Positions 1 to 64,000 of a stretch of DNA of 64,000 nt are shown here, in pieces. Within the stretch, counting starts at the first letter, position 1, and every line of letters begins with the position of its first letter. Source of the DNA: an uncultured Ardenticatenaceae bacterium (GTDB lineage Bacteria > Chloroflexota > Anaerolineae > Promineifilales > Promineifilaceae); contig CAZXVH010000001.1 in NCBI GenBank assembly GCA_964643965.1, positions 54,980-118,979 of the forward strand. The letters run 5' to 3'. The notes beneath the pieces were generated by a model that did no database searches, had not been told where the DNA came from, and saw only the letters and a program-made list of their open reading frames with translations. The position numbers and the translations under genes were made by a program.

Positions 1-3000
1 GAAGCCTCCCAGGGTGACGTCCGCGCCTATCTCGATGGTCAGGGCGTTAAATACCAGAGCTTCTGGATTGACAACATCATTGCCGTCGAGAATTCTTCCC
101 GCAGCACCTTGAACGGGCTGCTCGCATTCAACGAAATCGAGATCATCCGCGCCCCGCGCCTGATGCACGTCATTGAACCTGAAAAAAGCGTGGATAGCGT
201 GAACGCCCCCAACGCCGTCGAACCCAATATCGCCCACGTCCTGGCCCCCAACGCCTGGGCCGATGGCTATCGGGGCGAAGGCATGGTGGTAGCCAACATC
301 GATACCGGCGTCCGTTCCACCCACCAGGCATTGGTGCGTCAATACCGCGGCACAAGCAGCGGCAGCCACAACTACAACTGGTTAGGCGCCGCCGGCGGCA
401 GCCTCACACCCGTCGATGACCATGGACACGGCACACACACCATGGGTACTATCGTTGGTGAAGATGCCACCTTGGCGAATCAGATAGGCGTGGCTCCTGG
501 CGCCCAGTGGATTGCTTGTGATGGCTGCGAAGGCACAGGCTGCCCCGATGTGGCCCTGCTCACCTGCGCTCAATGGATTGCTGCCCCTTATCCCATCGGC
601 AGTCCCGGTTCGCCCGACCCCAACATGCGTCCCAATGTGGTTAACAACTCTTGGGGCGACTGTGGTCAGAGCTATGACAATTGGTATGAAGGCTCGATTA
701 CCGCCTGGCACGCGGCCGGTGTTTATCCGGTGTTTTCTAATGGCAACGCCAGCAACTGCGGCTATCCGGCTCCTCCCGGCTTAAACACCGTCGGTAATCC
801 GGCACGCTCCGGTAATGTCACCGGGGTTGGCTCTTCCGGTAGAGACAATGGCTTGTACGCCACCCATTCCAACTGGGGTCCTACCGACAATCCGGACACC
901 GTCAATCCGCAGCCCGGCTGGGCGGATTTGAAGCCTCAAGTCTTAGCCCCCGGCGTGAATATTCGTTCCAGCACACCCGGCAGCGATACCGAATACCAGG
1001 GTGGTTGGAGCGGTACGTCTATGTCTGCGCCGCACGTCACCGGCTTGGTGGCCTTAATGATGCAGGCTGGCTCCTGTCTGGTTGACGACTACGCCGCGGT
1101 AGAAACCATCATCGAGAATACGGCCACCCCTATTTACTATAATGATGGCAGCGGCGTCCGCTGGCCCAATTACGCCACCGGTTGGGGTGAAATTAACGTA
1201 GAAGCGGCCGTGGAGGCAGCCTCCACCGCCTGTGGTCCAGACTTTAAAATAGGAGCTGCGCCGGCAGAGCTGGCTGTTTGTGTCCCGGATGACGCTGTTT
1301 ACAATGTCACCGTAGATCACCTGAGCGGTTTTAACGGCACAGTTGCTTTCACGGCCGACGTACCGGCCGGCGCCTCTGCTTCTTTTGTGCCATCTTCGGT
1401 AGTTACGCCCACCACGCAGAGCGTCTTAACCATAGACACTGCGGCCGCAGCGCCCGGTTCCTACACGGTAGTTATCACCGGTACCTCTGTGCCCACGCCT
1501 ACACATTCCACCAGCGTTGGCCTGGATTTGTATACCGTCAGCCCGGCAGCCACCACGCTCACCACCCCCGCGGACAATGCGGTGGATGTGCCCTTGATGC
1601 CTACGTTTAGCTGGACGGCCGTGGCTCAGGCCGGCAGCTACTACCTGGAAGTAGCCACCGATGCTGCCTTCACCAATGTCGTTTATACGGCCACCGTGGC
1701 CGGCGCCAGCCACACCATGACTGGCATGAATCTGGATGCGGATACGCTTTACTACTGGCGCGTTAGTGTGACCAACGCCTGTGGTTCGAGCGCCTACTCT
1801 CCCGTCTACAGCTTCACCAGCGTACTGCTGTTGTGCAGTACACCCAACGTGGCCATCCCAGACAACACCACCATTTACGATACGCTGACCAGCGGCCGTC
1901 CGGAACCGCTGGCGGATCTCAATGTGTCTGTAAAGATTAACCATACCTGGATTGGTGACCTGGATATCGTGCTGACCCATCAGGACACCAGCTCCCAGGC
2001 TGAACTGCTGCCCGTGAGCTTTTCTTGCAGTGGCGACAACATTGACGCCACTTTCGATGACGAAGCGGCCAATCCCATTACCTGCGTTTCTAGCGCTGTG
2101 CCCGCTCTCAGCGGTGATGTGCGGCCCAGTGGCAACCTGGGAGTTTTCGATTACGAAGCGCTGGCCGGCGCCTGGCAGCTCGCTGTGCATGATGGCGCGG
2201 GCGGCGATTCAGGGACATTGGTGGAGTGGTGCCTGGAACCCACATTTGCTGTGGGCGTAGGCGCTGTGGCTGGCACGGTGACGGATGCCAATACGACGGA
2301 TCCGATAGCAGGCGTCTCTGTGACATTAGATGACGGCGTCAATACCTACAATGCCCTGACCAATGGCGCCGGTGAATATAGCCGGGCTACGGGCAGTGGT
2401 ACCTATACGGTAACGGCCGCTCTCACCAACTATGTCACCGCTCAAGCCACCGGCGTCACTGTCACCGGCGGCGTGACCACCACCCAGGACTTTGCCCTGG
2501 ACGCCGGCCAACTCACCAGCGACGCGGATGACTTTGCCGCCTCTATAGACCTGGCGACCTCTATCACTCTGCCCTGGAACCTCTCCAACACGGGTACAAC
2601 CACCGCCACCTATGATATTCGCATCATAGACAATGGTTACAGCCCTAGCGCCGCACCCCAGGCAGGTGAAGATGTCCTCGTTGTAGCGGTGGATTCTGCT
2701 GCTGCTACTGCTATGGAAACAGCCCTCACTACCCTGGGCTACACCTATCTACGGGTGTCGTCTACCGTATTCCAGGGCATGACAGTACCGGATTTGTTGG
2801 CTTACCAGGCTGTGTTCCATACCGGAAGCGCCTCTGCGGCTGCCAGCCAAAATCTGATCATGGCCTACCTGGATGCTGGCGGCGCTTTCTACATCTCTGA
2901 CAATGACTTCGGCTATTTTAATGGCACGACCACATTGTATCAGACTTACTTGCAGTCAACTTTCGTCAGTGATAATCCAGGCATTGATATTCTTGAAGGC

Positions 3001-6000
3001 GAAGACTTTATGACCGGTCTGACGATTGATATTTCTGCTGACCCTTGGCCAGACGACTTTACTGTCAACGCTGAAGGGACACGCATACTGCGTTATCAGG
3101 CTGGCAATGCGGCTGGTGTGGCTGTAGACCGCCTCGGCTATAAAGCGGTCTACACCTCCTTTGACTTCGACGATATGGCGACGGCGACTCAGGAATTAGA
3201 TGTCATGACGGCCGTTACCAACTTCTTGATGAACAGTGGCCCGTTCTGGCTCTCGACCGACATTGAGGATGGCGTGTTAGCCATGGGCGCGGATCAGGAT
3301 ATCGTGGTGACGATGGACGCCAATCAGGTCGCCCTGGCTGGCAAATATTACGCTAACCTGGTAGTGCGCAACAACACTCCCTATGGCGACCTGGTGATTC
3401 CGGTGACGATGACAGTGGGCTGCCCCACCTGTGGTACGCTGGCGGGTGACATCACCGACGCCTTCACCAGCGATCCCTTGGTGGCTGCGATACAAATCAC
3501 CAATACGAGCAGCTTTGATTACACCATCAATGGCAGCAGTTATTCCATTGATCTGCCTCCCGATATCTACTATCTCTCAGTCACGGCCCCTGGCTATTTG
3601 TCGGAAACGGCAACGGCCGTTGTCACCCAAGGCGTGACTACCACCACCGATTTTGACCTGACGCCTGCTTTTGCCGGACTGGTTTACAGCCCGCCGGAAA
3701 TTGAGGAGTACATGGAAATCGGCGAGATGGTAACGAACACGGTAACTGTCACCAATACCGGCACCATCGACCTGGACTTCAATGTCAACATTGGCGGCTT
3801 TGGCGGCCCTGGTTTGTTGAGCGTGCAGAAAGTGGCAAGCAATCTGGCTGAGGCTCGCCTTCGGTCGGCTCCTGCCGCCATCACCTCTGCCGACGACTGC
3901 GCCGCGTATGAAAATTACGCCGGTCGGGAACCAGAGGGTTATGCTGAATTCTGCCTTACTGACAAATCCCTGCTCAACGAACTCCCCTCAGCCGATATTC
4001 TGGCGCCGACAGATACCGGCTATGCCCAAGATATTGGTTACATTTCCGATAACTTTGTCTCCTTTACTCTAAACAACTTCACCGGACAAACCGTTCTCGG
4101 AACCAGCACCAATGTCTATTACGGCATGGACTTCGATCCCAGCGCCACTACCTTGTACGCCCTGGAAAATGCGACTGCACAGCTGGGTACGATCAACACA
4201 GCCAATGGCGCCTTTACGCCGCTGGTGGCGGCGCCGGCTCCTGGAGGCAGTTGGACGGGTTTATCTATTGATCCCACCGATGGTACGTTCTATGCGTCCA
4301 CGGCGACTGGTCTCTATACCTTGAATCCGACGACCGGCGCTTCCACCCTGGTGGGCAACTTTACTGGCCCCACCTTGATGATCGACATCGCGGTTGGCCC
4401 AGATGGAATGATGTACGGCCATGCCATCGACACAGATGCCATCTATACCATCAACAAAGCCACCGGCGCCAGCACCCTTGTTGGCCCGACCGGATACAAT
4501 GCAAACTTTGCCCAAGGTATGGACTTTGACAATGGTGATGGCACACTCTACATCTTCCTCTATCAGGGCAGTGGCGCCAATGTATACGGCACTGTCAACC
4601 TGAGCACAGGTGCGGTAACGCCGCTGGCGACCAGCGCCCCGCAAGGCGAGTTTGAAGGAGCTATCGCCGTACCGGGCAGCGCCGGACCAACCAACTGGGC
4701 GTATACGGATAACTTCACCGGCGCCACTGTTTTGCCTGGTGAAACCGTTACGTTTGATGTGGTCTTCGACGCCACGTCGCTGTTCCAACTCGGCGATTAC
4801 ACGGCCGATTTGAGCTTCAGCGGCAACTTCAACAACATGGTTCCCACCATGCCGTTGACGATGCACCTCAGTTGCTCCACTTGCGGTATTCTGGAAGGTG
4901 ACATCACGGACGCTGACACCAGCGACCCGTTGGTGGCCGACATTAATATCACCGGGCCTGGCGGTTTCGATGTGACCATAACCGATTCCAGCTATCAATT
5001 GGCTGTGACTGATGGCGGTTACACCATCACCGTTTCGGCCGCTGGTTACTTGAGCCAAACGGCGACGGTAACGGCCGTTACCAATACCACCGTCACCACC
5101 GACTTCGCCCTGCGGCCGGCCGAAGCCAACATCTCCGTAGACCCGCAAGCCTTTGATGTGACACTGGCTCTAGGCAATACGGCGACTTATCCGCTGGACA
5201 TCATCAATGATGGCGCGGTAGCTACAGACTTTGAACTGCGCGAGCAGCCGGTAACCGTTCGCGGCCCTCTGGCCGACCTAATCATCGATGGCAGCTTTGA
5301 AGCAGGGACACCCAATCCCAACTGGACTGAAGCCTCAACTAACTTTGGCACACCGCTGTGTGATGCAGTCAGCTGCGGTACTGGTGGCGGCACTGCCGGC
5401 CCCCATACCGGCAATTGGTGGGTCTGGATGGGTGGTATCGGCGCTCTGGAAGAGGGTTCCGTGGCTCAGGATGTGGTTATTCCGGTAGGTACGGCAGATC
5501 TTTCCTTCTACTTCTGGATTGGCACCACTAGCGGCTCAGCTTCTGATTACTTCAATGTGCAGATCGATGGCACGGAAGTATTCCGCGCTGGCGCCGACGA
5601 GCAGGCCAGTTACAGCAGCTATACCCTGGTTAATGTAGATGTGAGCGCTTACGCTGATGGCAACAGCCATGAGATTAAGTTCTACGGATACACGAACAGC
5701 GCATCTGCTGTCAACTTCAATCTGGACGACGTGGTTTTGGAGTCGACTGAGGGTAGTTTGGATGTGATCTGGCTCTCGACAAACCCCATCACCGGCACGG
5801 TAGCCGCCGATTCTGTCTTCACCGCGGATGTGATCTTTGATTCCACGGTGTTGACCCAGACGGGCGTCTATAATGCCATCTTGAAAGTATTGACCGATGA
5901 TCCGGTGAATGGCACGATCAACGTACCGATCACACTCACGGTTACGGCCGTTCCTAACTATGGCGTAATACTGGCGCCGGCCACAGACGCCATGTCCGGT

Positions 6001-6312
6001 GCGCCCGGCGAGGTTGTCACCTACACGCTCACGTTGACCAACAGTGGCGACGTGGCTGATACCTTCAGCCTGGCAGCTAGTACCAGCACCTTTGCTACCA
6101 CGCTTTCCACAAGCTCGGTGGCGTTGGCCGCTGGCGCCAGTACGACGGTGGAAGTGTACGTAACGATTCCCGCTGGTGCAGCCGATGGCGATGATGATAT
6201 GGTGACGATAACAGCCACATCGCAAGGCGATCCTGGCGAGTCGGCCGCTTCAACGTTGACGACGACGGTGGAATGGCTGAAGCTCTATATGCCGGTTATC
6301 ATGAAACAATAA
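1..6312 (+). CDS. Giant secreted multidomain subtilisin-like serine protease (peptidase S8), 5' end cut by window edge
   Basis: Frame 1 has no stop from nt 1 to 6310, so the ORF-track Met at 109 is internal; residues before it look like an I9-type propeptide. S8 triad motifs DTGV, HGHGTHTMGT, GTSMSAPHVTG. Proprotein-convertase P-domain-like HTWIGDLDIVLTH. FN3-like and repeated carboxypeptidase-regulatory-like modules. Hairpin terminator follows. Confidence 0.9.
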   Translation, partial: EASQGDVRAYLDGQGVKYQSFWIDNIIAVENSSRSTLNGLLAFNEIEIIRAPRLMHVIEPEKSVDSVNAPNAVEPNIAHVLAPNAWADGYRGEGMVVANIDTGVRSTHQALVRQYRGTSSGSHNYNWLGAAGGSLTPVDDHGHGTHTMGTIVGEDATLANQIGVAPGAQWIACDGCEGTGCPDVALLTCAQWIAAPYPIGSPGSPDPNMRPNVVNNSWGDCGQSYDNWYEGSITAWHAAGVYPVFSNGNASNCGYPAPPGLNTVGNPARSGNVTGVGSSGRDNGLYATHSNWGPTDNPDTVNPQPGWADLKPQVLAPGVNIRSSTPGSDTEYQGGWSGTSMSAPHVTGLVALMMQAGSCLVDDYAAVETIIENTATPIYYNDGSGVRWPNYATGWGEINVEAAVEAASTACGPDFKIGAAPAELAVCVPDDAVYNVTVDHLSGFNGTVAFTADVPAGASASFVPSSVVTPTTQSVLTIDTAAAAPGSYTVVITGTSVPTPTHSTSVGLDLYTVSPAATTLTTPADNAVDVPLMPTFSWTAVAQAGSYYLEVATDAAFTNVVYTATVAGASHTMTGMNLDADTLYYWRVSVTNACGSSAYSPVYSFTSVLLLCSTPNVAIPDNTTIYDTLTSGRPEPLADLNVSVKINHTWIGDLDIVLTHQDTSSQAELLPVSFSCSGDNIDATFDDEAANPITCVSSAVPALSGDVRPSGNLGVFDYEALAGAWQLAVHDGAGGDSGTLVEWCLEPTFAVGVGAVAGTVTDANTTDPIAGVSVTLDDGVNTYNALTNGAGEYSRATGSGTYTVTAALTNYVTAQATGVTVTGGVTTTQDFALDAGQLTSDADDFAASIDLATSITLPWNLSNTGTTTATYDIRIIDNGYSPSAAPQAGEDVLVVAVDSAAATAMETALTTLGYTYLRVSSTVFQGMTVPDLLAYQAVFHTGSASAAASQNLIMAYLDAGGAFYISDNDFGYFNGTTTLYQTYLQSTFVSDNPGIDILEGEDFMTGLTIDISADPWPDDFTVNAEGTRILRYQAGNAAGVAVDRLGYKAVYTSFDFDDMATATQELDVMTAVTNFLMNSGPFWLSTDIEDGVLAMGADQDIVVTMDANQVALAGKYYANLVVRNNTPYGDLVIPVTMTVGCPTCGTLAGDITDAFTSDPLVAAIQITNTSSFDYTINGSSYSIDLPPDIYYLSVTAPGYLSETATAVVTQGVTTTTDFDLTPAFAGLVYSPPEIEEYMEIGEMVTNTVTVTNTGTIDLDFNVNIGGFGGPGLLSVQKVASNLAEARLRSAPAAITSADDCAAYENYAGREPEGYAEFCLTDKSLLNELPSADILAPTDTGYAQDIGYISDNFVSFTLNNFTGQTVLGTSTNVYYGMDFDPSATTLYALENATAQLGTINTANGAFTPLVAAPAPGGSWTGLSIDPTDGTFYASTATGLYTLNPTTGASTLVGNFTGPTLMIDIAVGPDGMMYGHAIDTDAIYTINKATGASTLVGPTGYNANFAQGMDFDNGDGTLYIFLYQGSGANVYGTVNLSTGAVTPLATSAPQGEFEGAIAVPGSAGPTNWAYTDNFTGATVLPGETVTFDVVFDATSLFQLGDYTADLSFSGNFNNMVPTMPLTMHLSCSTCGILEGDITDADTSDPLVADINITGPGGFDVTITDSSYQLAVTDGGYTITVSAAGYLSQTATVTAVTNTTVTTDFALRPAEANISVDPQAFDVTLALGNTATYPLDIINDGAVATDFELREQPVTVRGPLADLIIDGSFEAGTPNPNWTEASTNFGTPLCDAVSCGTGGGTAGPHTGNWWVWMGGIGALEEGSVAQDVVIPVGTADLSFYFWIGTTSGSASDYFNVQIDGTEVFRAGADEQASYSSYTLVNVDVSAYADGNSHEIKFYGYTNSASAVNFNLDDVVLESTEGSLDVIWLSTNPITGTVAADSVFTADVIFDSTVLTQTGVYNAILKVLTDDPVNGTINVPITLTVTAVPNYGVILAPATDAMSGAPGEVVTYTLTLTNSGDVADTFSLAASTSTFATTLSTSSVALAAGASTTVEVYVTIPAGAADGDDDMVTITATSQGDPGESAASTLTTTVEWLKLYMPVIMKQ

Positions 6313-6354
6313 TGGCAAAGCAGTAACGGCCGTTGTCAATCATGATGACTGAAT

Positions 6355-6398
6355 AAAAAAAGCCCCGCCATGTTTCTATGGCGGGGCTTTTTGTTTTT
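6355..6398. terminator. Bidirectional rho-independent terminator between the convergent protease gene and glnS
   Basis: A-run, stem AGCCCCGCCAT (6361-6371) / ATGGCGGGGCT (6378-6388), 6-nt loop, then TTTTTGTTTTT. Confidence 0.8.
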
Positions 6399-6443
6399 AG
6401 AAGTTCACCTTCTCCGAGAAATTGAACTTTTAAAATGGACGAT

Positions 6444-8123
6444 CTACTTTTGCAGTTTAGACCAGGTATCGCGCAACCCCACCGTCTGGTTAAAGACCAG
6501 GCGGTCAGGCGTTGAATCCTGATCCACCACATAATAGCCCTGGCGCATAAACTGGTAGCTGTCGTCGATTTTGGCTGCCGTCAGATTGGGTTCCACCATA
6601 CAGTCGGTGAGTATTTCCAGGGAATGGGGATTGAGGTTGACGGTAAAATCTTCGCCAGCCGGGGTCTCGTTGGGGTTGGCTGTGGTGAACAGATGATCAT
6701 AGACGCGCACTTCGGCGGGAATGGCGTGTGGGGCGGAAACCCAATGCAGCGTACCTTTCACTTTACGGCCGTCCGGTGGGTTGCCGCCGCGAGAATCAGG
6801 ATCGTAAGTGCAGTGCAGCGCCGTAATATTACCAGCCTCATCCTTGATCACTTCGTCACAGGTGACGAGATAGGCGCCCAGCAGTCGCACCTCGCGTCCC
6901 GGCGCCAGGCGGAAGAATTTACCCGGCGGCTCTTCCATGAAATCTTCTTGCTCGATGTAAATTTCACGGGAAAAGGGTACCACCCGCGTTTCGTTGTTAT
7001 CTTTATCTTGAGGATGGGTGGGCACTTCAAATTCCTCAACCATATTTTCCGGATAGTTGGTGACCACGATTTTCAAGGGACGCAGCACGGCCATGGCGCG
7101 CGGCGCGTTTTGGTTGAGATCGTCACGCAGCACATGTTCCAGCATTTCAATATCTACGACGCTGTTGGCTTTGGAGACGCCAATGAGATCGGTGAATTTG
7201 CGCATGGTTTGCGGCGTGTAACCGCGGCGTCTCATGCCGCGAATGGTGGGCATACGGGGATCGTCCCATCCGTTGACGTGGCCTTCTTCTACCAGGCGGC
7301 GCAGTTTGCGCTTGCTCATGACGGTGTAGGTGATGTTGAGCCGGGCAAACTCGATCTGCTGCGGGGCGTAGATGCCCAGATTTTCGATGAACCAGTCATA
7401 AAGCGGGCGGTGGTCTTCAAACTCCAGGGTGCAGATAGAGTGGGTGATGCGTTCGATGGAGTCTGATTGGCCATGCGCCCAATCATACATGGGATAGATG
7501 CACCATTCGCTGCCGGTGCGCGGATGTTCGGCGTGGAGGATGCGATAAAGAACGGGATCGCGGAAGTTGATATTGGGCGAGGCCATGTCAATTTTGGCCC
7601 GCAGCACACGAGAACCATCCGGGAATTCTCCCTTCTTCATGCGTTGGAACAGGTCAAGATTTTCGGCGATGGGGCGATCCCGGTAAGGGCTGTTTTTACC
7701 CGGTTCGGTAAGCGTGCCCCGGTATTCGCGGATTTCGTCGGCGGTCAAGTCATCGACGTAGGCTTTGCCCTCTTGGATGAGCTGGATGGCCCACTTATAA
7801 AGCTGCGGGAAGTAGTCGGAAGCGAAAAACAGCCGATCTTCCCAATCGGCGCCGAGCCATTTGATGTCGTCCATGATGGCGTCGATGAATTCCTGCTCTT
7901 CTTTGAGGGGATTGGTGTCATCAAAGCGCAGGTTGAATTTGCCGTTGTAGTCTTGGGCAATGCCATAATTGAGCAAGATGGATTTGACGTGACCGATATG
8001 CAGATAACCATTTGGTTCTGGGGGGAAGCGAGTATGAACCCGGCCTTGAAAACGGCCGTTTTCGTTATGCTCATCAATAATATTGCGGATGAAGTTGGAG
8101 GGGGTTGTACCTTCGTCACTCAT
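6444..8123 (-). CDS. glnS: Glutaminyl-tRNA synthetase
   Basis: 559 aa; class I HIGH motif ([11 protein letters not shown]), KMSKS-type VMSKRK, GlnRS-like N-terminus [11 protein letters not shown] and C-terminal anticodon-binding region. Confidence 0.9.
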
Positions 8124-8237
8124 AGCTGGTTAGCTCCTGCTTCCTGAAAAAATTTGACAAGGGGATAAGTTTAGCGAGTTCACGGGAGGATGCAATGATT
8201 CGTATTTTGTTGTCCCTGTCCCGTTTCGATTGACGGT

Positions 8238-8507
8238 TTACGGTTTACGATTACGGCTTACGATTTTCACCAAAACACCTTCTTTGCCTTTGTAAATCTC
8301 GACTTCATTGGCATCGCCAAAGGCGGAGGCTGGGATTTTTAAGCCCTCGTGGGTTACTTCTGATTTCATCACAAAATCATCAAAAGCAGCTTTGTGGGTA
8401 TGCTTATTGGCGCGTTGTAATAGCACGACGATAATGACTGCTGGGATGGCAATGAGCAATCCCAGCACAATGAGTAAAATGATTATTTCACCAAAACCCA
8501 TAGTCAT
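8238..8507 (-). CDS. Small single-pass membrane protein, unknown function
   Basis: Start moved to MTMGF (GGAGGG 5 nt upstream on the minus strand); hydrophobic helix GEIIILLIVLGLLIAIPAVIIVVLL. Confidence 0.55.
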   Translation of the reverse strand: MTMGFGEIIILLIVLGLLIAIPAVIIVVLLQRANKHTHKAAFDDFVMKSEVTHEGLKIPASAFGDANEVEIYKGKEGVLVKIVSRNRKP

Positions 8508-8643
8508 GATTTCCCTCCAGAATAGTGGTGGCAAGGTAGATTAAAAGTAAGGCGAACCTATGCCAAGTGCGGAATTATAGCTGAGGCAGGGGAGGTGGGC
8601 TAATTGGAGAGGGGTGGGGGGAAACGGCCGTTTACATCTTTCT

Positions 8644-8991
8644 CTACTTTAACGCAAAAATCATCTTTAATGCCTGGCTGATCTGTTCCATTTCAATACG
8701 CGATAGTTGCCCCCGTATGCCGACCAATCTGCGCCGATGATCAATAGGTCTCGTTTGTAAACAATCAGCGTCGGTAATAGCGGCTTCTGTGAGTTCAAAT
8801 AATTCAGCATCTTCCTCGTATACTTCAGCATACAAATCTGCCGATTGTTTGAGGCTTTCCAATTCAAGTTCTTCTTGCAATTGGAGCAAGGCAACGCGAA
8901 CCATGGCGCTCTTATCCTTGAAACCGTATCGTTTATAGCTACTTAGGAAATCAATGACGGGTGACGTCAGACTAAATTTAGCTTGTTGCAT
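8644..8991 (-). CDS. RHH/CopG-like antitoxin fused in frame to a C-terminal remnant of a MazF/PemK-type toxin
   Basis: N-terminal about 75 aa is antitoxin-like (AKFSLT strand, KSAMVRVALLQL helix, acidic tail). The last about 40 aa, QTRPIDHRRRLVGIRGQLSRIEMEQISQALKMIFALK, resembles the MazF/EndoA C-terminus (IRTIDKQRL...MDKVDEALQISLAL, from memory). Confidence 0.5.
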   Translation of the reverse strand: MQQAKFSLTSPVIDFLSSYKRYGFKDKSAMVRVALLQLQEELELESLKQSADLYAEVYEEDAELFELTEAAITDADCLQTRPIDHRRRLVGIRGQLSRIEMEQISQALKMIFALK

Positions 8992-9092
8992 GACAGAACC
9001 TCTCTAAGACCCAGTTTCTAGTCCCAATATTAGTCCTTATTATAGGGTTCCGTTTTTGAATGTCAATGTGGTGGCATGACTGAATAGATTAT

Positions 9093-9101
9093 TGGTAAAA
9101 T
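9093..9101 (+). promoter_or_regulatory. Candidate extended -10 promoter element (TGgTAAAAT)
   Basis: TGnTAAAAT about 110 nt upstream of the 9212 start; no good -35. Confidence 0.3.
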
Positions 9102-9211
9102 GAGGCTAGAAAAGCTTAATACAAAGAAACCAGGGAACAAAGAGACAAAGATTTTTCTTCATTATTCATCCTTTCCCCCTTTGTATTAAAGCCAACCGAC
9201 CCGGAGATAAG

Positions 9212-10060
9212 ATGACCCAAAAAGATATTTTTCAAGACAAAAATTACTTACGAAATCAGCAGTATCAAGACAGTCACAACCTGGACGCTCGCGCCAATTT
9301 ACACCGCCTGTACAGCAGCAGCCCCCTGAACTGGCAAGAGTGGGTGTTTGACCAGATGGCGCTTCAGCCGGGCATGACCGTGTTGGAATGTGGCTGTGGT
9401 CCCGGTTGGCTGTGGCGGGAAAACCTGGCTCGTATCCCGGCCGGCTGCCAGATCACCCTCACTGATTTTTCCGAGGGCATGGTGGCTGAAGCGGAAGCGG
9501 CGCTGGCCGGCAGCAGCCCTGATTTTCGCTTCCAAACGATGAACATCGAAGAAATCCCCTTTGTCGATGACAGCTTCGATGTGGTGGTGGCCAACCATAT
9601 GCTCTACCATGTGCCCAACCTGACGGCGGCTCTGGCGGAGGTACGTCGGGTATTGAAGCCAAACGGCTCCTCTGACAAACTTAGAGCAGGCCGTTTCCTG
9701 GCAGCCACCAACGGCGCAGACCATATGCGTGAAATCAAGGAGTTGGCGGTAAAATTTGCTCCGGAAACCGCCCGGTTAGAATGGCCGTACCTCACGTTTC
9801 TCCTGGAAAACGGCCGTTCGCTCCTTTCGCCTTTCTTTGAACAGATAGACCTTTTGCGCTACGAAGACAGCCTGGAAGTAACTGCGGTACAACCACTTCT
9901 GGCTTACATACAGTCGATGAGTTTAGTGCAGGCATTAGGAGAGGATGGGGAAACGGCCGTTGCCCAAAGCGAGGAGTTGGCAGCCTACATCGCCCAAGAA
10001 ATCGAAACAAACGGCGCTTTCCACATCACCAAAGCCAGCGGTCTCTTCACCGCCTATTAG
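9212..10060 (+). CDS. Class I SAM-dependent methyltransferase
   Basis: Motif I VLECGCGPGW, post-motif VVANHMLYHVP; GGAGA RBS upstream. Confidence 0.8.
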   Translation: MTQKDIFQDKNYLRNQQYQDSHNLDARANLHRLYSSSPLNWQEWVFDQMALQPGMTVLECGCGPGWLWRENLARIPAGCQITLTDFSEGMVAEAEAALAGSSPDFRFQTMNIEEIPFVDDSFDVVVANHMLYHVPNLTAALAEVRRVLKPNGSSDKLRAGRFLAATNGADHMREIKELAVKFAPETARLEWPYLTFLLENGRSLLSPFFEQIDLLRYEDSLEVTAVQPLLAYIQSMSLVQALGEDGETAVAQSEELAAYIAQEIETNGAFHITKASGLFTAY

Positions 10061-10119
10061 AAACGTGATAAGCCTGGCAAGTGTGCCCCATACTCAGAAG
10101 AATGAACCACGCTTAGGAC

Positions 10120-10764
10120 ATGACTATGGACAAATACTTCATCACCATCGCCGGTAATATCGGCGTAGGCAAATCGACATTGGTAGACCTACTCACCCGG
10201 CGTTTGGGTTGGGAACCGGTCTTTGAAGCGGTAGAGGAAAACCCATATCTGGCCGATTTTTATCAAGATATGAAGCGTTGGAGCTTCCAGTCTCAAGTCT
10301 TTTTCCTTTCACGCCGCTTAAGGCAGCATAACGGCCTGTTGACCCTCAAAAAATCAGTCATCCAAGACCGCAGCGTTTACGAAGACGCCGAGATATTCGC
10401 CCGCAATTTACATGAACAGGGCAACATGACTGCACGAGACTGGGCCTGTTATTTCGACCTGTACCGCACCCTGGCGGCGTTTTTGCCGGCGCCGGATCTG
10501 GTCATCTACCTCCAGGCGTCCGTGCCCACCTTACGTCGGCGCATCAGCAAACGAGGCCGCGAATATGAGCAAGAAATCGACGACGCTTATTTGCAGCGGC
10601 TCAACAACTTGTATGATCGCTGGGCGGAAGGGTTTCGCCTCTGCCCGGTGCTGACCGTTGACACCAACAACCTCAACTACGTGCAGTACGACGAGCATTT
10701 AGACCAGATATGGCAGAAAATCGAAGAGCGCCTCATCGGCAAAGATTATCTGACGTTGAAATAA
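10120..10764 (+). CDS. Deoxynucleoside kinase family protein
   Basis: P-loop IAGNIGVGKST, dNK-like ERS.YED and RRI.KRGR.YE motifs, 214 aa. Confidence 0.8.
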   Translation: MTMDKYFITIAGNIGVGKSTLVDLLTRRLGWEPVFEAVEENPYLADFYQDMKRWSFQSQVFFLSRRLRQHNGLLTLKKSVIQDRSVYEDAEIFARNLHEQGNMTARDWACYFDLYRTLAAFLPAPDLVIYLQASVPTLRRRISKRGREYEQEIDDAYLQRLNNLYDRWAEGFRLCPVLTVDTNNLNYVQYDEHLDQIWQKIEERLIGKDYLTLK

Positions 10765-10765
10765 T

Positions 10766-10794
10766 TTGACATCCCCTTCAGGCAGAGGTAGACT
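10766..10794 (+). promoter_or_regulatory. Sigma70-like promoter TTGACA-17-TAGACT upstream of rpsU
   Basis: TTGACA 10766-10771, 17-nt spacer, TAGACT 10789-10794; implies a roughly 200-nt leader before rpsU. Confidence 0.4.
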
Positions 10795-10999
10795 GCTGCC
10801 TCCTGATCGGATAACTGGCTTAAACGCCACGCCGGGCCTGGCTCCGCTGCGATTGTTTTGTCTTCATACACAAACAGCCACAGATGCATTTATCAACGAG
10901 ATAATAAAAGGCGAGAATCTCAATAAGATTGGGGTTCAACATGCTGCTGGGCACAAGTTCAGGCTAAACAAGATTTAAATCACGAGGAGGTGATTACTT

Positions 11000-11197
11000 T
11001 TGCCTAAGGTAGAATTACGCTCTAACGAGTCACAAGAGCAACTACTGCGTCGTTTTCGCAAAGAGGTCATGAAAAGCAAGGTTTTGGCTGACGTGCGTCG
11101 CAAACGATGGTTCGTCTCTAAAAGCGAACTAAAGCGCATTAAAGACAAAAAGGCTGCCCGCCGTCAACGTCGGACGCAAAAGCGTAAGCCAACTTGA
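11000..11197 (+). CDS. rpsU: 30S ribosomal protein S21
   Basis: TTG start with GAGGAGG RBS (10984-10990); 65 aa basic protein, LLRRFRKEV...RKRWFVSKSE typical of S21. Confidence 0.9.
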   Translation: MPKVELRSNESQEQLLRRFRKEVMKSKVLADVRRKRWFVSKSELKRIKDKKAARRQRRTQKRKPT

Positions 11198-11225
11198 TCT
11201 TCCTCGTTTAAAACGTTTTAACTGA

Positions 11226-11257
11226 TCCCCGGTCAATTCATTGGCCGGGGATTTTTT
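11226..11257 (+). terminator. Rho-independent terminator after rpsU
   Basis: TCCCCGG...CCGGGGA stem followed by TTTTTT. Confidence 0.7.
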
Positions 11258-11305
11258 ATAGGGCGGAGCCGTTTTCATTCATTCGGCTCCCCAGCCAAAG
11301 AGATG

Positions 11306-11614
11306 TCAGGCGATTAACGTTTTGGCTTCGTCGATCCAATCTACCGGATCCGCCTGCCAGTCTGCTAACTTGGCGGCTTCTTTCACCTGGGCCGGTTCAG
11401 CGGTGGCCAGCTTTTGGAAACTGTCGATGCCGGCCGCTTGCAGCCGGGTGGCAAAGGTGGGACCAATGCCGTTGATCAGCGTCAGGTCATCGGGCTGGCT
11501 GGCGATTTTTTCCACCATCACCCCGTTGTGACTGCCGCTGAGCCGTTCAAAAACCAGGTTCACCATACCGGCCAGCACGGATACGAAATTTTTGGGTAGA
11601 ATCAAATCTAACAT
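11306..11614 (-). CDS. Small helix-hairpin-helix (DUF4332-like) protein
   Basis: Start moved to MLDLIL (AAGGAG RBS). LINGIGPTFATRLQAAGIDSFQKLA is an HhH motif. Confidence 0.6.
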   Translation of the reverse strand: MLDLILPKNFVSVLAGMVNLVFERLSGSHNGVMVEKIASQPDDLTLINGIGPTFATRLQAAGIDSFQKLATAEPAQVKEAAKLADWQADPVDWIDEAKTLIA

Positions 11615-11747
11615 GGAAGGCTCCTTTCTAATAGGTAAATTATCTAATCTATGACGCACTGCATCATTATAACATAAACGGCCGTGCTTATGAAAGCCAC
11701 TTACATTGTGTCGATACGATCTACAAGATCGTTTTACAAAAACGCCC

Positions 11748-12182
11748 CTATTTCAAATAGCCGCGCACCCTGGTCCCAATGAGTGGATAGGAAAAGTCAT
11801 TCCCTTGAAAGGAACGGACGCCACCCCAAATGCCAACGATGATAAACACGAACTGAAACAGGAAAAGACAGCCCATCATCAGGAAAGGGAAAAAGAAAAA
11901 GAACGGAGGTTCAGCGCCGGTAGGATCTACCATAAACATGCCGCCCATCATCAAGAAAAAGCTGCCCATATACAAAATAATGCCGCCAAACATCACGGCG
12001 ATTTGCGCCCCTTGCCAGGCGATGGCCTGCATACCCTGCTGCCGCACAAATTCAGATTTTTCCCGTTGCAGCAGCCAGATCAACACCGCCACGATCAGCC
12101 CCCACATCGGCAAAATAACAGCGCCATTGGCTAATCCGGCCATTATTTTTTCATCTGAACTTGGATATTTTTCTTCATTCAT
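11748..12182 (-). CDS. DUF4870-like integral membrane protein
   Basis: 144 aa, 3-4 predicted TM helices, WLLQREKSEFVRQQGMQA loop typical of this family (recollection). Confidence 0.6.
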   Translation of the reverse strand: MNEEKYPSSDEKIMAGLANGAVILPMWGLIVAVLIWLLQREKSEFVRQQGMQAIAWQGAQIAVMFGGIILYMGSFFLMMGGMFMVDPTGAEPPFFFFFPFLMMGCLFLFQFVFIIVGIWGGVRSFQGNDFSYPLIGTRVRGYLK

Positions 12183-12200
12183 AGTTGTTGCTCCTTATGG

Positions 12201-12256
12201 TGGTTGCAGAGTTGCAAGGTTGTGGGTTGCAGGATTGCCACTCGCCACTCGCCACC
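12201..12256. repeat. Heptamer-type tandem repeat block (GGTTGCA variants, then CCACTCG x2.5)
   Basis: Read directly: GGTTGCA GAGTTGCA AGGTTGT GGGTTGCA GGATTGC CACTCGC CACTCGC CAC. Confidence 0.8.
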
Positions 12257-12298
12257 AAATTATAGCAAACTTCGCCGATTCCGTTATCATAATCCGTT

Positions 12299-13954
12299 AT
12301 GACCACTTTGCTTTTTCCGGGACGACACCTGCTCAACACCAGCTACCAGGCGCACTATTTGCGCCGGATCGTGCAGATACCTCTAGATCAGCTTGTCTTC
12401 TGGCAGGGTCAGAACCCGGCCATCACCGAGCCAATCGACCAGATTGTTTTCGCCGTCACCTCTGCCAACCAGGAAAACGCCCGCTACAATCCCATCCCCT
12501 TTCACGTGCGGGCTATTGGCGTAGACCGCTTTGCCCAGGCGTTGGCGAACGCCTTTAACTGTCGTTACCGCATTATCGGGGTCCCCCATTATCCGCCCAC
12601 ACCCCGCTTTGCCCAGTTCACACTCAAGGAGATTGAAGCGCAAACCGAGGGCCGTCTGCGCTTGACGCCCCAGAATACGGTGGTCCTTTGCTCCACAACG
12701 GCCGTTATCCCTCTCTATCAGCAGGTGGGTTTCAGCATCTTACCGGCCGAGTTGAACGAGCCAGGGCGGCCGCCCACGCCGCTGATGGTGCTGCAAAAGC
12801 TCGTCGCCGCCGGCGAAGCCTGGCAGACCGACTCCAGTCTGCGTCCATTGTTAGCGTCAGCTACTTACGATTTATGGCAAGATTTCCCTGATGTGGTGCG
12901 CCGCATCTTGCGCCTGTGGCGTGACCCGCTGCTCAACGACGGAGGCGGCCTCACCGAGGAGCGCAATTACGCCGCCTACGCCTATGCCCTGAGCAACGCC
13001 GCCATCATCAACCTGAAATATCAAGACATCCGCCCGGCCATCCTGCCCGGCAAAATCGTGGATGAAGGCTGCGCCGATGGGGCTTTGTTGGCCCTCATCG
13101 CCCGCGATTTCCCCGATTCTGATTTGATAGGCATCGACATTGCCGCCGAATTTATCGCCCGCTGCCGGGAGCGCCAACGAGCCGGCGATTTTGGCGGCAG
13201 TTTTGTCTTCTTCCACCAGCGCAACATCACCCAGCCTGTTTTCGAGGAGAACAGCATCCACACCACCGTCTGTAACGCCACCTTGCACGAACTGTGGTCA
13301 TACGGTGAACAGGCGCACACGGTGCACACGTACCTGGCTTTGAAATATGAGCAAACCGCGCCAAACGGCCGTTTGCTCATACGCGATGTGGTGGGACCAG
13401 AAGAGGGGGAGCGTCCGGTTTACCTGTGGCTCAACCGCACGGATGGCGGCAATGACGATATTTTTCGTGACTGTGATGATCCGGCTGAGTTGGCTGCTCA
13501 CCTGGAAAGTTTGTCTACAAACGGCCGTTTCCACCGCTTTGCCCGTGATTTTCTGGCCGAAGCCAGGGCCAGCGGGCAGCGCGGCCCGGAAACGCAAATC
13601 GACTACCACCTGACCGAGATCGATGGCGAGCAGTACGCCGTCCTCTCCTTACGCGCCGCCTGCGAATTCATGAGCAAAAAAGATTACACCGCCAACTGGG
13701 ACAGCGAAATGTTTGAGGAGTTTGCCTTTTGGAGCTTCAGCCAATGGAAAACGGCGCTGTCTGACGCGGGTTTCCGCATTATTGAAAACCCCAATGAGCC
13801 GCAAACCGGCTCCCGCGTTTACACCAATGCCTGGATTGTAGAGAATCGTTGGGCGGGCAAAGTGGCGTTGTATGAGAGGGATGAGGAGAACGGCCGTTTA
13901 CGTCCCCTGCCGTATCCCCCCACCACCATCATCCTGGTTGGCGAAAAGCAATAG
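12299..13954 (+). CDS. Two-domain protein: degenerate nucleotidyltransferase-like N-terminus plus class I SAM-dependent methyltransferase domain
   Basis: 551 aa. The N-terminal FPGRHLLNTSYQAHYL resembles the G-R-F-x-P-x-H-x-G-H cytidylyltransferase motif but lacks the His residues. Central IVDEGCADGALL is SAM motif I. No clear RBS. Confidence 0.6.
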   Translation: MTTLLFPGRHLLNTSYQAHYLRRIVQIPLDQLVFWQGQNPAITEPIDQIVFAVTSANQENARYNPIPFHVRAIGVDRFAQALANAFNCRYRIIGVPHYPPTPRFAQFTLKEIEAQTEGRLRLTPQNTVVLCSTTAVIPLYQQVGFSILPAELNEPGRPPTPLMVLQKLVAAGEAWQTDSSLRPLLASATYDLWQDFPDVVRRILRLWRDPLLNDGGGLTEERNYAAYAYALSNAAIINLKYQDIRPAILPGKIVDEGCADGALLALIARDFPDSDLIGIDIAAEFIARCRERQRAGDFGGSFVFFHQRNITQPVFEENSIHTTVCNATLHELWSYGEQAHTVHTYLALKYEQTAPNGRLLIRDVVGPEEGERPVYLWLNRTDGGNDDIFRDCDDPAELAAHLESLSTNGRFHRFARDFLAEARASGQRGPETQIDYHLTEIDGEQYAVLSLRAACEFMSKKDYTANWDSEMFEEFAFWSFSQWKTALSDAGFRIIENPNEPQTGSRVYTNAWIVENRWAGKVALYERDEENGRLRPLPYPPTTIILVGEKQ

Positions 13955-13990
13955 CGAGTGGCGGGTGGCAAGTGACAGGTAAAGGACACG

Positions 13991-14032
13991 CCACTCGCTA
14001 CTCGCCACTCGCTACTCGCTACTCGCCACTCG
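13991..14032. repeat. Six tandem heptamers (CCACTCG/CTACTCG)
   Basis: Read directly; overlaps the last 4 codons and the stop of the minus-strand STAND-WD40 gene. Confidence 0.9.
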
Positions 14033-17000
14033 TTAAACACGGCTCGCCGCGTAAATACTGCTCACATTCTGGCGGGCTGAGCGGCCGGGTGATGCGCTCC
14101 AGCGCCCGCTGGAACAGGTCATCTACCGGGCTGAGGTCGTTGATTTGGGCCGTGCCGTCAGCGCTGGCGGTGGCTAAACGGGCGCCATCCGGGCTGAAGG
14201 CCACGCTGTTTACGGGGGCGGTGTGGCCCAAAAGGGTGCGCAGCACTTGTCCCGTTTCCGTATTCCACACTTTCACGGTGCGGTCTACGCTGGCGGTGGC
14301 CAGCCGGTCGCCGGCCGGGCTGATGGCCACGCTGGTGACCGGCCCGGTGTGGCCGGAGAAACTGCGCAGCACGTCGCCACTGTCTATGTCCCACAATTTG
14401 GCGCTGCCATCACCGCCGGCCGTGGCCAGTCGGCTGCCATCGGCGCTGAAAGCGATGTGGTTGACCGGCCCCTCATGTCCCTGTAGCCGGATTATTTCTT
14501 CACCGGTGACTGCATTCCAAATAACGGCGTTGCCGTTGTCGTCGGCGATTGCCAGTTGGCTTTGGTCGGGGGAGAAGATGGCGATGTTAACGGCCGTTTC
14601 ATGGGCAAATGTCTGCAATAACGCTCCGGTCGATACGCGCCACAAGCGCACCAGGCCGTCGCTGCTAGCCGTCACCAATTGGTCGCCTTTTTCGTTAAAG
14701 GCCACCCAGTTGACCGCCCCTTCATGCGTCAGCAACGGTAGTTGCAAGGTCCCCGTCTCCAAATTCCATAGGCGGGCGTTAAAATCGGCGCTGCCGGTGG
14801 CTAGAAGCTGACCGTCCGGGCTGAAGGTGGCGCTCAATACTGGCTGGTTGTGCTGGCTCAAATTAGCCAGCACGTCACCCGTTTGCGTATGCCACACTTT
14901 GGCGGTGCGGTCATCGCTGGCGGTAACGACCAGTTGGCCGTCGCTGCTGAAGGCGACGGTGTTCACCGGGCGACGGTGGCGCGACAAAATCAGCACATCC
15001 AAACCCGGCTCGGAATTCCATACTTTGGCGGTGCTGTCCTGGCTGGCGGTAGCGATGCGGGCGTTGTCTGGGCTGAAGGTAACGGCCGTTACCGCCCCAT
15101 TGTGTCCTGATAAGGTGTATAAAGCCTGCCCGCTTTCAGCGTCCCACACTTTCGCTGTGCCATCGCCGCTGCTGGTCGCCATCAGTTTGCCATCCGGGCT
15201 GTAGGCCACGTCAAAAACGGCGCTGGCATGGCCGATGAGGTTGAACAGCAGCCCCTCATTTTTAAAATCCCAGACGCGGCTGACGCCATCGTCATAGCCG
15301 GTGATGATGCGGCTGCCATCGGGGCTGAAGGCCACGCCGGTGGCGCTGAAATTGTCATCCGGCTCCTCGGCCGGGTTGACCGAATAAACAGGGCCGCCAT
15401 TTTCCATGTCCCAGATGATAGAACGGCCGTCTTCCGCAGCGCTGACGAGATAACTGCCATCCTGGTTGAAATCCACATCTTGCACACTGTCGGCATGTCC
15501 AAACAGGTGGTAGCGGGAGCGACGGGCTTCGGTATCCCACACGCGCACCGTGCCATCGTCGTTGGCCGTGGCCAGGTGAATGCTGTCCGGATGGAAGGCG
15601 GCGGCGCGGACGGCGCCATCGTTGCCGTTCATGACGGCCAGCCGCTCATAATTTCCCAGGTCGTAGACAATGACAAAGCCATCGTTGCCCACTGATGCCA
15701 GGCGGCGGGTGTCCGGGCTGAAGGCCAGGCCGTTGACGACGCGGCTGTGGTCGGCGAAGGTGTGCAGCTCCTGCCCGGTGGCGGCGTCCCACAGTTTAAC
15801 GGTGTTGTCATAGCCGGTGGTGGCCAGATAACGGCCGTCTTCACTCATGGCGACATCGTTCAACCAGTCGGTATGGCCGGAGAGGGTCATTTGCAGCTGC
15901 GAGGTTTGCAGCGCCCGGTAGAGCGCCTCTTCCGATTCGGCGGCGACCATGTGGTCTACGGGCAGGGTGCGGTTAACGGATTCAATGGCCAGGAGCAAGC
16001 CCAACTGCGGATCGCTTTTGAGGCGGTCTACGGCGGCGGCGGCCAGTTCACGGGCGGTGGCCAGGCGGGCGTTGGCTTCGGCTTCAGCAGCATTGGCTTT
16101 GGCTTCGCCGGCGCTGGCCACGGCTGTGGCTCTGGCTCGTTCCGCTTCGGCGGCGTTGGCTTCGGCGGCGTCTTGCTGCGCCAGGGCTTCGGCTTCGGCG
16201 GTAGCTCGTAGATCGGCGTCGGCCATGGCGGCTTGTTGGGCAGAAACGGCCGTGGCCGCGCTTTGTTCCGCTTTCAGACGCAGCCCTTCCGCGATTTGGG
16301 CGTTATTTTGGGAAGCCATTTCGTTTTGCCGGGCAACGGCCCCGTTCCGCGCCGCCCAAAAGGCGGCCACCATCGCCAGTAAAAAGACCACCATCAAGGC
16401 CAGCGCTAATCGGGCCAGGCGGCTGGCAGACCGGTCGCTTTCTTGCGCCCGTTGTCTTTCTGCTTCGGCTAAGGCGCGGGCTTGTTCCAGTTCCCGCTGG
16501 CGGATCGCTTCTTTCTCCATCTCTTCCTGACGGGAGGCGGCGGCGCTGGCGTCAATAAAGGCTTGTTCCAGCCCATTCAGATCATGGTATTGCCGCGCCT
16601 CTTCCAGGAGCAGACCGCGCAGCAGCAGGGAGTCGGTGCGCCCCAGCGCCTGCCACTGTTCGGCGGTCGTGGCCAGGCGTAGCCGTTGGCGCTGAGCCAC
16701 GCGGGATTCTTCAATCCAGCCAATAAAACGGGGCCAGATACGCGCCAGCGATTCATGCGCCAGCCCCACCTGATCATTCTCCGGGGTAGTGCCGGGGATG
16801 AAGCGCATGAGCTGCGCTGCCTGTAATTGGTTCAAGACCCGCTCGAACTGTTCATCGGGCACGACAATGCTTTGGCGCAGGCTGGTTTTGAGCCGCCGGT
16901 CGGCGGAAATACGCCGTTCTACGGTGGGGCGCACAATGCCTAATAAGATTTTCTTGGCGGTTTCCTGGTCGGCGTCGGATAGATGGTCATAGAAGGCGTC

Positions 17001-18122
17001 GGCGCTGTTCGCCAGAGCGCCTTGTCCGCCGCCGATGCGCCGGTACGCTTCCCAGGTGAGGCGGTTGTGGTCACGATTTTCCCACAGCTTGAGCAGGGTG
17101 AATTGCAGCAGGGGCAGGGCGGCCGGTTTACCCAGCACCTCGCTAATGAGTTCTTCCACCAGGTTGTCTTCCAATTTCAAGCCCACCAGTTCCGCCGGTT
17201 TTTCGATAACTTCGCGGAGTTCGTTGGCTTTCATGGCCGTGACGCGCACCTGCGCTTTTTCATACTCCGTTTGCAGCGCCGGAATTTGTACCAATTGGCT
17301 TTCCAGGTCTGTACGCATGGTGATGATGACGGTGTGGCGGGTATGGGGCATCTGGATGAGGTTGAGCAGGGTGAGGATAAAGGAGCGCCGTTTCTGCTCA
17401 TCTTCGCAGATGGTAAACAGTTCTTCAAACTGGTCGATGACCAACACGGCCGGTTCTGCGCCCTCCTGGTCGATTAAATTAACCAGGTAGGTGGAATCCA
17501 GTTCGCATTGTGTTTGCACTTCTGTCAGCCAGGTTTGGCTGTCGGCGCCGGCCGGTTTGAGGGTGTAGGCCAGGCTCATCTGGGGGTTGACGCCGGGAAT
17601 GATGGGCGGGTAAAAGCGCCAGGTTTTGCTGCCATGCAAAGCCCCTTCTTGCAAATGGGGGATGAGGCCGGCCTGGGTGACGGATGATTTGCCACTGCCA
17701 GACGGCCCCACAATGGCCAGGAAGCGACTGTATTTGAGTTTTTCCACCATGTCGGCGATCAGGCTGGTGCGGCCGAAGAAAAGGTCGTGTTGAGAGTAAC
17801 TGAATGTTTGTAAACCGAGGTAAGGGCAGAGGGAGTCGTCTAGTTCAGGGGCCAGGCTGTAATCAAATTCAGCCAGGGTGGTGTCTGGGGCTTTGCGCCG
17901 GGCGTGGTAAAGTTCATTGGCCCAGTAGTCGATGAGGTTTTGGGCTTGCCATCTGTCGCTGCGGGCGTCGAGCAGCACGCCGGTGGCGGCGCCTTGCTGC
18001 ACGAATATTTCTACGGCGTCCAGAAATTCGGTGGTGTTGCCGTCTTTGCCGCGGCGTTCTAATAATTTTCGGTGGTGAGTGCGCAATGTTAACAGGGATG
18101 AAAAGGATTCGGTTTGGACCAT
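14019..18122 (-). CDS. STAND (nSTAND1/NACHT-like) P-loop NTPase - transmembrane/coiled-coil segment - 14 WD40 repeats
   Basis: CPYLGLQTFSYSQHDLFFGR then Walker A GPSGSGKSS, Walker B VLVIDQFEE. Ala/Glu-rich coiled coil with a hydrophobic helix LALALMVVFLLAMVAAFWAA. 14 units ending in WD/WN (e.g. GHTDWLNDVAMSEDGRYLATTGYDNTVKLWD). Confidence 0.9.
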   Translation of the reverse strand: MVQTESFSSLLTLRTHHRKLLERRGKDGNTTEFLDAVEIFVQQGAATGVLLDARSDRWQAQNLIDYWANELYHARRKAPDTTLAEFDYSLAPELDDSLCPYLGLQTFSYSQHDLFFGRTSLIADMVEKLKYSRFLAIVGPSGSGKSSVTQAGLIPHLQEGALHGSKTWRFYPPIIPGVNPQMSLAYTLKPAGADSQTWLTEVQTQCELDSTYLVNLIDQEGAEPAVLVIDQFEELFTICEDEQKRRSFILTLLNLIQMPHTRHTVIITMRTDLESQLVQIPALQTEYEKAQVRVTAMKANELREVIEKPAELVGLKLEDNLVEELISEVLGKPAALPLLQFTLLKLWENRDHNRLTWEAYRRIGGGQGALANSADAFYDHLSDADQETAKKILLGIVRPTVERRISADRRLKTSLRQSIVVPDEQFERVLNQLQAAQLMRFIPGTTPENDQVGLAHESLARIWPRFIGWIEESRVAQRQRLRLATTAEQWQALGRTDSLLLRGLLLEEARQYHDLNGLEQAFIDASAAASRQEEMEKEAIRQRELEQARALAEAERQRAQESDRSASRLARLALALMVVFLLAMVAAFWAARNGAVARQNEMASQNNAQIAEGLRLKAEQSAATAVSAQQAAMADADLRATAEAEALAQQDAAEANAAEAERARATAVASAGEAKANAAEAEANARLATARELAAAAVDRLKSDPQLGLLLAIESVNRTLPVDHMVAAESEEALYRALQTSQLQMTLSGHTDWLNDVAMSEDGRYLATTGYDNTVKLWDAATGQELHTFADHSRVVNGLAFSPDTRRLASVGNDGFVIVYDLGNYERLAVMNGNDGAVRAAAFHPDSIHLATANDDGTVRVWDTEARRSRYHLFGHADSVQDVDFNQDGSYLVSAAEDGRSIIWDMENGGPVYSVNPAEEPDDNFSATGVAFSPDGSRIITGYDDGVSRVWDFKNEGLLFNLIGHASAVFDVAYSPDGKLMATSSGDGTAKVWDAESGQALYTLSGHNGAVTAVTFSPDNARIATASQDSTAKVWNSEPGLDVLILSRHRRPVNTVAFSSDGQLVVTASDDRTAKVWHTQTGDVLANLSQHNQPVLSATFSPDGQLLATGSADFNARLWNLETGTLQLPLLTHEGAVNWVAFNEKGDQLVTASSDGLVRLWRVSTGALLQTFAHETAVNIAIFSPDQSQLAIADDNGNAVIWNAVTGEEIIRLQGHEGPVNHIAFSADGSRLATAGGDGSAKLWDIDSGDVLRSFSGHTGPVTSVAISPAGDRLATASVDRTVKVWNTETGQVLRTLLGHTAPVNSVAFSPDGARLATASADGTAQINDLSPVDDLFQRALERITRPLSPPECEQYLRGEPCLTSGE

Positions 18123-18292
18123 ATACTGCTATTCTCCTGACCTTTTGCTCAATTTGAGGCTGCTTGACTGTTTCAGGCAGAAGCGGCGCTCGGAGCGCAC
18201 AAGCTGCGAATAATACGGCAATCGGGTTCAATCTTCAACCTGTAATTTTTTTTAATCACAAAGAACTCAGCAATATGAGAATCAGTAACGTG

Positions 18293-18325
18293 AGAAGTTC
18301 AACTTTTGGTAAAAGTTAAACTTCT
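18293..18325. repeat. Inverted repeat AGAAGTTCAACTTTT-ggt-AAAAGTTAAACTTCT downstream of the RlmI-like gene
   Basis: 15-bp arms with 1 mismatch and a 3-nt loop; same word family as 6399-6413, 19662-19676, 52695-52709. Confidence 0.7.
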
Positions 18326-18329
18326 TGGC

Positions 18330-19604
18330 TCAGGGAGCGGTGGCGAAGAGGCATTTGAGGTAAGCGCCTTCGGGGAAGGTGATGGGGTGGTCAAGGGCGT
18401 GGGTGGTGCGGCTGATTTCTTGCAACGGCCGTTTCTCTCCCCGCGCCGTCTCATGCACCAGTCTAAAAAATTGGTCGGCGCTGAGTCGGCTGGAGCAGGA
18501 CGCCATCACCAGAGCGCCGCCGGGTCGCAGCAGGGCCAGCCCCAACTGCACCAGGCGGGCATATGCGCCCAGCGCCCGTTCTACTTCTGCCTGCTTTTTG
18601 GCAAAGGAAGGGGGGTCGATGATGATGAGGTCGAAGGAACGGCCGTTGCGGTGCAACTCCGCCATGTGGACAAAGGCGTCGCCTTGAATCAACTCGTGGC
18701 GGGCGGCGGCGACGGCGGGGTGGGCCATGTTGAGCGTGAAATTGTAAACGGCCGCTTCCAGGGCCGGTTTGCTCAAGTCCAGGCTGGCCACCGAGGTTGC
18801 CCCGCCACGAGCGGCGTACAGCGAGAAGCCGCCGCTGTAGGCAAAGACGTTTAAAACGCTTTTACCGGCGGCCATCGTTTCCACCCGCGCCCGGTTGTCC
18901 CGTTGATCCAGGAAGAAGCCAGTTTTTTGGCCGGCGATCACGTCAGCAGCAAACCAGAGGCCGTTTTCCTGGAACAGGACGGGGGCAGTGAGTGGCGGCC
19001 CTTGAAGCAGGAGTCCGTCTTGCAGGCCGTACAGTTCATCTGGCAGGCTGGCAGTGGAGCGGTTGAGGCGGAGGATGAGGCGGTTTGGGTGGGAGACGGC
19101 CGTTAATGCTGCCCCCACCTCCTGCAAATGGGGGATCCAGGCGGTGGTATACAGTTTGATGACATAGGTGTCGGCATAGCGGTCGATGATCAGGCCGGGG
19201 AAGCCATCGTTCTCCCCATGCACCAGGCGATAGCCGTTTGTTTGCTCAGTCAGAAGCGGTTGGCGGCGCTGCGCCGCTTTTGCCAACTGCGCCAGCCACC
19301 AGGCAGCGTCGATAGTGGCGGGACTGCCCTGGTGCAGTACGCGCACCCGGATGGGGCCATGTGGATCGTACAGGCCGACGGCCAAAAAGCGGTTTTTACG
19401 GTCGTAGAGGATGGCGAGGTCTCCAGAACGGCCGTTTCCTTTTTGTTTGCGGATGCCGTTTTCGTACACCCAGGGATGGCCCTGGCGCACAGCGCGTTCG
19501 GCGGCGGGGGTGAGGTGCAAGGCCAGCCGGTCTGGTTTAGGAATCTGTGCAACTGTGATAAGATCGTTTTCTGTCACTATGATAATCTCTCGCAATTTAG
19601 CCAA
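18330..19604 (-). CDS. Class I SAM-dependent rRNA methyltransferase, RlmI/YccW-like (PUA + MTase)
   Basis: 424 aa; GYRLVHGENDGFPGLIIDRY, VLNVFAYSGGFS (motif I), IIIDPPSF (motif IV). Confidence 0.8.
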   Translation of the reverse strand: MAKLREIIIVTENDLITVAQIPKPDRLALHLTPAAERAVRQGHPWVYENGIRKQKGNGRSGDLAILYDRKNRFLAVGLYDPHGPIRVRVLHQGSPATIDAAWWLAQLAKAAQRRQPLLTEQTNGYRLVHGENDGFPGLIIDRYADTYVIKLYTTAWIPHLQEVGAALTAVSHPNRLILRLNRSTASLPDELYGLQDGLLLQGPPLTAPVLFQENGLWFAADVIAGQKTGFFLDQRDNRARVETMAAGKSVLNVFAYSGGFSLYAARGGATSVASLDLSKPALEAAVYNFTLNMAHPAVAAARHELIQGDAFVHMAELHRNGRSFDLIIIDPPSFAKKQAEVERALGAYARLVQLGLALLRPGGALVMASCSSRLSADQFFRLVHETARGEKRPLQEISRTTHALDHPITFPEGAYLKCLFATAP

Positions 19605-19723
19605 TCGGCTGCGGGCGGCCGTTGGCGTAAAATTGGCGGTTGAGTGAAGATTGCTTACGTTAGAAGTTCAACTTCTTGGTAGATCAGGCAATAGTATGCC
19701 AAATCCAATGGAAACCCAAAACT

Positions 19724-20659
19724 ATGCAAGTAACCGTGACTATTCCGGCCACATCCGCCAATCTTGGTCCAGGCTTTGACTGCCTGGGCCTGGCGCTCAA
19801 CTTATTCCATACCGTTACTTTTACCAGTACGCCATCGCCCGGCCTGACCATTGCGGCCTATGGCGAAGACGCCCACAAAGTACCTGCAGATGAGAGTAAT
19901 CTGGTGTGGCAGAGCGCCCGGCTGTTGTTTGAGCGCCAGCAGCAGCCACCCCCGCCCGGTTTGCATATCCGGCAAGAAAATGAGATTCCGGTGGGTAGTG
20001 GATTGGGCAGCAGTTCAACGGCCGTTCTCGCCGGTCTGTTTGGGGCCAATGCCCTCATGGGTGAGCCGCTCTCCCGGGTCGAGGTGCTGCAAATCGCCAC
20101 CGACCTGGAAGGCCACCCTGACAATGTGGCCCCGGCCGTATATGGTGGCCTGATTTTGGGTGTGCAAACGGAGAACGGGCTGCTGGTGGAACCGATTGAG
20201 ACGCCGCCGCTGGAAGTGGTGGTGGTGCTGCCGGATGTGCGGCTGCTGACCAGTGAAGCCAGGGCAGCGCTGCCGGCGCACTTTTCTTTGGCGGACGTTA
20301 TTTTTAACAGCAGCCATTTGGCGCTGCTCATCCGCGCTTTACAAAGCGCCGACTATGCTTTGTTGGCGGCTGCCATGCAAGATCGGCTGCACCAACCGCA
20401 TCGCATCCCGTTGATTCCGGGCATGGCGGCGGCTTTTGCCGCCGCGAAGGAGGCGGGTGCAGCGGCGGTGGCCCTCAGCGGCGCAGGGCCTGGTTTGATC
20501 GCCTTTGCCCCGGGTGGACATGAGGCGATTGGGGCGGCGGCAGCGGCGGCGTTTGCCGGGCATGGTTTATCCAGCCGTCGTTGGTTGTTGGCGGTAGACA
20601 GGGGGGGAACGGCCGTTACTGTGCTGCCAGATGAGTGGGTGAATGTGGTGGAAATGTGA
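19724..20659 (+). CDS. thrB: Homoserine kinase
   Basis: Start moved to MQVTVTIPATSANLGPGFDCLG (GHMP kinase N-terminus); PVGSGLGSSS motif II. Confidence 0.85.
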   Translation: MQVTVTIPATSANLGPGFDCLGLALNLFHTVTFTSTPSPGLTIAAYGEDAHKVPADESNLVWQSARLLFERQQQPPPPGLHIRQENEIPVGSGLGSSSTAVLAGLFGANALMGEPLSRVEVLQIATDLEGHPDNVAPAVYGGLILGVQTENGLLVEPIETPPLEVVVVLPDVRLLTSEARAALPAHFSLADVIFNSSHLALLIRALQSADYALLAAAMQDRLHQPHRIPLIPGMAAAFAAAKEAGAAAVALSGAGPGLIAFAPGGHEAIGAAAAAAFAGHGLSSRRWLLAVDRGGTAVTVLPDEWVNVVEM

Positions 20660-20810
20660 ACGGCCGTTAAGGGCATAGTTGTTATCATCTTTTTCTTTTT
20701 AAATAACTCTTCCCTGAGGTATAATTGATATTATACTGCTTTAAGTTTCAGTCCATTTTAGGACAAAACATCGAATGACGTACTAAAGTTTCGCAAAGGG
20801 AAATTAATAA

Positions 20811-21797
20811 ATGGGACAAGGTTTATTCACTCAGACCAAAACAATATCCTCGGAATTTAGAAATGATGCTGATATTGTTCTCTACAACGGAGATGTAAAT
20901 GACTTTATTAATACAATCCCTACTGCTTCCGTTAAATTAATAATTACTTCCCCTCCTTACAATTTGGGCAAAGAATACGAAGATAAAGTATCTATTGACA
21001 AATATTTGGAGATGCAGCAAGAAACAATTGAAAACTTATACCGTGTTTTGCGTCCCGATGGCAGTCTTTGCTGGCAAGTTGGGAATTATGTAAATAAAGG
21101 CGAGGTTTTCCCATTAGATATTTTTTATTATCCAATCTTTAAAAACCAAGGATACCAATTACGAAACCGCTTAATCTGGCATTTTGGTCATGGATTACAC
21201 ACAAAAAAACGTTTTTCGGGTAGATACGAAACTTTACTATGGTTCACAAAATCTGCTGACTATACTTTTAATCTAGACCCAGTTAGAGTCCCATCAAAAT
21301 ACCCGGGTAAGCGGCATTACAAAGGTCCAAATAGAGGAAAGCCATCTGGTAATCCCAAAGGGAAGAACCCCTCTGACGTTTGGCAAAAAATATGTGAAGA
21401 ATGGGAAGAAGGGTTTTGGGAAATTCCAAATGTAAAATCAAACCATCCAGAAAAAACAACACATCCTTGTCAGTTTCCTATTGAGTTAGTGGAAAGATGT
21501 GTTCTTGCCTTAACCGATGAAGGAGATATGGTTTATGATCCTTATGCGGGTGTTGGTTCTGCCTTAATCGCAGCGATAAAACATGAGAGAAAAGCACTGG
21601 GTAGTGAGCAAGAACCAAGTTATGTCGAAATTGCACAACAAAGAATTGAATCACTTTTAAATGGAACATTACGTATCAGACCGCTTGGAAAAGCAGTTCA
21701 CAAACCAACTGGAACAGAAAAAGTATCTCAACGACCACCTGAATGGGATTTAGCTGTTCAACAAAAATTATTGGAACCACGAGAGGAATACAAATGA
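20811..21797 (+). CDS. Type II DNA methyltransferase (beta-class amino-MTase, N4-C or N6-A)
   Basis: Motif IV IITSPPYNL precedes motif I DPYAGVGS. AT-rich codon usage unlike the flanks. Stop overlaps the downstream start (ATGA). Confidence 0.85.
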   Translation: MGQGLFTQTKTISSEFRNDADIVLYNGDVNDFINTIPTASVKLIITSPPYNLGKEYEDKVSIDKYLEMQQETIENLYRVLRPDGSLCWQVGNYVNKGEVFPLDIFYYPIFKNQGYQLRNRLIWHFGHGLHTKKRFSGRYETLLWFTKSADYTFNLDPVRVPSKYPGKRHYKGPNRGKPSGNPKGKNPSDVWQKICEEWEEGFWEIPNVKSNHPEKTTHPCQFPIELVERCVLALTDEGDMVYDPYAGVGSALIAAIKHERKALGSEQEPSYVEIAQQRIESLLNGTLRIRPLGKAVHKPTGTEKVSQRPPEWDLAVQQKLLEPREEYK

Positions 21798-22366
21798 TCA
21801 TTGGTGGAATTTATTCGTTCAACAGGGGTCAAGAAATAATTAAAGCGAATTATAGTGACGAGTTGGCAGAAGTGATTAGAGTCATTGAATCAGTCGATTC
21901 TACCATACACAAAACCAAGACCAGTGCAGAAAAAACGATGCCTGGTAGACTTCTTTTCAAACCAAGCTCCTTAAATAAATCATTCAAGAAAAAATTCGTG
22001 TCCTATGGGTGGGATGCAAACACACGCATCCTCTGCGACTATCCTACTGAATTCTATGCATCAGAGTATTCTCCGTCCTCTACAACTCGAAATGCCTACC
22101 GCGAAATCGATTTCGTTAAAAACAGGCTAGGTGTGGAAGTGCAGTTCGGGAAATATGCTTTTATGGTTTACAATGTTTGTGCCAAAATGACGATATTTCA
22201 TAATGAAGGTTTTATTGACGCTGGTATTGAAATTGTGCCTTTAAAAGAACTGGCTGTACAAATGTCTACCGGCGTCTCGTATTTTGAGCAGTTTGTCTGG
22301 GATTTAGAGCATAGAGGCGTTTCAGATATTGATATTCCTGTTATGATCATTGGCCTTTCAGAGTAG
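21794..22366 (+). CDS. Type II restriction endonuclease, BglII/BstYI-like
   Basis: Start at MIIGGIY (ATGA overlap with the MTase stop). EIDFVKNRLGVEVQFGKYAFMVYNV and the C-terminal YFEQ...DIPVMIIGLSE resemble my recollection of BglII (DIDFGKRDTLVEVQFSNYPF..., YYEQ...DVPIRLVGLIE). Confidence 0.6.
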   Translation: MIIGGIYSFNRGQEIIKANYSDELAEVIRVIESVDSTIHKTKTSAEKTMPGRLLFKPSSLNKSFKKKFVSYGWDANTRILCDYPTEFYASEYSPSSTTRNAYREIDFVKNRLGVEVQFGKYAFMVYNVCAKMTIFHNEGFIDAGIEIVPLKELAVQMSTGVSYFEQFVWDLEHRGVSDIDIPVMIIGLSE

Positions 22367-22580
22367 TGGGTTTCAAATAATTTACCATGCAGCGCCAGGC
22401 ACGAGACTAACCAATCAGGTCCGTTTCGCCCCGTGCCCGGCGCTACGCAGCATCTAAAGAAATTCCGCACCCTTTTTACCAACACCATACCAAACAACTT
22501 GCGCGGCATAACAACCAGGTGAACGCCACACAATCCTGTTCAGCCATGTTTGTCCGCGTCTTATTCACAAGGAGATATAG

Positions 22581-23540
22581 ATGGAAAAAGCAATATTATT
22601 AGAATGGTACCGGCAAATGGTCCTCGTTCGTCTATTTGAACAACGCTGCGCCGAGCTTTACAGCCTGGGCAAGATTGGCGGGTTTCTTCACTTATATATT
22701 GGTCAGGAAGCGGTGGCCGTGGGCAGCATTGGCGCCCGGCAGGATGGCGACCATGTGATCACGGCGTATCGGGATCATGCTCATGCCCTGGCGGTGGGAT
22801 CTGAAACCGGCCCGGTGTTGGCGGAACTGTTGGGCAAAGCCACCGGCGTCAGTAAAGGCAAGGGTGGTTCCATGCACCTGGCCGATGTGCCCCGTGGTTT
22901 TTGGGGTGGTTATGCGGTGGTGGGCGGCCATTTACCGTTGGCGACAGGCATTGCCCTGGCGGAGCAATATAGAGGCACGGATAACGCCGTACTCTGTTAT
23001 TTTGGCGATGGCTCTACAAATATTGGCTATTTCCATGAATCGTTGAACTTGGCCGGGGTGTGGGATTTACCGGTGTTATTTATTGTGGAGAATAATCAAT
23101 ATGGCATGGGAACGGCCGTTGACCGCGCCTCTGCTGTCCCCCACATGATCGACAAAGCCCCAGCCTATGGCATGGAAGGCAAACAAGTTGATGGCATGGA
23201 TGTGGTGGCTGTGTATGAAGCCACTGCCGTCGCCTTAAAAGAGATCCGCGCTGGCAAAGGGCCGCAGTTCTTGGAGATGCTCACCTACCGTTTTGAAGGC
23301 CATTCCATGGGTGACCCGCTGCGCTACCGCACTAAAGCTGAAGTAGAAAAATGGCGAGAAGACGATCCTATTGGTATTTTGGAACGCCGTATCTTGAAAG
23401 AGGAACTTGCCACTCAGGAAGAGTTGGACGGCATCGACAAAGCTGTGGCTCAAGAGATGGAAGAGGCGGTTCGCTTTGCTGAAGAATCACCTTTCCCGGC
23501 CTATGAAGAGCTGTTTACCGATATTTACGTAGAAGATTAA
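22581..23540 (+). CDS. pdhA: 2-oxoacid (pyruvate-type) dehydrogenase E1 alpha subunit
   Basis: TPP motif GDGSTNIGYFHESLNLA...IVENNQYGMGT; AAGGAG RBS. Confidence 0.8.
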   Translation: MEKAILLEWYRQMVLVRLFEQRCAELYSLGKIGGFLHLYIGQEAVAVGSIGARQDGDHVITAYRDHAHALAVGSETGPVLAELLGKATGVSKGKGGSMHLADVPRGFWGGYAVVGGHLPLATGIALAEQYRGTDNAVLCYFGDGSTNIGYFHESLNLAGVWDLPVLFIVENNQYGMGTAVDRASAVPHMIDKAPAYGMEGKQVDGMDVVAVYEATAVALKEIRAGKGPQFLEMLTYRFEGHSMGDPLRYRTKAEVEKWREDDPIGILERRILKEELATQEELDGIDKAVAQEMEEAVRFAEESPFPAYEELFTDIYVED

Positions 23541-23553
23541 GCGGAGAATAACA

Positions 23554-24525
23554 ATGGCTTTAATAACAATGCGACAAGCGATCAGCGATGCTTTGCGTGA
23601 AGAAATGCATCGTGACGAAAATGTGTTTATCATGGGTGAAGAAGTGGGGGTGTGGGGCGGCACATACGCTGTGACACGCGGCTTTTATGATGAATTTGGC
23701 GCCAAACGTGTCAGAGACACCCCTATTTCAGAGATGGTTATCGGCGGGGCGGCAACCGGGGCGGCCATGAACGGCCTGCGCCCCGTCGCCGAATTTATGA
23801 CGATCAACTTTGCTTTCCTGGCGTTAGATGCCATCGTCAACCATGCTGCCAAAATTCATTATATGTTTGGCGGGCAGATGCGGGCGCCGGTGGTCTTCCG
23901 GGCGCCGGGCGGCGGCGGCCGCCAGTTAGGGGCCACTCACAGCCATACGCCAGATGTGATCTTCGCCCATTTCCCCGGGCTGAAGGTCGTCTCGCCAGCC
24001 ACGCCGTATGACGCCAAAGGGATGCTCAAAGAAGCGATCCGCATTGACGATCCGGTTTTATTTATCGAACATGCGACCTTATATCAAATTCGTGGCGAAG
24101 TGCCCGAAGGTGAGTACACCGTGCCTATTGGCGTCTCTGATGTGAAGCGGAAAGGCACAGATGTGACGATTGTGGGGTATGCGCAGGGGCTGCAAGTGGC
24201 TTTAGAAGCGGCCGAACAACTGGCGCGGGAAGGCATTAGCGCGGAGGTGGTTGATCTGCGTTCTTTACGGCCGTTAGACATGGGTCCCGTCGTTAAATCC
24301 TTCCAGAAAACATTCAAAGCTGTTATCGTAGAAGAAGGATATCGTTCTTACGGCATCGGCGCGGAAGTGGCCGCCCGTTTACAGGAAGAAGCGTTTGATT
24401 ATATGGACGCCCCCATTAAACGAGTGGCGCAGTTTGAAGTGCCGCTGCCTTATTCCGCAGATTTGGAGCAGCAGGCGTTGATCAACAAAGACCGCGTGAT
24501 TGCGGCGGTGAAGGAGGTTTTGTAA
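23554..24525 (+). CDS. pdhB: 2-oxoacid dehydrogenase E1 beta subunit
   Basis: 323 aa; transketolase-like pyrimidine-binding and C-terminal domains, DTPISE motif. Confidence 0.8.
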   Translation: MALITMRQAISDALREEMHRDENVFIMGEEVGVWGGTYAVTRGFYDEFGAKRVRDTPISEMVIGGAATGAAMNGLRPVAEFMTINFAFLALDAIVNHAAKIHYMFGGQMRAPVVFRAPGGGGRQLGATHSHTPDVIFAHFPGLKVVSPATPYDAKGMLKEAIRIDDPVLFIEHATLYQIRGEVPEGEYTVPIGVSDVKRKGTDVTIVGYAQGLQVALEAAEQLAREGISAEVVDLRSLRPLDMGPVVKSFQKTFKAVIVEEGYRSYGIGAEVAARLQEEAFDYMDAPIKRVAQFEVPLPYSADLEQQALINKDRVIAAVKEVL

Positions 24526-25781
24526 TGGCTGAATATATTGTCATGCCCAAGTTGGGTTTTGATATGCGGGAAGCGGTGCTGGTGGCCTGGCTCAAGCAGG
24601 AAGGCGATCAGATTACCAAAGGTGACATTGTGGCAGAAATTGAGTCTGATAAGGCCACGTTGGAACTGGAAGCGTTTGAGAGCGGCGTTTTGCTTAAGCA
24701 GCTGCAACATGAAGGGGCTGTCGTGGCGGTGGGCGCTGATATCGCTATTATTGGTGAAGCCGGCGAGGATATTTCTGGGATGTTGTCGGCCGGCGACGGC
24801 GATCAGGCAGAGGCGGCTGATGCCGCGGAAGTTTCTGACCCAAAAGCTGACCCGGCGGCCCAGAAAGCCTCTACATCACCGGCCACCGCGCCGGTCGTCT
24901 CCAGCGAGTTTCCTGGGGGCGTGAAGGCGACTCCGGTCGCCCGCCGGATTGCTCAGGAAAACGATGTGGATTTGAGCCGCGTCACTGGCTCAGGGGCTGA
25001 TGGGCGGGTGCGTAAAAGTGATGTGGAAGCATACCTGGCTGCGCCGCCAGCGGCTATGCCGGCTGTTTCGACCACGCCTGTGCCCACTGGCCCAGAGACG
25101 GAAGAGATTCCGACTCCTCGTTTGCGCCAGGCGATTGGCCGCCGTATGCTGGAGTCTAAAACCACTGTGCCGCATTTCTATGTGACGACAGAGGTGGATA
25201 TGGGGCCGCTGGTGGCTTTACGCAAACAGATAAATGAATCCCTGGAAGCGAAAGGCATCAAGGTTTCTATCAATGATATGATTGTGAAGGCGGCGGCGTT
25301 GGCGCTGCGCCAGTTCTCCAATCTGAATACCAGCTTTGCCGGTGACAAACTGGTGCGCCATAACCGGATTCATGTGGGAACGGCCGTTGCTGTGGAAGGT
25401 GGCTTATTAACCGTCGTCCAGAAAAACACAGACCTGACTCCCCTGGCACAAGTGGCGGTCGATAACCGTGAGATGATCGTTCGTTCACGGGAAGGCAAGA
25501 TCAGGCCGGATGACGTGATAGGCAGCACCTTTACCGTGAGCAACCTGGGCGCGTTTGATGTGGATCACTTCATCGCCATCATCAATCCGCCGGAGGCCGC
25601 CATTTTGGCGGTTGGCTCGGCCAAACAGGTTCCGGTTGTCGTCGATGGCGAGTTGGCGGTGGGTTGGCGCATGAAAGCGACCCTCTCTGCCGACCACCGC
25701 GTGACGGACGGCGCCGAAGCGGCGCAGTTTATGCAGGCGTTGAAAGAGATATTGGAACGGCCGTTGCAGCTGTTGCTTTAA
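24525..25781 (+). CDS. pdhC: Dihydrolipoamide acyltransferase E2
   Basis: Lipoyl site EIESDKATLE, E3-binding ATPVARRIAQENDVDLSRVTGSG, catalytic SADHRVTDGAEAAQF; TAATG overlap with the E1 beta stop. Confidence 0.85.
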   Translation: MAEYIVMPKLGFDMREAVLVAWLKQEGDQITKGDIVAEIESDKATLELEAFESGVLLKQLQHEGAVVAVGADIAIIGEAGEDISGMLSAGDGDQAEAADAAEVSDPKADPAAQKASTSPATAPVVSSEFPGGVKATPVARRIAQENDVDLSRVTGSGADGRVRKSDVEAYLAAPPAAMPAVSTTPVPTGPETEEIPTPRLRQAIGRRMLESKTTVPHFYVTTEVDMGPLVALRKQINESLEAKGIKVSINDMIVKAAALALRQFSNLNTSFAGDKLVRHNRIHVGTAVAVEGGLLTVVQKNTDLTPLAQVAVDNREMIVRSREGKIRPDDVIGSTFTVSNLGAFDVDHFIAIINPPEAAILAVGSAKQVPVVVDGELAVGWRMKATLSADHRVTDGAEAAQFMQALKEILERPLQLLL

Positions 25782-25792
25782 CCTTACATTTC

Positions 25793-25829
25793 GGGCGGCG
25801 CATTCATGAACAATGCGCCGCCCTTTTTT
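25793..25829 (+). terminator. Rho-independent terminator after the E2 gene
   Basis: GGGCGGCGCATT / AATGCGCCGCCC 12-bp stem, 7-nt loop, TTTTTT. Confidence 0.85.
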
Positions 25830-25936
25830 ACATATTTCAACACCACGTTATTAGACAATCCGCGCCGATCAGGACTATTTTCCCTACTCATCCCTCCCAT
25901 CCTCACCCCCGTATCGTACAGTTCCGCCCAAAAATC

Positions 25937-25945
25937 TGCTATACT
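25937..25945 (+). promoter_or_regulatory. Candidate extended -10 promoter (TGcTATACT) for the two-component operon
   Basis: TGnTATACT about 140 nt upstream of the 26088 start. Confidence 0.35.
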
Positions 25946-26087
25946 AACCGGCGTGTTCACATAAAGAATATATTGACCGGCTGAAGCGCAGAGGTACACT
26001 ATTTCCCACCCGTGTTCATCCACCCTCAACCGTGTCCCCTTATAAAACAGGCAAAAAAGCTGTGCAACTAAACGTGGAGGTAGTTTC

Positions 26088-26804
26088 ATGACCACAATAT
26101 TGGTAATTGACGACGATGAGTTGGTCTCCAGGACATTGCAGCGGGCGTTAAAGCTGTATGGCTACCAGGTAATGGTAGCCAACAGCGGCGCTGAAGGGCT
26201 GCAAATTGCCCGCCGCCATCGGCCGGATTTGTTCATATTAGATATTATGATGCCCGGCGCGGATGGCTATCAAGTGTGTCGGCAAATTCGCGGCGATCCT
26301 TTGTTGGATGATTTGCCTGTCTTGTTTTTAACGGCAAAGGCCAAAGATGAAGACAAGATAGAAGGGTTCCGCGCCGGCGGTGATGATTATCTGAGCAAGC
26401 CGTTTAATATGGAAGAACTGCAACTGCGCGTGAAGGCGATTTTGCGCCGCATGAATCCCGTCGTCGTCGATAAAACACCGCCATCAGAAGTGGTAGTGGG
26501 GGATGTGGTGTTGGACTGCCGCACCTTCCAGGTGACGACGCCGGAGAAGGTCGCTTTGTTGACCAATGTGCAGTTTGATCTGCTCTATCATTTGATGAGC
26601 CACGCCCAACAGGTTTTTAACAGCCAGCAGCTTTTGCAAGATGTCTGGGATTATCCGCGGGATACGGGCAGCCCGGAACTGGTGCGCGCCCACATCAAGA
26701 ACCTGCGTGAAAAGATCGAACCGATTCCCAGTAAGCCCCGATATATCCGTACCATTCAAGGACATGGCTACACTTTTGCCGATGATGAAACCACTACACC
26801 CTGA
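26088..26804 (+). CDS. OmpR-family response regulator
   Basis: REC domain (DDD...DLFILDIMMPG...K) plus winged-helix C-terminus (RTIQGHGYTF); GGAGG RBS. Confidence 0.9.
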   Translation: MTTILVIDDDELVSRTLQRALKLYGYQVMVANSGAEGLQIARRHRPDLFILDIMMPGADGYQVCRQIRGDPLLDDLPVLFLTAKAKDEDKIEGFRAGGDDYLSKPFNMEELQLRVKAILRRMNPVVVDKTPPSEVVVGDVVLDCRTFQVTTPEKVALLTNVQFDLLYHLMSHAQQVFNSQQLLQDVWDYPRDTGSPELVRAHIKNLREKIEPIPSKPRYIRTIQGHGYTFADDETTTP

Positions 26805-28803
26805 GTTGACGCCGGCCCGCATTTTGTTGGTGGATGATGAACCGGAGATTGCGGAATCTTTGTCTGATTTCCTGGTGCGGAAGGCAGGATATTCTGTCAC
26901 GCTGGCGGCGACAGGTGAAGAGGCCGTTGTCATCATGGAGAAGCTGCTGGCAGAGCAGATTGAATTAGATCTGGTGCTGCTTGATATGCGTATGCCCGGC
27001 ATCTCCGGGCTGGATGTGTTGAATTGGATTCGGGAGCATCCAGTGCTGCAATATACCAGGGTGGTGCTGGTCACGGCCGCTTCTGGCAGTGATGAAAAAG
27101 TGGAAGCGCTGTCGGCTGGAGCGGATGATTATATTACCAAACCTTTCTACCCCAAGGAGTTGTTGGCGCGGGTTAAGACGATTTTACGCACCCAACAGTT
27201 GGAGAAACAGTTGCAGCGGCAAAGCCAACAACTGGCTTTTCTCAACCACATCGGGCAGGAGTTGGCGACGTTGTTGGAAACGCAAGATGTGCTGGAAACG
27301 GCCGTTTCTGGCGCCCAACAACTGTTTGAACTGATCGCGGCCACAGCTTATATGTTGGAAGGGGGGCAGTTACGCGCCCGGGCTGCTGCCGGGGTGCAGT
27401 TGGCGCCAATGGCCGCCATCATGCCCGGACAAGGGTTTCTCGGCGCTCTTTTTAGCCAACAAGAGGCGGCGCTGCTCAACGAAGTCGAGTCGGATGGGCG
27501 TTATGCGGCTCACCTGGACGCCCCGCCAGAGCTGGAGGTGAGCACATTAGTGGCCGCTCCCATTCTGGTGAGGGGACGCTCAGTGGGTATGTTGGCCGGC
27601 TACAATCAGATAAACGGCCGTTTCACCCCCATGGACCTTGAACTCTTCTCTTCCTTAACCCACTCCGTCAGCCAAGCCATCGAAAACGCCTGGCTGTTCC
27701 AGCGCATTCGTCTGCGCCAGAAAGAGTTACTCGACAGTCGCAATACTTTGCAAGCGCTTATTGATGGCATCCCCCATCCCATTTACACCATCAACAGCGA
27801 TTGGCAGTTGGTAGCCGTCAACAAAAGCCAGCTAGAGCGGCAGGCGTCGCCCGCTTTAAACTTAAATGGCCAGACCTGCTTTGTAGCCTTCTACCAACGC
27901 ATATCTCCCTGCACCCACTGCCAGGTTGCCGCCTGCCTCAGCCAAAAACAGCCGCAAGGTTGGAGCGTCCACTGGCAGGGAGAAGACCATCTGCCGCGAG
28001 AGTGGGAAGTGAACGCCTATCCCATCCCCAGCAGCCAGGCAGACGCCGCCAGCGCCGTGGTGCTGTGGCAAGATCGTACCGAAGAGCGGCAGATGGAAAG
28101 CAGCCTCTTGCAAGCCGGAAAACTGGCAGCCATTGGTCAACTGGCGGCCGGCGTGGCTCATGAAATCAATAACCCCCTCACGGCTATCAACGCCAACGCC
28201 GAAATGCTCAAAATGTTTATTTCACCGGAAGACGAGAACTATGAGGCCGTAGACCTCATTGCCAGGGCCGGCGAACGAGCCACCAAAGTGGTGCGTGGCC
28301 TGCTCGATTTTGCCCGTCAGGAGCAGTACAAATTCATTCCAGGCAGCGTAAACCAATCCATCCGCCAGGCGTTGGATTTAGTGAGCTATCAATTGCAGAG
28401 CGCCCATATTGAAATTAAAGAACAATACGCTCAGGATGAGCCAGTTATGATTGCCAGTTGGGAGCATCTCAAAAGTGTATGGCTCAATATATTCGTGAAT
28501 GCTCGAGACGCCTTCCAATCCCAGGCTGCAAACCGGCAAATAGAAATAACCACTTCCCTTACTGATGACAAAACCATGATTCAAGTCCTCATTCAAGATA
28601 ATGGCAAAGGTATGTCGGCGGCTGAGGCAGCCCATATTTTTGAGCCGTTTTATACTACAAAAGATCCGGGACAAGGCACAGGTTTGGGTTTAGCTACCAG
28701 TCATCGTATCATAGAACAGCATGGCGGTGATATAAATGTGGTCAGTTCCCCTCTTGAGGGCACAACATTTGTCGTGAGGCTGCCGCTTAGGGCTGACAAT
28801 TAA
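26782..28803 (+). CDS. Hybrid sensor histidine kinase (REC-GAF-PAS-HisKA-HATPase)
   Basis: Start placed at MMKPL, overlapping the regulator stop. ILLVDDEPE...LLDMRMPG receiver, GAF-like middle region, H-box HEINNPL, G-boxes DNGKGM and GTGLGLA. Confidence 0.85.
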   Translation: MMKPLHPELTPARILLVDDEPEIAESLSDFLVRKAGYSVTLAATGEEAVVIMEKLLAEQIELDLVLLDMRMPGISGLDVLNWIREHPVLQYTRVVLVTAASGSDEKVEALSAGADDYITKPFYPKELLARVKTILRTQQLEKQLQRQSQQLAFLNHIGQELATLLETQDVLETAVSGAQQLFELIAATAYMLEGGQLRARAAAGVQLAPMAAIMPGQGFLGALFSQQEAALLNEVESDGRYAAHLDAPPELEVSTLVAAPILVRGRSVGMLAGYNQINGRFTPMDLELFSSLTHSVSQAIENAWLFQRIRLRQKELLDSRNTLQALIDGIPHPIYTINSDWQLVAVNKSQLERQASPALNLNGQTCFVAFYQRISPCTHCQVAACLSQKQPQGWSVHWQGEDHLPREWEVNAYPIPSSQADAASAVVLWQDRTEERQMESSLLQAGKLAAIGQLAAGVAHEINNPLTAINANAEMLKMFISPEDENYEAVDLIARAGERATKVVRGLLDFARQEQYKFIPGSVNQSIRQALDLVSYQLQSAHIEIKEQYAQDEPVMIASWEHLKSVWLNIFVNARDAFQSQAANRQIEITTSLTDDKTMIQVLIQDNGKGMSAAEAAHIFEPFYTTKDPGQGTGLGLATSHRIIEQHGGDINVVSSPLEGTTFVVRLPLRADN

Positions 28804-28912
28804 ATAATACAAGGAACTATCTTGTCATCAGCCTCAAAGAACGAGAATTATATTTTGTAAATTTTTTAATTCTCGTTCCTTATTCGAGAAGACAGCGAGA
28901 AACTTTCAGATT

Positions 28913-30559
28913 ATGATGAGACAACCCACGCCCACTGAGCTTAACATAAGTGATGTCTTACGTTTGGCATTGCCTTTAAGTACCACCGTCATAACGGGCG
29001 CCCAACAGGCAAAACGAAATGTACAATGGGCCGTTATTGTGACAAGCTGGGAAAACTTACCACAGCAGGTAGCGGCTGGGGACCTGGTGGTTGTCCCGTT
29101 GAACTTCCAAAAACAGGCTTCTACAACAACCCTCCTCACTTATTTTGAAGAGATGGTGGCATTGGATATCTCAGGCATTTTGCTGTTTGCTGAGGTTCCA
29201 GATGTCGTTGTGGAAAAAGCAGCAGACATCAATCTCACCTTGTTGATTGCGCCTAAAGGCGTCACAGTTCGTGAGGTATATCAAGCCATTATTTATCTGT
29301 TAGCCGACCAACAAGCTGCTACCATGGAAAGAGGGATGCAGCTTTACCGCAAACTCTCTGAGATGTCTCGTGAAGAGAAGGGTTTGCAAGCGATGATTGA
29401 TGTCATCGGCAAACTGACCGGCAAAATTGTGGTGATTCAGGATAAACGCCTGGAAGTACAAGCGGTCACTATTCCAGACAATATAGAAATAGATGTAGCA
29501 GATTTAGAAGAGATACTCGTGCGACGTGAAGAATTACCGGCCGTCCTGCGAAACCGGAAAGCGGCCGCCAGAGCGCATCAAAGTTATTGGCAGCAGCTTC
29601 TCCCGGTCAAGAATTTAGGACGGCTCGTCAGTCCCATTGTTTCTGGAGACCGGGCACGCGGTTATCTATCTATCATCGGGTTGGCGGATGAATTAGATTT
29701 GCTAGACACCTTGACAGTGGAACATGGCGCGGCCGCCTGTGCCTTAGAAATGGCAAAAGCAAAAGCGGTGAGTGAAGCGAAAAAGGCGCTGCGCGGTAAT
29801 TTTTTGGAAGGATTATTGGCGGGAACTTTGCCCTCGAAGGAAATTCAACGACTCTCTGGCCGTTTAGATCATGATACTGGTGATCCCCATGCCATCATGA
29901 CTTTCACCTGGGCGGAAACAGATTCACCCTCCATCCGGCGGTTGGAAACGACATTGAATTGGCTGCTGCAAAATCATACCCGGCCGGCGCTGGTTCATAT
30001 TTATGGCGATCAACATGCTTGTGTCTTCCAATCTTTACGTTCCGACGAGGATATGGAAACGGCGCATCAGTTAGCCCGTAGATTGTTTGAGCAAATTGAC
30101 GCCGAGTACCCCAAAAACCACCTCATCGCCGGCATAAGCGGCCCGGCTAAAACATTGGATGAATGGTCTAAAGTGTATCAGGAAGCGTTGCAAGCGATGC
30201 AGTTGGGCGGACGGCTTAAACTTTATCAAATGGTAGATTTTGAAAGTTTGGGCATTTACCGCTTATTGGGCAAATTAGAGGATATGGAGGCGGTTCAAGA
30301 ATTTACCGATCAGGTTATTGGCCCTTTAGTGGCGTATGACCAGCAGCACCGCAGCGCCTTAGTTCAAACCATTGACGAATACTTCAACCATCATGGCAAT
30401 ATTAGCCAAACGGCCGAGGCCCTGTTTATCCATCGTAATACGTTACTTTATCGATTGGATCGCATTCAGGAGTTGACCGGCCATAATCTGAATCAAGCCA
30501 ATATGCGCCTGGCGCTGCATCTTTCGCTGAAATTGTGGCAGCTGCGGCCGGAGACGTAA
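28913..30559 (+). CDS. PucR/CdaR-family transcriptional regulator
   Basis: C-terminal HTH GNISQTAEALFIHRNTLLYRLDRIQELTG typical of the PucR C-terminal domain. Confidence 0.8.
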   Translation: MMRQPTPTELNISDVLRLALPLSTTVITGAQQAKRNVQWAVIVTSWENLPQQVAAGDLVVVPLNFQKQASTTTLLTYFEEMVALDISGILLFAEVPDVVVEKAADINLTLLIAPKGVTVREVYQAIIYLLADQQAATMERGMQLYRKLSEMSREEKGLQAMIDVIGKLTGKIVVIQDKRLEVQAVTIPDNIEIDVADLEEILVRREELPAVLRNRKAAARAHQSYWQQLLPVKNLGRLVSPIVSGDRARGYLSIIGLADELDLLDTLTVEHGAAACALEMAKAKAVSEAKKALRGNFLEGLLAGTLPSKEIQRLSGRLDHDTGDPHAIMTFTWAETDSPSIRRLETTLNWLLQNHTRPALVHIYGDQHACVFQSLRSDEDMETAHQLARRLFEQIDAEYPKNHLIAGISGPAKTLDEWSKVYQEALQAMQLGGRLKLYQMVDFESLGIYRLLGKLEDMEAVQEFTDQVIGPLVAYDQQHRSALVQTIDEYFNHHGNISQTAEALFIHRNTLLYRLDRIQELTGHNLNQANMRLALHLSLKLWQLRPET

Positions 30560-30564
30560 AAGCA

Positions 30565-30585
30565 AGTGAACAGTGGATAGTGAAC
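30565..30585. repeat. Three heptamers (AGTGAAC AGTGGAT AGTGAAC)
   Basis: Read directly, 6 nt after the PucR stop. Confidence 0.7.
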
Positions 30586-30752
30586 GGCGTCATGACCGAT
30601 CACCGACTGCCGCTTGCCGAAAACTGTACATTTTTAACAAACAACGCCTGATTTGATTCTATCAAGTTGACTATAGATTTTGAACCCATGAAATCCTATA
30701 CTGATAGGGACTTGTGCTGAAATGCGCGGTTCAGTGGGAAATAGTGGGAAAC

Positions 30753-30777
30753 AAAAAGGGCGTTCAGCGCCCTTTTT
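30753..30777. terminator. Bidirectional hairpin terminator
   Basis: AAAAA-GGGCG-ttcag-CGCCC-TTTTT. Confidence 0.6.
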
Positions 30778-30918
30778 GTATTATTGGTGACGGTTCGATT
30801 CTTGTGTAATGCACACAAGTATAAATGCCGGTTTGTTGGTTGAATTGCACTATAGACGGTAAGGGAAACGGCCGTTACCCTTATGCACACCAATAACAGA
30901 GCAGAGAATTTTTAACAC

Positions 30919-31005
30919 ATGAAACAACGTCTGAACGGTCTTCTTCTTAGCCTTATTAGCCTGGTCCTTATTATTGTCGTAAAGGATCCATATTCGGTTG
31001 GGTAA
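30919..31005 (+). CDS. 28-codon Leu/Ile/Val-rich mini-ORF (candidate attenuation leader peptide or small hydrophobic peptide)
   Basis: ATG..TAA encodes MKQRLNGLLLSLISLVLIIVVKDPYSVG (14 of 28 residues are L/I/V). Weak RBS. Strong terminator 35 nt downstream. Confidence 0.3.
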   Translation: MKQRLNGLLLSLISLVLIIVVKDPYSVG

Positions 31006-31038
31006 TTGAGAGAACGTTGACAGAAGAAAGTTAAACTC

Positions 31039-31067
31039 AAAACCGCCCAACTGGGCGGTTTTTTTTT
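31039..31067 (+). terminator. Strong rho-independent terminator (possible attenuator)
   Basis: AAAA-CCGCCC-aact-GGGCGG followed by 9 T. Confidence 0.8.
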
Positions 31068-31278
31068 GCAGTTTACCATTTTGGCGCAAACCATGAGCAT
31101 ATTTACACGAACCATCACAAAAACCACAGATAAACAAGACGCCAACCCCGCTTCCGCTTGGGCAGCCATAGCCGCTCCCCTGTCTGTGATGTCCACCGCC
31201 CAAACAGCACAGAATCAACAGCACTCATCTCAGCGCCCGGTTCAGGTTACGGCCGCCCCCTTAAACTCGTTTACCCAA

Positions 31279-31308
31279 GCAGAAAACACGTCCATTTTCT
31301 GCTTTTTT
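31279..31308 (+). terminator. Second intrinsic terminator-like hairpin in the ilvB leader
   Basis: GCAGAAAA (31279-31286) / TTTTCTGC (31295-31302), then TTTTTT; about 205 nt before the ilvB start. Confidence 0.5.
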
Positions 31309-31513
31309 ATTCCTTCAAGGAAACCGCAGAGTGTAGCATTCCGGTTATCCGAAAACTTTCTGCAGTTTACCCAGGCCCCATATCATCCACAAAGCGTAAC
31401 TATACAGGTGGTTCTTGAGCTTGCCGAAAGGCTCAGCCCTCGTCTGGCTGGATAGTTACCACAAATCGACCTCAAGAGAACTTGAATTATGCTCACAAAG
31501 GAGGAGCAAGAAT

Positions 31514-33232
31514 ATGAGTGAACTAAAAACTGGTGGTCAAATTGTTTGGGAAAGCCTTATGAAAGAAGGCGTCGAAGTTGTATTCGGTTTGCCCGGTGGC
31601 GCAATTTTGCCGGCCTATGATGACCTGATGAAATATGAGTACCCCGTTCATCACGTCCTCGTCACCCATGAACAAGGCGCGTCTCACATGGCCGATGGCT
31701 ATGCCCGCGCCACCGGCCGCGTCGGCGTTTGCATCGCCACCTCTGGCCCAGGCGCTACCAACCTGATAACCGGTTTGGGCACTGCCTACATGGACTCTGT
31801 GCCATTGGTGGCTATCACCGGACAGGTGCCAAACTCCCTGTTGGGACGCGACGGCTTCCAGGAAGCAGACGTCCAAGGCGTCAGCCTGCCCGTCACCAAG
31901 CACAACTATCTCATCACCGACATCAAAGATTTGGCGGCGGCCATCAAAGAGGCGTTCTACATTGCCAGAACCGGCCGTCCCGGCCCCGTTCTCGTGGATG
32001 TTTGTAAAGATGTGCTGCAAGCTACCACTGAGTTTGAATACCCTGAGGATGTTTATCTGCCCGGGTACAAACCCAATTTAAATGCGCCGGATCCGGCCGC
32101 TGTCACCCGCGCCGCGAAACTGCTCAACGAAGCCAAAAAGCCGCTCATCGTCTCTGGACAAGGCGTCTCCATTGCCAAAGCCGAAAACGAGCTGCGCGAA
32201 CTGGCCGAGAAGGCCAACATCCCCGTGGCTACCAGCTTGCTCGGTATTGGCACCTTCCCGGCCACCCATCCGCTGGCCATCGCCTGGGGTGGGATGCACG
32301 GGGAAGCGTATACCAATTACGCCATGCAAGATTGCGATGTCATGCTCGCCGTTGGCGCTCGTTTGGATGACCGGCTGACCGGCGCCTTTGACTTGTTTGC
32401 CCCTAATGCCAAAATCATCCATGTCGATATTGACCCGTCTGAAATGGGAAAAAACATTACCATCGATACCCCCGTCATCGGCGATGCCCTGCTTACTTTA
32501 AGAGAGATGCTGCCCCAAGTCGAAGCTACTGAACATCCCGCCTGGCTGGCGCAAATTCAGGAATGGAAGGCTGAAACAAGTGACCGCGACATTTTGGCGC
32601 AGGAAACAGATGAACTCATCGCTCCTTACGTCATGCAGCAGATGTGGCACGCCACTGAGCAAGGAGACGCCGTCATCGTTTCTGATGTGGGTCAGCATCA
32701 GATGTGGGAAGCGCAATACTTCTACCACACCAAACCACGTAGTCTGCTAACCTCTGGAGGCGCGGGCACCATGGGCTATGCCCTACCCGCCGCCATCGGC
32801 GCCCAAATGGGCAGACCTGATGAGGAGGTATGGGTGGTGGTGGGGGATGGCGGTTTCCAAATGACGATGTCGGAACTGTCCACCGTCATGCAAGAACGGC
32901 TGCCCATCAAAATTGCCATTATCAACAATGGTTTCCTGGGCATGGTGCGCCAATGGCAGGATGTGTTTTACAACAAGCGACACTCCGGCACACCCCTGTT
33001 CAACCCGGACTTTGTGAAATTGGCGGAAGCGTATGGCATTCCAGCCATCGCCGTCACCCAAAAAGAAGAGGCGTATGCCGCCATCAAGAAAGCGCAAGAG
33101 CATGATGGCCCATTCTTGATCGACTTCCAGGTGGAAGAATTTACAAACGTATACCCCATGGTTACCCCCGGCAAGAGTAACGTCGATATGATTCGCCGTC
33201 CCATGCCGGCCGGAATGGAGGAGGAAGCATAA
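31514..33232 (+). CDS. ilvB: Acetolactate synthase large subunit
   Basis: Start moved to [15 protein letters not shown] (AAGGAGGAG RBS). TPP-binding GDGGFQM...NNG motif, FAD-binding middle domain. Confidence 0.9.
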
Positions 33233-33786
33233 TGAGTGACCAACAAATGAAACGCCACACCATGATTGCCTGGATGGAAGACAAACCCGGTGTCCTGAAC
33301 CGCGTCGCCAGTTTGTTCCGCCGTCGTAATTATAATATTGAAAGTTTGGCCGTAGGCCATAGCGAAACGGAGGGCATCAGCCGCATGACCTTTGTGGCGC
33401 GAGGCAGCGACCGCGAGATGAGCCAGATCAAAACGCAACTCGACAAGCTCATCAATGTCATTGACATCCAAGACGTGACCTATGAACCGGTTGTCATGCG
33501 GGAATTGGCGCTGATTAAGGTAAAAGCCAGCAATGGTAATCGCGCCCAGGTGATGCAGTTAGTTGACATTTATCGCGCCCGCGTCATTGACGTGGATCTC
33601 GATTCGCTTATCGTGCAAATCGTGGGACCGGAAGAGCGCGTGGCCTCGTTCATCAAGCTGCTCAGCAATTTCGGCATTGAAGAGATGACGCGCACCGGCC
33701 GTATTGCCATGGTTCGCGGCCCAAAAAGCGAGAAGCAAGTGGAAATGGAAGAAGCTGTTTTCGCAAGTAACGGACACGGACTGTAA
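33232..33786 (+). CDS. ilvN: Acetolactate synthase small (regulatory) subunit
   Basis: ACT domain HTMIAWMEDKPGVLNRVASLFRRRNYNIESLAV; TAATG overlap with ilvB. Confidence 0.9.
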   Translation: MSDQQMKRHTMIAWMEDKPGVLNRVASLFRRRNYNIESLAVGHSETEGISRMTFVARGSDREMSQIKTQLDKLINVIDIQDVTYEPVVMRELALIKVKASNGNRAQVMQLVDIYRARVIDVDLDSLIVQIVGPEERVASFIKLLSNFGIEEMTRTGRIAMVRGPKSEKQVEMEEAVFASNGHGL

Positions 33787-33787
33787 T

Positions 33788-33836
33788 CAGTGGACAGTGG
33801 ACAGTGGACAGTGGACAGTGGACAGTGGACAGTCGC
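33788..33836. repeat. Six perfect tandem CAGTGGA heptamers plus one degenerate unit
   Basis: Read directly, starts 2 nt after the ilvN stop. Confidence 0.95.
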
Positions 33837-33908
33837 TTATACGGTAAATTGTTCACTGTAAACTTATTTTTATAGAGGAGTTCCCCATCAGCGGGGCGCA
33901 CCACGATG

Positions 33909-34010
33909 AATGAAAATGGAGCGCAGGCGTCTCGCCTGCACTAATGAAAATGGAGCGCAGGCGTCTCGCCTGCACTAATGAAAATGGAGCGCAGGCGTCT
34001 CGCCTGCACT
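33909..34010. repeat. Three perfect tandem copies of a 34-bp unit, each with an internal hairpin
   Basis: AATGAAAATGGAGCGCAGGCGTCTCGCCTGCACT x3 (33909, 33943, 33977); each holds GCAGGCG-tct-CGCCTGC. Confidence 0.95.
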
Positions 34011-34035
34011 GGGCGGACAAGCTGTCCGCGCTCCC
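34011..34035 (+). repeat. REP-like palindrome copy 1 (GCGGACAAGCTGTCCGC-GCTCCC) just upstream of the ilvC RBS
   Basis: Same word as 35105-35126 and 39759-39787; GAGGAG RBS starts 7 nt later. Confidence 0.85.
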
Positions 34036-34054
34036 ATTTACGAGGAGAGTTAAA

Positions 34055-35059
34055 TTGGCTAACATTTTTTATGATCAAGATGCAGACCTGCGTTTATTGG
34101 AGGGCAAGACGGTTGCCATTATCGGTTATGGCAGCCAGGGACACGCCCATGCGCTGAATCTGCGAGATTCTGGCGTGAAGGTCGTTGTGGGTTTGTATGA
34201 AGGCAGTCCTTCCTGGGCTGTGGCGGAAGGGGAAGGGTTGACGGTGAAAACGGCCGCCGAAGCTGCTGCCGAAGCTGACATTATTATGATTTTGGCCCCG
34301 GATACCAGCCAGGCCAAAATTTACCGTGAAGACATCAAGCCGCATTTAACGGCCGGAAAAACATTGATGTTTGGGCATGGTTTTAATATTCGCTACGGCC
34401 AAATTGTGCCGCCGGCCGATGTAGATGTGAGTATGGTGGCGCCCAAAGCGCCCGGCCATCGAGTGCGTGAGGTGTTTGTGGATGGCGTGGGTACGCCTGG
34501 TTTGGTGGCGGTGCATCAAGACGCCAGCGGCAATGCTTTTGCTCTGGCGTTGGCTTATGCCAAAGGCATTGGCTGCACTAAAGCCGGCGCGTTGCAAACC
34601 ACCTTCACCGAGGAAACGGAAACGGATCTGTTTGGTGAACAAGCGGTTTTGTGCGGCGGCGTTAGCGCCCTCGTGGAAGCGGGTTTCAATACCCTCGTGG
34701 AAGCGGGCTATCAGCCAGAAATCGCTTATTTTGAATGTCTGCATGAGTTGAAGCTGATTGTGGACCTGATGTATCAGGGTGGCTTGAGCTATATGCGCTA
34801 CAGCATCAGTGACACGGCCGAACATGGCGACTACACGGCCGGACCGAAGATCGTCACGGAGCAGACCAGGGAAGCGATGCGCCAAATTTTGGCCGACATC
34901 CAATCAGGCGCTTATGCTGAAGGGTGGATTGATGAAAATGCAAACGGCCGTCCTACCTTCAACCAGGATCGTAAAGAAGCCCGCAGTAGTCAATTGGAAG
35001 ATGTGGGCAAGCAGCTGCGCTCGATGATGCCGTGGTTGAATGCCAGGGTGATTGAATAA
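34055..35059 (+). CDS. ilvC: Ketol-acid reductoisomerase
   Basis: TTG start (GAGGAG RBS 7 nt upstream) giving (M)[11 protein letters not shown]; Rossmann [15 protein letters not shown]. The upstream part of the ORF-track ORF runs through the repeats and is not coding. Confidence 0.9.
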
Positions 35060-35074
35060 ATATAACTGGAACCT

Positions 35075-35126
35075 GGGAGCGCCGACAGCTTGTGCGCAGT
35101 GGTGCGGACAAGCTGTCCGCGCTCCC
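35075..35126 (+). repeat. REP-like palindrome copy 2 (two variant 17-mers bracketed by GGGAGCGC/GCGCTCCC)
   Basis: GGGAGCGCCGACAGCTTGTGCGCAGTGGTGCGGACAAGCTGTCCGCGCTCCC; AAGGAG RBS 8 nt later. Confidence 0.85.
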
Positions 35127-35150
35127 AGGGTAAGAAGGAGCAAGTTGAAA

Positions 35151-36833
35151 ATGGATCAAAGCAGCGTACCCTCAAAAGATGATGACGTCGTTGTTATTTT
35201 TGATACGACTTTGCGTGATGGCGAACAATCCCCTGGCGCGACCTTAAATGTGGAGGAAAAGCTGGAGATCGCCCGGCAGCTTTCCCGCCTTGGCGTGGAT
35301 ATCTGCGAAGCCGGTTTTCCCATCGCCTCCCAGGGCGATTTCGACGCGGTGCGTCGTATCGCTGAGGAAGTAGGGCCGCTTACCGACGGACGAAAATCAG
35401 GCCAGCCGATGGTCATCGCCGGTCTGGCTCGCGCCAATAACGCCGATATTCTTCGCGCTTATGAGGCTGTTAAAGCCGCGCCCCGTCATCGCATCCACAC
35501 CTTTTTGGCAACCAGTGACATTCATTTGCAATTCAAGCTCAAGATGGATCGGGAAGAGTGCGTAGATCAGGTGATAACGGCCGTTACCTATGCCAAAAGC
35601 CTGTGCGATGATGTAGAATTCTCACCCGAAGACGCCGGGCGATCTGACCCGGACTTTCTGGTGCAAGTGCTGGGCGAGGCGATTAAAGCTGGCGCCACCA
35701 CCTTGAACATTCCTGATACGGTCGGTTACACCACACCAGAAGAATTTGGCTGGCTGATTAAATATTTGATCGAAAAGACGCCCCAGGCCGACAAGGCCGT
35801 GTGGTCGGTACATTGTCACAATGACCTGGGGCTGGCCACCGCCAACACCCTGGCTGGCGTACAAAATGGGGCGCGACAGGTAGAGGTAACACTCAACGGC
35901 ATCGGCGAACGCGCGGGCAACACCTCGTTGGAAGAAGTGGTGATGGCCATAGAAACCCGTCCCCAAACTTACAAGGTGCAAACCCATATTGACACCACCC
36001 AAATCACACGCACCAGCCGTATGGTCAGCGCCTATACCGGCATGGTGGTGCAGCCCAACAAAGCGATTGTAGGCGCCAATGCCTTTGCCCATGAAGCCGG
36101 TATTCATCAAGATGGCATGTTGAAAAACCAGCAGACATATGAAATCATGCGTCCAGAAACGGTGGGATTGACGGCTTCTAAATTAGTGATGGGCAAACAT
36201 TCAGGTCGCCATGCCTTCCGGGTGCGCTTAAAAGAGATGGGCTACGATGACCTGGGAGAAAGTGAATTGAACGCGGCCTTTAAGCGCTTCAAACATACGG
36301 CCGACAAGAAAAAAGTGGTCACAGACGCCGACATCGAAGCCATTATCGCCGATGAAATTTATCAGCCACCGGAAATCTGGAAGTTGAACCACATCCAGGT
36401 CTCGTGTGGCGACCATAGTATGCCCACCGCTTCGGTGAGTTTGACCGGTCCAGATGGGCGAGTTTATCAAGATGCAGCCTTAGGCACTGGCCCGGTGGAC
36501 GCCGTCTATGAAGCGGTCAACCGCATCGTGGGCGTCAACAACCGGCTGACGGAGTTTATGATCAACGCCGTCACGGAAGGGCTGGACGCCATCGCCGAAA
36601 CGACGATTCGTATTCAACCGATCACCGACGAAACTTATGGCTTTAATCCGCAAACGAATATGCCTTTCTCGCGCACCTACAGCGGTCACGGCGCCAGCAC
36701 CGACATCGTAGTGGCCAGCGCCCGCGCCTATATCAGCGCCTTGAACAAGATGTTGGCGGCGCAGGATGAGCAGTCGAACGAAGTGTCGGCGGCGCACAAA
36801 TTAACGAAAATAAAGTTTACAGATGGCAAATGA
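35151..36833 (+). CDS. leuA: 2-isopropylmalate synthase (long form with regulatory domain)
   Basis: Start moved to MDQSSVPS (AAGGAG RBS). [27 protein letters not shown]-terminal LeuA dimerisation/regulatory region. Confidence 0.9.
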
Positions 36834-37584
36834 TGACAAAGTTTGGCAAGGTGAAGTTCTTACGAAAACGTACCTGGAAGGAGTACGCAGCGCCATCCCC
36901 CTGGCCAATGAGCAAATCGACATCATGCTCCGTCTCATTCGCGCCTCTCAGTCCGAGGTCAACTGGGTGCTGGATTTGGGCTGTGGCGATGGCATATTGG
37001 GAACGGCCGTTCTCGACCAATATCCCCGCGCCCAAGCCATCTTCATCGACTTCTCCCAACCGATGCTCACCGCCGCCAAAAAACGCCTGGGCCACAATCC
37101 AAACGCCTACACCCTTCTCCAAGATTACGGTGAACGCGACTGGCTAGACAAGGTACAAAAACTTCACAACTCCCAATTCACAATTCATAATTCACAATTT
37201 GATGTGATTGTTTCCGGCTACTCCATCCACCACCAACCCGATGTACGCAAAAAAGAGCTGTACACCGAGCTTTTCAATCTGCTAAAGCCCGGTGGCATTT
37301 TCATCCACATCGAACACGTCTCGTCAGCCGATCCGTGGCTAGAAAAGCGCTTCCAGGAACTATTTGTAGACAAGCTCTACGCCCAGCAGCAGCAAAACGG
37401 CGCCGACAAAACCTGGGAACAAGTAGACCGCGAGTTTTACAGCCGCCCTGACAAAGTCGCCAATATCCTGGCCTCTGTCGAAGATCAATGCCGTTGGCTG
37501 CGCGAAATCGGCTACCAAAAAGTAGACATCTACCTGAAAATATTTGAACTGGCCGTCTTTGGCGGCGTGAAACCTAAAAGCTAG
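36823..37584 (+). CDS. Class I SAM-dependent methyltransferase embedded in the leu operon
   Basis: Motif [24 protein letters not shown]; start overlaps the leuA stop by 11 nt. Confidence 0.8.
37161..37200. repeat. Heptamer-periodic tract inside the methyltransferase CDS
   Basis: ACTTCAC AACTCCC AATTCAC AATTCAT AATTCAC AATTT, translated as [13 protein letters not shown]. Confidence 0.7.
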
Positions 37585-37630
37585 AGCGAGAGCAAGAGGT
37601 TTTCCTCTCGCTCTCGCTCTTGCTCTCGCT
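37583..37630 (+). repeat. Hexamer-repeat hairpin (GAGCGA/GAGCAA arm, TTTT loop, CTCTCG/CTCTTG arm)
   Basis: AGAGCGAGAGCAAGAGG-tttt-CCTCTCGCTCTCGCTCTTGCTCTCGCT between the MTase stop and the leuC RBS. Confidence 0.85.
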
Positions 37631-37647
37631 TCAAAGTAGGAGAAACG

Positions 37648-39057
37648 ATGCAGAACCAACCCCAAACCATCATCGACAAAATCTGGGAAAACCACATTGT
37701 CGTCGATGAGCCGGGCAGCCCGGCCGTCTTGTACATTGACCTGCACCTCATCCATGAGGTGACCTCCCCACAAGCCTTCACTGGCCTGCGCGAACGAGGT
37801 TTGACCGTCAGACGGCCGTCGCAAATCCTGGCCACCATGGATCACAGTATTCCCACCACCCCACTCAACGTGCCAATCTCAGACATGATTGCTGCCAGGC
37901 AAATCGCCACGCTGGAGAAAAACTGCGCCGACTTCGGCATCAAACTGTTCGGTATGCACAGCCAGAATCGGGGCATCGTCCACGTCATCGGGCCAGAACA
38001 CGGCTTCACCCAGCCCGGCATGACCATCGTCTGCGGCGACAGCCACACCGCCACCCACGGCGCTTTTGGGGCGCTGGCCTTTGGCATTGGCACCAGCGAA
38101 GTCGAACATGTGCTGGCCACCCAATGTTTGTTACAAACCAAGCCCAAAACCTACGCCGTCAACGTGGAAGGCGAATTGAAACCAGGTGTTTCCGCCAAGG
38201 ACATCATCCTGGCGCTCATCGCCAAAATCGGCGTCGGCGGCGGCACCGGCCACGTTTTTGAATTCCGGGGTTCCGCCATCCGCGCTTTGGAGATGGAACA
38301 GCGCATGACCATTTGCAACATGAGCATCGAAGGGGGGGCGCGTGCCGGCCTCATCGCGCCTGACGAAAAAACCTTCGCCTACCTCAAAGGGCGTGACCAG
38401 GCGCCCAAAGGCCAGGCCTGGGATGAGGCCGTCGCTTTCTGGAAGACGCTGCCCAGCGATGAAGGGGCCGTCTATGACAAAGAAATCACCATCGACGCCA
38501 ACGCCCTGGAGCCAATGATCACCTACGGCACAAACCCTGGCCTGGGCGTCTGCATCACCGACCCCATTCCCGACCCCCAGAGCATCCCCGATGTCAGCGA
38601 ACGGCAGACGGTGGAGAAAGCGTTGGCCTACATGGGCTTGCAGCCAGGCGCTTCCCTGCTCGGCCAGAAACTGGATGTGGTTTTCATCGGCAGTTGCACC
38701 AATTCCCGCATCTCCGATTTGCGCCTGGCCGCCGAGGTGATGAAAGGCAAGAAGGTGAGCCACAGCACTCGCGTCATGGTGGTGCCGGGTTCACAGCAAG
38801 TGAAAAAGCAGGCTGAAGCGGAAGGGCTGGACGTTATCTTCAAGGAAGCGGGGGCCGAATGGCGCGAAGCGGGCTGCTCTATGTGTATCGCCATGAACGG
38901 CGACCAATTGCAACCCGGACAGTACGCCGTCAGCACCAGCAACCGTAACTTTGAAGGGCGCCAGGGCAAAGGCGGCCGCACCTTTTTAGCCAGTCCTCTC
39001 ACCGCCGCCGCCTCCGCCATCACCGGCGTGGTGACGGATGCGCGGACTTTAGAATAA
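37648..39057 (+). CDS. leuC: 3-isopropylmalate dehydratase large subunit
   Basis: 469 aa; aconitase-family Fe-S Cys motifs ([20 protein letters not shown]). Confidence 0.9.
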
Positions 39058-39062
39058 AAACA

Positions 39063-39142
39063 AGTGAACAGTGGTCAGTGAACAGTGGTCAGTCTGGTTT
39101 TACTGCCCACTAACCACTGGCTACTGACCACTAACGCTGAGG
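39063..39142. repeat. Two opposed heptamer blocks (AGTGAAC/AGTGGTC x5, then CACTNNC-type x5-6)
   Basis: Read directly in the leuC-leuD gap; the two blocks are partly complementary. Confidence 0.8.
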
Positions 39143-39147
39143 TAAAC

Positions 39148-39756
39148 ATGGAAAAATTCACAACTCTAACCGGCCACATGGTGGCCATACCCACAGAAAA
39201 TATTGATACCGACCAGATCATTCCGGCGCAGTTTTTGAAGACCATCACCAAGAAAGGCTTGGGCGACAATTTGTTCTTCCACTGGCGCTACCACGAAGAT
39301 GGCACGCTCAATGCCGACTTTCCGCTGAACCAGCCGGAAGCGCAAGGGGCTGAAATTTTGCTGGCCGGCGATAACTTTGGCTGCGGTTCCAGCCGGGAAC
39401 ATGCGCCCTGGTCGCTGACAGATTTTGGCTTCCGCGCCATCATCAGCACCAGCTTCGCCGACATCTTCCGCAACAACTCGCTGAAGAACAGCTTGCTGCC
39501 GGTCATCGTCGATGAACACACCTACAAGCAGTTGGCTAGTTTGGTGGCGGAAGAACCGGAGAGCAGCGTCACGATCAATTTAGAAGACCAGACACTCACC
39601 TTGCCCGACGGCCGTTCTGTCACCTTCCCTATCGACGATTTCAGCAAAACCTGTATGCTCGAAGGACTCGACCAACTTGGCTACTTGCAAAAGCAAGAGG
39701 CCCACATCGCGGCCTACGAAGCGTCGCACCCAGCGCGGGTTGATGCGCTTAGTTAA
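39148..39756 (+). CDS. leuD: 3-isopropylmalate dehydratase small subunit
   Basis: Start moved to MEKFTTLTGH; ENIDTDQIIPAQFLK, GDNFGCGSSREHAPW. Confidence 0.9.
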   Translation: MEKFTTLTGHMVAIPTENIDTDQIIPAQFLKTITKKGLGDNLFFHWRYHEDGTLNADFPLNQPEAQGAEILLAGDNFGCGSSREHAPWSLTDFGFRAIISTSFADIFRNNSLKNSLLPVIVDEHTYKQLASLVAEEPESSVTINLEDQTLTLPDGRSVTFPIDDFSKTCMLEGLDQLGYLQKQEAHIAAYEASHPARVDALS

Positions 39757-39758
39757 CC

Positions 39759-39787
39759 GGGAGCGCGGACAAGCTGTCCGCGCTCCC
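39759..39787 (+). repeat. REP-like palindrome copy 3: perfect 13-bp stem with 3-nt loop
   Basis: GGGAGCGCGGACA-agc-TGTCCGCGCTCCC; GAAGGAG RBS of cimA starts 7 nt later. Confidence 0.9.
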
Positions 39788-39806
39788 AGGTATGAAGGAG
39801 AAGCTT

Positions 39807-41360
39807 ATGAGCAAGGTATTCCTATACGACACCACCCTGCGCGACGGCACCCAGCGGGAAGGCATCTCCCTTTCGCTGGATGACAAGCTAAAAATTGCCA
39901 GGAAACTGGATGAGTTTGGCATCGACTATATCGAAGGCGGCTGGCCCGGTTCTAATCCCAAAGATGTGGATTTCTTCCGTAAAGTGTCCACATTGAACCT
40001 GAAACACGCCAAAATAACCGCCTTTGGCAGCACCCGGCGCAAAAACTCCGAGGTAAGCACCGACCCCAACATCATGGCGCTGTTGGACGCCAATACGCCG
40101 GTCATTACCCTGGTGGGTAAAAGCTGGGATTTGCACGTTGAAGATGTGTTAGAAACGACAATGGCCGAAAACCTGAATATGATCGGCGAGAGCGTGGCCT
40201 ACTGTCGCGCTCAAGGCAAAGAGGTCGTCTATGATGCTGAACATTTCTTCGACGGCTACAAAGCCAATCCTGAATATGCGGTGGCCACGGTGAAAACGGC
40301 CGCTATCAATGGCGCGAATAGTGTGGTGCTGTGCGATACCAACGGCGGCTCTCTGCCCTGGGAGATCGAAGAGATTGTGCGGGATGTGAAGGCGCAATTG
40401 GGGGAAACGGCCGTTGGTATTCATACGCATGATGATGGCGGCATGGGCGATGCAAATTCGCTGGCGGCCGTGCGTGCTGGCGCCAATCAAGTGCAAGGCA
40501 CGATCAACGGTTATGGTGAACGGGTGGCTAACGCCAACCTCTGCACCGTCATCGCCGATTTGCAGCTCAAAATGGGCAAGGAATGCGTCTCCGCTGAGAA
40601 CCTGACCAAGTTGACCGAACTGTCGCGCTACGTGGCCGAAGTGGCTAATTTGACCCACGATACGCAGTTCCCCTTTGTCGGCGCCAATGCCTTTGCCCAC
40701 AAGGGCGGCATCCACGTGGCCGCCATGCGTAAAAATCCATTGAGCTACCAACACATCGACCCGCCGCTGGTGGGCAATCAGCAGCGTAGCGTCGTCTCCG
40801 AGCTGTCTGGGCGTGGCAATTTGTTCGATAAAGCTGAGCAGTTTGGCCTGGATATTGACAGTCTCGATTTGAAAGCGGCGCTGGAGCAGATCAAAGAAAT
40901 GGAGCATAAGGGCTTCACCTATGAAGGGGCGGAAGCGTCTGTGGAACTGCTCATGCGCCGTACCCATCCCGCCTACGTGCCGCCTTTTGAACTGATCGAC
41001 TTCATGGTGGTGGTGCAGCAGCGCAAGAAGCGGGGCATGTTGGCCGAAGCGACCGTCAAAGTGCGCGTGGGGCCGAAATTGGTGCATACGGCCGCTGAAG
41101 GCAACGGCCCTGTCAATGCTCTGGATGGGGCGCTGCGCCGGGCGTTGGTGGATGTGTATCCGCGCCTGGCAGAGGTGCGCTTGGCGGATTATAAAGTGCG
41201 TATCATCGACAGTGACCGGGCCACGGCCGCTACCACTCGTGTGCTTATCGACACGGTTTATGGCAGTAATCGCTGGTCTACCATCGGCGCCAGTTCCAAT
41301 ATCATTGAAGCCAGTTGGCTGGCGCTGGCGGATAGCATGGAGTATGCGCTGCTGCAATAA
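39807..41360 (+). CDS. cimA: Citramalate synthase (CimA-type LeuA homolog)
   Basis: Start at MSKVFLYDTTLRDGTQREGISLS..YIEGGWPGSNPKD, a pattern I associate with CimA rather than LeuA; 517 aa. Confidence 0.7.
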   Translation: MSKVFLYDTTLRDGTQREGISLSLDDKLKIARKLDEFGIDYIEGGWPGSNPKDVDFFRKVSTLNLKHAKITAFGSTRRKNSEVSTDPNIMALLDANTPVITLVGKSWDLHVEDVLETTMAENLNMIGESVAYCRAQGKEVVYDAEHFFDGYKANPEYAVATVKTAAINGANSVVLCDTNGGSLPWEIEEIVRDVKAQLGETAVGIHTHDDGGMGDANSLAAVRAGANQVQGTINGYGERVANANLCTVIADLQLKMGKECVSAENLTKLTELSRYVAEVANLTHDTQFPFVGANAFAHKGGIHVAAMRKNPLSYQHIDPPLVGNQQRSVVSELSGRGNLFDKAEQFGLDIDSLDLKAALEQIKEMEHKGFTYEGAEASVELLMRRTHPAYVPPFELIDFMVVVQQRKKRGMLAEATVKVRVGPKLVHTAAEGNGPVNALDGALRRALVDVYPRLAEVRLADYKVRIIDSDRATAATTRVLIDTVYGSNRWSTIGASSNIIEASWLALADSMEYALLQ

Positions 41361-41497
41361 GAATTGACCATCCACCGAGGAGGAAGGACGAATGTTGGTC
41401 AATCCTCTTTCGTCTTTGGTCATTTTTGTGGCACAATGACTAACAAACTCTTTTCAGAGTTGTGTACAATAAGATTCAATTCGAGTGTGTGGAGATA

Positions 41498-41719
41498 ATG
41501 ATGATTGAATACACAACAGCTTATAAAGATCGACTCTTGAAGGAAATTAATGCAACACCGGAAGAATATTTACCGGCATTACTCAATATTGTGCGCTCCT
41601 ATCGTCAGAGTGTCAGCCTAAACCCAGCAGATGAGAGTTTCCGCCAAGGCTGGCAAGAGGCGATGAAAGGTGAAACATTGCCACTAGCAGGTCTTTGGGA
41701 AGGCATTGATGCCGAGTGA
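41498..41719 (+). CDS. Type II antitoxin-like protein (partner of the downstream RelE/ParE-family gene)
   Basis: Start at MMIEY (GGAGA RBS); small acidic protein; its stop overlaps the toxin start region. Confidence 0.55.
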   Translation: MMIEYTTAYKDRLLKEINATPEEYLPALLNIVRSYRQSVSLNPADESFRQGWQEAMKGETLPLAGLWEGIDAE

Positions 41720-42052
41720 CGCAGAAAATTTGAGTTCAAACGTAATCTACGTGCTTTAGCAAAGAAATACCGACATATCCGTTCAGATATTGAGCCTATT
41801 CTCGAACAATTACAAAAAGGTGAATTTATAGGGGATCAAGTGCCACGTACAGGCTATACAATTTACAAAGTCCGTGTCAAAAATCAAGATTTAAAGAAGG
41901 GAAAACGCTCAGGTTATCGGTTGCTTTATTATCTAAAAACCAAAACCCATGTCATCCTAATCACAATTTATTCTAAAACAGAACAATCGGATGTTTCCGC
42001 CAATCAGGTTCACCAAATTATTAGCGCGTATGAAAAGACAGAGCAATCGTAA
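41709..42052 (+). pseudogene. RelE/ParE-family toxin disrupted by a frameshift in an A4T3 run
   Basis: ATG at 41709 reads MPSDAEN.. and stops after 16 codons. The toxin frame (KFEFKRNLRALAKKYRHIRSDIEPILEQLQKGEFIGDQVPRTGYTIYKVRVKNQDLKKGKRSGYRLLYYL...IYSKTEQSD) opens at 41720 without a start codon. One extra A at 41725-41728 would join the two frames. Confidence 0.55.
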
Positions 42053-42068
42053 ATTCTACAGAATTTGA

Positions 42069-43067
42069 ATGATAAAGAACAAAACATTAACTGAAACGAC
42101 AAGTAATTGGCGCGAACAGGTTGAGGAACTGCAAAAGCTGTTAACTGTGGTTCAAGTTGAGCTGATTGATGCAGAAGCTGGCCTGGCGGAGCGGCTGGCG
42201 GCGATCAGTGCTTTTGAGTTTCGGCTGCGGGCGCTGACCATTCGCCTGGTGGAACGATTGGACAAGTTGGAAGCTGAAATCCGCGCCTTTCGCAAACAGT
42301 TACGCCATCTGGACAACAGCTTTTTTGATGACGAAGAAGGTTCCTGGTCGGTGGATGAGGTGGAAGATGTGGCCACGGGAAAGGGCGCTCAAGCGGAAGG
42401 GGCGTATCGGTATCGGGATGCGGCGCCAGGGGAAGCGCCGCCAGAATTGGATGCAGATGAAGGGGCAGAACTGAAGAAGTTGTACCGGCTGTTGGCCCGT
42501 CGGTTTCACCCTGATTTGGCGTTGGATGAGGCAGATCGAGCCTATCGCACCCAGTTGATGATGTCGATTAACACGGCGTATGCAGCACATGATTTGGACG
42601 CCTTACGCCAACTGGCGCTGGAACCGGATTCGGGTCATAACCTGGCATTGGCTGATTCTGACCAACTGCTGGCCGAAGCGCTGCTGCGTGAACTGGATCG
42701 CTGTCGGCGTCGCCTCCAGGAAATTAAGGAGGAGATGGCGCGGTTGAAGAAGCATAATAGCGCCAGGTTGATGAAACAGGCGGAACAGGTAAGGGCAAAC
42801 GGCCGTTCCTGGGAAGATGAGGTGTTAGATCAGCTGCAAGAACAAATTGCCCGCAAGATGGTAGAACGAGACGTACTCAAACAGGAGGTCGACTTTCATT
42901 CTGGGACTGAGTCCCAGGTGGATAGCGACGCCTTCGCCGATGCGGTGTGGGACATCACCCTGGATTCCGCTTATGACGAGGATCCCGATGTGGAAGCGGC
43001 CGAATATTACAATCGGCGGCGCGAGCGGTTTACCTATAAAGAAGATATTCTGGATGATAATGGGTGA
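42069..43067 (+). CDS. J-domain (DnaJ-like) coiled-coil protein
   Basis: LKKLYRLLARRFHPDLALDE...INTAYAAHDLDALRQL carries the HPD signature; no Zn-finger or DnaJ C-terminal domain; flanking coiled-coil segments. Confidence 0.7.
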   Translation: MIKNKTLTETTSNWREQVEELQKLLTVVQVELIDAEAGLAERLAAISAFEFRLRALTIRLVERLDKLEAEIRAFRKQLRHLDNSFFDDEEGSWSVDEVEDVATGKGAQAEGAYRYRDAAPGEAPPELDADEGAELKKLYRLLARRFHPDLALDEADRAYRTQLMMSINTAYAAHDLDALRQLALEPDSGHNLALADSDQLLAEALLRELDRCRRRLQEIKEEMARLKKHNSARLMKQAEQVRANGRSWEDEVLDQLQEQIARKMVERDVLKQEVDFHSGTESQVDSDAFADAVWDITLDSAYDEDPDVEAAEYYNRRRERFTYKEDILDDNG

Positions 43068-43130
43068 TGACTTGTCAATGCCGTTTCGTTAACAATTGAC
43101 AATTATTTTGGAGTTTATGTTTTGTGGCTT

Positions 43131-43139
43131 TGGTATAAT
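43131..43139 (+). promoter_or_regulatory. Candidate extended -10 promoter (TGgTATAAT) for the MNT/HEPN pair
   Basis: TGnTATAAT 17 nt before the ATG at 43157. Confidence 0.4.
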
Positions 43140-43156
43140 GCCGATAGAGGCAAAAT

Positions 43157-43453
43157 ATGAATTTAGATGATTTGATGAACCAAGAAAATCTGCAAGCATT
43201 TTGCCAACAGCATCACATTCGCAAGCTGGCTGTTTTTGGTTCCGCCTTGACGGACGATTTTCAAGCAGACAGCGACATTGATTTGTTGGTTGAATTTGAA
43301 CCTGGACATACACCTGGGCTGGCTTTTTTCACTATTCAAGAGGAACTATCGGAGCTTTTAGGACGGCAAGTCGATTTACATACACCAAACTCGTTAAGTC
43401 CCTATTTTCGAGAAACAGTCATCAGAGAAGCCCGAGTTCACTATGCAGCGTGA
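43157..43453 (+). CDS. MNT-type nucleotidyltransferase antitoxin (MntA-like)
   Basis: LAVFGSALTDDFQADSDIDLLVEF (GS...DxD nucleotidyltransferase motif). Confidence 0.8.
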   Translation: MNLDDLMNQENLQAFCQQHHIRKLAVFGSALTDDFQADSDIDLLVEFEPGHTPGLAFFTIQEELSELLGRQVDLHTPNSLSPYFRETVIREARVHYAA

Positions 43454-43775
43454 TGAAGTCCGTTTGCGCCACATGCTGGATGCTGCTGAAGAAGCGGTTT
43501 CTTTTATGGTTGATCATACACGATCTGATTTAGATACAGATAAGCTATTGGCTTTGGCAATGGTTCGCTTACTGGAAATCATTGGAGAAGCAGCCCATGC
43601 AGTGACAGAAGAAACGCAACAGAAAAACCCACAAATCCCTTGGCGACAAATTAAAGGTACACGTAATCGCCTCATCCATGGCTATTATCATGTTGACATG
43701 GATATTGTGTGGCAAATTGTTAGACAAGACTTGCCACCATTGATTGCTAATTTGGAAAAGATGATCAATAGTTGA
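43443..43775 (+). CDS. HEPN/DUF86 toxin (HepT-like)
   Basis: RNRLIHGYYHVD (Rx4-6H HEPN motif); 11-nt overlap with the MNT gene. Confidence 0.8.
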   Translation: MQRDEVRLRHMLDAAEEAVSFMVDHTRSDLDTDKLLALAMVRLLEIIGEAAHAVTEETQQKNPQIPWRQIKGTRNRLIHGYYHVDMDIVWQIVRQDLPPLIANLEKMINS

Positions 43776-43896
43776 TAATGGCCGTTTATCGTTAAAGGTT
43801 TAGTGTAGAAGAAAGCAGATTATGAGCCATCCACTTTATGACGTGACCGCTTTTGAGATCATTGTGCCGCAAAAATATTATTTCTAGAGGTATATT

Positions 43897-44373
43897 ATGC
43901 ACCCATCAGCACAAAAAGTAGCAGACGCGGCCCAGGATTTGGGCTTGGATATCGAGATTGTAGAGTTTGAGCAGACGACCCGGTCGGCGCAGGAAGCGGC
44001 CGATGCCATTGACTGTGAAGTGGCGCAGATTGTGAAGAGCTTGTGTTTTGTGGTAAACGGCCGTTCCACCATCTGTCTCGTCTCGGGCGCAAATCAACTG
44101 GATGAGCGCAAGCTGGCCGCCTTGGCCGGTGTGGGGCGCAAACAAGTTAAACGCGCCGACGCCGATACCGTGAAAGCGACGACAGGCTTTAGCATTGGCG
44201 GCGTACCACCCTTCGGTCACACTACAGAAATGCCTATTTACATCGATGAAGATTTGATGCAGTTCGACGTGGTTTGGGCAGCGGCCGGCACGCCATTTGC
44301 GGTATTTCCCATCAAACCTGGGGATTTGATAACCAATGATAATTGTAAAATTGCTGAATTGAGAAAGGCTTAA
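43897..44373 (+). CDS. YbaK/EbsC-family aminoacyl-tRNA editing domain protein
   Basis: 158 aa; [11 protein letters not shown]...SGANQLD..K...[12 protein letters not shown] pattern of YbaK/ProX. Confidence 0.75.
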
Positions 44374-44440
44374 CGGCCGTTTTCCACCCACTATCCCCCC
44401 ACAAACAAACTTACTAACCACCCAAGAAGAAGGAGAACTG

Positions 44441-45517
44441 ATGCAAGCCAAAATAACCCTGCTGCCCGGTGATGGCATCGGGCCGGAAGTCGTGGCCGAG
44501 GCGTGTAAAGTATTGGATGTCGTCGCCGGCAAATTCGACCATACATTCGTCTACAATACGCAGCTCGCGGGCGGCATCGCCATCGACGAGACAGGTAATC
44601 CGCTGCCAGAAGAGACGCTGGGCGCTTGCCTGGAAAGCGACGCCGTCCTGTTGGGCGCCGTCGGTGGCCCCAAGTGGAGCGATCCCACCGCCAAAGTACG
44701 CCCGGAACAAGGGCTGCTCAAACTGCGTAAAGCGCTCAACGCCTTTGCCAACCTGCGCCCCGTCAAAGTGTTTGACGCCCTGGCCGACGCCAGCCCGTTG
44801 AAAGCAGAACGGGTGGCCGGCGTGGACATCATGTTCGTGCGCGAACTGACGGGCGGCATCTACTTCGGGCAGCCCTCGGGGCGGGAAATGGTTCCCGAAG
44901 GGCGCAGCGGCCACGACACCATGCGTTATAACGAAATGGAGATCAAGCGCGTCTTGCGTGTGGGTTTTGAATTGGCGCGGAGCCGTCGCCATAAACTGGT
45001 ATCGGTGGACAAGGCCAACGTGCTGTCTTCGATGCGCGTCTGGCGGGAAGTGGCGCATGAAGTGGCTGCTGAATATCCTGACGTAGCATACGAAGACCTG
45101 CTGGTCGATGCTATGGCCATGTATCTCATCAATCGTCCGGCTGATTTTGATGTGGTGGTCACAGGCAATATGTTCGGCGACATTCTCTCGGATGAAGCGT
45201 CGATGATCACGGGGTCGTTGGGGATGCTGCCCTCGGCTTCGTTGGGCGAAAAAGGTTCCATCGGCCTGTATGAACCAATCCACGGCTCGGCGCCCGACAT
45301 TGCCGGCAAAGGCATTGCCAATCCGTTGGCGACCATCTTATCAACCGCGATGATGCTGCGCTGGACGTTTGAGTTGCAAAAAGAGGCGGAGGCGGTGGAA
45401 ACGGCCGTTTCCACCGTATTAGCCGCCGGTCATCGCACCGGCGACATCGCCCATCACGGCGAAACATCAATTGGCACAGAAGCCATGGGGGATTTGGTCG
45501 CCAAAAAGCTAGAGTAA
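44441..45517 (+). CDS. leuB: 3-isopropylmalate dehydrogenase
   Basis: [45 protein letters not shown] motifs. Confidence 0.9.
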
Positions 45518-45567
45518 AGAGCGAGAGCGAGAGCGAGAGGAAAACCAACACCCTCTCGCTCTTGCTC
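45518..45567. repeat. Hexamer-repeat hairpin between convergent leuB and pfk
   Basis: AGAGCGAGAGCGAGAGCGAGAGG-loop-CTCTCGCTCTTGCTC. Confidence 0.8.
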
Positions 45568-45577
45568 AAACCTCTCG

Positions 45578-46744
45578 CTAATAGAGGAACATCGGCTTGC
45601 CCAGGACGTGGCGCACTTTGGGCCGGTACTGCGTTCTGTCATACAGTTCATCCACATCCACGCGCTTGACGCTGCTGGTGACCATGCTCACGGGGATGTG
45701 GGTGTACGTGCCGTCACGCAGCGCCACCATGCGCCCACTGACGCCATCTTCAATGAGATCCATCGCCAGATGCGCGTAGTTAGCCGCCACCATCAAGTCG
45801 AGGGCGTCAGGCGCGCCGGAGCGCATCAGATAGCCGATGCGCTGATTAATGATGTTTTGGCCGGTGATTTTCTTGATGGCTTCAGCTGTAATTTCGCCGA
45901 TGCCGCCCAGTTTACGATGCCCATATGCATCCGCTTCGCCGTATTCCACCACTGCGCCGCCAGCCATATGCGCGCCTTCGCTGATAGAGATGATGGCGTA
46001 GTTGCTGGGATTACTCCTTTTGTCTTCCAACACGAACGCCGCCAATTTTTCGGGGTCAAAGGGCACCTCAGAAATGAGCGCCCGATCTACGCCCGCCAGA
46101 TAGGAGCTGATGAGACTGGTTTCGCCGCTATTGCGCCCAAATAGCTCCACGACGGCGATGCGTTCATGGGAACCGGTGCTGGTGCGGAGTTGGTTGAGGA
46201 ACTGGACGCTGCGGGTAACGGCCGTTGAGAAACCAATGCAGTAATCCGTGCCATAGACATCGTTGTCCATTGTTTTGGGAATGGCAATGACGGGGAAGCC
46301 TTCACTGTGCAAGCGCTCGCCGTAGCTCAAGGTGTCATCGCCGCCAATGGGGATGAGCCGTTCAATGCCCAGGTATTCCAAATTCGATAACACATGGGGC
46401 GTAAAATCCCGCAGCCGGTTATCCTCCGCTTCCGCGTCTAAATGGTCTGGGTCTTTTAGGAAATCTGGCACACGGTGCCGGCTCACTTTGCCCGGGTGGG
46501 TGCGGCTGGTGTGTAAGAACGTGCCGCCAGTGCGATCAATCTTACGCACGACTTGATTGTCCAGGGGGATGAAGTTTTTCTCAAAACTGTCGGGATCATC
46601 CTGGTTAAAATCTAACAAACCACCCCAGCCGCGACGTACGCCCACAATCTCGTGCCCTTGTGCAATGGCCCGGTTTACCACCGCTTTGATGCATGGATTC
46701 AGCCCCGGCACATCGCCGCCGCCTGTTAAAATACCTAATTTCAT
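45578..46744 (-). CDS. 6-phosphofructokinase paralog 1 (PPi-type signature residues)
   Basis: [25 protein letters not shown] (Asp at the E. coli Gly104 position), IPKTMDNDV (Lys at the Gly124 position); 388 aa. Confidence 0.85.
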
Positions 46745-46765
46745 GTAATCTTATCTCCTTGGATT

Positions 46766-46837
46766 TAGTCGGATAGTCGGATAGTCGGGTAGTCGGGTAG
46801 TCGAGTAGTCGGGTAGTCGAGTAGTCGAGTAGTCGGG
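46766..46837. repeat. Nine tandem octamers (TAGTCGGA/TAGTCGGG/TAGTCGAG)
   Basis: Read directly, starts 22 nt upstream of the pfk paralog 1 start. Confidence 0.95.
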
Positions 46838-46864
46838 TGGTTGGTGCATTGGTTGTAAACTGTT

Positions 46865-47018
46865 TACCGATTATCGATTACCGATTACTGTTCACTGTCC
46901 GCCGTTCGCTGTCCACTGTTCACTGCCCACTGTCCACTGCCGACTGCCCACTGCCCACTGTCCACTGTCCACTGTCCACTGTCCACTGCCCACTGTTCAC
47001 TGTCCACTGCCCACTGTC
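46865..47018. repeat. 22 tandem heptamers (CACTGTC/CACTGCC/CACTGTT and variants)
   Basis: Read directly in 7-nt phase from 46865; ends 3 nt before the stop of pfk paralog 2. Reverse complement GACAGTG is the same word as the CAGTGGA array at 33788. Confidence 0.95.
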
Positions 47019-47021
47019 GTG

Positions 47022-48227
47022 CTACCCTTCACTCGTCATAATCAACAATGGTTTCATCTCAAAGCTTTTGTAGTGGGGGCGCAGGCGTTCGGTATTGTAG
47101 AACTGTTTGACATCCACGAACTTTTTGCTGCTGGTGACGACGGTGATGGGCACATTGTCATAACGGCCGTTCTTCAACACCACTAAACGGCCGTAAATAT
47201 TGTTCAAAATCAAATCCAGCGCCAGATTGCCATAGGCCATGGGCACAATCGAATCCACTGCATCCGGATCGCCAGAGCGTACCAGATAACCCAGCTTCTG
47301 GATAATCGGATCAATCCGTCTACCTTTATTAAACTTAGGCGAAATCTCCTTCAACTTCTGGCCCACCACTTCGCCAATGCCGCCCAGCTTGGCGTGACCA
47401 TACATATCCAATTCAGAATCTTTGAAGATCATATCGCCGCCTTCAAACATGGCTCCTTCTGAAATCAGCACCACCGAATAACGGCTCGGATTCTTAAATC
47501 GATCCTCCGCCAGTAGTTCCGTTAACCGCTCGATATTGAACTTATACTCTGGGATCACGCAACGATTGGCCGCTCCCGCCATTGTGGGCAGCATCGCCGT
47601 AAAACCAGCATAGCGGCCAAACACCTCCAACACCAAAAAGCGCTCGTGCGAACCGGCCGAGGTGCGCAGGCGGTTTGTCATCTCAATGGTGCGGGTGACA
47701 CAGGTGCTAAAGCCAATGCAATAATCGGTGCCTGGCACATCGTTATCCATCGTTTTGGGAATGGCCACGACCTTGACCCCATGCTGGTACAACGTCACGC
47801 CATAACTCAGGGTATCGTCGCCGCCAATGGGGATGAGGTAATCAATGCCCAGATATTCCAGGTTTTTGATGATTTCTGGCGTCAAATCATTGATCTCTTC
47901 GTTGTACATCTCTTTTAGATGTTCAGGCACATCTTTTTTAGGCATATGGCTGGGGCGCGTACGTGAACTGTGCAAAAAAGTGCCGCCGGTGCGGCCGGCC
48001 TTGTTCACGATCTCCTCAGTCAGATCCACGTAATTATCGCTGTTGTCTGCCTTTTTATCGCGGATCAACTCTGTGATACCGGCCCAGCCGCGGCGTAAGC
48101 CAATCACCTTATACCCTTCGCGCACCGCCCGAATGGTTACCGCGCGTATGGCCGGATTAAGACCTGGCACATCGCCGCCACCTGTTAAGATCCCGATAAC
48201 CCCTTTGATTTTATTGACTTGTGTCAT
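47022..48227 (-). CDS. 6-phosphofructokinase paralog 2 (PPi-type signature residues)
   Basis: [34 protein letters not shown]; 401 aa. Confidence 0.85.
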   Translation of the reverse strand: MTQVNKIKGVIGILTGGGDVPGLNPAIRAVTIRAVREGYKVIGLRRGWAGITELIRDKKADNSDNYVDLTEEIVNKAGRTGGTFLHSSRTRPSHMPKKDVPEHLKEMYNEEINDLTPEIIKNLEYLGIDYLIPIGGDDTLSYGVTLYQHGVKVVAIPKTMDNDVPGTDYCIGFSTCVTRTIEMTNRLRTSAGSHERFLVLEVFGRYAGFTAMLPTMAGAANRCVIPEYKFNIERLTELLAEDRFKNPSRYSVVLISEGAMFEGGDMIFKDSELDMYGHAKLGGIGEVVGQKLKEISPKFNKGRRIDPIIQKLGYLVRSGDPDAVDSIVPMAYGNLALDLILNNIYGRLVVLKNGRYDNVPITVVTSSKKFVDVKQFYNTERLRPHYKSFEMKPLLIMTSEG

Positions 48228-48288
48228 GATTGCTATCTCCTAATTACAGTTCAGATTGGTTCAATCTCGTCTAATGAAAAGCGAACGT

Positions 48289-50514
48289 TTACTCCGCGTG
48301 GATACGGGGTCCCGGCTGCGCCAACAAGCGCACAATCGGGCGTAAATCCATCCACCACTGTTCTTTGGGACGGCCGTATTTACTATCTACCATGCGCGGC
48401 AAATCTTCCATGGGGGTCAGCTTGAATTCGCCGCCCGCCAAACCAATAAACGAACTATCCCGCTGATTTTGCCCGATGTGTTCTTCCAGAAAATCGATGC
48501 AATCAGAGGCTAACCGTGTGGCCAGAATGCGGTCATAAGGAGTGGGATTGCCCCCTTGCTGCAAGTGACCCAGAATCGCCTGGCGTACATCAAACAGGTC
48601 GCCCCCTTCCTCTTCAAAAAGCGCCCGCATGAAGTCAGTGGTGTAAACCTCATTCGCGTGTTCGTTACGAATCATCAAACCCACGCGCTTGCCCTGTTCA
48701 AAACCCGCTACCAGCGTGTTGACATCTTGCACCATGTCCCGCAGCGTTACCCCTTCTTCGTGCAAGTAGACGCGCTCCGCGCCCGTGGCCAGCGCCGACG
48801 TGAGCGCCAGATAACCGCAGTAGTGGCCCATCACTTCTACCACAAAGGTACGTCGTGAAGCCACCGCCGACTGCTTGATTTTGTCTACGGCATCAACGAT
48901 ATTGTTGAGCGCTGTATCCGCGCCGACGCTTAATTGAGAACCGGGCAGGTTGTTGTTGATGCTGGCCGGCAGGCACATCATGGGGATGTTGAAAGCCGGG
49001 AAATTTTCACGAAGGCAGTGCATTTCATACACTGCCTGATACCCGGTGAGGCCGCCGATGACCAAAATGCCTTCTATCTGATGCTCTTCCAGGTTGCGGG
49101 CAATGGCGTACCATTCGCCTCCTTCCGGCACGGTGCGGTTGGTGCCAAATTCGGAGCCGCCCATGGGGGCCAGGCCAGCCACGTCCATCCAGGAAAGCTC
49201 TTTGATTTCACCGCGAATCATGCCGCGAAAGCCGCGGCTGACGCCCAACATGATATGCCCTTTATCCATACCCAGGCGGACGGCGGCGCGAACGGCCGTG
49301 TTCATGCCTGGCGCCGGACCGCCGGCGTTTAAGACGGCGATGCGCATACGTCTTTGCCCCGGTTTGGGTTCATGGGGCAGGGCGCGTACCAGGGTGCGCA
49401 GGGTGCGGAATGATTTGCGAAAGCTGCGTCCACGTAAATCCATCGCTTTTTCAAAGTCACCGGTTTTCACGGCCGTGCTTACCGCCTCGGTTGCTTCCAG
49501 GCAGAGGGACAGGGGGGTGCGCGTGATTTTATTGCCTTGAATGCCCATCACAAAAGGCTCGGCGCCGGGTGTGTCGTTGAGCAGTTCTTCCACGGCGCGG
49601 ACGCCAAGCTGGGTCGCCAGATTGCGGTCAAAGGCGCTGGGTGAGCCGCCGCGCTGCACATGGCCCAAGACGGTGATGCGCGTATCCTCCCCCAGGCGTT
49701 CTTCCAGCGTCTGGCGCACATGTTCACTGGTGATGGGCTTGCCATGCCGGTCTTGTGCCCCTTCAGCTACGATGACGATACTGTCGCGCCGGCCGATTTC
49801 CCGGCCATGTGACAATACTTCACACATTTTGTCTTCCCAATTGTCGAGGTTGGGGGGGGATTCAGGGATCAGCACCCAGTCCGCGCCGGTGGCCAGGCTG
49901 GACATGAGGGCCAAATAGCCGCAGCGCCGTCCCATCACTTCGATGACGAAACTACGTTGATGGCTGGCGGCCGTGCTGGTGATGGCGTCTACCGCTTCCA
50001 CGATGCGGTGCAAGGCGGTGTCGGCGCCGGTGGTCATATCCGTGCCGTACATGTCGTTGTCGATGGAGCCGATGATGCCGGCGATGGCGATGTGGGCATG
50101 TTGGTTGGCGGCTTTTTTGGTGATGACGCCTGTTTCAACCAGTTCTGCCAACAGTCCCGGCCATTCTTGATAGAGCACATAAGCGCCAGTCTGGCTGCCA
50201 TCGCCGCCAATGCAGACCAGGCTGTCGATGTCAGCTTTAATGAGATTAGCCACGGCTTTGAGACGGCCGGCCCGTTCCTTAAATTCCTGGCTGCGGGCGG
50301 AGCCAATGATAGTGCCGCCTTGTTGCAATATGCCACCTACGTCGTTCCAGCCCAAGGGCCGGATGAAAGCGGCGCCATCGACCATACCCTGGAAGCCTTC
50401 GTAGATGCCCATCACTTCTGTGCCATAATCTAGTGCGGTACGCACCACGGCCCGCACTGCGGCGTTCATACCCTGGGCGTCGCCACCGCTTGTGAATACG
50501 CCTATTCGTTTCAT
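48289..50514 (-). CDS. Double-domain (tandem-fused, eukaryote-like) ATP-type 6-phosphofructokinase
   Basis: N-half: GVFTSGGDAQGMN, CIGGDGS, IGSIDNDM, VMGRRCGYLA. C-half: VLNAGGPAPGMN, but degenerate IGGLTG, PASINNN, VMGHYCGYLA. 741 aa. Confidence 0.85.
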   Translation of the reverse strand: MKRIGVFTSGGDAQGMNAAVRAVVRTALDYGTEVMGIYEGFQGMVDGAAFIRPLGWNDVGGILQQGGTIIGSARSQEFKERAGRLKAVANLIKADIDSLVCIGGDGSQTGAYVLYQEWPGLLAELVETGVITKKAANQHAHIAIAGIIGSIDNDMYGTDMTTGADTALHRIVEAVDAITSTAASHQRSFVIEVMGRRCGYLALMSSLATGADWVLIPESPPNLDNWEDKMCEVLSHGREIGRRDSIVIVAEGAQDRHGKPITSEHVRQTLEERLGEDTRITVLGHVQRGGSPSAFDRNLATQLGVRAVEELLNDTPGAEPFVMGIQGNKITRTPLSLCLEATEAVSTAVKTGDFEKAMDLRGRSFRKSFRTLRTLVRALPHEPKPGQRRMRIAVLNAGGPAPGMNTAVRAAVRLGMDKGHIMLGVSRGFRGMIRGEIKELSWMDVAGLAPMGGSEFGTNRTVPEGGEWYAIARNLEEHQIEGILVIGGLTGYQAVYEMHCLRENFPAFNIPMMCLPASINNNLPGSQLSVGADTALNNIVDAVDKIKQSAVASRRTFVVEVMGHYCGYLALTSALATGAERVYLHEEGVTLRDMVQDVNTLVAGFEQGKRVGLMIRNEHANEVYTTDFMRALFEEEGGDLFDVRQAILGHLQQGGNPTPYDRILATRLASDCIDFLEEHIGQNQRDSSFIGLAGGEFKLTPMEDLPRMVDSKYGRPKEQWWMDLRPIVRLLAQPGPRIHAE

Positions 50515-50716
50515 ATCTGTTTCCTTTATTTTTAAGCGCAGACCGGTTTTGGGAACTGGTTGGTTTCCGGCTCACTCGAATTTTCAACGTTAAAATTCCT
50601 GAAATCAGGTTTTCGCCAGTGGGAGAAATTTTTGAGTGGGGAGTTACTGAGACCATACTCAGCGGCTCACCCCCAATAGTACAATTTTCGGGCTGTTTCG
50701 CAACTTTTCGAGGGGT

Positions 50717-50757
50717 GAGCGCGAGCGGGGAGATTTATTCGCTTCCCGCTCGCGCTC
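50717..50757. repeat. GC-rich hairpin (GAGCGCGAGCGGG / CCCGCTCGCGCTC) just downstream of the 50761 gene stop
   Basis: 13-bp stem with 15-nt loop, read directly. Confidence 0.75.
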
Positions 50758-50760
50758 GCG

Positions 50761-52530
50761 CTATCCTCTCGTTTTTGGGGGAGACCAGATGTCGAACAAA
50801 GCTGTGGTGGAGCCGGAGATGAGGCGGGTGGCGGGGCCGGCGACGGTTTGCCAGCGGAAGTCCCAGTTGTCCGCAGAGCCGAGGGCGATGATGAAGGTTT
50901 TGTCGTTGAGCCATTGGGCGGCAACGGCCGTTTTGCCTTCTGCCATATCGATAAGCAACGGCTCTTCACCGGCCTGGCCTATTGCATAAGTTCCTGGCCC
51001 AGTATAAACGAATTGTTTTCCCGCCGGATTCCAGCCAAAAAAGAGGTCGGCGGCATCGCCATAAGGCGTCATGTTTTGTCCATCTCCGGCGCCGATGACA
51101 AGCGCCGATTCTCGCCCTGTCAGTTGGCGTATATAGCCTGCCTGTTCTCCTGAATCTGACCAGATAACGGGCGAAAAGATGATGTTGCCGGGTAAAGTGA
51201 TTAACGATTCTGCTTTGCCGGTGGCGGGAATCCGCCATAAATTGGCTTCTGGCTTTGTATATGGCTCTGGTGAAGAGAGCGCCGCCTGGGCAAAAGCGCC
51301 GCCATCCAGCCATTGCAACCAGGGATAGAAGGCGAATTCGCTGGCGGTGTTGACGGCCGGGAAGCGGATGACGGTTTCGGCTTGGCTGCCGTCTAAATTG
51401 GCGCGGAGTACGGCCGTTTTCTGCCCCAGCAGCGCTACATTATCCGCTGAAATGGCAAATGAACCGCCGCCTTCACCGGCGGGGAACCGTTCTGTCAAGA
51501 CGCCGTCCAGCGTTACCGTCCATAAATCTTCCTGACTGCTGAGTCCTGGCCCACCGGCCCGGTCAATGATAGTGGTGTTAAAGGCCAGCGTTTTGCTGTC
51601 AGCCAACCATTGCAGCTGCCCAATCAGCGCCGCCAGATCGTCCGCGGGCGACATTTCCGCCAGGTCAGCGGCGTCAACCAACGTCTCGTTCTGGCCACTC
51701 TGCATATCGACGATGTGGAGCGCAGCGCTGACGTCTTGTTGGGTGATGTAGGCCACATAACGGCCGTTTGGCGAAATCAACACATTTCCTACCTCTTCAG
51801 CGTCAACCAGCCAGGTTGGTTCAGCGGTGCTGGTTTCCGCCAGCGGCAGCAGCCATAAAGCGCCTTTGTCGGCGTAAACCATTTTGGCGTTGGCGAGAGG
51901 GAGGCTGTTGGTAAGCGCTTCTTCACTGGCAGATGTATCTGTGGCGGCGGCCTCGCTGCTGGTGGCAGAGGTATTGGCGTCAGAAACGGCCGTTGCCTTA
52001 CTCGTTGGCTCAGGGGTGGGAGCAGCGGTAGGGGTGGGCGGCGCATCCAGAGAACTGACGTTTTCCATGTTGCTGACGCTGGTATACTCTGGCCCGCCGG
52101 ACACCCAGCAGGTATTGCCTTCCACTCGTTCCGGACAGACGATTTTCCACCAGCCGCTCTGTGCATGACGCCCCAGGACAACGGCCGTTTCCCCTTTGAG
52201 TAAGAAGCTGTCCCGCGTGTATTGCACTCCCGGTCCCAGGCGAATATTGACATCTACCAATGCCCGCAGCGTGGCGCTGCCAGCAACTGGTTCGATAACG
52301 GCCGTTGGCGGCGTGGTGGGCATATTCCCGGGCAGGGTGACAGTGGGGGCGATATGTTGGATAACGGCCGTGGGCAAACCGCTTAAATCGCCATCGCCCC
52401 CGGTTTCCTCGCCCGGCAAACCGGGCCGCGGCAGCGTTGGCGCCAATGGCTGCCCGGCAAAAGCATTACAAGCCAACGAAACCAAAACCAATAACCCCAC
52501 AAAAAGCCACAAATAACGGTGTCGTTTCAT
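50761..52530 (-). CDS. Secreted protein with SH3b-like domain and beta-propeller-like C-terminal region
   Basis: Signal peptide MKRHRYLWLFVGLLVLVSLACNAFAG; SH3b-like VNIRLGPGVQYTR..GWWKI; low-complexity linker; repetitive propeller-like remainder. Confidence 0.6.
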   Translation of the reverse strand: MKRHRYLWLFVGLLVLVSLACNAFAGQPLAPTLPRPGLPGEETGGDGDLSGLPTAVIQHIAPTVTLPGNMPTTPPTAVIEPVAGSATLRALVDVNIRLGPGVQYTRDSFLLKGETAVVLGRHAQSGWWKIVCPERVEGNTCWVSGGPEYTSVSNMENVSSLDAPPTPTAAPTPEPTSKATAVSDANTSATSSEAAATDTSASEEALTNSLPLANAKMVYADKGALWLLPLAETSTAEPTWLVDAEEVGNVLISPNGRYVAYITQQDVSAALHIVDMQSGQNETLVDAADLAEMSPADDLAALIGQLQWLADSKTLAFNTTIIDRAGGPGLSSQEDLWTVTLDGVLTERFPAGEGGGSFAISADNVALLGQKTAVLRANLDGSQAETVIRFPAVNTASEFAFYPWLQWLDGGAFAQAALSSPEPYTKPEANLWRIPATGKAESLITLPGNIIFSPVIWSDSGEQAGYIRQLTGRESALVIGAGDGQNMTPYGDAADLFFGWNPAGKQFVYTGPGTYAIGQAGEEPLLIDMAEGKTAVAAQWLNDKTFIIALGSADNWDFRWQTVAGPATRLISGSTTALFDIWSPPKTRG

Positions 52531-52730
52531 AATTTCAATCCAGCGATAAGACCTCCGAGGGTTTTAAAATCTCGGCAGCCTGACAAGTAAAATGCAAAAT
52601 CTTTAAGAACAGTTTAAAATAGGGTACGCAATTATACAATCATTCACAAGCTCGTTGCTCATTGTCTGCCCTGCGTTCAGGCAACGAGCGACCCAAAAGT
52701 TCAACTTTTCTAAAAAAGCTGAACTTCTGC

Positions 52731-52768
52731 ACACACAACACACAACACACAACACACAACACACAATA
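52731..52768. repeat. Tandem CACAACA heptamers (about 5 units)
   Basis: Read directly, 14 nt upstream of the UbiD-like start. Confidence 0.9.
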
Positions 52769-52781
52769 CGGACAAAACGCC

Positions 52782-54092
52782 ATGCAATTTCGTGAATTCC
52801 TTGAACAAATCGCTGAGAGCGGCGATCTCATCACCATCAGCAAACCGGTTGACGCCACCTTTGAAGTGGCCAACGTGGCCCACGCCCTGGAAGGCCGCCT
52901 CGTCCTCTTCGACAATATCAAAGCGCATCCCGGTTGGCGCATCTGCGCCGGCCCCTGCTCTGACCGTCGTTACTTCGCCATGAGTCTTGGCGTTTCTATT
53001 GATGGATTGGTCCATCGCCTGGCTGACGCCCTGGAAAATCCGCAAACGCCCCCCGTCGTGGAAACCGCGCCTTGCCAGGAAGTGATCACCGAGGATGTGA
53101 ATCTCTATGATCTGCCTATTTTGCTCCATCTGCCCGCAGACGCCGGTCACTACATTGCCAGCAACGTGGTCATCATCCAGGACCCTGATTTGGGGCGCAA
53201 TATGTGTTATCATCGCCTGCTGCGACTCGACGAGAAGCGCTTTGCCGCCCGCATTGTGGAAAATCGGGGAACCCATATGGCCCTCAAAAAAACGGACGGC
53301 GATCTACCGGTGGCTATTTGCATCGGCGTCTCCCTGGCGACCCATTTGGCGGCTTCGATGTCGCCGCCGCCAGAGGTGGATGAACTGGCGGTGGCCCATG
53401 CCCTGGCCCCTACGCCGCTGGTCAAATGCTTCACCAACGATTTGCATGTCCCGGCCGACGCTGAAATTGTGTTGGAAGGGCGCATCACTCAGCAGAAACA
53501 CGCCGAAGGCCCCTTCATGGATCTGACGGAAACGATGGATATTGTGCGCGACCAGCACATCATCGAGATTGATTTGATCACGCACCGCCGAAATCCTATT
53601 TTCCACGCCTTGCTGCCCGGCGGTCTGGAGCATAAGCTGCTCATGGGCATGCCCCGTGAACCCACTATTTTCAAAGAAGTCAACAAGGTGGTGCGCTGCA
53701 CCGGTGCGGCCATTACGCCGGGCGGCGCTTCCTGGCTCCATGCGGTGGTGCAAATTGATAAGCAGGGGGCGGAAGACGGCCGTTTAGCTATCGAAGCGGC
53801 TTTCAAAGGGCATGGTTCCCTCAAACATGTGTGGGTGGTCGATACCGACATCGACATCTACGACCCGGCGCAGGTGGAATGGGCGCTGGCCACCCGCTTC
53901 CAGGCTGACAAGGATTTGATGGTATTTGAGAAGATGCCCGGCAGTTCGCTAGACCCTTCTGGCAGCCACGTTCCCGGTCAGAAAAGCCTCACCGCCAAGA
54001 TGGGCCTGGATTGTACTATTCCCTGGGGCGGGGCAGAGGCTCAATTTAAACGGGGTCAATACGGCGCTGTGGATTTGAGTGAATACCTGTAG
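52782..54092 (+). CDS. UbiD-family (prenyl-FMN dependent) decarboxylase, divergent
   Basis: Start moved to MQFREFLEQIAESGDLITISKPVD (typical UbiD N-terminus). 436 aa. EGPFMDLTETMD replaces the canonical EGPFGE.TGYY motif as I recall it. Confidence 0.75.
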   Translation: MQFREFLEQIAESGDLITISKPVDATFEVANVAHALEGRLVLFDNIKAHPGWRICAGPCSDRRYFAMSLGVSIDGLVHRLADALENPQTPPVVETAPCQEVITEDVNLYDLPILLHLPADAGHYIASNVVIIQDPDLGRNMCYHRLLRLDEKRFAARIVENRGTHMALKKTDGDLPVAICIGVSLATHLAASMSPPPEVDELAVAHALAPTPLVKCFTNDLHVPADAEIVLEGRITQQKHAEGPFMDLTETMDIVRDQHIIEIDLITHRRNPIFHALLPGGLEHKLLMGMPREPTIFKEVNKVVRCTGAAITPGGASWLHAVVQIDKQGAEDGRLAIEAAFKGHGSLKHVWVVDTDIDIYDPAQVEWALATRFQADKDLMVFEKMPGSSLDPSGSHVPGQKSLTAKMGLDCTIPWGGAEAQFKRGQYGAVDLSEYL

Positions 54093-54197
54093 TGGCGCGT
54101 AACAAAAACTTGCTACCCGCCAGCCACCACTTGCCACCTGTAATTTAAACATACCATCGTGGTAACGGCCGTTCCCCGTTAACGAGTGTGAGAAATT

Positions 54198-55820
54198 ATG
54201 AATCTACTCCCCCTGCTCCAGAACAGCGAACTTATCCAGCAAGAGTTGGCCTTTGTCCTCCTGTTAACCATTGCCGCTGGCGTGGCCCTCGTCATTCGTC
54301 GTATCCGTTTTCCATACACGGTGGCGCTGGTGCTGGTGGGCGCGGCCCTCTCCCTGGTGCCCAACTTCCTCCCCTTCGATGTGAGCAGCGATGTCATCCT
54401 GGCGATTTTAGTGCCGCCGCTGCTCTTTGAAGCTACGCTCCATATCAAATGGAAACATATGCGTAAAGACCTGGGCCTTATCGTGGCGCTGGCGGTGGGC
54501 GGCACCCTGGTGGGCACGATTATCGTGGGCGAAATTGTCACCTGGGTTTTAGATGTGCCTTTGTTGGCGGCGCTGGCCTTTGGCGCTCTTATCTCCGCCA
54601 CCGATCCGGTGGCCGTCATCGCCTTCTTCCGCAGTTTGGGCGTCAGCAAGCGGCTGTCTCTGCTGGTGGAGGGGGAAAGTTTGTTCAACGATGGCGCGGC
54701 CATCGTCATCTTTAATTTGATGGTGGCGTTGGCCATTGCCGGGCCGGACACGTTTAGTTTAAGCGGGGCCATCATCGAATTTCTGCGCGTTTCGTTGGGT
54801 GGCCTGACGATTGGGCTGGGGCTGGGCTACATCGTCTCCTACATTGTCCTCAAAAACCTGGACGACCATCTGATTGAAACGACCACGACAGTGGCCCTGG
54901 CGTTTGGCGCGTATGTGATCGCGGAAGAGTTTCATGTCAGCGGGATTTTAGCAGTGGTAGCGGCCGGCTTGATGGTGGGGAATATCGGCTTACAAAATAC
55001 TTCGCCCACCACCCGCCTGACGCTGGAGAATTTCTGGGAATTTTCCGCCTACGTGGTGAACTCCATGATCTTCCTGCTCATCGGCTTTGAACTGGAGATC
55101 GATCATCTGACGCCCTATTTGTTCCCCATTATTGTGGCGGTGGGCGCCATTTTGTTGAGCCGGGCCATTATCGTCTATGCCATGACCGGCATTCACAATG
55201 CCCTGACGCCGCATCCGCGAGATGTGCCGCAAGGTTACAAGCATGTTATGTTTTGGGGCGGGCTGCGCGGCGCTATTTCCCTGGCGTTGGCCCTGACCCT
55301 CACCGGTAAGGTATTTGGCGCGGCCATTGCCAACGAACTGCGCATCATGACCTTTGGCGTGGTTTTGTTTACCCTGGTGGTGCAGGGTACGACGATTGAA
55401 AAACTCATCAACCATTTGAAGCTGGCGGTCAAACCACAGCCGCGTGTGACCCAACAGCGCTTACAAGCCACTATTTATGCCAAACGCGCCGGTAAGCAGG
55501 AGTTGGATCGCCTGCACACGGACGATATTCTCTTCCCAGAAATTTGGCAGGCGATGAGCGATATTTATGAGGATGAAATTACTGAGGTTAAAAAAGCCTT
55601 GAATATGCATTTGCACACATATCCTGAACTGGAGCAGGAGGTTTTTTTGCAGGCACGGGAAGAAGTGCTAAAAGCGGAACGGGCGGCGTTTAGTAATGCG
55701 GCTCGGGAAGGTTTTTTATCAGACGAACTGCATCATGAACTGGTTAAAGTAGCGGATAATCATCTGGCGGCCCTGGAGATCATCAAGGAAAACCGGGGCC
55801 TGGATGAGGATGAGGATTAA
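54198..55820 (+). CDS. CPA1-family Na+/H+ antiporter (NhaP-type) with cytoplasmic C-terminal tail
   Basis: About 11 TM helices, ISATDPVAV and SLFNDGAAIV motifs. Confidence 0.85.
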   Translation: MNLLPLLQNSELIQQELAFVLLLTIAAGVALVIRRIRFPYTVALVLVGAALSLVPNFLPFDVSSDVILAILVPPLLFEATLHIKWKHMRKDLGLIVALAVGGTLVGTIIVGEIVTWVLDVPLLAALAFGALISATDPVAVIAFFRSLGVSKRLSLLVEGESLFNDGAAIVIFNLMVALAIAGPDTFSLSGAIIEFLRVSLGGLTIGLGLGYIVSYIVLKNLDDHLIETTTTVALAFGAYVIAEEFHVSGILAVVAAGLMVGNIGLQNTSPTTRLTLENFWEFSAYVVNSMIFLLIGFELEIDHLTPYLFPIIVAVGAILLSRAIIVYAMTGIHNALTPHPRDVPQGYKHVMFWGGLRGAISLALALTLTGKVFGAAIANELRIMTFGVVLFTLVVQGTTIEKLINHLKLAVKPQPRVTQQRLQATIYAKRAGKQELDRLHTDDILFPEIWQAMSDIYEDEITEVKKALNMHLHTYPELEQEVFLQAREEVLKAERAAFSNAAREGFLSDELHHELVKVADNHLAALEIIKENRGLDEDED

Positions 55821-55821
55821 G

Positions 55822-56256
55822 ATGGATTGTATTGTATGCGCCACACGGGGCGGAGAAGGCAGCCGGGCCGCACAAATGGCGGCGATTGAGCTGGCGCAGC
55901 AGTTTGGCCTGCCCCTGGTATTTTTGTATGTGACGGATCCGGGGAGTCTGGGTGAGGTGGATGAGCTGTTGCTAACGGCCGTTCGCCAGGAATTGAACTG
56001 GATGGGTAAAACATTGCTGCAAGTGGCTAAAGGGCGAGCGGAAGCGGCCAACTTGAAGGCTTCCGTGGAGATTCGGGTAGGCAATGTGCAGGAGGAGATC
56101 GAGCAGTTTTTGCGTGAAGTCCACGCTTCCGTTTTAATATTGGGCGCGCCGCGCGGGGTGACGGCCAATGTGTTTGGCGATGATGCGGTGGAACGTTTTG
56201 CCCAAACGATTCAGGCTGATACCGGTGTTGAAGTGATCGTGGTGCGTCCTGATTGA
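55822..56256 (+). CDS. Universal stress protein (USP)-like protein
   Basis: Start at MDCIVCATRGGEGS; USP-like alpha/beta pattern ...LVFLYVTD...VLILGAPRG...VEVIVV. Confidence 0.6.
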   Translation: MDCIVCATRGGEGSRAAQMAAIELAQQFGLPLVFLYVTDPGSLGEVDELLLTAVRQELNWMGKTLLQVAKGRAEAANLKASVEIRVGNVQEEIEQFLREVHASVLILGAPRGVTANVFGDDAVERFAQTIQADTGVEVIVVRPD

Positions 56257-56352
56257 GCCGCTTGAGGGATTGATTGGTGGGGCTGGAATCGATTGACCTG
56301 TGAAAGCGATTGGGAAAAGGCAAAAGGGATTTTGACAGAAGTAGAGAAGCGG

Positions 56353-56508
56353 GGCATGGTTCAAATATCCATGAAATCAGCCTGACATATTTTTGTGAAA
56401 TGATCTCTTTTTTGTGATGACAATGAATTTTAGAAGGGAGCGAATTCGTTATTTTCTAAAATTCGTTGTCATCCTTGTAAAAAGTGTAAAGCTAACTTGA
56501 ACCATGCC
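56353..56508. repeat. Nested inverted repeat (12-bp outer arms, 20-bp inner arms), AT-rich, directly upstream of the AcnX gene
   Basis: Outer GGCATGGTTCAA (56353-56364) / TTGAACCATGCC (56497-56508). Inner GATGACAATGAATTTTAGAA (56416-56435) / TTCTAAAATTCGTTGTCATC (56454-56473), 1 mismatch. Confidence 0.85.
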
Positions 56509-56521
56509 ATAAAGAGGAAAA

Positions 56522-58336
56522 ATGTCAACAATTATGCAACTGAACGAAGATCAACAAGCGATGCTGAACGGCGAACGAGGCGCGGCCAAACAGATGGGTA
56601 TGCGCCTGGTTTTAGACCTGGCCGCTGCTGCCGGGGCCACTGAGCTTATTCCCATCCAAAGCGCCCATATTTCCGGCGTGTCGCCGCTGACGGGCGGGCT
56701 GGGGCTGCGCCAATTTCTGGCGAAACTCTCCGGTGATGAACAAGCAAAAGTGGCTGTGCCGACTACACTTAATGCGGCCGGCTGTGACGAAGACCAGTTT
56801 GATGAGATGAAAATCGTCGTGCCTGACTTCCGGGAACACAATCATGAAATTGTGGCCTATTATACGCAGTTGGGCGTCCAGCCGACCCAATCTTGCACCC
56901 CGTATGAATGGGATGGCGTCGTCACCGAAGGGGTGGCGGCGTGGGCGGAATCGAACGCCATCTGCTTTGGCAATTCTTACTGCGGCCTGCTGACCAACCG
57001 CGAATCGGGGCTATCAGCGCTGGCTAGTGCGCTGACGGGTTACACGCCCAAATATGGCTTGCTGGCCGACGGCGCTCGTCAGCCCAATTTGCTGGTTGAG
57101 GTGACGGCAACAATGAGCGACCCCGCAGACTTTTCGATTTTGGGTGACTGGATTGGCATGCAGCGCAAACCATCCTGGAAGACGCCGCTTGGCCCCATTC
57201 CTCTGATTAAAGGGCTGCCGGCCGATTTAGACCATGAACAGCGCAAAGCGTTAGCGGCGGCCGCTGCCAATTACGGCTGTCCCCTGCTCTACATCGACGG
57301 CGAAGGGGATATTCCGGCCGGTGATATGCAAGATGAACTGGTATTTAGCCAGGTTGAATTGCAAAAACGATATGATGAGCTGCGTCCGCGGGTTCCCGTT
57401 TCTCTCGTCACTATTGGTTGTCCCCAGGCGTCGGTGGGAGAATTACGGGCAGCGGCCGTTCTGCTCAAAGGTAAAACGCTGCCCGCCGACGCCCCGCCCT
57501 TGTGGGTCTTCACTTCCTCTCACAACAAAGCCATCGCCGAAAAAACGGGCCTCGCCGACATCATCCGCGACAGCGGGGCGCTGCTGCTGGAAAACACCTG
57601 TCCCGAAGTGGTGCCTTACGACCAAAGCTGGGTACACCACATCCTCACCGACTCCATGAAAGCGGAGCATTACATCAAGTCTGGCTTAAACGGCATTCAT
57701 ACGTCGGTGATGACGGTGGCGGATTGCATAAGCGTGGCAAGTGGCGAGTTGCAGGTGGCGGAAGAGAAATTTACGAGTAACGATTTACGAACTCGTCCTG
57801 AGCTTGTCGAAGGATTGACGATTGAGGGCGAACAGCTAACAGATGAGGGTGTGGCGCACAGGGGGGAAACGGCCGTTTTGCAAACTGGCTCTTTTGAATC
57901 TGCGGGTCATGGATTGCCCTCGCAGGCGGATTTTAGGGTGAAGGGGCAGGCGTTTGTGACGGATACGCCGATTACGCTGTTGGGTTTTGTCAATCGGGAA
58001 ACGGGGGTGATTGAAGAGCCGGGTCATCCGATGAATGGGCAGAGCATGGCGGACAAGATCGCCATCTTCCCCAAGGGCAGCGGCTCGACGGTGGCGCCGT
58101 ATGTGCTGCTGGAGTTATTCTATCGGGGCAAGGCGCCGCTGGCGATTGTGAACACGGATATCGACCAGCAAAGTGCGCCAGCCTGTTCGTTGGAAGGGAT
58201 TCCGTATGCGTACAGTTTTGATGGGGATGTGATCGGGGGAATCAACAATGGAGACACTATCGAGTTGAGGCGGGTGGGCGAGCAGGTGGTGGTGCGGGTG
58301 TTGGAGCGGGTGACGGGGGTGGTTGGTAATGGTTAA
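56522..58336 (+). CDS. Aconitase X (AcnX) with fused large (DUF521) and small/swivel (DUF126) modules
   Basis: N-terminus LNEDQQAMLNGERGAAKQMGMRLV...IPIQSAHISG typical of DUF521. C-terminus GQSMADKIAIFPKGSGSTVAPYVLLEL..GKAPLAIVN typical of DUF126. Roughly 45-aa linker. Confidence 0.8.
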   Translation: MSTIMQLNEDQQAMLNGERGAAKQMGMRLVLDLAAAAGATELIPIQSAHISGVSPLTGGLGLRQFLAKLSGDEQAKVAVPTTLNAAGCDEDQFDEMKIVVPDFREHNHEIVAYYTQLGVQPTQSCTPYEWDGVVTEGVAAWAESNAICFGNSYCGLLTNRESGLSALASALTGYTPKYGLLADGARQPNLLVEVTATMSDPADFSILGDWIGMQRKPSWKTPLGPIPLIKGLPADLDHEQRKALAAAAANYGCPLLYIDGEGDIPAGDMQDELVFSQVELQKRYDELRPRVPVSLVTIGCPQASVGELRAAAVLLKGKTLPADAPPLWVFTSSHNKAIAEKTGLADIIRDSGALLLENTCPEVVPYDQSWVHHILTDSMKAEHYIKSGLNGIHTSVMTVADCISVASGELQVAEEKFTSNDLRTRPELVEGLTIEGEQLTDEGVAHRGETAVLQTGSFESAGHGLPSQADFRVKGQAFVTDTPITLLGFVNRETGVIEEPGHPMNGQSMADKIAIFPKGSGSTVAPYVLLELFYRGKAPLAIVNTDIDQQSAPACSLEGIPYAYSFDGDVIGGINNGDTIELRRVGEQVVVRVLERVTGVVGNG

Positions 58337-58540
58337 TTGCAACGGGAGGAGTCATTATCCGTTTCTTGTTCTTAGTTGATTGTCAAAACGGCCGTTTCCT
58401 GGCAGGCAACTGACTAATCTTGAGTCCTCCGAAGAAAGCCCTTTTTTACCGCGGAGGACGCAGAGATCGCAGAGAGGTACTCTGGTTTTTTTAATTCTCC
58501 GCGCCCTCCGCGCTCTCTGCGGTTAGTTTTTTCGGTGCAG

Positions 58541-58568
58541 TCAATCTTTGATCTTCAATCTTCGGGGG
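58541..58568. repeat. Intergenic repeat word TCAATCTTTGATCTTCAATCTTCGGGGG (copy A; partial extra copy at 58411-58424)
   Basis: Near-identical words at 59560-59590 and 60319-60347. Confidence 0.8.
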
Positions 58569-58598
58569 CTATAAGCCATCAAACCCATACTGATTGTA

Positions 58599-58607
58599 TG
58601 TTATAAT
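58599..58607 (+). promoter_or_regulatory. Candidate extended -10 promoter (TGtTATAAT)
   Basis: 39 nt upstream of the ATG at 58646; TAGGAGTA RBS follows, same layout as at 59611. Confidence 0.45.
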
Positions 58608-58645
58608 GTTCTCAAATTATGCGCTGATGATAGGAGTATCATTTA

Positions 58646-58882
58646 ATGATGTCACCAATTTATGAAGAAATAATAGATTTTATCGCGGCTGGCACCACAC
58701 CTCGCAGTTTGGTTGATTTTCAACCATCCGACACAACAAAAAGCCGGGTGGCTGATTTAATTCAGCGTGAAAAAACAGAAGGTTTGTCTGCTGAAGAAAC
58801 GGAAGAATTGGATCATTATCTACAGCTAGAACATTTGATGCGTCTGGCAAAAGCCCGTGCCCGTCAACATCTCCATTCATGA
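58646..58882 (+). CDS. Small acidic protein, putative antitoxin-like partner of the downstream HNH gene
   Basis: 78 aa, TAGGAGTA RBS, 4-nt overlap (ATGA) with the next gene. Confidence 0.5.
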   Translation: MMSPIYEEIIDFIAAGTTPRSLVDFQPSDTTKSRVADLIQREKTEGLSAEETEELDHYLQLEHLMRLAKARARQHLHS

Positions 58883-59293
58883 GCAAAACCTATATCTCGC
58901 CTGAACTGCGCCAACAAGTTGCAGAGCGAGCTAACCATCGGTGTGAATATTGTCTGATTCACGAAGATGATACGTATTTGGTCTGTCAGGTAGACCATAT
59001 CATCAGTGAAAAACACGGCGGCCCCCACTCAATTAGACAATCTGGCCTATGCTTGTGTCTATTGTAATCGGTTCAAGGGGAGCGATATTGGTTCCGTATA
59101 CTGGCCGTCAGAGGAAATCGTGCGTTTTTATAACCCGCGCACAGACCAATGGGCTGATCATTTTCAGGTACAGGATGTTACGATTGTTCCCCTAACGACT
59201 ATCGGTGAAGTCACAATTCGTGTCTTTAAATTCAATCATATTGACCGGTTGTTAGAGCGCCAGGAACTTGTTGCCAGAGGTAGATATCCGTAG
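58879..59293 (+). pseudogene. HNH endonuclease disrupted by a frameshift in a C5 run
   Basis: Frame A gives ...NHRCEYCLIHEDD...VDHIISEKHGGP. Frame B continues TQLDNLAYACVYCNRFKGSDIG.... Removing one C at 59022-59026 fuses them into a canonical HNH (H..H..N..C..C). Confidence 0.6.
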
Positions 59294-59559
59294 GATTTAT
59301 CAGGTATCCGGGCCAGGCCTTTCTCGGATACTCTGCTGGGGCCTGGTTTTCCATTTGGGGCTGCGGGCGTGTCTCCGACCGAGCCGCACAGCATTCAAGA
59401 GGGCAACCCTTCGCTGTTAGAATCTGCTCTGCACCTTTGTTGTCATTCCCACTGATGCAAAATTGGTTGGTATGGCCTGGGTTTCATGCCACGTAGAGCG
59501 TGGAACGAGATAAAGATCATCGCGGAAAGTAAACGGCCGTTTCCCACCCATCAAGCAAA

Positions 59560-59590
59560 TGACTAATCTTTGATCTTTAATTTTCGGGGG
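59560..59590. repeat. Intergenic repeat word TGACTAATCTTTGATCTTTAATTTTCGGGGG (copy B), bracketed by two AACGGCCGTT palindromes
   Basis: Read directly; palindromes at 59532 and 59594. Confidence 0.8.
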
Positions 59591-59610
59591 AGTAACGGCC
59601 GTTCCCCTTA

Positions 59611-59619
59611 TGCTATAAT
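59611..59619 (+). promoter_or_regulatory. Candidate extended -10 promoter (TGcTATAAT)
   Basis: 34 nt upstream of the ATG at 59653; TAGGAGTA RBS. Confidence 0.45.
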
Positions 59620-59652
59620 AGCGGGCACAGACTAATTCTGTAGGAGTACGAG

Positions 59653-59925
59653 ATGACAACAAATCTTTTAGAAAACCTCATTGTAATCGATCCAAAACGA
59701 CACAAAGGACGTCCCGTTATTGCTGGAACTGGGGTGACGGTACGCACCGTTGTAGGACATTACAAACTTGGGCTATCCGCAGAAGAAATCGCTGATGATA
59801 TGAATATCTCGCTGGCTGGGGTTTATGCCGCATTGGCATATTATCATGCTAACACACCAGAAATCGAAGCAGACATCACAGCTAACACGGAAGCCCCAGT
59901 CATGACTGAGTTTGCCCATGGCTGA
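59653..59925 (+). CDS. DUF433-family antitoxin-like protein
   Basis: DPKRHKGRPVIAGTGVTVRTVVGHYKLGLSAEEIADDM is the DUF433 signature as I recall it. Confidence 0.7.
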   Translation: MTTNLLENLIVIDPKRHKGRPVIAGTGVTVRTVVGHYKLGLSAEEIADDMNISLAGVYAALAYYHANTPEIEADITANTEAPVMTEFAHG

Positions 59926-60276
59926 TCTTATTCGCCTTTACCTGGATGAAGACACAATTAGTCGCGCCCTCATCCGCTCCTTACGTGCCAGACAAGTTGA
60001 TCTACTCACCGCTCAAGAAACCAATCATTAGGCATGTCTGATGAGGCACAACTTCACTTTGCCGCACAAGAAAAACGCACTTTATTCACATTCAATACCC
60101 GTGATTTTGTGCAATTGCATCAAAGTTATTTGCGAGAAAACAAGCACCATGCCGGCATTATCGTTTCTGACCAACTTCAAGTTGGACTGTTGACCAAACG
60201 TCTCCTCAAATTACTCGATGCAAAAACTGCACCTGATATGCAAGATTGGTTGGAATTCTTGAGCAACTGGCGGTAG
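59918..60276 (+). pseudogene. DUF5615 (PIN-like/Mut7-C) toxin-like gene disrupted by a 1-nt deletion
   Basis: ATG 59918 reads MADLIRLYLDEDTISRALIRSLRARQVDLLTAQETNH then TAG (60029-60031). The rest (MSDEAQLHFAAQEKRTLFTFNTRDF...HAGIIV) is in the +2 frame from 60034. One extra T in CATTAGG would give ..NHLGMSDE.. Confidence 0.55.
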
Positions 60277-60318
60277 CAACGTTATCCGTTTTCTGTTCTC
60301 AGAAGGCTGGCAAGCAAG

Positions 60319-60347
60319 TGCCTAATCTTTGATTTTCAATCTTTGGG
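60319..60347. repeat. Intergenic repeat word TGCCTAATCTTTGATTTTCAATCTTTGGG (copy C), followed by AACGGCCGTT
   Basis: Read directly. Also TTATCCGTTTTCTGTTCTCAG at 60282, matching TTATCCGTTTCTTGTTCTTAG at 58355. Confidence 0.8.
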
Positions 60348-60498
60348 CAATAACGGCCGTTTTTCAATGGAAGGAAACTAAAGTTTTTTCTCCGCTAACT
60401 GAATAAACGCTTCCGCCCCTTCCTTTCTGCTCCCCGTTTCTGCTTTCTGCCTTTGTCGGACTGTTGAGGTAAAATGGAAGGCTTGGAAGAGGCTGAAA

Positions 60499-61035
60499 AT
60501 GATGCAAAACATTGGTCAAATCACGCTGGAAGATCAGCCGGAATGGCTGAAAATTGTGATGCCCATTCGGCGCAACTGGCTGCTGCTGCTGCTGTTTTCT
60601 GCGGCGCTGCTGGTGTGGCTGCTGTTTCTGGGGGGCATGGTGCTGTTCTTGATCCGAGATGTGATGATGGCCGGGGAGCGCTTTACCTTTGCTTTTTCTA
60701 TCATCCTGCTCATCTGGGTGGCAATCTGGTTGTGGTTGGGTAAGCTGGTTTGGCAGCGCTGGCAGTATTATGCTGCTGGCCGGGAGATCATGTTCATCAA
60801 CAAGGATCGCCTCATTTTGCGCCGGCCCGTCACCATTTGGGGCTTAACAGACGCCTTTGATATGGCCTATGTGCAGCCGTTTTACCGGAGTGACAAGCAT
60901 CATTGCCCCACCTTTGATTATGGCAGCCAAAAGATTTACTTTGGCGTCGATTTAACTGAGAGCGAGGGCGCCCAGTTGGTTAAAACGTTGAACACCCTCT
61001 ACTTTCGCGGTTATGACCCCGAGGATGACGAATAG
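60499..61035 (+). CDS. Two-TM membrane protein, unknown function
   Basis: Hydrophobic helices LLLLLFSAALLVWLLFLGGMVLFLI and FAFSIILLIWVAIWLWLG; 20 nt upstream of the cyclase gene. Confidence 0.6.
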   Translation: MMQNIGQITLEDQPEWLKIVMPIRRNWLLLLLFSAALLVWLLFLGGMVLFLIRDVMMAGERFTFAFSIILLIWVAIWLWLGKLVWQRWQYYAAGREIMFINKDRLILRRPVTIWGLTDAFDMAYVQPFYRSDKHHCPTFDYGSQKIYFGVDLTESEGAQLVKTLNTLYFRGYDPEDDE

Positions 61036-61055
61036 CCACCTCTTTTAGTTACCCC

Positions 61056-64000
61056 ATGAACAGAATTGAGATCGCCCGCCGCTTTGCCGCTTATATTCCC
61101 GTGACCCTGGCCCGCCAGATCATGGAAGTGGGGCTGCCGGAACCGGGTATACCGCACCCCTTTGCCGCCGCCACCCTGTTCTCCGACATTTCTGGTTTTA
61201 CACACATGTCGGAGGAGTTGGCGTCTGACGGGCCGCGTGGCGCGGAAGAACTCAACCGGGTACTGTTGACCACCTTTACGGCCATGATCGATCTGATTCA
61301 TGAGATGGGCGGCGCGGTCAGTCATTTTTATGGGGATGCCATGTCGGTCTATTTTCCCGAGACGGAAGAGCAGGATGCGGCGCAGCGGGCGTTGGCCTGC
61401 GCCCAGACGATGCAATTGTTGATGGCCGCCAGTTTTAGCCGGGCGGTGACGAACCGGCCGCCAGGCAAAGAGCCTATTTTCCCGCTGACGATCAAAATTG
61501 GCGTGGGTTACGGCCGTTGTCAGGAAATTGTGGTGGGGGATGCAGCCAAGAATTTGGAGTTTGTGCTGACGGGAACGGCCGTTGATGAAGCCGCCGCCGC
61601 CGAGAGAAAAGCACAGGCAGGGGAAGTAGTCGCCAGCGCCCAGGTTTTGCGCCGGGCGGAGCTGCCAGCCGCCCCGGAATCAGGGCAGTTCCGGGTTGTC
61701 AGGGAACCTGTTCCCGCGCCCGTTTCCCGGTCTATTTTGGATTGGTCTCTGTATGATGAGACAGCGCTGATGTACCTGGAGTCGGCGGCGGCCGTTTTTA
61801 TCCCGGAAGCCATCGGGCAGCGTTTAACCGAGGGCGGCAGCGGCGAGATTGCTGAACACCGGCCGGTGACGAGCCTCTTTGTCGATTTTGCCTTTGTGAG
61901 GGATGGGGATGAGCAGTCTGATGTGGCAACGGCCGTTCAAGGAATTCTGCTGCATGATTATTTTCTCTGGGCCGGTAAAATCGTGGCCCGTTTTAGCGCA
62001 GAAAACGCCCGCATCAACCGCCTCCTCACCGGTGACAAGGGCAACCAACTGCACATCATCTTTGGCGCGCCGGTGGCCCCGGACGCGCCAGAGCAGGCCA
62101 TCCGCTGCGCCCTGGCTTTGCTGCGCGAAAAACCGGCCTATATCGCCTCCCAGCGCATCGGCCTGGCGGCGGGCAAGGTGTTTGCCGGGCCGGTTGGCTC
62201 TAGCGCCCGGCGCGAGTACACGGTGGTGGGGGATATGGTCAACTTGTCAGCGCGGCTGGCCCAGGCTTGCCCGGACGACTGCATTCTCACCAACCATATC
62301 ACCGCCGGCCGCGTGGCAAACTGGATTGAATTTGAAGTGCTGCCGCCCATTGCCTTAAAGGGCAAACAAGAGGCGGTGACGCCCTATCGACCCATCGGCG
62401 AACGCACCAGGCTGACCCAATTGCAAGTTTATTTTAACCAGGGAAAACGGCCGTTAGTAGGCCGAGAGTCAGAATTAGATTTACTTCTGGGTGGCATGGA
62501 TGCGGCGCTGCACCATGTCGGTGGCATCGCCGCCATCTTGGGCGCGGTAGGCGTCGGTAAAACCCGCTTGTTGGCGGAAGGCATCCACTATTGGTTAGAG
62601 GCAGGCGGCGCCGGCCTGGTCGGCATAGCCCAGCAGCATACCGCCGATGTGCCTTACGCCCCCTGGTTGAGTATTTTCCGCGACTTTTTTAATCTGCGTG
62701 TTGATATCAGTTTGGCGGTGCAGGCGGAACAGGTGGCGGCTCAAACCAAAGCTTTGCTGCCAGATGTGGGTGACGATGTGGCTTTATGGGGCGAAGTCTT
62801 GGGGCTGCCTGTTCCCGGTCAAGAACAACTGGCGCATATGTCGGCCGAGGTGCGGCACGCTCGCTTTATGGCATTGGCGCGACGCTGTTTCATCGCCTTT
62901 AGTGAGCGCACCCCCTTACTCATCATTTTGGAAGACACACACTGGGCGGATCAATCCAGCCTGGCCCTTTTAGATGAAGTCACCAAAGGCATTGAAGATC
63001 ACCGCCTCTTTTTTGCCGTCACCTTTCGGCTCGTCGATGATCTGACGGTAGAGATGTTGGACCGTCCTGCTTGTGTGCCTATTTTGCTCTCCGATCTGCC
63101 GCCGAACCATGCCCGAGACTTGTTGTTACACCTGGTCGGCGCCGAGCGCTTACCCCTGGCGGTGGAGCAGCATCTGGGGCTGCGAGACCGGGAAGGGGGA
63201 GACAGCCCGGTCAGCCCGCTGTTTCTGGAAGAGTCAGTGAATGTGCTGTTCAGCGCCGGCATTTTAGAGCGAAATGGTTCCCTGCGGGTGCATGAGGAGC
63301 GACTCCAGGAATTGCAAATCCCGGATACGATTCATGGGCTGCTGCTGGCGCGATTAGATCGGCTGCCGCCGGCCGGCCGGGACTTACTGCAAGTGGCTTC
63401 GGTGATTGGGCGGCAGTTTGCCTTAGAGCCGCTGTTTAACATTGCCCAGAGCGCCTCCACACAGCAAGTTTCCCAGTTGATGGAAGCGATGTCGGCTGAA
63501 GACATCACTCGCCTGGTAACCACGGATCCGGAGTGGATTTATCTGTTCCAACACGCGCTCACGCATGAAGTGGCCTATGAAAGTTTGCCCTATGCCCGGC
63601 GTCAGGCGCTGCACCACGCCCTGGCCGATTGGCTGGTGGTTCAACACAGGGACAATTTACGGTCATACTACCCCATCCTGGCTTACCATTACAGCCAGGC
63701 GGATAACCATGAGGCGGGTTTAAAGTATGCCCTGGGCGCGGGTCTGGATGCCCGAGATTTGTTCTCGAATCAAGAGGCGTTGGGCTTTTTTAACCTGGCG
63801 GAGAAACATTTGTTGGCCTTGGGCGAGGAAGAGAATTGGGAAACGGCCGTTGAGCTTTATCTGGCTCGTGGAGAAGTTTTGATTTTAACAGGAGATTTCA
63901 ATAAAGCTGTAGTCGATGCGGAAATAAGTTTAGCGCTTGCAGAAAAAAATCTTGTTCCGCAACAACAAGCACAAGCTTTGAATTTGCTTGCAGAGATAAA
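61056..64000 (+). CDS. Adenylate/guanylate cyclase domain(s) - AAA ATPase - TPR regulator, 3' end cut by window edge
   Basis: Not in the ORF track because no stop is reached. My translation from ATG 61056 gives MNRIEIARRFAAYIP...ATLFSDISGFTHMSEEL (cyclase 1), VTSLFVDF...GLAAGKVFAGPVGSSARREYTVVGDMVNLSARL (cyclase 2), LVGRESELDLL...ILGAVGVGKTRLL (P-loop), LIIILEDTHWADQSS (Walker B). Confidence 0.85.
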   Translation, partial: MNRIEIARRFAAYIPVTLARQIMEVGLPEPGIPHPFAAATLFSDISGFTHMSEELASDGPRGAEELNRVLLTTFTAMIDLIHEMGGAVSHFYGDAMSVYFPETEEQDAAQRALACAQTMQLLMAASFSRAVTNRPPGKEPIFPLTIKIGVGYGRCQEIVVGDAAKNLEFVLTGTAVDEAAAAERKAQAGEVVASAQVLRRAELPAAPESGQFRVVREPVPAPVSRSILDWSLYDETALMYLESAAAVFIPEAIGQRLTEGGSGEIAEHRPVTSLFVDFAFVRDGDEQSDVATAVQGILLHDYFLWAGKIVARFSAENARINRLLTGDKGNQLHIIFGAPVAPDAPEQAIRCALALLREKPAYIASQRIGLAAGKVFAGPVGSSARREYTVVGDMVNLSARLAQACPDDCILTNHITAGRVANWIEFEVLPPIALKGKQEAVTPYRPIGERTRLTQLQVYFNQGKRPLVGRESELDLLLGGMDAALHHVGGIAAILGAVGVGKTRLLAEGIHYWLEAGGAGLVGIAQQHTADVPYAPWLSIFRDFFNLRVDISLAVQAEQVAAQTKALLPDVGDDVALWGEVLGLPVPGQEQLAHMSAEVRHARFMALARRCFIAFSERTPLLIILEDTHWADQSSLALLDEVTKGIEDHRLFFAVTFRLVDDLTVEMLDRPACVPILLSDLPPNHARDLLLHLVGAERLPLAVEQHLGLRDREGGDSPVSPLFLEESVNVLFSAGILERNGSLRVHEERLQELQIPDTIHGLLLARLDRLPPAGRDLLQVASVIGRQFALEPLFNIAQSASTQQVSQLMEAMSAEDITRLVTTDPEWIYLFQHALTHEVAYESLPYARRQALHHALADWLVVQHRDNLRSYYPILAYHYSQADNHEAGLKYALGAGLDARDLFSNQEALGFFNLAEKHLLALGEEENWETAVELYLARGEVLILTGDFNKAVVDAEISLALAEKNLVPQQQAQALNLLAEI

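Follow-up and report, generated by a model that had tools for sequence, protein, structure and literature searches.

A highly iterated palindrome of the HIP type in a Promineifilaceae clade of Chloroflexota

The octamer ACGGCCGT belongs to the highly iterated palindromes of the HIP type; the kind of element is already known, and the sequence and the phylum are new. It is specific to a Promineifilaceae clade of Chloroflexota, where all sampled members and their phages carry it, and we found no description of this word in the literature. The analysis started from a window, the whole 64-kb stretch of DNA, for which an earlier note had listed 50 copies of the 10-nt palindrome AACGGCCGTT. An exact search of the 64 kb returned the same 50 starts with 0 missed and 0 extra, and the cores with a single altered flank, put at roughly two dozen in that note, amount to 21 further copies of ACGGCCGT, resulting in 71 cores, or 1,109 cores per Mb (Table 1). 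The true unit is the 8-mer ACGGCCGT, and the 10-mer is a flank variant found in this lineage.

Table 1. Exact occurrences of the word in the window ("10-mer", AACGGCCGTT; "core", ACGGCCGT with another flank, given in brackets). The sites are palindromic and the strand is entered as a dot.
Site	Position	Strand	Context
core (GACGGCCGTG)	1615..1622	.	ORF 109-6312(+), T-A-V
core (GACGGCCGTT)	3208..3215	.	ORF 109-6312(+), TAV
10-mer	3612..3621	.	ORF 109-6312(+), TAV
10-mer	5070..5079	.	ORF 109-6312(+), TAV
core (TACGGCCGTT)	5944..5951	.	ORF 109-6312(+), TAV
10-mer	6325..6334	.	intergenic, 14 nt past stop of ORF 109-6312
core (TACGGCCGTC)	6765..6772	.	GlnRS-like ORF 6444-8123(-), DGR
10-mer	8051..8060	.	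ORF 6444-8123(-), NGR
10-mer	8623..8632	.	intergenic
10-mer	9809..9818	.	ORF 9212-10060(+), NGR
10-mer	9952..9961	.	ORF 9212-10060(+), TAV
core (AACGGCCGTG)	11678..11685	.	intergenic
10-mer	12697..12706	.	ORF 12299-13954(+), TAV
10-mer	13364..13373	.	ORF 12299-13954(+), NGR
10-mer	13520..13529	.	ORF 12299-13954(+), NGR
10-mer	13889..13898	.	ORF 12299-13954(+), NGR
10-mer	14589..14598	.	WD40/STAND ORF 14019-18122(-), TAV
10-mer	15081..15090	.	ORF 14019-18122(-), TAV
core (AACGGCCGTC)	15423..15430	.	ORF 14019-18122(-), DGR
core (AACGGCCGTC)	15831..15838	.	ORF 14019-18122(-), DGR
core (AACGGCCGTG)	16246..16253	.	ORF 14019-18122(-), TAV
10-mer	18424..18433	.	ORF 18330-19604(-), K-R-P-L
10-mer	18638..18647	.	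ORF 18330-19604(-), NGR
core (GACGGCCGTT)	19096..19103	.	ORF 18330-19604(-), TAV
10-mer	19427..19436	.	ORF 18330-19604(-), NGR
10-mer	20017..20026	.	ORF 19676-20659(+), TAV
10-mer	20608..20617	.	ORF 19676-20659(+), TAV
10-mer	20659..20668	.	overlaps TGA stop of ORF 19676-20659
10-mer	23111..23120	.	E1-alpha ORF 22581-23540(+), TAV
core (TACGGCCGTT)	24267..24274	.	ORF 23554-24525(+), L-R-P-L
10-mer	25379..25388	.	E2 ORF 24525-25781(+), TAV
10-mer	25756..25765	.	ORF 24525-25781(+), E-R-P-L
10-mer (GAAACGGCCGTTTC)	27297..27306	.	ORF 26641-28803(+), TAV
10-mer	27613..27622	.	ORF 26641-28803(+), NGR
10-mer (AGGGAAACGGCCGTTACCCT)	30867..30876	.	intergenic
core (AACGGCCGTC)	34944..34951	.	ilvC ORF 33944-35059(+), NGR; common to L002
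10-mer	35576..35585	.	leuA-like ORF 35052-36833(+), TAV; relatives E-A-V / E-S-V
10-mer	37002..37011	.	ORF 36823-37584(+), TAV; R-A-I in L001
core (GACGGCCGTC)	37812..37819	.	leuC ORF 37648-39057(+), R-R-P-S; common to L001, L002, L004
core (GACGGCCGTT)	39608..39615	.	leuD ORF 39085-39756(+), DGR; common to L001
10-mer	40406..40415	.	ORF 39792-41360(+), TAV; core common to L001
10-mer	42798..42807	.	ORF 42069-43067(+), NGR; core common to L001
10-mer	44056..44065	.	ybaK-like ORF 43897-44373(+), NGR
10-mer	44372..44381	.	overlaps TAA stop of ORF 43897-44373
10-mer	45400..45409	.	leuB ORF 44441-45517(+), TAV; within 20-nt palindrome 45395-45414; core here in 14/14 clade genomes
10-mer	46217..46226	.	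PFK ORF 45578-46744(-), TAV
10-mer	47162..47171	.	PFK ORF 47022-48227(-), NGR
core (AACGGCCGTA)	47187..47194	.	ORF 47022-48227(-), YGR
core (GACGGCCGTA)	48370..48377	.	ORF 48289-50514(-), YGR
core (AACGGCCGTG)	49292..49299	.	ORF 48289-50514(-), TAV
core (CACGGCCGTG)	49469..49476	.	ORF 48289-50514(-), TAV
10-mer	50923..50932	.	ORF 50761-52530(-), TAV; ORF total 7 sites, 3.95 per kb
core (TACGGCCGTT)	51410..51417	.	ORF 50761-52530(-), TAV
10-mer	51759..51768	.	ORF 50761-52530(-), NGR
10-mer	51985..51994	.	ORF 50761-52530(-), TAV
10-mer	52180..52189	.	ORF 50761-52530(-), TAV
10-mer	52297..52306	.	ORF 50761-52530(-), TAV
core (AACGGCCGTG)	52364..52371	.	ORF 50761-52530(-), TAV
core (GACGGCCGTT)	53776..53783	.	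UbiD ORF 52662-54092(+), DGR
10-mer	54164..54173	.	intergenic
10-mer	55974..55983	.	Usp ORF 55804-56256(+), TAV; P-A-L in L001
10-mer	57868..57877	.	AcnX ORF 56522-58336(+), TAV
10-mer	58387..58396	.	intergenic
10-mer	59532..59541	.	intergenic
10-mer	59594..59603	.	intergenic
10-mer	60352..60361	.	intergenic
core (TACGGCCGTT)	61510..61517	.	intergenic
10-mer	61574..61583	.	ORF 61520-61813(-), TAV
10-mer	61928..61937	.	ORF 61903-62358(+), Q-R-P-F
10-mer	62446..62455	.	intergenic
10-mer	63842..63851	.	intergenic

The hyper-abundance proposed by the earlier note stands, as both codon-aware and Markov models fall short of the count. For the 10-mer, the expectation is 0.09 (maximum 2) from 100 dinucleotide-preserving shuffles and 0.07-0.30 from Markov models of orders 0-3, which predict 1.2-2.9 copies of the core against the 71 observed. 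Synonymous-codon shuffling inside genes gave 0.87 ± 0.95 copies of the 10-mer (38 observed) and 6.0 ± 2.2 of the core (57 observed). In the pooled 310 kb from 14 genomes, 388 cores contrast with 7.1 expected, an approximately 55-fold excess. The note had named two further findings that could undo its claim. Comparable enrichment of other GC-rich palindromes does not occur in the window, where the runner-up 10-mer palindrome reaches 3 copies and the runner-up 8-mer 11. An assembly or vector artefact fails as an explanation, since over 8.8 and 6.9 kb two public assemblies, made independently from read sets, match the window at 100% identity with the sites in place, and 13 further assemblies from other projects have the same word.

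All 14 genomes examined, namely this one and 13 relatives of the Promineifilaceae group gathered through LeuB (74–93% identity), carry 0.8–2.5 sites per kb at GC contents of 44–58%, and the density of about 1 per kb is thus maintained regardless of GC content. The 73 outgroup loci, including three from other Chloroflexota, do not carry the word. The A/T flank completing the 10-mer is confined to some lineages.

Among the 57 copies within ORFs, the three reading frames are used 32:20:5, corresponding to 32 TAV, 20 N/D/Y-G-R and 5 x-R-P-x peptides, and 14 copies reside outside ORFs. The recurrent peptides, the use of both strands, all three frames and intergenic DNA, and the overlap with stop codons at 20659 and 44372 were all recovered as previously described. 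The word overrides synonymous codon choice, with Thr-Ala-Val spelled ACGGCCGTn in 32 of 35 cases, and also the amino-acid sequence where positions tolerate it: TAV and NGR are over-used 3.8-fold and 4.6-fold relative to amino-acid composition. At nucleotide 960 of LeuB, TAV is found in 14/14 clade genomes versus 7/73 outgroups, and at nucleotide 75 in 6/14 versus 0/73.

The word is dispersed and single-copy, and arises by base substitution rather than insertion. Gains accompanied by amino-acid replacement (EAV, RAI and SAI to TAV; KGK and EGE to NGR) all occurred without indels, and therefore the word is not an insertion. The alignment of orthologs suggested in the earlier note revealed gain and loss of sites by substitution. 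Once there, the word stays fixed at the DNA level. Between 11/16 and 14/15 orthologous sites are common to pairs of genomes, versus 14–22% for background 8-mers; where the amino acids of two genomes agree, 11/12, 14/14, 14/15 and 11/11 words are also the same in both, versus 25–38% of control 8-mers. Miniature repeats of the REP/MITE kind are longer, imperfect palindromes that lie between genes and spread by insertion. We rejected such a repeat, as the specific unit is 8–10 nt and 80% of the copies are inside genes, in frame and without indels; the flank complementarity, which equals the expectation for independent half-sites, also opposes it.

The longer palindromes pointed out earlier (GAAACGGCCGTTTC at 27295, GTGGAAACGGCCGTTTCCAC at 45395-45414) do exist, but they are mostly by-products of a preference, independent in each half-site, for A at -1 and G at -3/-4. 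At offsets 2–6, the two sides of a site show no significant surplus of complementarity over independent half-sites, and at offset 1 the surplus is only marginal (P=0.04). The extended preference is symmetric, roughly G-G-R-A-ACGGCCGT-T-Y-C-C, in coding and non-coding copies alike, and depends on lineage, with the frequency of A at -1 varying from 0.21 to 0.95 among genomes. One-off variants are enriched 1.7–3.7-fold at the outer positions and occur at 0.72-fold at the inner ones (71 observed vs 98.7 expected), and the bare CGGCCG is not enriched (170 bare and 355 in total outside the exact 8-mer, vs about 207 expected). Transitions among the one-off variants stand at 0.83–0.88 and transversions at 0.5–0.84, with no specific deficit of C-to-T products and, therefore, no signature of very-short-patch repair.

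Overall, the spacing shows no significant gain in regularity over random placement (CV 0.93 vs 0.97) and is locally near-exponential, with very short gaps under-represented (6.1% vs 9.6%, P about 0.01). The non-coding/coding density ratio ranges from 0.8 to 1.4. The similarity of coding and non-coding densities and the scarcity of very short gaps look like saturation. The density also depends on how long the DNA has resided in the clade: imported low-GC3 genes, comprising a restriction-modification (R-M) pair, toxin-antitoxin pairs and others, are free of sites over about 5.8 kb. In phage genes for terminase, portal and capsid, the density reaches 1.2–3.1 sites per kb, a figure biased upward because these loci were picked for two sites close together. 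Element L200 carries a dense array of the word upstream of a gene for a ParA-type ATPase, and element L227 has one in an intergenic region; such arrays do not fit a saturating ratchet.

The closest known counterpart is HIP1 (GCGATCGC), reported with alternative highly iterated palindromes in cyanobacteria (Elhai 2015, PMC4390886; Xu et al. 2018, PMC5861425). Palindromes of this type recur hundreds to thousands of times per Mb, tens- to hundreds-fold above expectation. The HIP1 analogy drawn in the earlier note fits on every feature tested. Both words are perfect 8-bp palindromes built on a CG..CG hexamer (G-CGATCG-C for HIP1, A-CGGCCG-T here), with similar densities (300–2,700 copies per Mb for HIP1, about 1,100–2,500 per Mb here) and fold excesses (55–228 in Elhai's measure, about 55 here). 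Both are scattered singly through coding and non-coding DNA, spread by substitutions that alter peptides, deviate in their one-off variants chiefly at the two outermost positions, show no enrichment of the inner hexamer alone, possess genome-specific extensions, and are conserved between genomes above control octamers. The word is not HIP1 itself: the window contains 0 copies of GCGATCGC and 0 of CGATCG (14.8 expected), and the host belongs to Chloroflexota (Promineifilaceae) and not to cyanobacteria. The inner sequence of HIP1 is modified by the solitary methyltransferases DmtA and DmtC. To our knowledge, the origin of HIP1 is still without an explanation, and 30 years of work have not found its reader. 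Another difference is the presence of the word in phage structural genes, as phages are not mentioned for HIP1 in PMC4390886 and PMC5861425.

Elhai used the outer-position pattern of one-off variants to propose a methylation-directed repair ratchet for HIP1 (section 3.4, PMC4390886), which is only a hypothesis for HIP1 itself; Xu et al. argue that HIP1 is conserved beyond what biased repair would produce (PMC5861425). A related account, in which reader-driven, methylation-coupled biased repair or recombination keeps the palindrome in this Promineifilaceae clade, appears plausible to us, although with a little less than even confidence. A protein present in all these cells would read the CGGCCG core with its flanking A/T and, more weakly, favor purine/G another 2–4 bases out, a preference that drifts from one lineage to the next. 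The likeliest reader would be a solitary cytosine methyltransferase whose mark is linked to strand-biased mismatch correction or to recombination. Sequences close to the word would be converted to it and existing copies protected until neighbors are about 1 kb apart. Such a bias would act on any DNA replicating for long in these cells, including phages, and would have yet to act on recently imported genes. The mechanism is only inferred because no reader protein was found in the 64-kb window and about 0.9 Mb of word-rich related DNA. The search for a methyltransferase reading the word, as the earlier note had recommended, yielded three in this DNA, all in unrelated R-M pairs. The one in the window was rejected as the reader because it pairs with a BglII-family restriction enzyme, and the other two have MvaI/BcnI-family and PstI/BsuBI-family nucleases as partners.

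Somewhat less likely, the word could serve as a watermark of kin DNA that comes into play when DNA enters the cell or recombines, in the manner of uptake sequences or Chi. Word-bearing DNA, perhaps only if methylated, would be better taken up, spared by nucleases or recombined; molecular drive would carry the word through the population, and phages would profit from copying it. Uptake sequences of Neisseria (DUS) and Pasteurellaceae (USS) are asymmetric, come in dialects, often form terminators as inverted pairs, are enriched between genes and favor uptake by way of a specific receptor in naturally competent hosts. Chi, read by RecBCD/AddAB, is asymmetric, co-oriented with replication and enriched only few-fold. 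The word resembles DUS/USS in its one copy per kb, its clade specificity with lineage-specific flank variants, its genic copies at tolerant positions biasing peptides, and its absence from recently imported genes; its high density in phage structural genes is expected if incoming DNA benefits. Like Chi, it is a short host-specific word of ~8 nt that could protect or favor DNA, which would explain its carriage by phages. For HIP1, experiments back such a role: sites in methylated form increased transformation by a factor of up to >100 and had a partly Chi-like action (bioRxiv 10.1101/2024.09.10.611283). In a preprint of 2026, HIP1 is put forward as an uptake signal of the whole phylum (10.64898/2026.06.24.733823). 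However, the uptake-sequence analogy of the earlier note fails on the tested features. The word is palindromic, unlike these asymmetric elements, and its identity with its reverse complement makes an orientation bias impossible. Intergenic DNA shows no clear surplus of copies (0.99 non-coding vs 1.27 coding per kb across the clade, 1.5 intergenic vs 1.04 coding in the window), none of the 14 intergenic copies forms a terminator-like hairpin with a T-run, the word abounds in phage genes, and no competence or uptake receptor is known in this Promineifilaceae group. An excess of about 55-fold or more with amino-acid replacement is also far beyond that of Chi.

It is distinctly unlikely that the word is bound by an abundant protein of the nucleoid-associated or segregation type and kept by selection for chromosome organization. 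The symmetric extended preference resembles the footprint of a dimeric protein, the array in L200 precedes a ParA-type ATPase gene, that in L227 is intergenic, and the sites are conserved above control 8-mers. For HIP1, Xu et al. favored a role in nucleoid structure and described site density as periodic on a 10–90 kb scale (PMC5861425). Segregation and occlusion sites of known kinds (parS, Noc, SlmA, matS) occur in tens per genome, whereas this word runs to thousands. We observed no significant regularity on the 64-kb scale, the length of the window. Moreover, it is not evident why phage structural genes would require architectural sites of the host, and no partition gene adjoins the L227 array.

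We consider it very improbable that the word is a mere target of an EagI/XmaIII-type (CGGCCG) R-M system, tolerated because it is methylated. CGGCCG within the word is indeed a classic type II target, and the clade clearly has many R-M systems, as seen from three R-M pairs and from the near absence of many 6-bp palindromes. Restriction targets are avoided, not enriched: GGGCCC shows 6 copies vs 152 expected in the same DNA in which the word is enriched, and CTGCAG and AGATCT are likewise depleted. The enrichment is limited to the 8-mer context, and phages, which would shun such a site, accumulate the word.

A by-product of composition, codon usage or selection for TAV/NGR is refuted, even though most copies lie in two reading frames encoding common residues, as the codon-aware and Markov nulls give 10- to 700-fold fewer copies, non-coding copies are equally dense, three frames and both strands are in use, and most outgroup loci lack TAV at the two LeuB positions; the same holds for a small mobile element and for an artefact of assembly or of a vector, given the indel-free gains and the agreement of independent assemblies.

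Taken at its broadest, the finding may represent a second independent origin of HIP outside cyanobacteria, the word serving as a clade-wide watermark of self DNA with a protein reader that governs repair, recombination or acceptance, a possibility we put forward with considerable doubt. Phages of the clade would then copy the word, and some mobile elements would concentrate it in arrays beside partition genes. If this is true, setting the genes of HIP-bearing cyanobacteria against those of Promineifilaceae could expose the HIP1 reader.

An exact search recovered the 50 copies of the palindromic 10-mer AACGGCCGTT claimed in the earlier note at the same 50 coordinates, with no extra copy. Both long palindromes quoted there are present, as are both overlaps with stop codons. 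The enrichment stands, but the k-mer table revealed that the 10-mer is not the unit. The true unit is shorter, the 8-mer palindrome ACGGCCGT (hereafter the word, or core), with 71 copies in the window, 50 of which are flanked by A and T on their two sides. For the 10-mer, dinucleotide-preserving shuffles of the window (53.9% G+C) gave an expected count of 0.09 with a maximum of 2, and Markov models of orders 0–3 gave 0.07–0.30, orders above 3 merely reproducing the word itself. Among all palindromes of 4–10 nt, none besides the word is enriched, the runners-up being a 10-mer with 3 copies and an 8-mer with 11.

We called 49 ORFs in the window by greedy choice of the longest frames, most of the long ones being backed by Pfam. 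The cores lie both inside the ORFs (57, 1.04 per kb) and outside them (14, about 1.5 per kb). Those inside are found on both strands, 32 as ACG-GCC-GTn (Thr-Ala-Val, TAV), 20 as nAC-GGC-CGT (Asn/Asp/Tyr-Gly-Arg) and five as nnA-CGG-CCG-Tnn (x-Arg-Pro-x). A synonymous-codon shuffle, which preserves every protein and the codon usage, left 6.0 ± 2.2 cores in the ORFs (57 observed) and 0.87 10-mers (38 observed). Neither this codon-aware model nor the Markov models yield a comparable count, and the excess of the word stands after both tests. As many as 32 of the 35 TAV tripeptides in the window are written with the word, at a usage of only 27% for the Thr codon ACG and only 49% for the Ala codon GCC. 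From composition, 9.2 TAV and 2.8 NGR tripeptides would be expected, and 35 and 13 are observed. Synonymous choice is thus fixed almost to saturation, and the protein sequence is distorted.

The nearest relatives of the LeuB protein of the window (44441–45517) are from Chloroflexota assemblies: seven species representatives with 73–88% identity, among them Candidatus Hadersleviella danica (NCBI family Promineifilaceae), three further ones with 76–79%, and closer metagenomic relatives with at most 91–93%, on contigs labelled Promineofilaceae. In 13 of the 13 relative loci fetched through LeuB, the word is the top 8-mer palindrome, at 0.8–2.5 per kb over G+C contents from 44% to 58%, so that its density is about one copy per kb whatever the G+C. 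Each of the 73 more distant LeuB loci, from Planctomycetota, Pseudomonadota, one Anaerolineales, one Tepidiformaceae and one Chloroflexia among others, holds at most three copies, near chance level. The window agrees at 100% identity with two read-set assemblies, across 8.8 and 6.9 kb, which, together with the presence of the word in independent assemblies, rules out an assembly artefact. The lineage of the strain is found in many public metagenomes, an identical LeuB occurring in 42 blocks of the collection.

The sites are gained by substitution and afterwards fixed. Synteny with the window extends over window positions 35–56 kb in one relative locus (L001), over the leu operon in two (L002 and L004) and over most of the region in three others (L083–L085). 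No strain suited to polarising mutations was found, the public read-set assemblies being 100% identical and the closest genomes beyond them, at about 80% DNA identity, too distant. Between 11 of 16 and 14 of 21 window sites are found at the same position in a relative at 75–81% DNA identity, as compared with 14–22% of ordinary 8-mers that are identical. Limited to places where both genomes encode the same amino acids, the comparison shows the word unchanged in 11 of 12, 14 of 14, 14 of 15 and 11 of 11 cases, against 25–38% for control 8-mers in the same frames; the word is maintained in the DNA despite synonymous drift. Sites specific to a lineage are 1–7 bases (mostly 2–6) away from their orthologous sequence, with no indels and with amino-acid replacements, for example from E-A-V, R-A-I, S-A-I or D-V-V to T-A-V, and from K-G-K, E-G-E or D-D-K to N-G-R. 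At LeuB nt 960, the site is found in all 14 clade genomes (the 13 relatives and the window) and TAV in just 7 of the 73 outgroups; at nt 75, TAV is found in 6 of the 14 clade genomes and in none of the 73 outgroups. These comparisons indicate that the sites are derived and were made by substitution at tolerant positions, where the word overrides the protein sequence. Among the loci sampled through LeuB, the word is a clade-specific 8-bp palindrome arising by substitution.

To describe the shape of recognition, we pooled 310 kb from the 14 genomes, where the exact word occurs 388 times against 7.1 expected. One-off variants at position 1 or 8 are enriched 1.7–3.7-fold, whereas those at positions 2–7 total 71 against 98.7 expected. 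The inner hexamer CGGCCG lacking both the left A and the right T has 170 copies, out of 355 outside the exact 8-mer in all (about 207 expected). HIP1, the highly iterated palindrome of cyanobacteria (GCGATCGC), shows the same hierarchy of variants (Elhai, 2015; PMC4390886). A signature of very-short-patch repair, sought among the one-off variants, did not appear, there being no specific deficit of C-to-T and no special depletion of cytosine transitions. The base at −1 is A with a frequency of 0.82 in the window, 0.95 in the relative L006 and 0.21–0.44 in four others (L001, L003, L005 and L007), which identifies the 10-mer as a variant particular to some lineages. Further out, coding and non-coding copies alike favour, symmetrically but less strongly, A at −2 and G or a purine at −3 to −5. 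Complementarity between the left and right flanks of a site does not exceed the expectation for independent half-sites except at the first flanking position, and there only marginally (P = 0.04). The longer palindromes are thus a by-product, and a hairpin or cruciform requirement was rejected on the same ground. A terminator role for the intergenic sites was rejected, as these showed no T-runs and only weak folds. Regular spacing was rejected both in the window, where the gaps are near-exponential (KS P = 0.19), and in the pooled clade (CV 0.93 vs 0.97 for random placement), where gaps below a tenth of the mean make up 6.1% against 9.6% expected (P about 0.01).

The word is absent from new imports. 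The window genes of atypical composition, which include the restriction-modification (R-M) pair (GC3 26–38%), the nucleotidyltransferase/HepT pair and small ORFs at 8238–8991, hold no site in about 5.8 kb. The R-M pair is probably a recent import. The HepT pair is also found in the relative L084, between a TauE-family gene and leuB. We also observed that several 6-bp palindromes are scarce in the window: GGGCCC (0 observed vs 18 expected), CGATCG (0/15), TTCGAA (0/9), ACGCGT (0/8), TCGCGA (0/7), GAGCTC (0/6), CTGCAG (2/25), GTGCAC (1/8) and AGATCT (2/9). GGGCCC is depleted throughout the clade (6 vs 152). This pattern suggests strong pressure from restriction over a long time; ACGGCCGT has met the opposite fate. 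Among the other features of the window, the short tandem arrays resemble the STRR heptamers known from filamentous cyanobacteria, and the arrangement of three phosphofructokinase (PFK) genes is kept in relatives, some of them without one copy.

Features of the window other than the word, by position
Feature	Position	Strand	Remarks
Intergenic tandem arrays	13989-14032 and 46766-46838		CGCCACT x6 and octamer TAGTCGGG x9
STAND NTPase (nSTAND1)	14019-18122	-	1,367 aa; about 13 WD40 repeats; 126-nt internal DNA repeats; word x5
Type II R-M pair	20811-22366	+	low GC (38-39%); beta-class SPPY DNA methyltransferase 20811-21797; BglII-family endonuclease 21794-22366; 0 copies of the word
Heptamer tandem array	33788-33833		CAGTGGA (complement CCACTGT); intergenic; 6.6 units after ilvN
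Three perfect tandem copies of the 34-bp unit AATGAAAATGGAGCGCAGGCGTCTCGCCTGCACT	33909-34010		hairpin-forming inverted repeat in each; at/over the predicted ilvC start
Nucleotidyltransferase/HepT toxin-antitoxin pair	43157-43775	+	low GC; between ORF 42069-43067 and the ybaK-like gene preceding leuB
Three adjacent PFK-family genes	45578-50514	-	388, 401 and 741 aa; last with two PFK domains
Heptamer array	46887-47018		CAGTGGA/CCACTGT; about 19 units; intergenic, between two PFK genes

The word is common to the phages of the clade. We scanned viral contigs for two 10-mers at most 30 nt apart and found 32 loci against about 2 expected by a rough estimate, about 20 of which carry 1–3.7 cores per kb; being selected on the word, these loci give upper estimates of density. 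They include phage modules from three IMG/VR contigs, namely the terminase large subunit, portal, head morphogenesis and major head proteins of L095 (3102–12917), a tape measure protein in L111 (1595–4081) and a head protease/capsid fusion in L120 (5510–8206). Their genes hold 0.8–3.1 sites per kb in the TAV, xGR and xRPx frames, as host genes do, and the finding that phage structural genes carry the word is solid. Metagenome contigs show the same pattern at at least 120 loci, with 72 word-rich ones (419 kb) among the matches listed. Two other contigs carry dense intergenic arrays in which the word has asymmetric flanks: L200 (600–1434), where a ParA/AAA_31 ATPase gene is preceded by 16–18 copies within about 830 nt, and L227 (8320–8850), where at least ten copies of AAAACGGCCGTTTCYCC follow one another at intervals of about 55 nt in a single orientation. 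These arrays resemble centromere or iteron sites. A tandem array of about five units of ACAACGGCCGTTATTGG/TG in a 36% GC metagenome contig (L126, 5366–5446) contains the 10-mer but is a false positive, unrelated to the clade-wide word.

A search for the protein that would recognise the word, its reader, covered about 0.9 Mb of word-rich DNA and found just two methyltransferases besides that of the window, both paired with nucleases, and no Vsr-like or other candidate. The methyltransferase of the window, whose SPPY motif points to N4-cytosine specificity, was rejected. It is a beta-class enzyme of low GC (38%) with the BglII-family nuclease as its next ORF, AGATCT is depleted in the window (2 vs 8.7), and the two form an ordinary imported R-M pair. 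The enzyme on contig L116 is paired with an MvaI/BcnI nuclease and adjoins an IS1595 transposase. That on contig L186 (10143–11186), an m5C enzyme, finds its best match of solved structure in M.HaeIII, over the full length, yet it adjoins a BsuBI/PstI-family nuclease, making CTGCAG its probable target. The relatives L083 and L085 have a histidine-kinase-like gene and a YhbQ-type GIY-YIG gene directly upstream of leuB, the GIY-YIG protein having a repetitive C-terminal tail. As readers, these YhbQ-like genes were rejected, being absent from the window and non-recurrent.

HIP1 has been known for three decades, and its origin and function are debated, with biased repair, nucleoid structure and a transformation signal all proposed. 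Its abundance was reportedly described by Delaye and Moya in 2011 as exclusive to cyanobacteria. The word shows every feature tested of the HIP class, named after HIP1, but differs from HIP1 itself, the window having no copy of GCGATCGC and CGATCG being wholly absent. Full-text searches of the published literature turned up no description of the word, and none of a HIP in organisms other than cyanobacteria.

A sequence-specific protein common to the cells of the clade would bias repair or recombination toward the word, and by analogy we infer that the word may be methylated. The explanation that we rank first, tentatively and somewhat short of calling it probable, is the methylation-coupled repair ratchet of Elhai's HIP1 model. 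What it predicts agrees with the distribution of the one-off variants, with a hexamer not enriched by itself, with equal densities inside and outside coding DNA, with the shortage of closely spaced copies and with the effect of residence time. However, the model is unproven even for HIP1, the reader did not appear in the word-rich DNA, and the arrays do not fit. That the word serves as an uptake or recombination watermark ranks second and seems doubtful: it gives a good account of the phages carrying the word and has experimental support for HIP1 (bioRxiv 10.1101/2024.09.10.611283), but the uptake-sequence and Chi features tested were not found. An architectural binding site, in line with the extended footprint and the dense arrays, ranks third and is unlikely. 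A role as an R-M target only is effectively excluded, and so, with still less probability left to them, are composition, peptide selection, a mobile element or an artefact.

As a second, independent instance of HIP behaviour, of another sequence and from an unrelated phylum, the word turns a single case into a comparison, in which both reader and mechanism become testable. Gene families common to both HIP-bearing groups and missing in HIP-free relatives would be candidates for the reader, and the methylation hypothesis for the word is directly testable on existing long-read assemblies of the clade. Its occurrence in phage structural genes newly constrains any model. In metagenomes, the word can also serve as a watermark by which DNA of Promineifilaceae and of their phages is sorted, and it helps to recognise genes imported recently.

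Follow-up and report, generated by a model that had tools for sequence, protein, structure and literature searches.

Does a bacterium of the Chloroflexota encode the two enzymes that set the archaeal-type mevalonate pathway apart, and do they sit close together in its genome? The first-pass annotation of the 64-kb stretch of DNA analysed here (the window) proposed such a pair, namely a UbiD-family decarboxylase and a fused AcnX-family dehydratase. The clade of the UbiD homolog and the operons of its relatives, the active-site residues of the AcnX protein, which are those of phosphomevalonate dehydratase (PMDh), and synteny with Candidatus Promineifilum breve all support that proposal. We consider it highly likely from these sequence comparisons that UbiD and AcnX are the two enzymes that distinguish the archaeal-type mevalonate pathway, here in a bacterium of the Ardenticatenales/Promineifilaceae group.

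Layout of the locus and its counterparts in Chloroflexota

The UbiD-family ORF (436 aa, 52782..54092) and the single-chain AcnX ORF (604 aa, 56522..58336) lie on the same (+) strand, 2.4 kb apart, with 2429 bp from the stop of the former to the start of the latter; the ORFs and their Pfam matches agree with the first description of both genes. Only two genes intervene, as had been claimed: a CPA1-type Na+/H+ antiporter of 540 aa (54198..55820, +), identified by TIGR00831 (322 bits, cut-off 279.6) and by gene order across loci, and a universal stress protein (Usp) family gene (55876..56256, +), identified by a Pfam Usp match and the public gene call. The latter is 126 aa long in the public assembly call, while its longest ORF begins at 55804. 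The antiporter gene probably just intervenes and has no part in the mevalonate pathway; it is absent between UbiD and AcnX in P. breve and five other loci. In the 265-bp spacer 5′ of AcnX lie AT-rich nested inverted repeats (56353..56508, no strand assigned), with perfect outer arms of 12 nt and inner arms of 29 nt, which are particular to this genome and may be the remnant of a small mobile element or an operator. Two terminator-like hairpins with T-runs follow the AcnX stop (58470..58530, +); these are consensus matches only, and the overall count of such hairpins did not exceed the shuffled expectation.

An archaeal-type mevalonate system comprises HMGS, HMGR, mevalonate kinase (MVK), PMDh, trans-anhydromevalonate 5-phosphate decarboxylase (AMPD), UbiX and isopentenyl phosphate kinase (IPK), with IDI in addition, and no PMD/DMD; candidates for PMDh and AMPD are the only members in the window. 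All window ORFs of at least 150 aa were scanned against Pfam, and no MVK, IPK, UbiX, HMGS, HMGR or IDI was found in the window or in about 3.5 kb further upstream. Searches by tblastn with MVK, IPK, UbiX, HMGR and IDI2 references likewise gave no match in the window, in line with the earlier statement that UbiX, mevalonate kinase and IPK are absent from it. The sole GHMP kinase in the window (19676-20659) was considered as a pathway kinase and rejected as a homoserine kinase (TIGR00191, 260.9 bits, cut-off 168).

The two genes keep company well beyond this genome. When the window is counted together with 76 related Chloroflexota loci, UbiD precedes AcnX on the same strand at 54 of the 77, and it directly adjoins AcnX in L039, L064, L073, L074 and L078; at 12 related loci, each covered for about 10 kb upstream, no UbiD was found nearby. 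The pairing is not due to chance. At one related Promineifilaceae locus (L009), a mevalonate kinase gene lies 8 kb from AcnX. Genes for CPA1, MscS, Usp and Kef proteins recur between and around UbiD and AcnX across the family; speculatively, the supply of isoprenoid precursors might be regulated together with the response to ion or osmotic stress.

The closest known counterpart is that of P. breve (LN890655.2), which belongs to the same Ardenticatenales/Promineifilaceae-type lineage. There UbiD (CUS05430.2) and AcnX (CUS05429.2) share a gene neighbourhood with the window pair but are separated by a mere 11 nt, whereas in the window they are split by the antiporter and Usp genes. The window UbiD is 76% identical to CUS05430.2, at equal length and with no gaps, and the window AcnX is 63% identical to CUS05429.2, which is likewise a single chain ordered large-linker-swivel. 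An SH3-domain protein is encoded upstream on the opposite strand in both genomes. FtsZ, encoded upstream in P. breve and in 27 related loci, is absent from the window, which also has small toxin-antitoxin-like genes in place of the Kef-type antiporter that follows AcnX in P. breve and at 44 related loci. Sequence and gene order show the window locus to be an ortholog of the P. breve pair in a syntenic position. P. breve is said to hold a full archaeal-type mevalonate gene set, and PMDh and AMPD activities have reportedly been confirmed by experiment in the 2024 work of Kanno et al. That study reported the pathway in its archaeal form for P. breve and is cited in the literature for archaeal-type mevalonate synthesis in Chloroflexota (Kanno et al., 2024, AEM 90:e01106-24). 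Since P. breve has the adjacent pair, we infer that CUS05429 and CUS05430 were the proteins assayed by Kanno et al. The first-pass annotation had cautioned that homologs of the archaeal pathway have been noted in some Chloroflexota; that caveat was right, so the case is rare but already described. Closely related P. breve genes were reported in 2024, which makes the window pair one more instance of something known.

The UbiD homolog and its relatives

The 436-aa protein has the three-domain architecture of its family, with UbiD_N, UbiD and UbiD_C all above the Pfam gathering thresholds, and scores 339.6 bits against TIGR00148 (cut-off 244.85). Residues R139-N140, H144-R145, H165, E201 and E242...D247 align with the corresponding residues of HmfF from P. 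thermopropionicum (PtHmfF), and the catalytic motif is E242-GPFM-D247, within EGPFMDLTETMD (residues 242-253). These conserved residues we take to have the catalytic and metal-binding roles generally known for Fdc1 and UbiD.

Relatives were drawn from a search of 1.84 billion representative proteins, and the nearest ones beyond the protein's own Chloroflexota family (up to 564 bits) are found in mevalonate-pathway contexts. A protein with 60% identity to the window UbiD (P0241) has a mevalonate kinase encoded directly upstream (TIGR00549, 243 bits, cut-off 163), and one with about 54-55% identity (P0242), from a Ca. Diapherotrites archaeon (DPANN), belongs to an operon with the order Memo-UbiD-AcnX large-AcnX small-UbiX-IPK. 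At 46% identity the context is UbiD-AcnX large-AcnX small (P0392/P0243), and at 41% (P0256) it is IDI2-HMGR-MVK-UbiX-UbiD-AcnX large-AcnX small-IPK, with IPK, IDI2 and MVK each above their NCBIfam cut-offs. Another relative at 45% identity, from Marsarchaeota (P0248), shares a cluster with P0396, a protein named "anhydromevalonate phosphate decarboxylase" in UniRef.

Phylogeny, which the first-pass annotation had put forward as a check, places the protein with these mevalonate-operon UbiDs. The operon-linked proteins and the window UbiD split from the HmfF clade in 100/100 bootstraps, and the window UbiD clade joins P0241 and P0242 in 83/100, in neighbour-joining trees in which the HmfF type is the sole characterised aromatic-acid clade and from which the characterised A. 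pernix and M. mazei AMPDs are absent. The clade is marked by the signature EGPF[VLIM]D[LIV]T[GE]TxD, which the window sequence fits. With the archaeal AMPDs (A. pernix APE_2078, M. mazei MM_1526) the window protein shares the UbiD fold, and it combines the EGPFxDxTxTxD signature with a place among UbiDs whose genes neighbour those for both AcnX subunits (large and small), UbiX and IPK; unlike the archaeal AMPDs, it has a bacterial host and no adjoining UbiX or IPK. Its Pfam and TIGR00148 matches, clade, relatives' operons, motif and identity to the P. breve protein together lead us to predict that it is a prFMN-dependent AMPD.

Architecture and active site of the AcnX protein

The AcnX protein matches PF04412 (314 bits, residues 5-403) and PF01989 (AcnX_swivel_put; 74 bits, residues 485-561). 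Its large, catalytic part (domains 1-2-3, residues 1 to ~404; 56522..57733, +) was delimited by the former match and by mapping onto T. kodakarensis PMDh; it is followed by a variable linker of ~65 residues (about 405-471; 57734..57934, +), weakly conserved and with gaps in the alignment to its P. breve ortholog, and by the swivel (domain 4, equivalent to the small subunit, residues ~472-604; 57935..58336, +), which aligns with TK1248 and AF0055. The order is thus large-linker-swivel with the swivel C-terminal, the reverse of the type I hydroxyproline dehydratases (4-1-2-3). Archaeal PMDhs are of type IIb (A. pernix APE_2087.1/APE_2089; T. kodakarensis TK1249/TK1248, PDB 7CNR and 7CNS), a type characterized by separate large and small subunits, whereas the window AcnX is one polypeptide joined by its linker, with a large part about 32% identical to theirs; catalytic and swivel domains and the Cys residues at sites A, 1 and B are common to both. 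In its number of chains the window protein departs from canonical type IIb, yet we predict that it functions as a type IIb enzyme does.

Residue roles for PMDh and cis-3-hydroxy-L-proline (C3LHyp) dehydratase were taken from the literature (PMC8184944; PMC10040528). We predict that C125, C300 and C360, at sites A, 1 and B, ligate a [4Fe-4S] cluster; site C is occupied by E362, with no Cys, as in PMDh and unlike type I AcnX. In A. pernix PMDh the ligands at sites A, 1 and B are C122, C297 and C356, with none at site C (PMC8184944; PMC10040528). This Cys pattern at sites A, 1, B and C is invariant in 76 Chloroflexota orthologs, and nearly all other active-site and specificity residues are invariant too, with few and conservative exceptions. 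The phosphate loop G52-V53-S54 is identical to that of T. kodakarensis PMDh (TkPMDh), further predicted substrate contacts are N84, E143, S144, K380 and Y384, S522 is the predicted catalytic serine, and L487, T523 and V524 are specificity residues of PMDh type. Fourteen TkPMDh residues that bind mevalonate 5-phosphate (MVA5P) were compared (G48-V49-S50, N53, N79, E129, S130, S131, K361 and Y365, and L27, S62, T63 and V64 of the small subunit); 12 are identical in the window AcnX, the exceptions being N53 to T and S131 to N, and the further contact position A47 is S. All four positions that separate recognition of MVA5P from that of C3LHyp are PMDh-like. At position 47 the window AcnX has S, which it shares with two operon PMDhs, where the A. 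tumefaciens enzyme has D, and at position 50 it has S. In small-subunit numbering, it carries L at position 27 (W in A. tumefaciens) and S-T-V at positions 62-64 (S-C-T in A. tumefaciens).

In overall similarity, the window swivel reaches 57-63 bits with archaeal small subunits, compared with 24 bits for the hydroxyproline dehydratase. The large part gives 165-179 bits (32-33% identity) with the large subunits of operon-linked PMDhs and 130-135 bits with the enzyme from A. tumefaciens. The same operon-linked subunits score 184-199 bits against A. tumefaciens hydroxyproline dehydratase, in a comparison confined to sequences outside types IIc-IIf. Because PMDh is as close to hydroxyproline dehydratase as to the window AcnX, the latter appears to form a separate divergent lineage.

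Competing readings and the proposed route

Other activities can be envisaged for each protein. The UbiD homolog could decarboxylate (hetero)aromatic acids, as HmfF does with 2,5-furandicarboxylate, and be unrelated to isoprenoids: its best solved-structure match is P. thermopropionicum HmfF (6H6V and 6h6x; full-length alignment, E = 2e-75, 257 bits), many of its close homologs are called "2,5-furandicarboxylate decarboxylase 1" by JGI, and it shares with HmfF the UbiD metal and prFMN motifs and the counterparts of H296 and R304, kept as H284 and R292. These two residues do not discriminate, because both clades have them. Closer relatives sit in mevalonate operons, HmfF falls in the other clade in every bootstrap, and the catalytic loops differ systematically, being EGPFGE[YF]xxYYG in the HmfF clade (EGPFGE..YYG in HmfF itself) against EGPFMDLTETMD in the window; HmfF R331 is not kept but is W, and the Pfam scan of window ORFs found no furan or aromatic catabolic genes. 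We regard an HmfF-like role as very improbable. No more credible is a type I-like C3LHyp dehydratase with UbiD nearby by coincidence, the alternative that the first-pass annotation had raised in view of the fused AcnX. Like type I enzymes, the window AcnX is a single chain with the catalytic E, S, K and Y and the swivel serine; its phmmer scores are similar for the enzyme from A. tumefaciens (151-156 bits) and for T. kodakarensis PMDh (160 bits), and its E-S-N at positions 129-131 resembles the A. tumefaciens enzyme. Its domain order is nevertheless opposite, it has a Cys at site 1 and none at site C, and all four C3LHyp-specific residues (Asp203, Ile206, Trp35 and Thr72) are replaced by PMDh-type ones (Ser, Ser, Leu and Val). 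The swivel is much nearer to archaeal small subunits, the score against NCBIfam NF051439 (225 bits) is far under the cut-off of 700, linkage to an AMPD-clade UbiD is conserved, and no proline-catabolic genes were found nearby among window ORFs of at least 150 aa. The type I caveat is thus inapplicable here, because fusion order and active-site residues differ from those of type I.

Somewhat less remote, though still improbable, is that the pair acts on another substrate, such as a phosphorylated or CoA-free 3-hydroxy acid, or that UbiD alone serves a mevalonate route while the divergent fused AcnX has another role. The window AcnX is as distant from archaeal PMDh as PMDh is from hydroxyproline dehydratase, the functions of the bacterial AcnX subfamilies IIc-IIf are unknown, at three contact positions it carries other residues than T. 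kodakarensis PMDh does (N53T, S131N and A47S), no other mevalonate-pathway gene lies nearby in the window, and ion-homeostasis genes surround the pair. Set against this, the phosphate loop, Fe-S ligands and specificity residues all match PMDh (G-V-S, N79, E129, S130, K361 and Y365, and small-subunit L27, S62, T63 and V64, are kept), and at other loci, as in P. breve, AcnX stands immediately next to a UbiD of the AMPD clade, an arrangement like that of the archaeal UbiD-AcnX operons; the pathway report for P. breve points the same way.

Under the mevalonate reading, the 604-aa AcnX would be a single-chain phosphomevalonate dehydratase in which C125, C300 and C360 hold a [4Fe-4S] cluster and the C-terminal swivel and the catalytic part enclose (R)-mevalonate 5-phosphate between them. 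The substrate phosphate would be bound by the G52-V53-S54 loop and the hydroxyl and carboxylate by E143, S144, K380 and T523, and S522 would act as the base, giving trans-anhydromevalonate 5-phosphate. The 436-aa UbiD homolog, as a prFMN-dependent AMPD, would convert this product to isopentenyl phosphate, which an isopentenyl phosphate kinase encoded elsewhere would turn into IPP. We infer that the rest of the pathway, UbiX included, lies elsewhere in the genome and that the two window genes are co-expressed. UbiD and AcnX were probably adjacent ancestrally, as in P. breve and the archaeal operons, and probably became parted later, when genes for ion transport and stress inserted between them in this lineage. 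A mosaic origin of the pair is a speculative option that we think rather unlikely: the predicted AMPD, with 54-62% identity to operon-linked homologs of its clade, one of them archaeal, would be a fairly recent acquisition, and the single-chain AcnX, about 33% identical to the AcnX of these operons, a deep, separate lineage. If this is true, the window AcnX would represent a previously unclassified architectural type of AcnX with PMDh chemistry. Taken as a whole, UbiD and AcnX are very probably the decarboxylase and the dehydratase of a route to isoprenoid building blocks, of a kind that has already been reported in Chloroflexota.

The UbiD homolog and its mevalonate-linked relatives

ORF calls, Pfam and TIGR00148 (339.6 bits, cut-off 244.85) bear out both the coordinates and the descriptions that the first-pass annotation gave for the UbiD/AcnX pair: a 436-aa UbiD homolog with three UbiD Pfam domains at 52782-54092 (+), and a 604-aa fused AcnX at 56522-58336 (+), with an AcnX catalytic region at residues 5-403 and an AcnX swivel domain at residues 485-561. 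Separating them are two genes, one for a CPA1 Na+/H+ antiporter (54198-55820, +; TIGR00831, 322 bits), the other for a Usp protein (+). All four genes are co-directional, a public JGI assembly of this organism calls them identically, and they are possibly co-transcribed. Terminator-like sites number none in the two spacers and two after AcnX, in a scan that was not above chance; the promoter scan, too, did not exceed the shuffled expectation, and neither Rfam nor tRNA scanning gave a match in the window. The 265-bp AT-rich spacer before AcnX contains nested inverted repeats (56353-56508; outer arms 12 nt and perfect, inner hairpin arms 29 nt), which among the 89 loci fetched are restricted to the window's organism and could represent an operator or what is left of a MITE-like element. 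A family-wide operator was rejected for this palindrome, because it is absent as a conserved element from related loci.

The best solved-structure match of the UbiD homolog is the 2,5-furandicarboxylate decarboxylase HmfF of P. thermopropionicum (PtHmfF; 6h6x, 6h6v; 257 bits), with the next matches far weaker, which accounts for the JGI name "2,5-furandicarboxylate decarboxylase 1" on many homologs. When 1.84 billion cluster representatives were searched exhaustively with phmmer, relatives closer than HmfF emerged. P0241 (60% identity) has a mevalonate kinase (MVK) gene directly 5′ (TIGR00549, 243 bits, cut-off 163). P0242 (55%), from a Ca. Diapherotrites archaeon, is encoded in the order Memo-UbiD-AcnX large-AcnX small-UbiX-IPK, on a contig that also bears archaeal ribosomal and RNA polymerase genes, while P0392/P0243 (46%) has the context UbiD-AcnX large-AcnX small. 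P0248 (45%) is from Marsarchaeota, and its cluster member P0396 is named anhydromevalonate phosphate decarboxylase (AMPD) by UniRef. P0256 (41%), from a MAG labelled Elusimicrobiota, sits in an operon ordered IDI2-HMGR-MVK-UbiX-UbiD-AcnX large-AcnX small-IPK, in which IDI2, MVK, and IPK exceed curated cut-offs.

In neighbor-joining trees built without characterized AMPD and phosphomevalonate dehydratase (PMDh) sequences, the window UbiD clade nests among these mevalonate-linked relatives, and PtHmfF groups with a separate clade whose sole named member is from Bacillota. The operon-linked UbiD set together with the window protein was split from the HmfF set in 100/100 bootstraps, and the window clade, P0241 and P0242 came together in 83/100. 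M. mazei termini deduced from primers had no match among the representatives. The non-canonical active-site motif noticed at first pass is present, as EGPFMDLTETMD at residues 242-253, in a protein whose UbiD core motifs are intact. The catalytic loop reads EGPF[VLIM]D[LIV]T[GE]TxD in the mevalonate-linked clade and EGPFGE[YF]xxYYG in the HmfF-like clade, and given this clean split the "divergent motif" is a hallmark of the AMPD-type clade.

Residues and architecture of the fused AcnX

The first-pass annotation had named cis-3-hydroxy-L-proline (C3LHyp) dehydratase as an alternative function for AcnX. By overall similarity AcnX is less easily placed: its large part scores 165-179 bits (32-33% identity) against the PMDh large subunits of T. 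kodakarensis and three operons, and the PMDh proteins in turn reach 184-199 bits with the A. tumefaciens C3LHyp dehydratase. The fused Chloroflexota AcnX is therefore a divergent lineage in its own right, lying somewhat closer to PMDh. The swivel domain alone reaches 57-63 bits against archaeal small subunits (TK1248, AF0055) vs. 24 bits against hydroxyproline dehydratase, and the LhpI NCBIfam model gives 225 bits, below its cut-off of 700. In AcnX domains 1-2-3 come first, followed by a variable linker of ~65 residues and then domain 4. Type I AcnX proteins have the opposite order, 4-1-2-3, and type II proteins consist of two subunits (PMC8184944, PMC10040528), whereas the window AcnX is a single chain.

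Residue roles were taken from the T. kodakarensis and A. tumefaciens crystal structures (PMC8184944) and from A. pernix mutagenesis (PMC10040528). C125 (site A) and C360 (site B) are Cys in PMDh (T. kodakarensis and the operons) and in the A. tumefaciens enzyme alike. C300 (site 1) is Cys in PMDh and Ser in A. tumefaciens, and E362 (site C) corresponds to Val in PMDh and Cys in A. tumefaciens; the cysteine pattern is thus that of A. pernix and T. kodakarensis PMDh (ApPMDh and TkPMDh). In the phosphate loop (positions 48-50), G52-V53-S54 matches the G-V-S of PMDh, with Ile206 at position 50 in A. tumefaciens, while position 47 is S in the window protein, A in PMDh (S in two operon PMDh) and Asp203 in A. 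tumefaciens. At small-subunit position 27, L487 corresponds to L in T. kodakarensis, Y/F in operon PMDh and Trp35 in A. tumefaciens, and at positions 62-64, S522-T523-V524 corresponds to S-T-V in PMDh and S-C-T in A. tumefaciens. N79, E129, S130, K361, and Y365 of TkPMDh are also kept; T in place of N53 and N in place of S131 are the differences. Nearly all of these residues are invariant among 76 orthologs. At the residue level this comparison is decisive, marking the fused AcnX as PMDh-like and unlike hydroxyproline dehydratase; together with the LhpI score and the domain order, it tells against the C3LHyp alternative.

Distribution and neighborhood in Chloroflexota

Close relatives of UbiD and AcnX alike (62-90% identity) occur in Chloroflexota MAGs that carry the labels Ardenticatenaceae, Candidatus Promineifilaceae, Leptofilum, Leptovillus, and Promineifilum. 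When one representative genome per species was scanned, relatives of the fused AcnX turned up in 103, nearly all with Chloroflexota labels of Ardenticatenales/Promineifilaceae type, which makes the pair a family-wide trait and no one-off. Synteny was assessed on the best 80 of the 103 AcnX loci, with 10-kb flanks and clustered ORFs. In 54/77 loci (the window counted) UbiD precedes AcnX on a shared strand; in 12 loci, each with upstream flanks of about 10 kb, no UbiD was found nearby. The genes in between vary, the commonest set being a CPA1 antiporter, Usp and an MscS-like channel, and UbiD directly adjoins AcnX in five related loci (L039, L064, L073, L074, and L078). The picture given by synteny is of a probable ancestral UbiD-AcnX pair, drawn apart to varying extent by insertions. 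Downstream of AcnX, related loci usually carry a Kef-type antiporter (44 loci) and a small PII-like gene (32 loci); in the window these are replaced at 58646-60276 by small toxin-antitoxin-like ORFs, including a DUF433 ORF (59653-59925) and a DUF5615 ORF (60034-60276).

The window UbiD shares 40-54% identity with its counterparts in three AcnX-containing operons (L084, the Diapherotrites operon locus; L086, an Elusimicrobiota-labelled operon locus; and L087) and 62% with that of L085, a locus without AcnX, whereas the large part of AcnX is 32-33% identical to AcnX of L084, L086, and L087. The contrast between 54-62% for UbiD and about 33% for AcnX, relative to operon-linked homologs, hints that the two genes may have different evolutionary histories. 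L085 had been tried as a UbiD-AcnX locus and was rejected: the gene 3′ of its UbiD is no AcnX and was judged MgtE-like from sequence.

Pfam and NCBIfam searches of all sizeable window ORFs, together with tblastn, found no MVK, IPK, UbiX, HMGR, HMGS or IDI in the window, in agreement with the absence of UbiX, mevalonate kinase and isopentenyl-phosphate kinase reported at first pass. The sole GHMP kinase (19676-20659) was rejected as MVK, being homoserine kinase (ThrB), and two HMGL-like proteins were rejected as pathway genes and read as LeuA/CimA-type because of their LeuA dimerization domain and ilv/leu setting. The approximately 3.5 kb reached on the upstream side encodes a subtilase and an ABC transporter and nothing further. 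Across the 80 related loci, tblastn for pathway genes in the 10 kb around AcnX gave a single hit, an MVK in L009.

Several other features were recorded. Three phosphofructokinase genes stand in a row at 45578-50514 (-); one encodes a 741-aa tandem-domain protein matching TIGR02478, the eukaryote-type 6-phosphofructokinase model (991 bits, cut-off 708), which is unusual in a bacterium. Tandem PFK is found 5′ of UbiD in 4 related loci and single-domain PFK in 3. A Memo-family gene lies directly 5′ of UbiD in the Diapherotrites operon (L084, 9115-9939) and 2.4 kb 5′ of UbiD in Ca. Promineifilum breve (L088, 5046-6275), with a Memo-like cluster in 7 Chloroflexota loci; its proximity to UbiD could be coincidence or an unrecognized association. 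At L086 (5985-13786; NCBI MFA6317200.1, MAG labelled Elusimicrobiota), IDI2-HMGR-MVK-UbiX-UbiD-AcnX large-AcnX small-IPK are contiguous and, judged by gene content, are a complete archaeal-type lower mevalonate pathway on another bacterial-labelled contig. A long ORF at 61056-64000 (+) runs past the window end, shares 31% identity with a 1019-aa protein of the related locus L046 across about 990 aa, and has an N-terminal FSDISGFT, which we take to be a class III nucleotidyl-cyclase motif. The window also encodes a 1367-aa nSTAND1 NTPase with WD40 repeats (14019-18122, -), a BglII-type restriction-modification pair (20811-22366, +) and an MNT/HepT toxin-antitoxin pair (43157-43775, +).

The proposed route and its setting in the family

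In the genome of Ca. Promineifilum breve, the whole gene set was reportedly found by Kanno and colleagues in 2024, who are also said to have confirmed PMDh and AMPD activities experimentally. A search seeded with a Promineifilum AcnX led to the P. breve protein P0476 (CUS05429.2, 594 aa), and in the P. breve chromosome LN890655.2 the gene for a 436-aa UbiD (CUS05430.2) ends 11 nt before it. Memo, FtsZ and an SH3-domain gene on the opposite strand lie upstream of this pair and a Na+/H+ exchanger lies downstream, a neighborhood resembling that of the related loci and the window. Between the window and P. breve, UbiD is 76% identical (equal length, no gaps) and AcnX 63%. CUS05429 and CUS05430 are presumably the proteins that were assayed. 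A 2026 review cites Kanno et al. (2024) for an archaeal-type MVA pathway in Chloroflexota.

The AMPD-type clade, the PMDh-like residues and the P. breve synteny together support the original reading of an archaeal-type mevalonate pair in a bacterium. AcnX would act as a single-chain PMDh holding a [4Fe-4S] cluster through C125, C300, and C360, the cluster type being assumed by analogy with A. pernix PMDh (PMC10040528). (R)-mevalonate 5-phosphate would bind where the catalytic part meets the swivel domain, and elimination of water would yield trans-anhydromevalonate 5-phosphate. Decarboxylation of this product to isopentenyl phosphate would fall to the UbiD homolog, its prFMN supplied by a UbiX from another part of the genome, and IPK would then convert isopentenyl phosphate to IPP.

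This bacterial family was already known to have the system, and the window is one more genome beside Ca. Promineifilum breve. Residual interest lies in the unusual large-linker-swivel architecture of AcnX and in the UbiD/AcnX identity contrast. EGPFxDxTxTxD offers a simple signature telling AMPD-type from HmfF-type UbiD proteins, which pipelines now name "2,5-furandicarboxylate decarboxylase," and the residue comparison placing the fused AcnX with PMDh, apart from hydroxyproline dehydratase, is a second possibly useful side result. Mesophilic single-chain enzymes would also be on offer for metabolic engineering. To our knowledge, the ATP-saving archaeal mevalonate route occurs almost exclusively in Archaea, and its occurrence in mesophilic Chloroflexota would bear on the transfer of isoprenoid pathways between domains.
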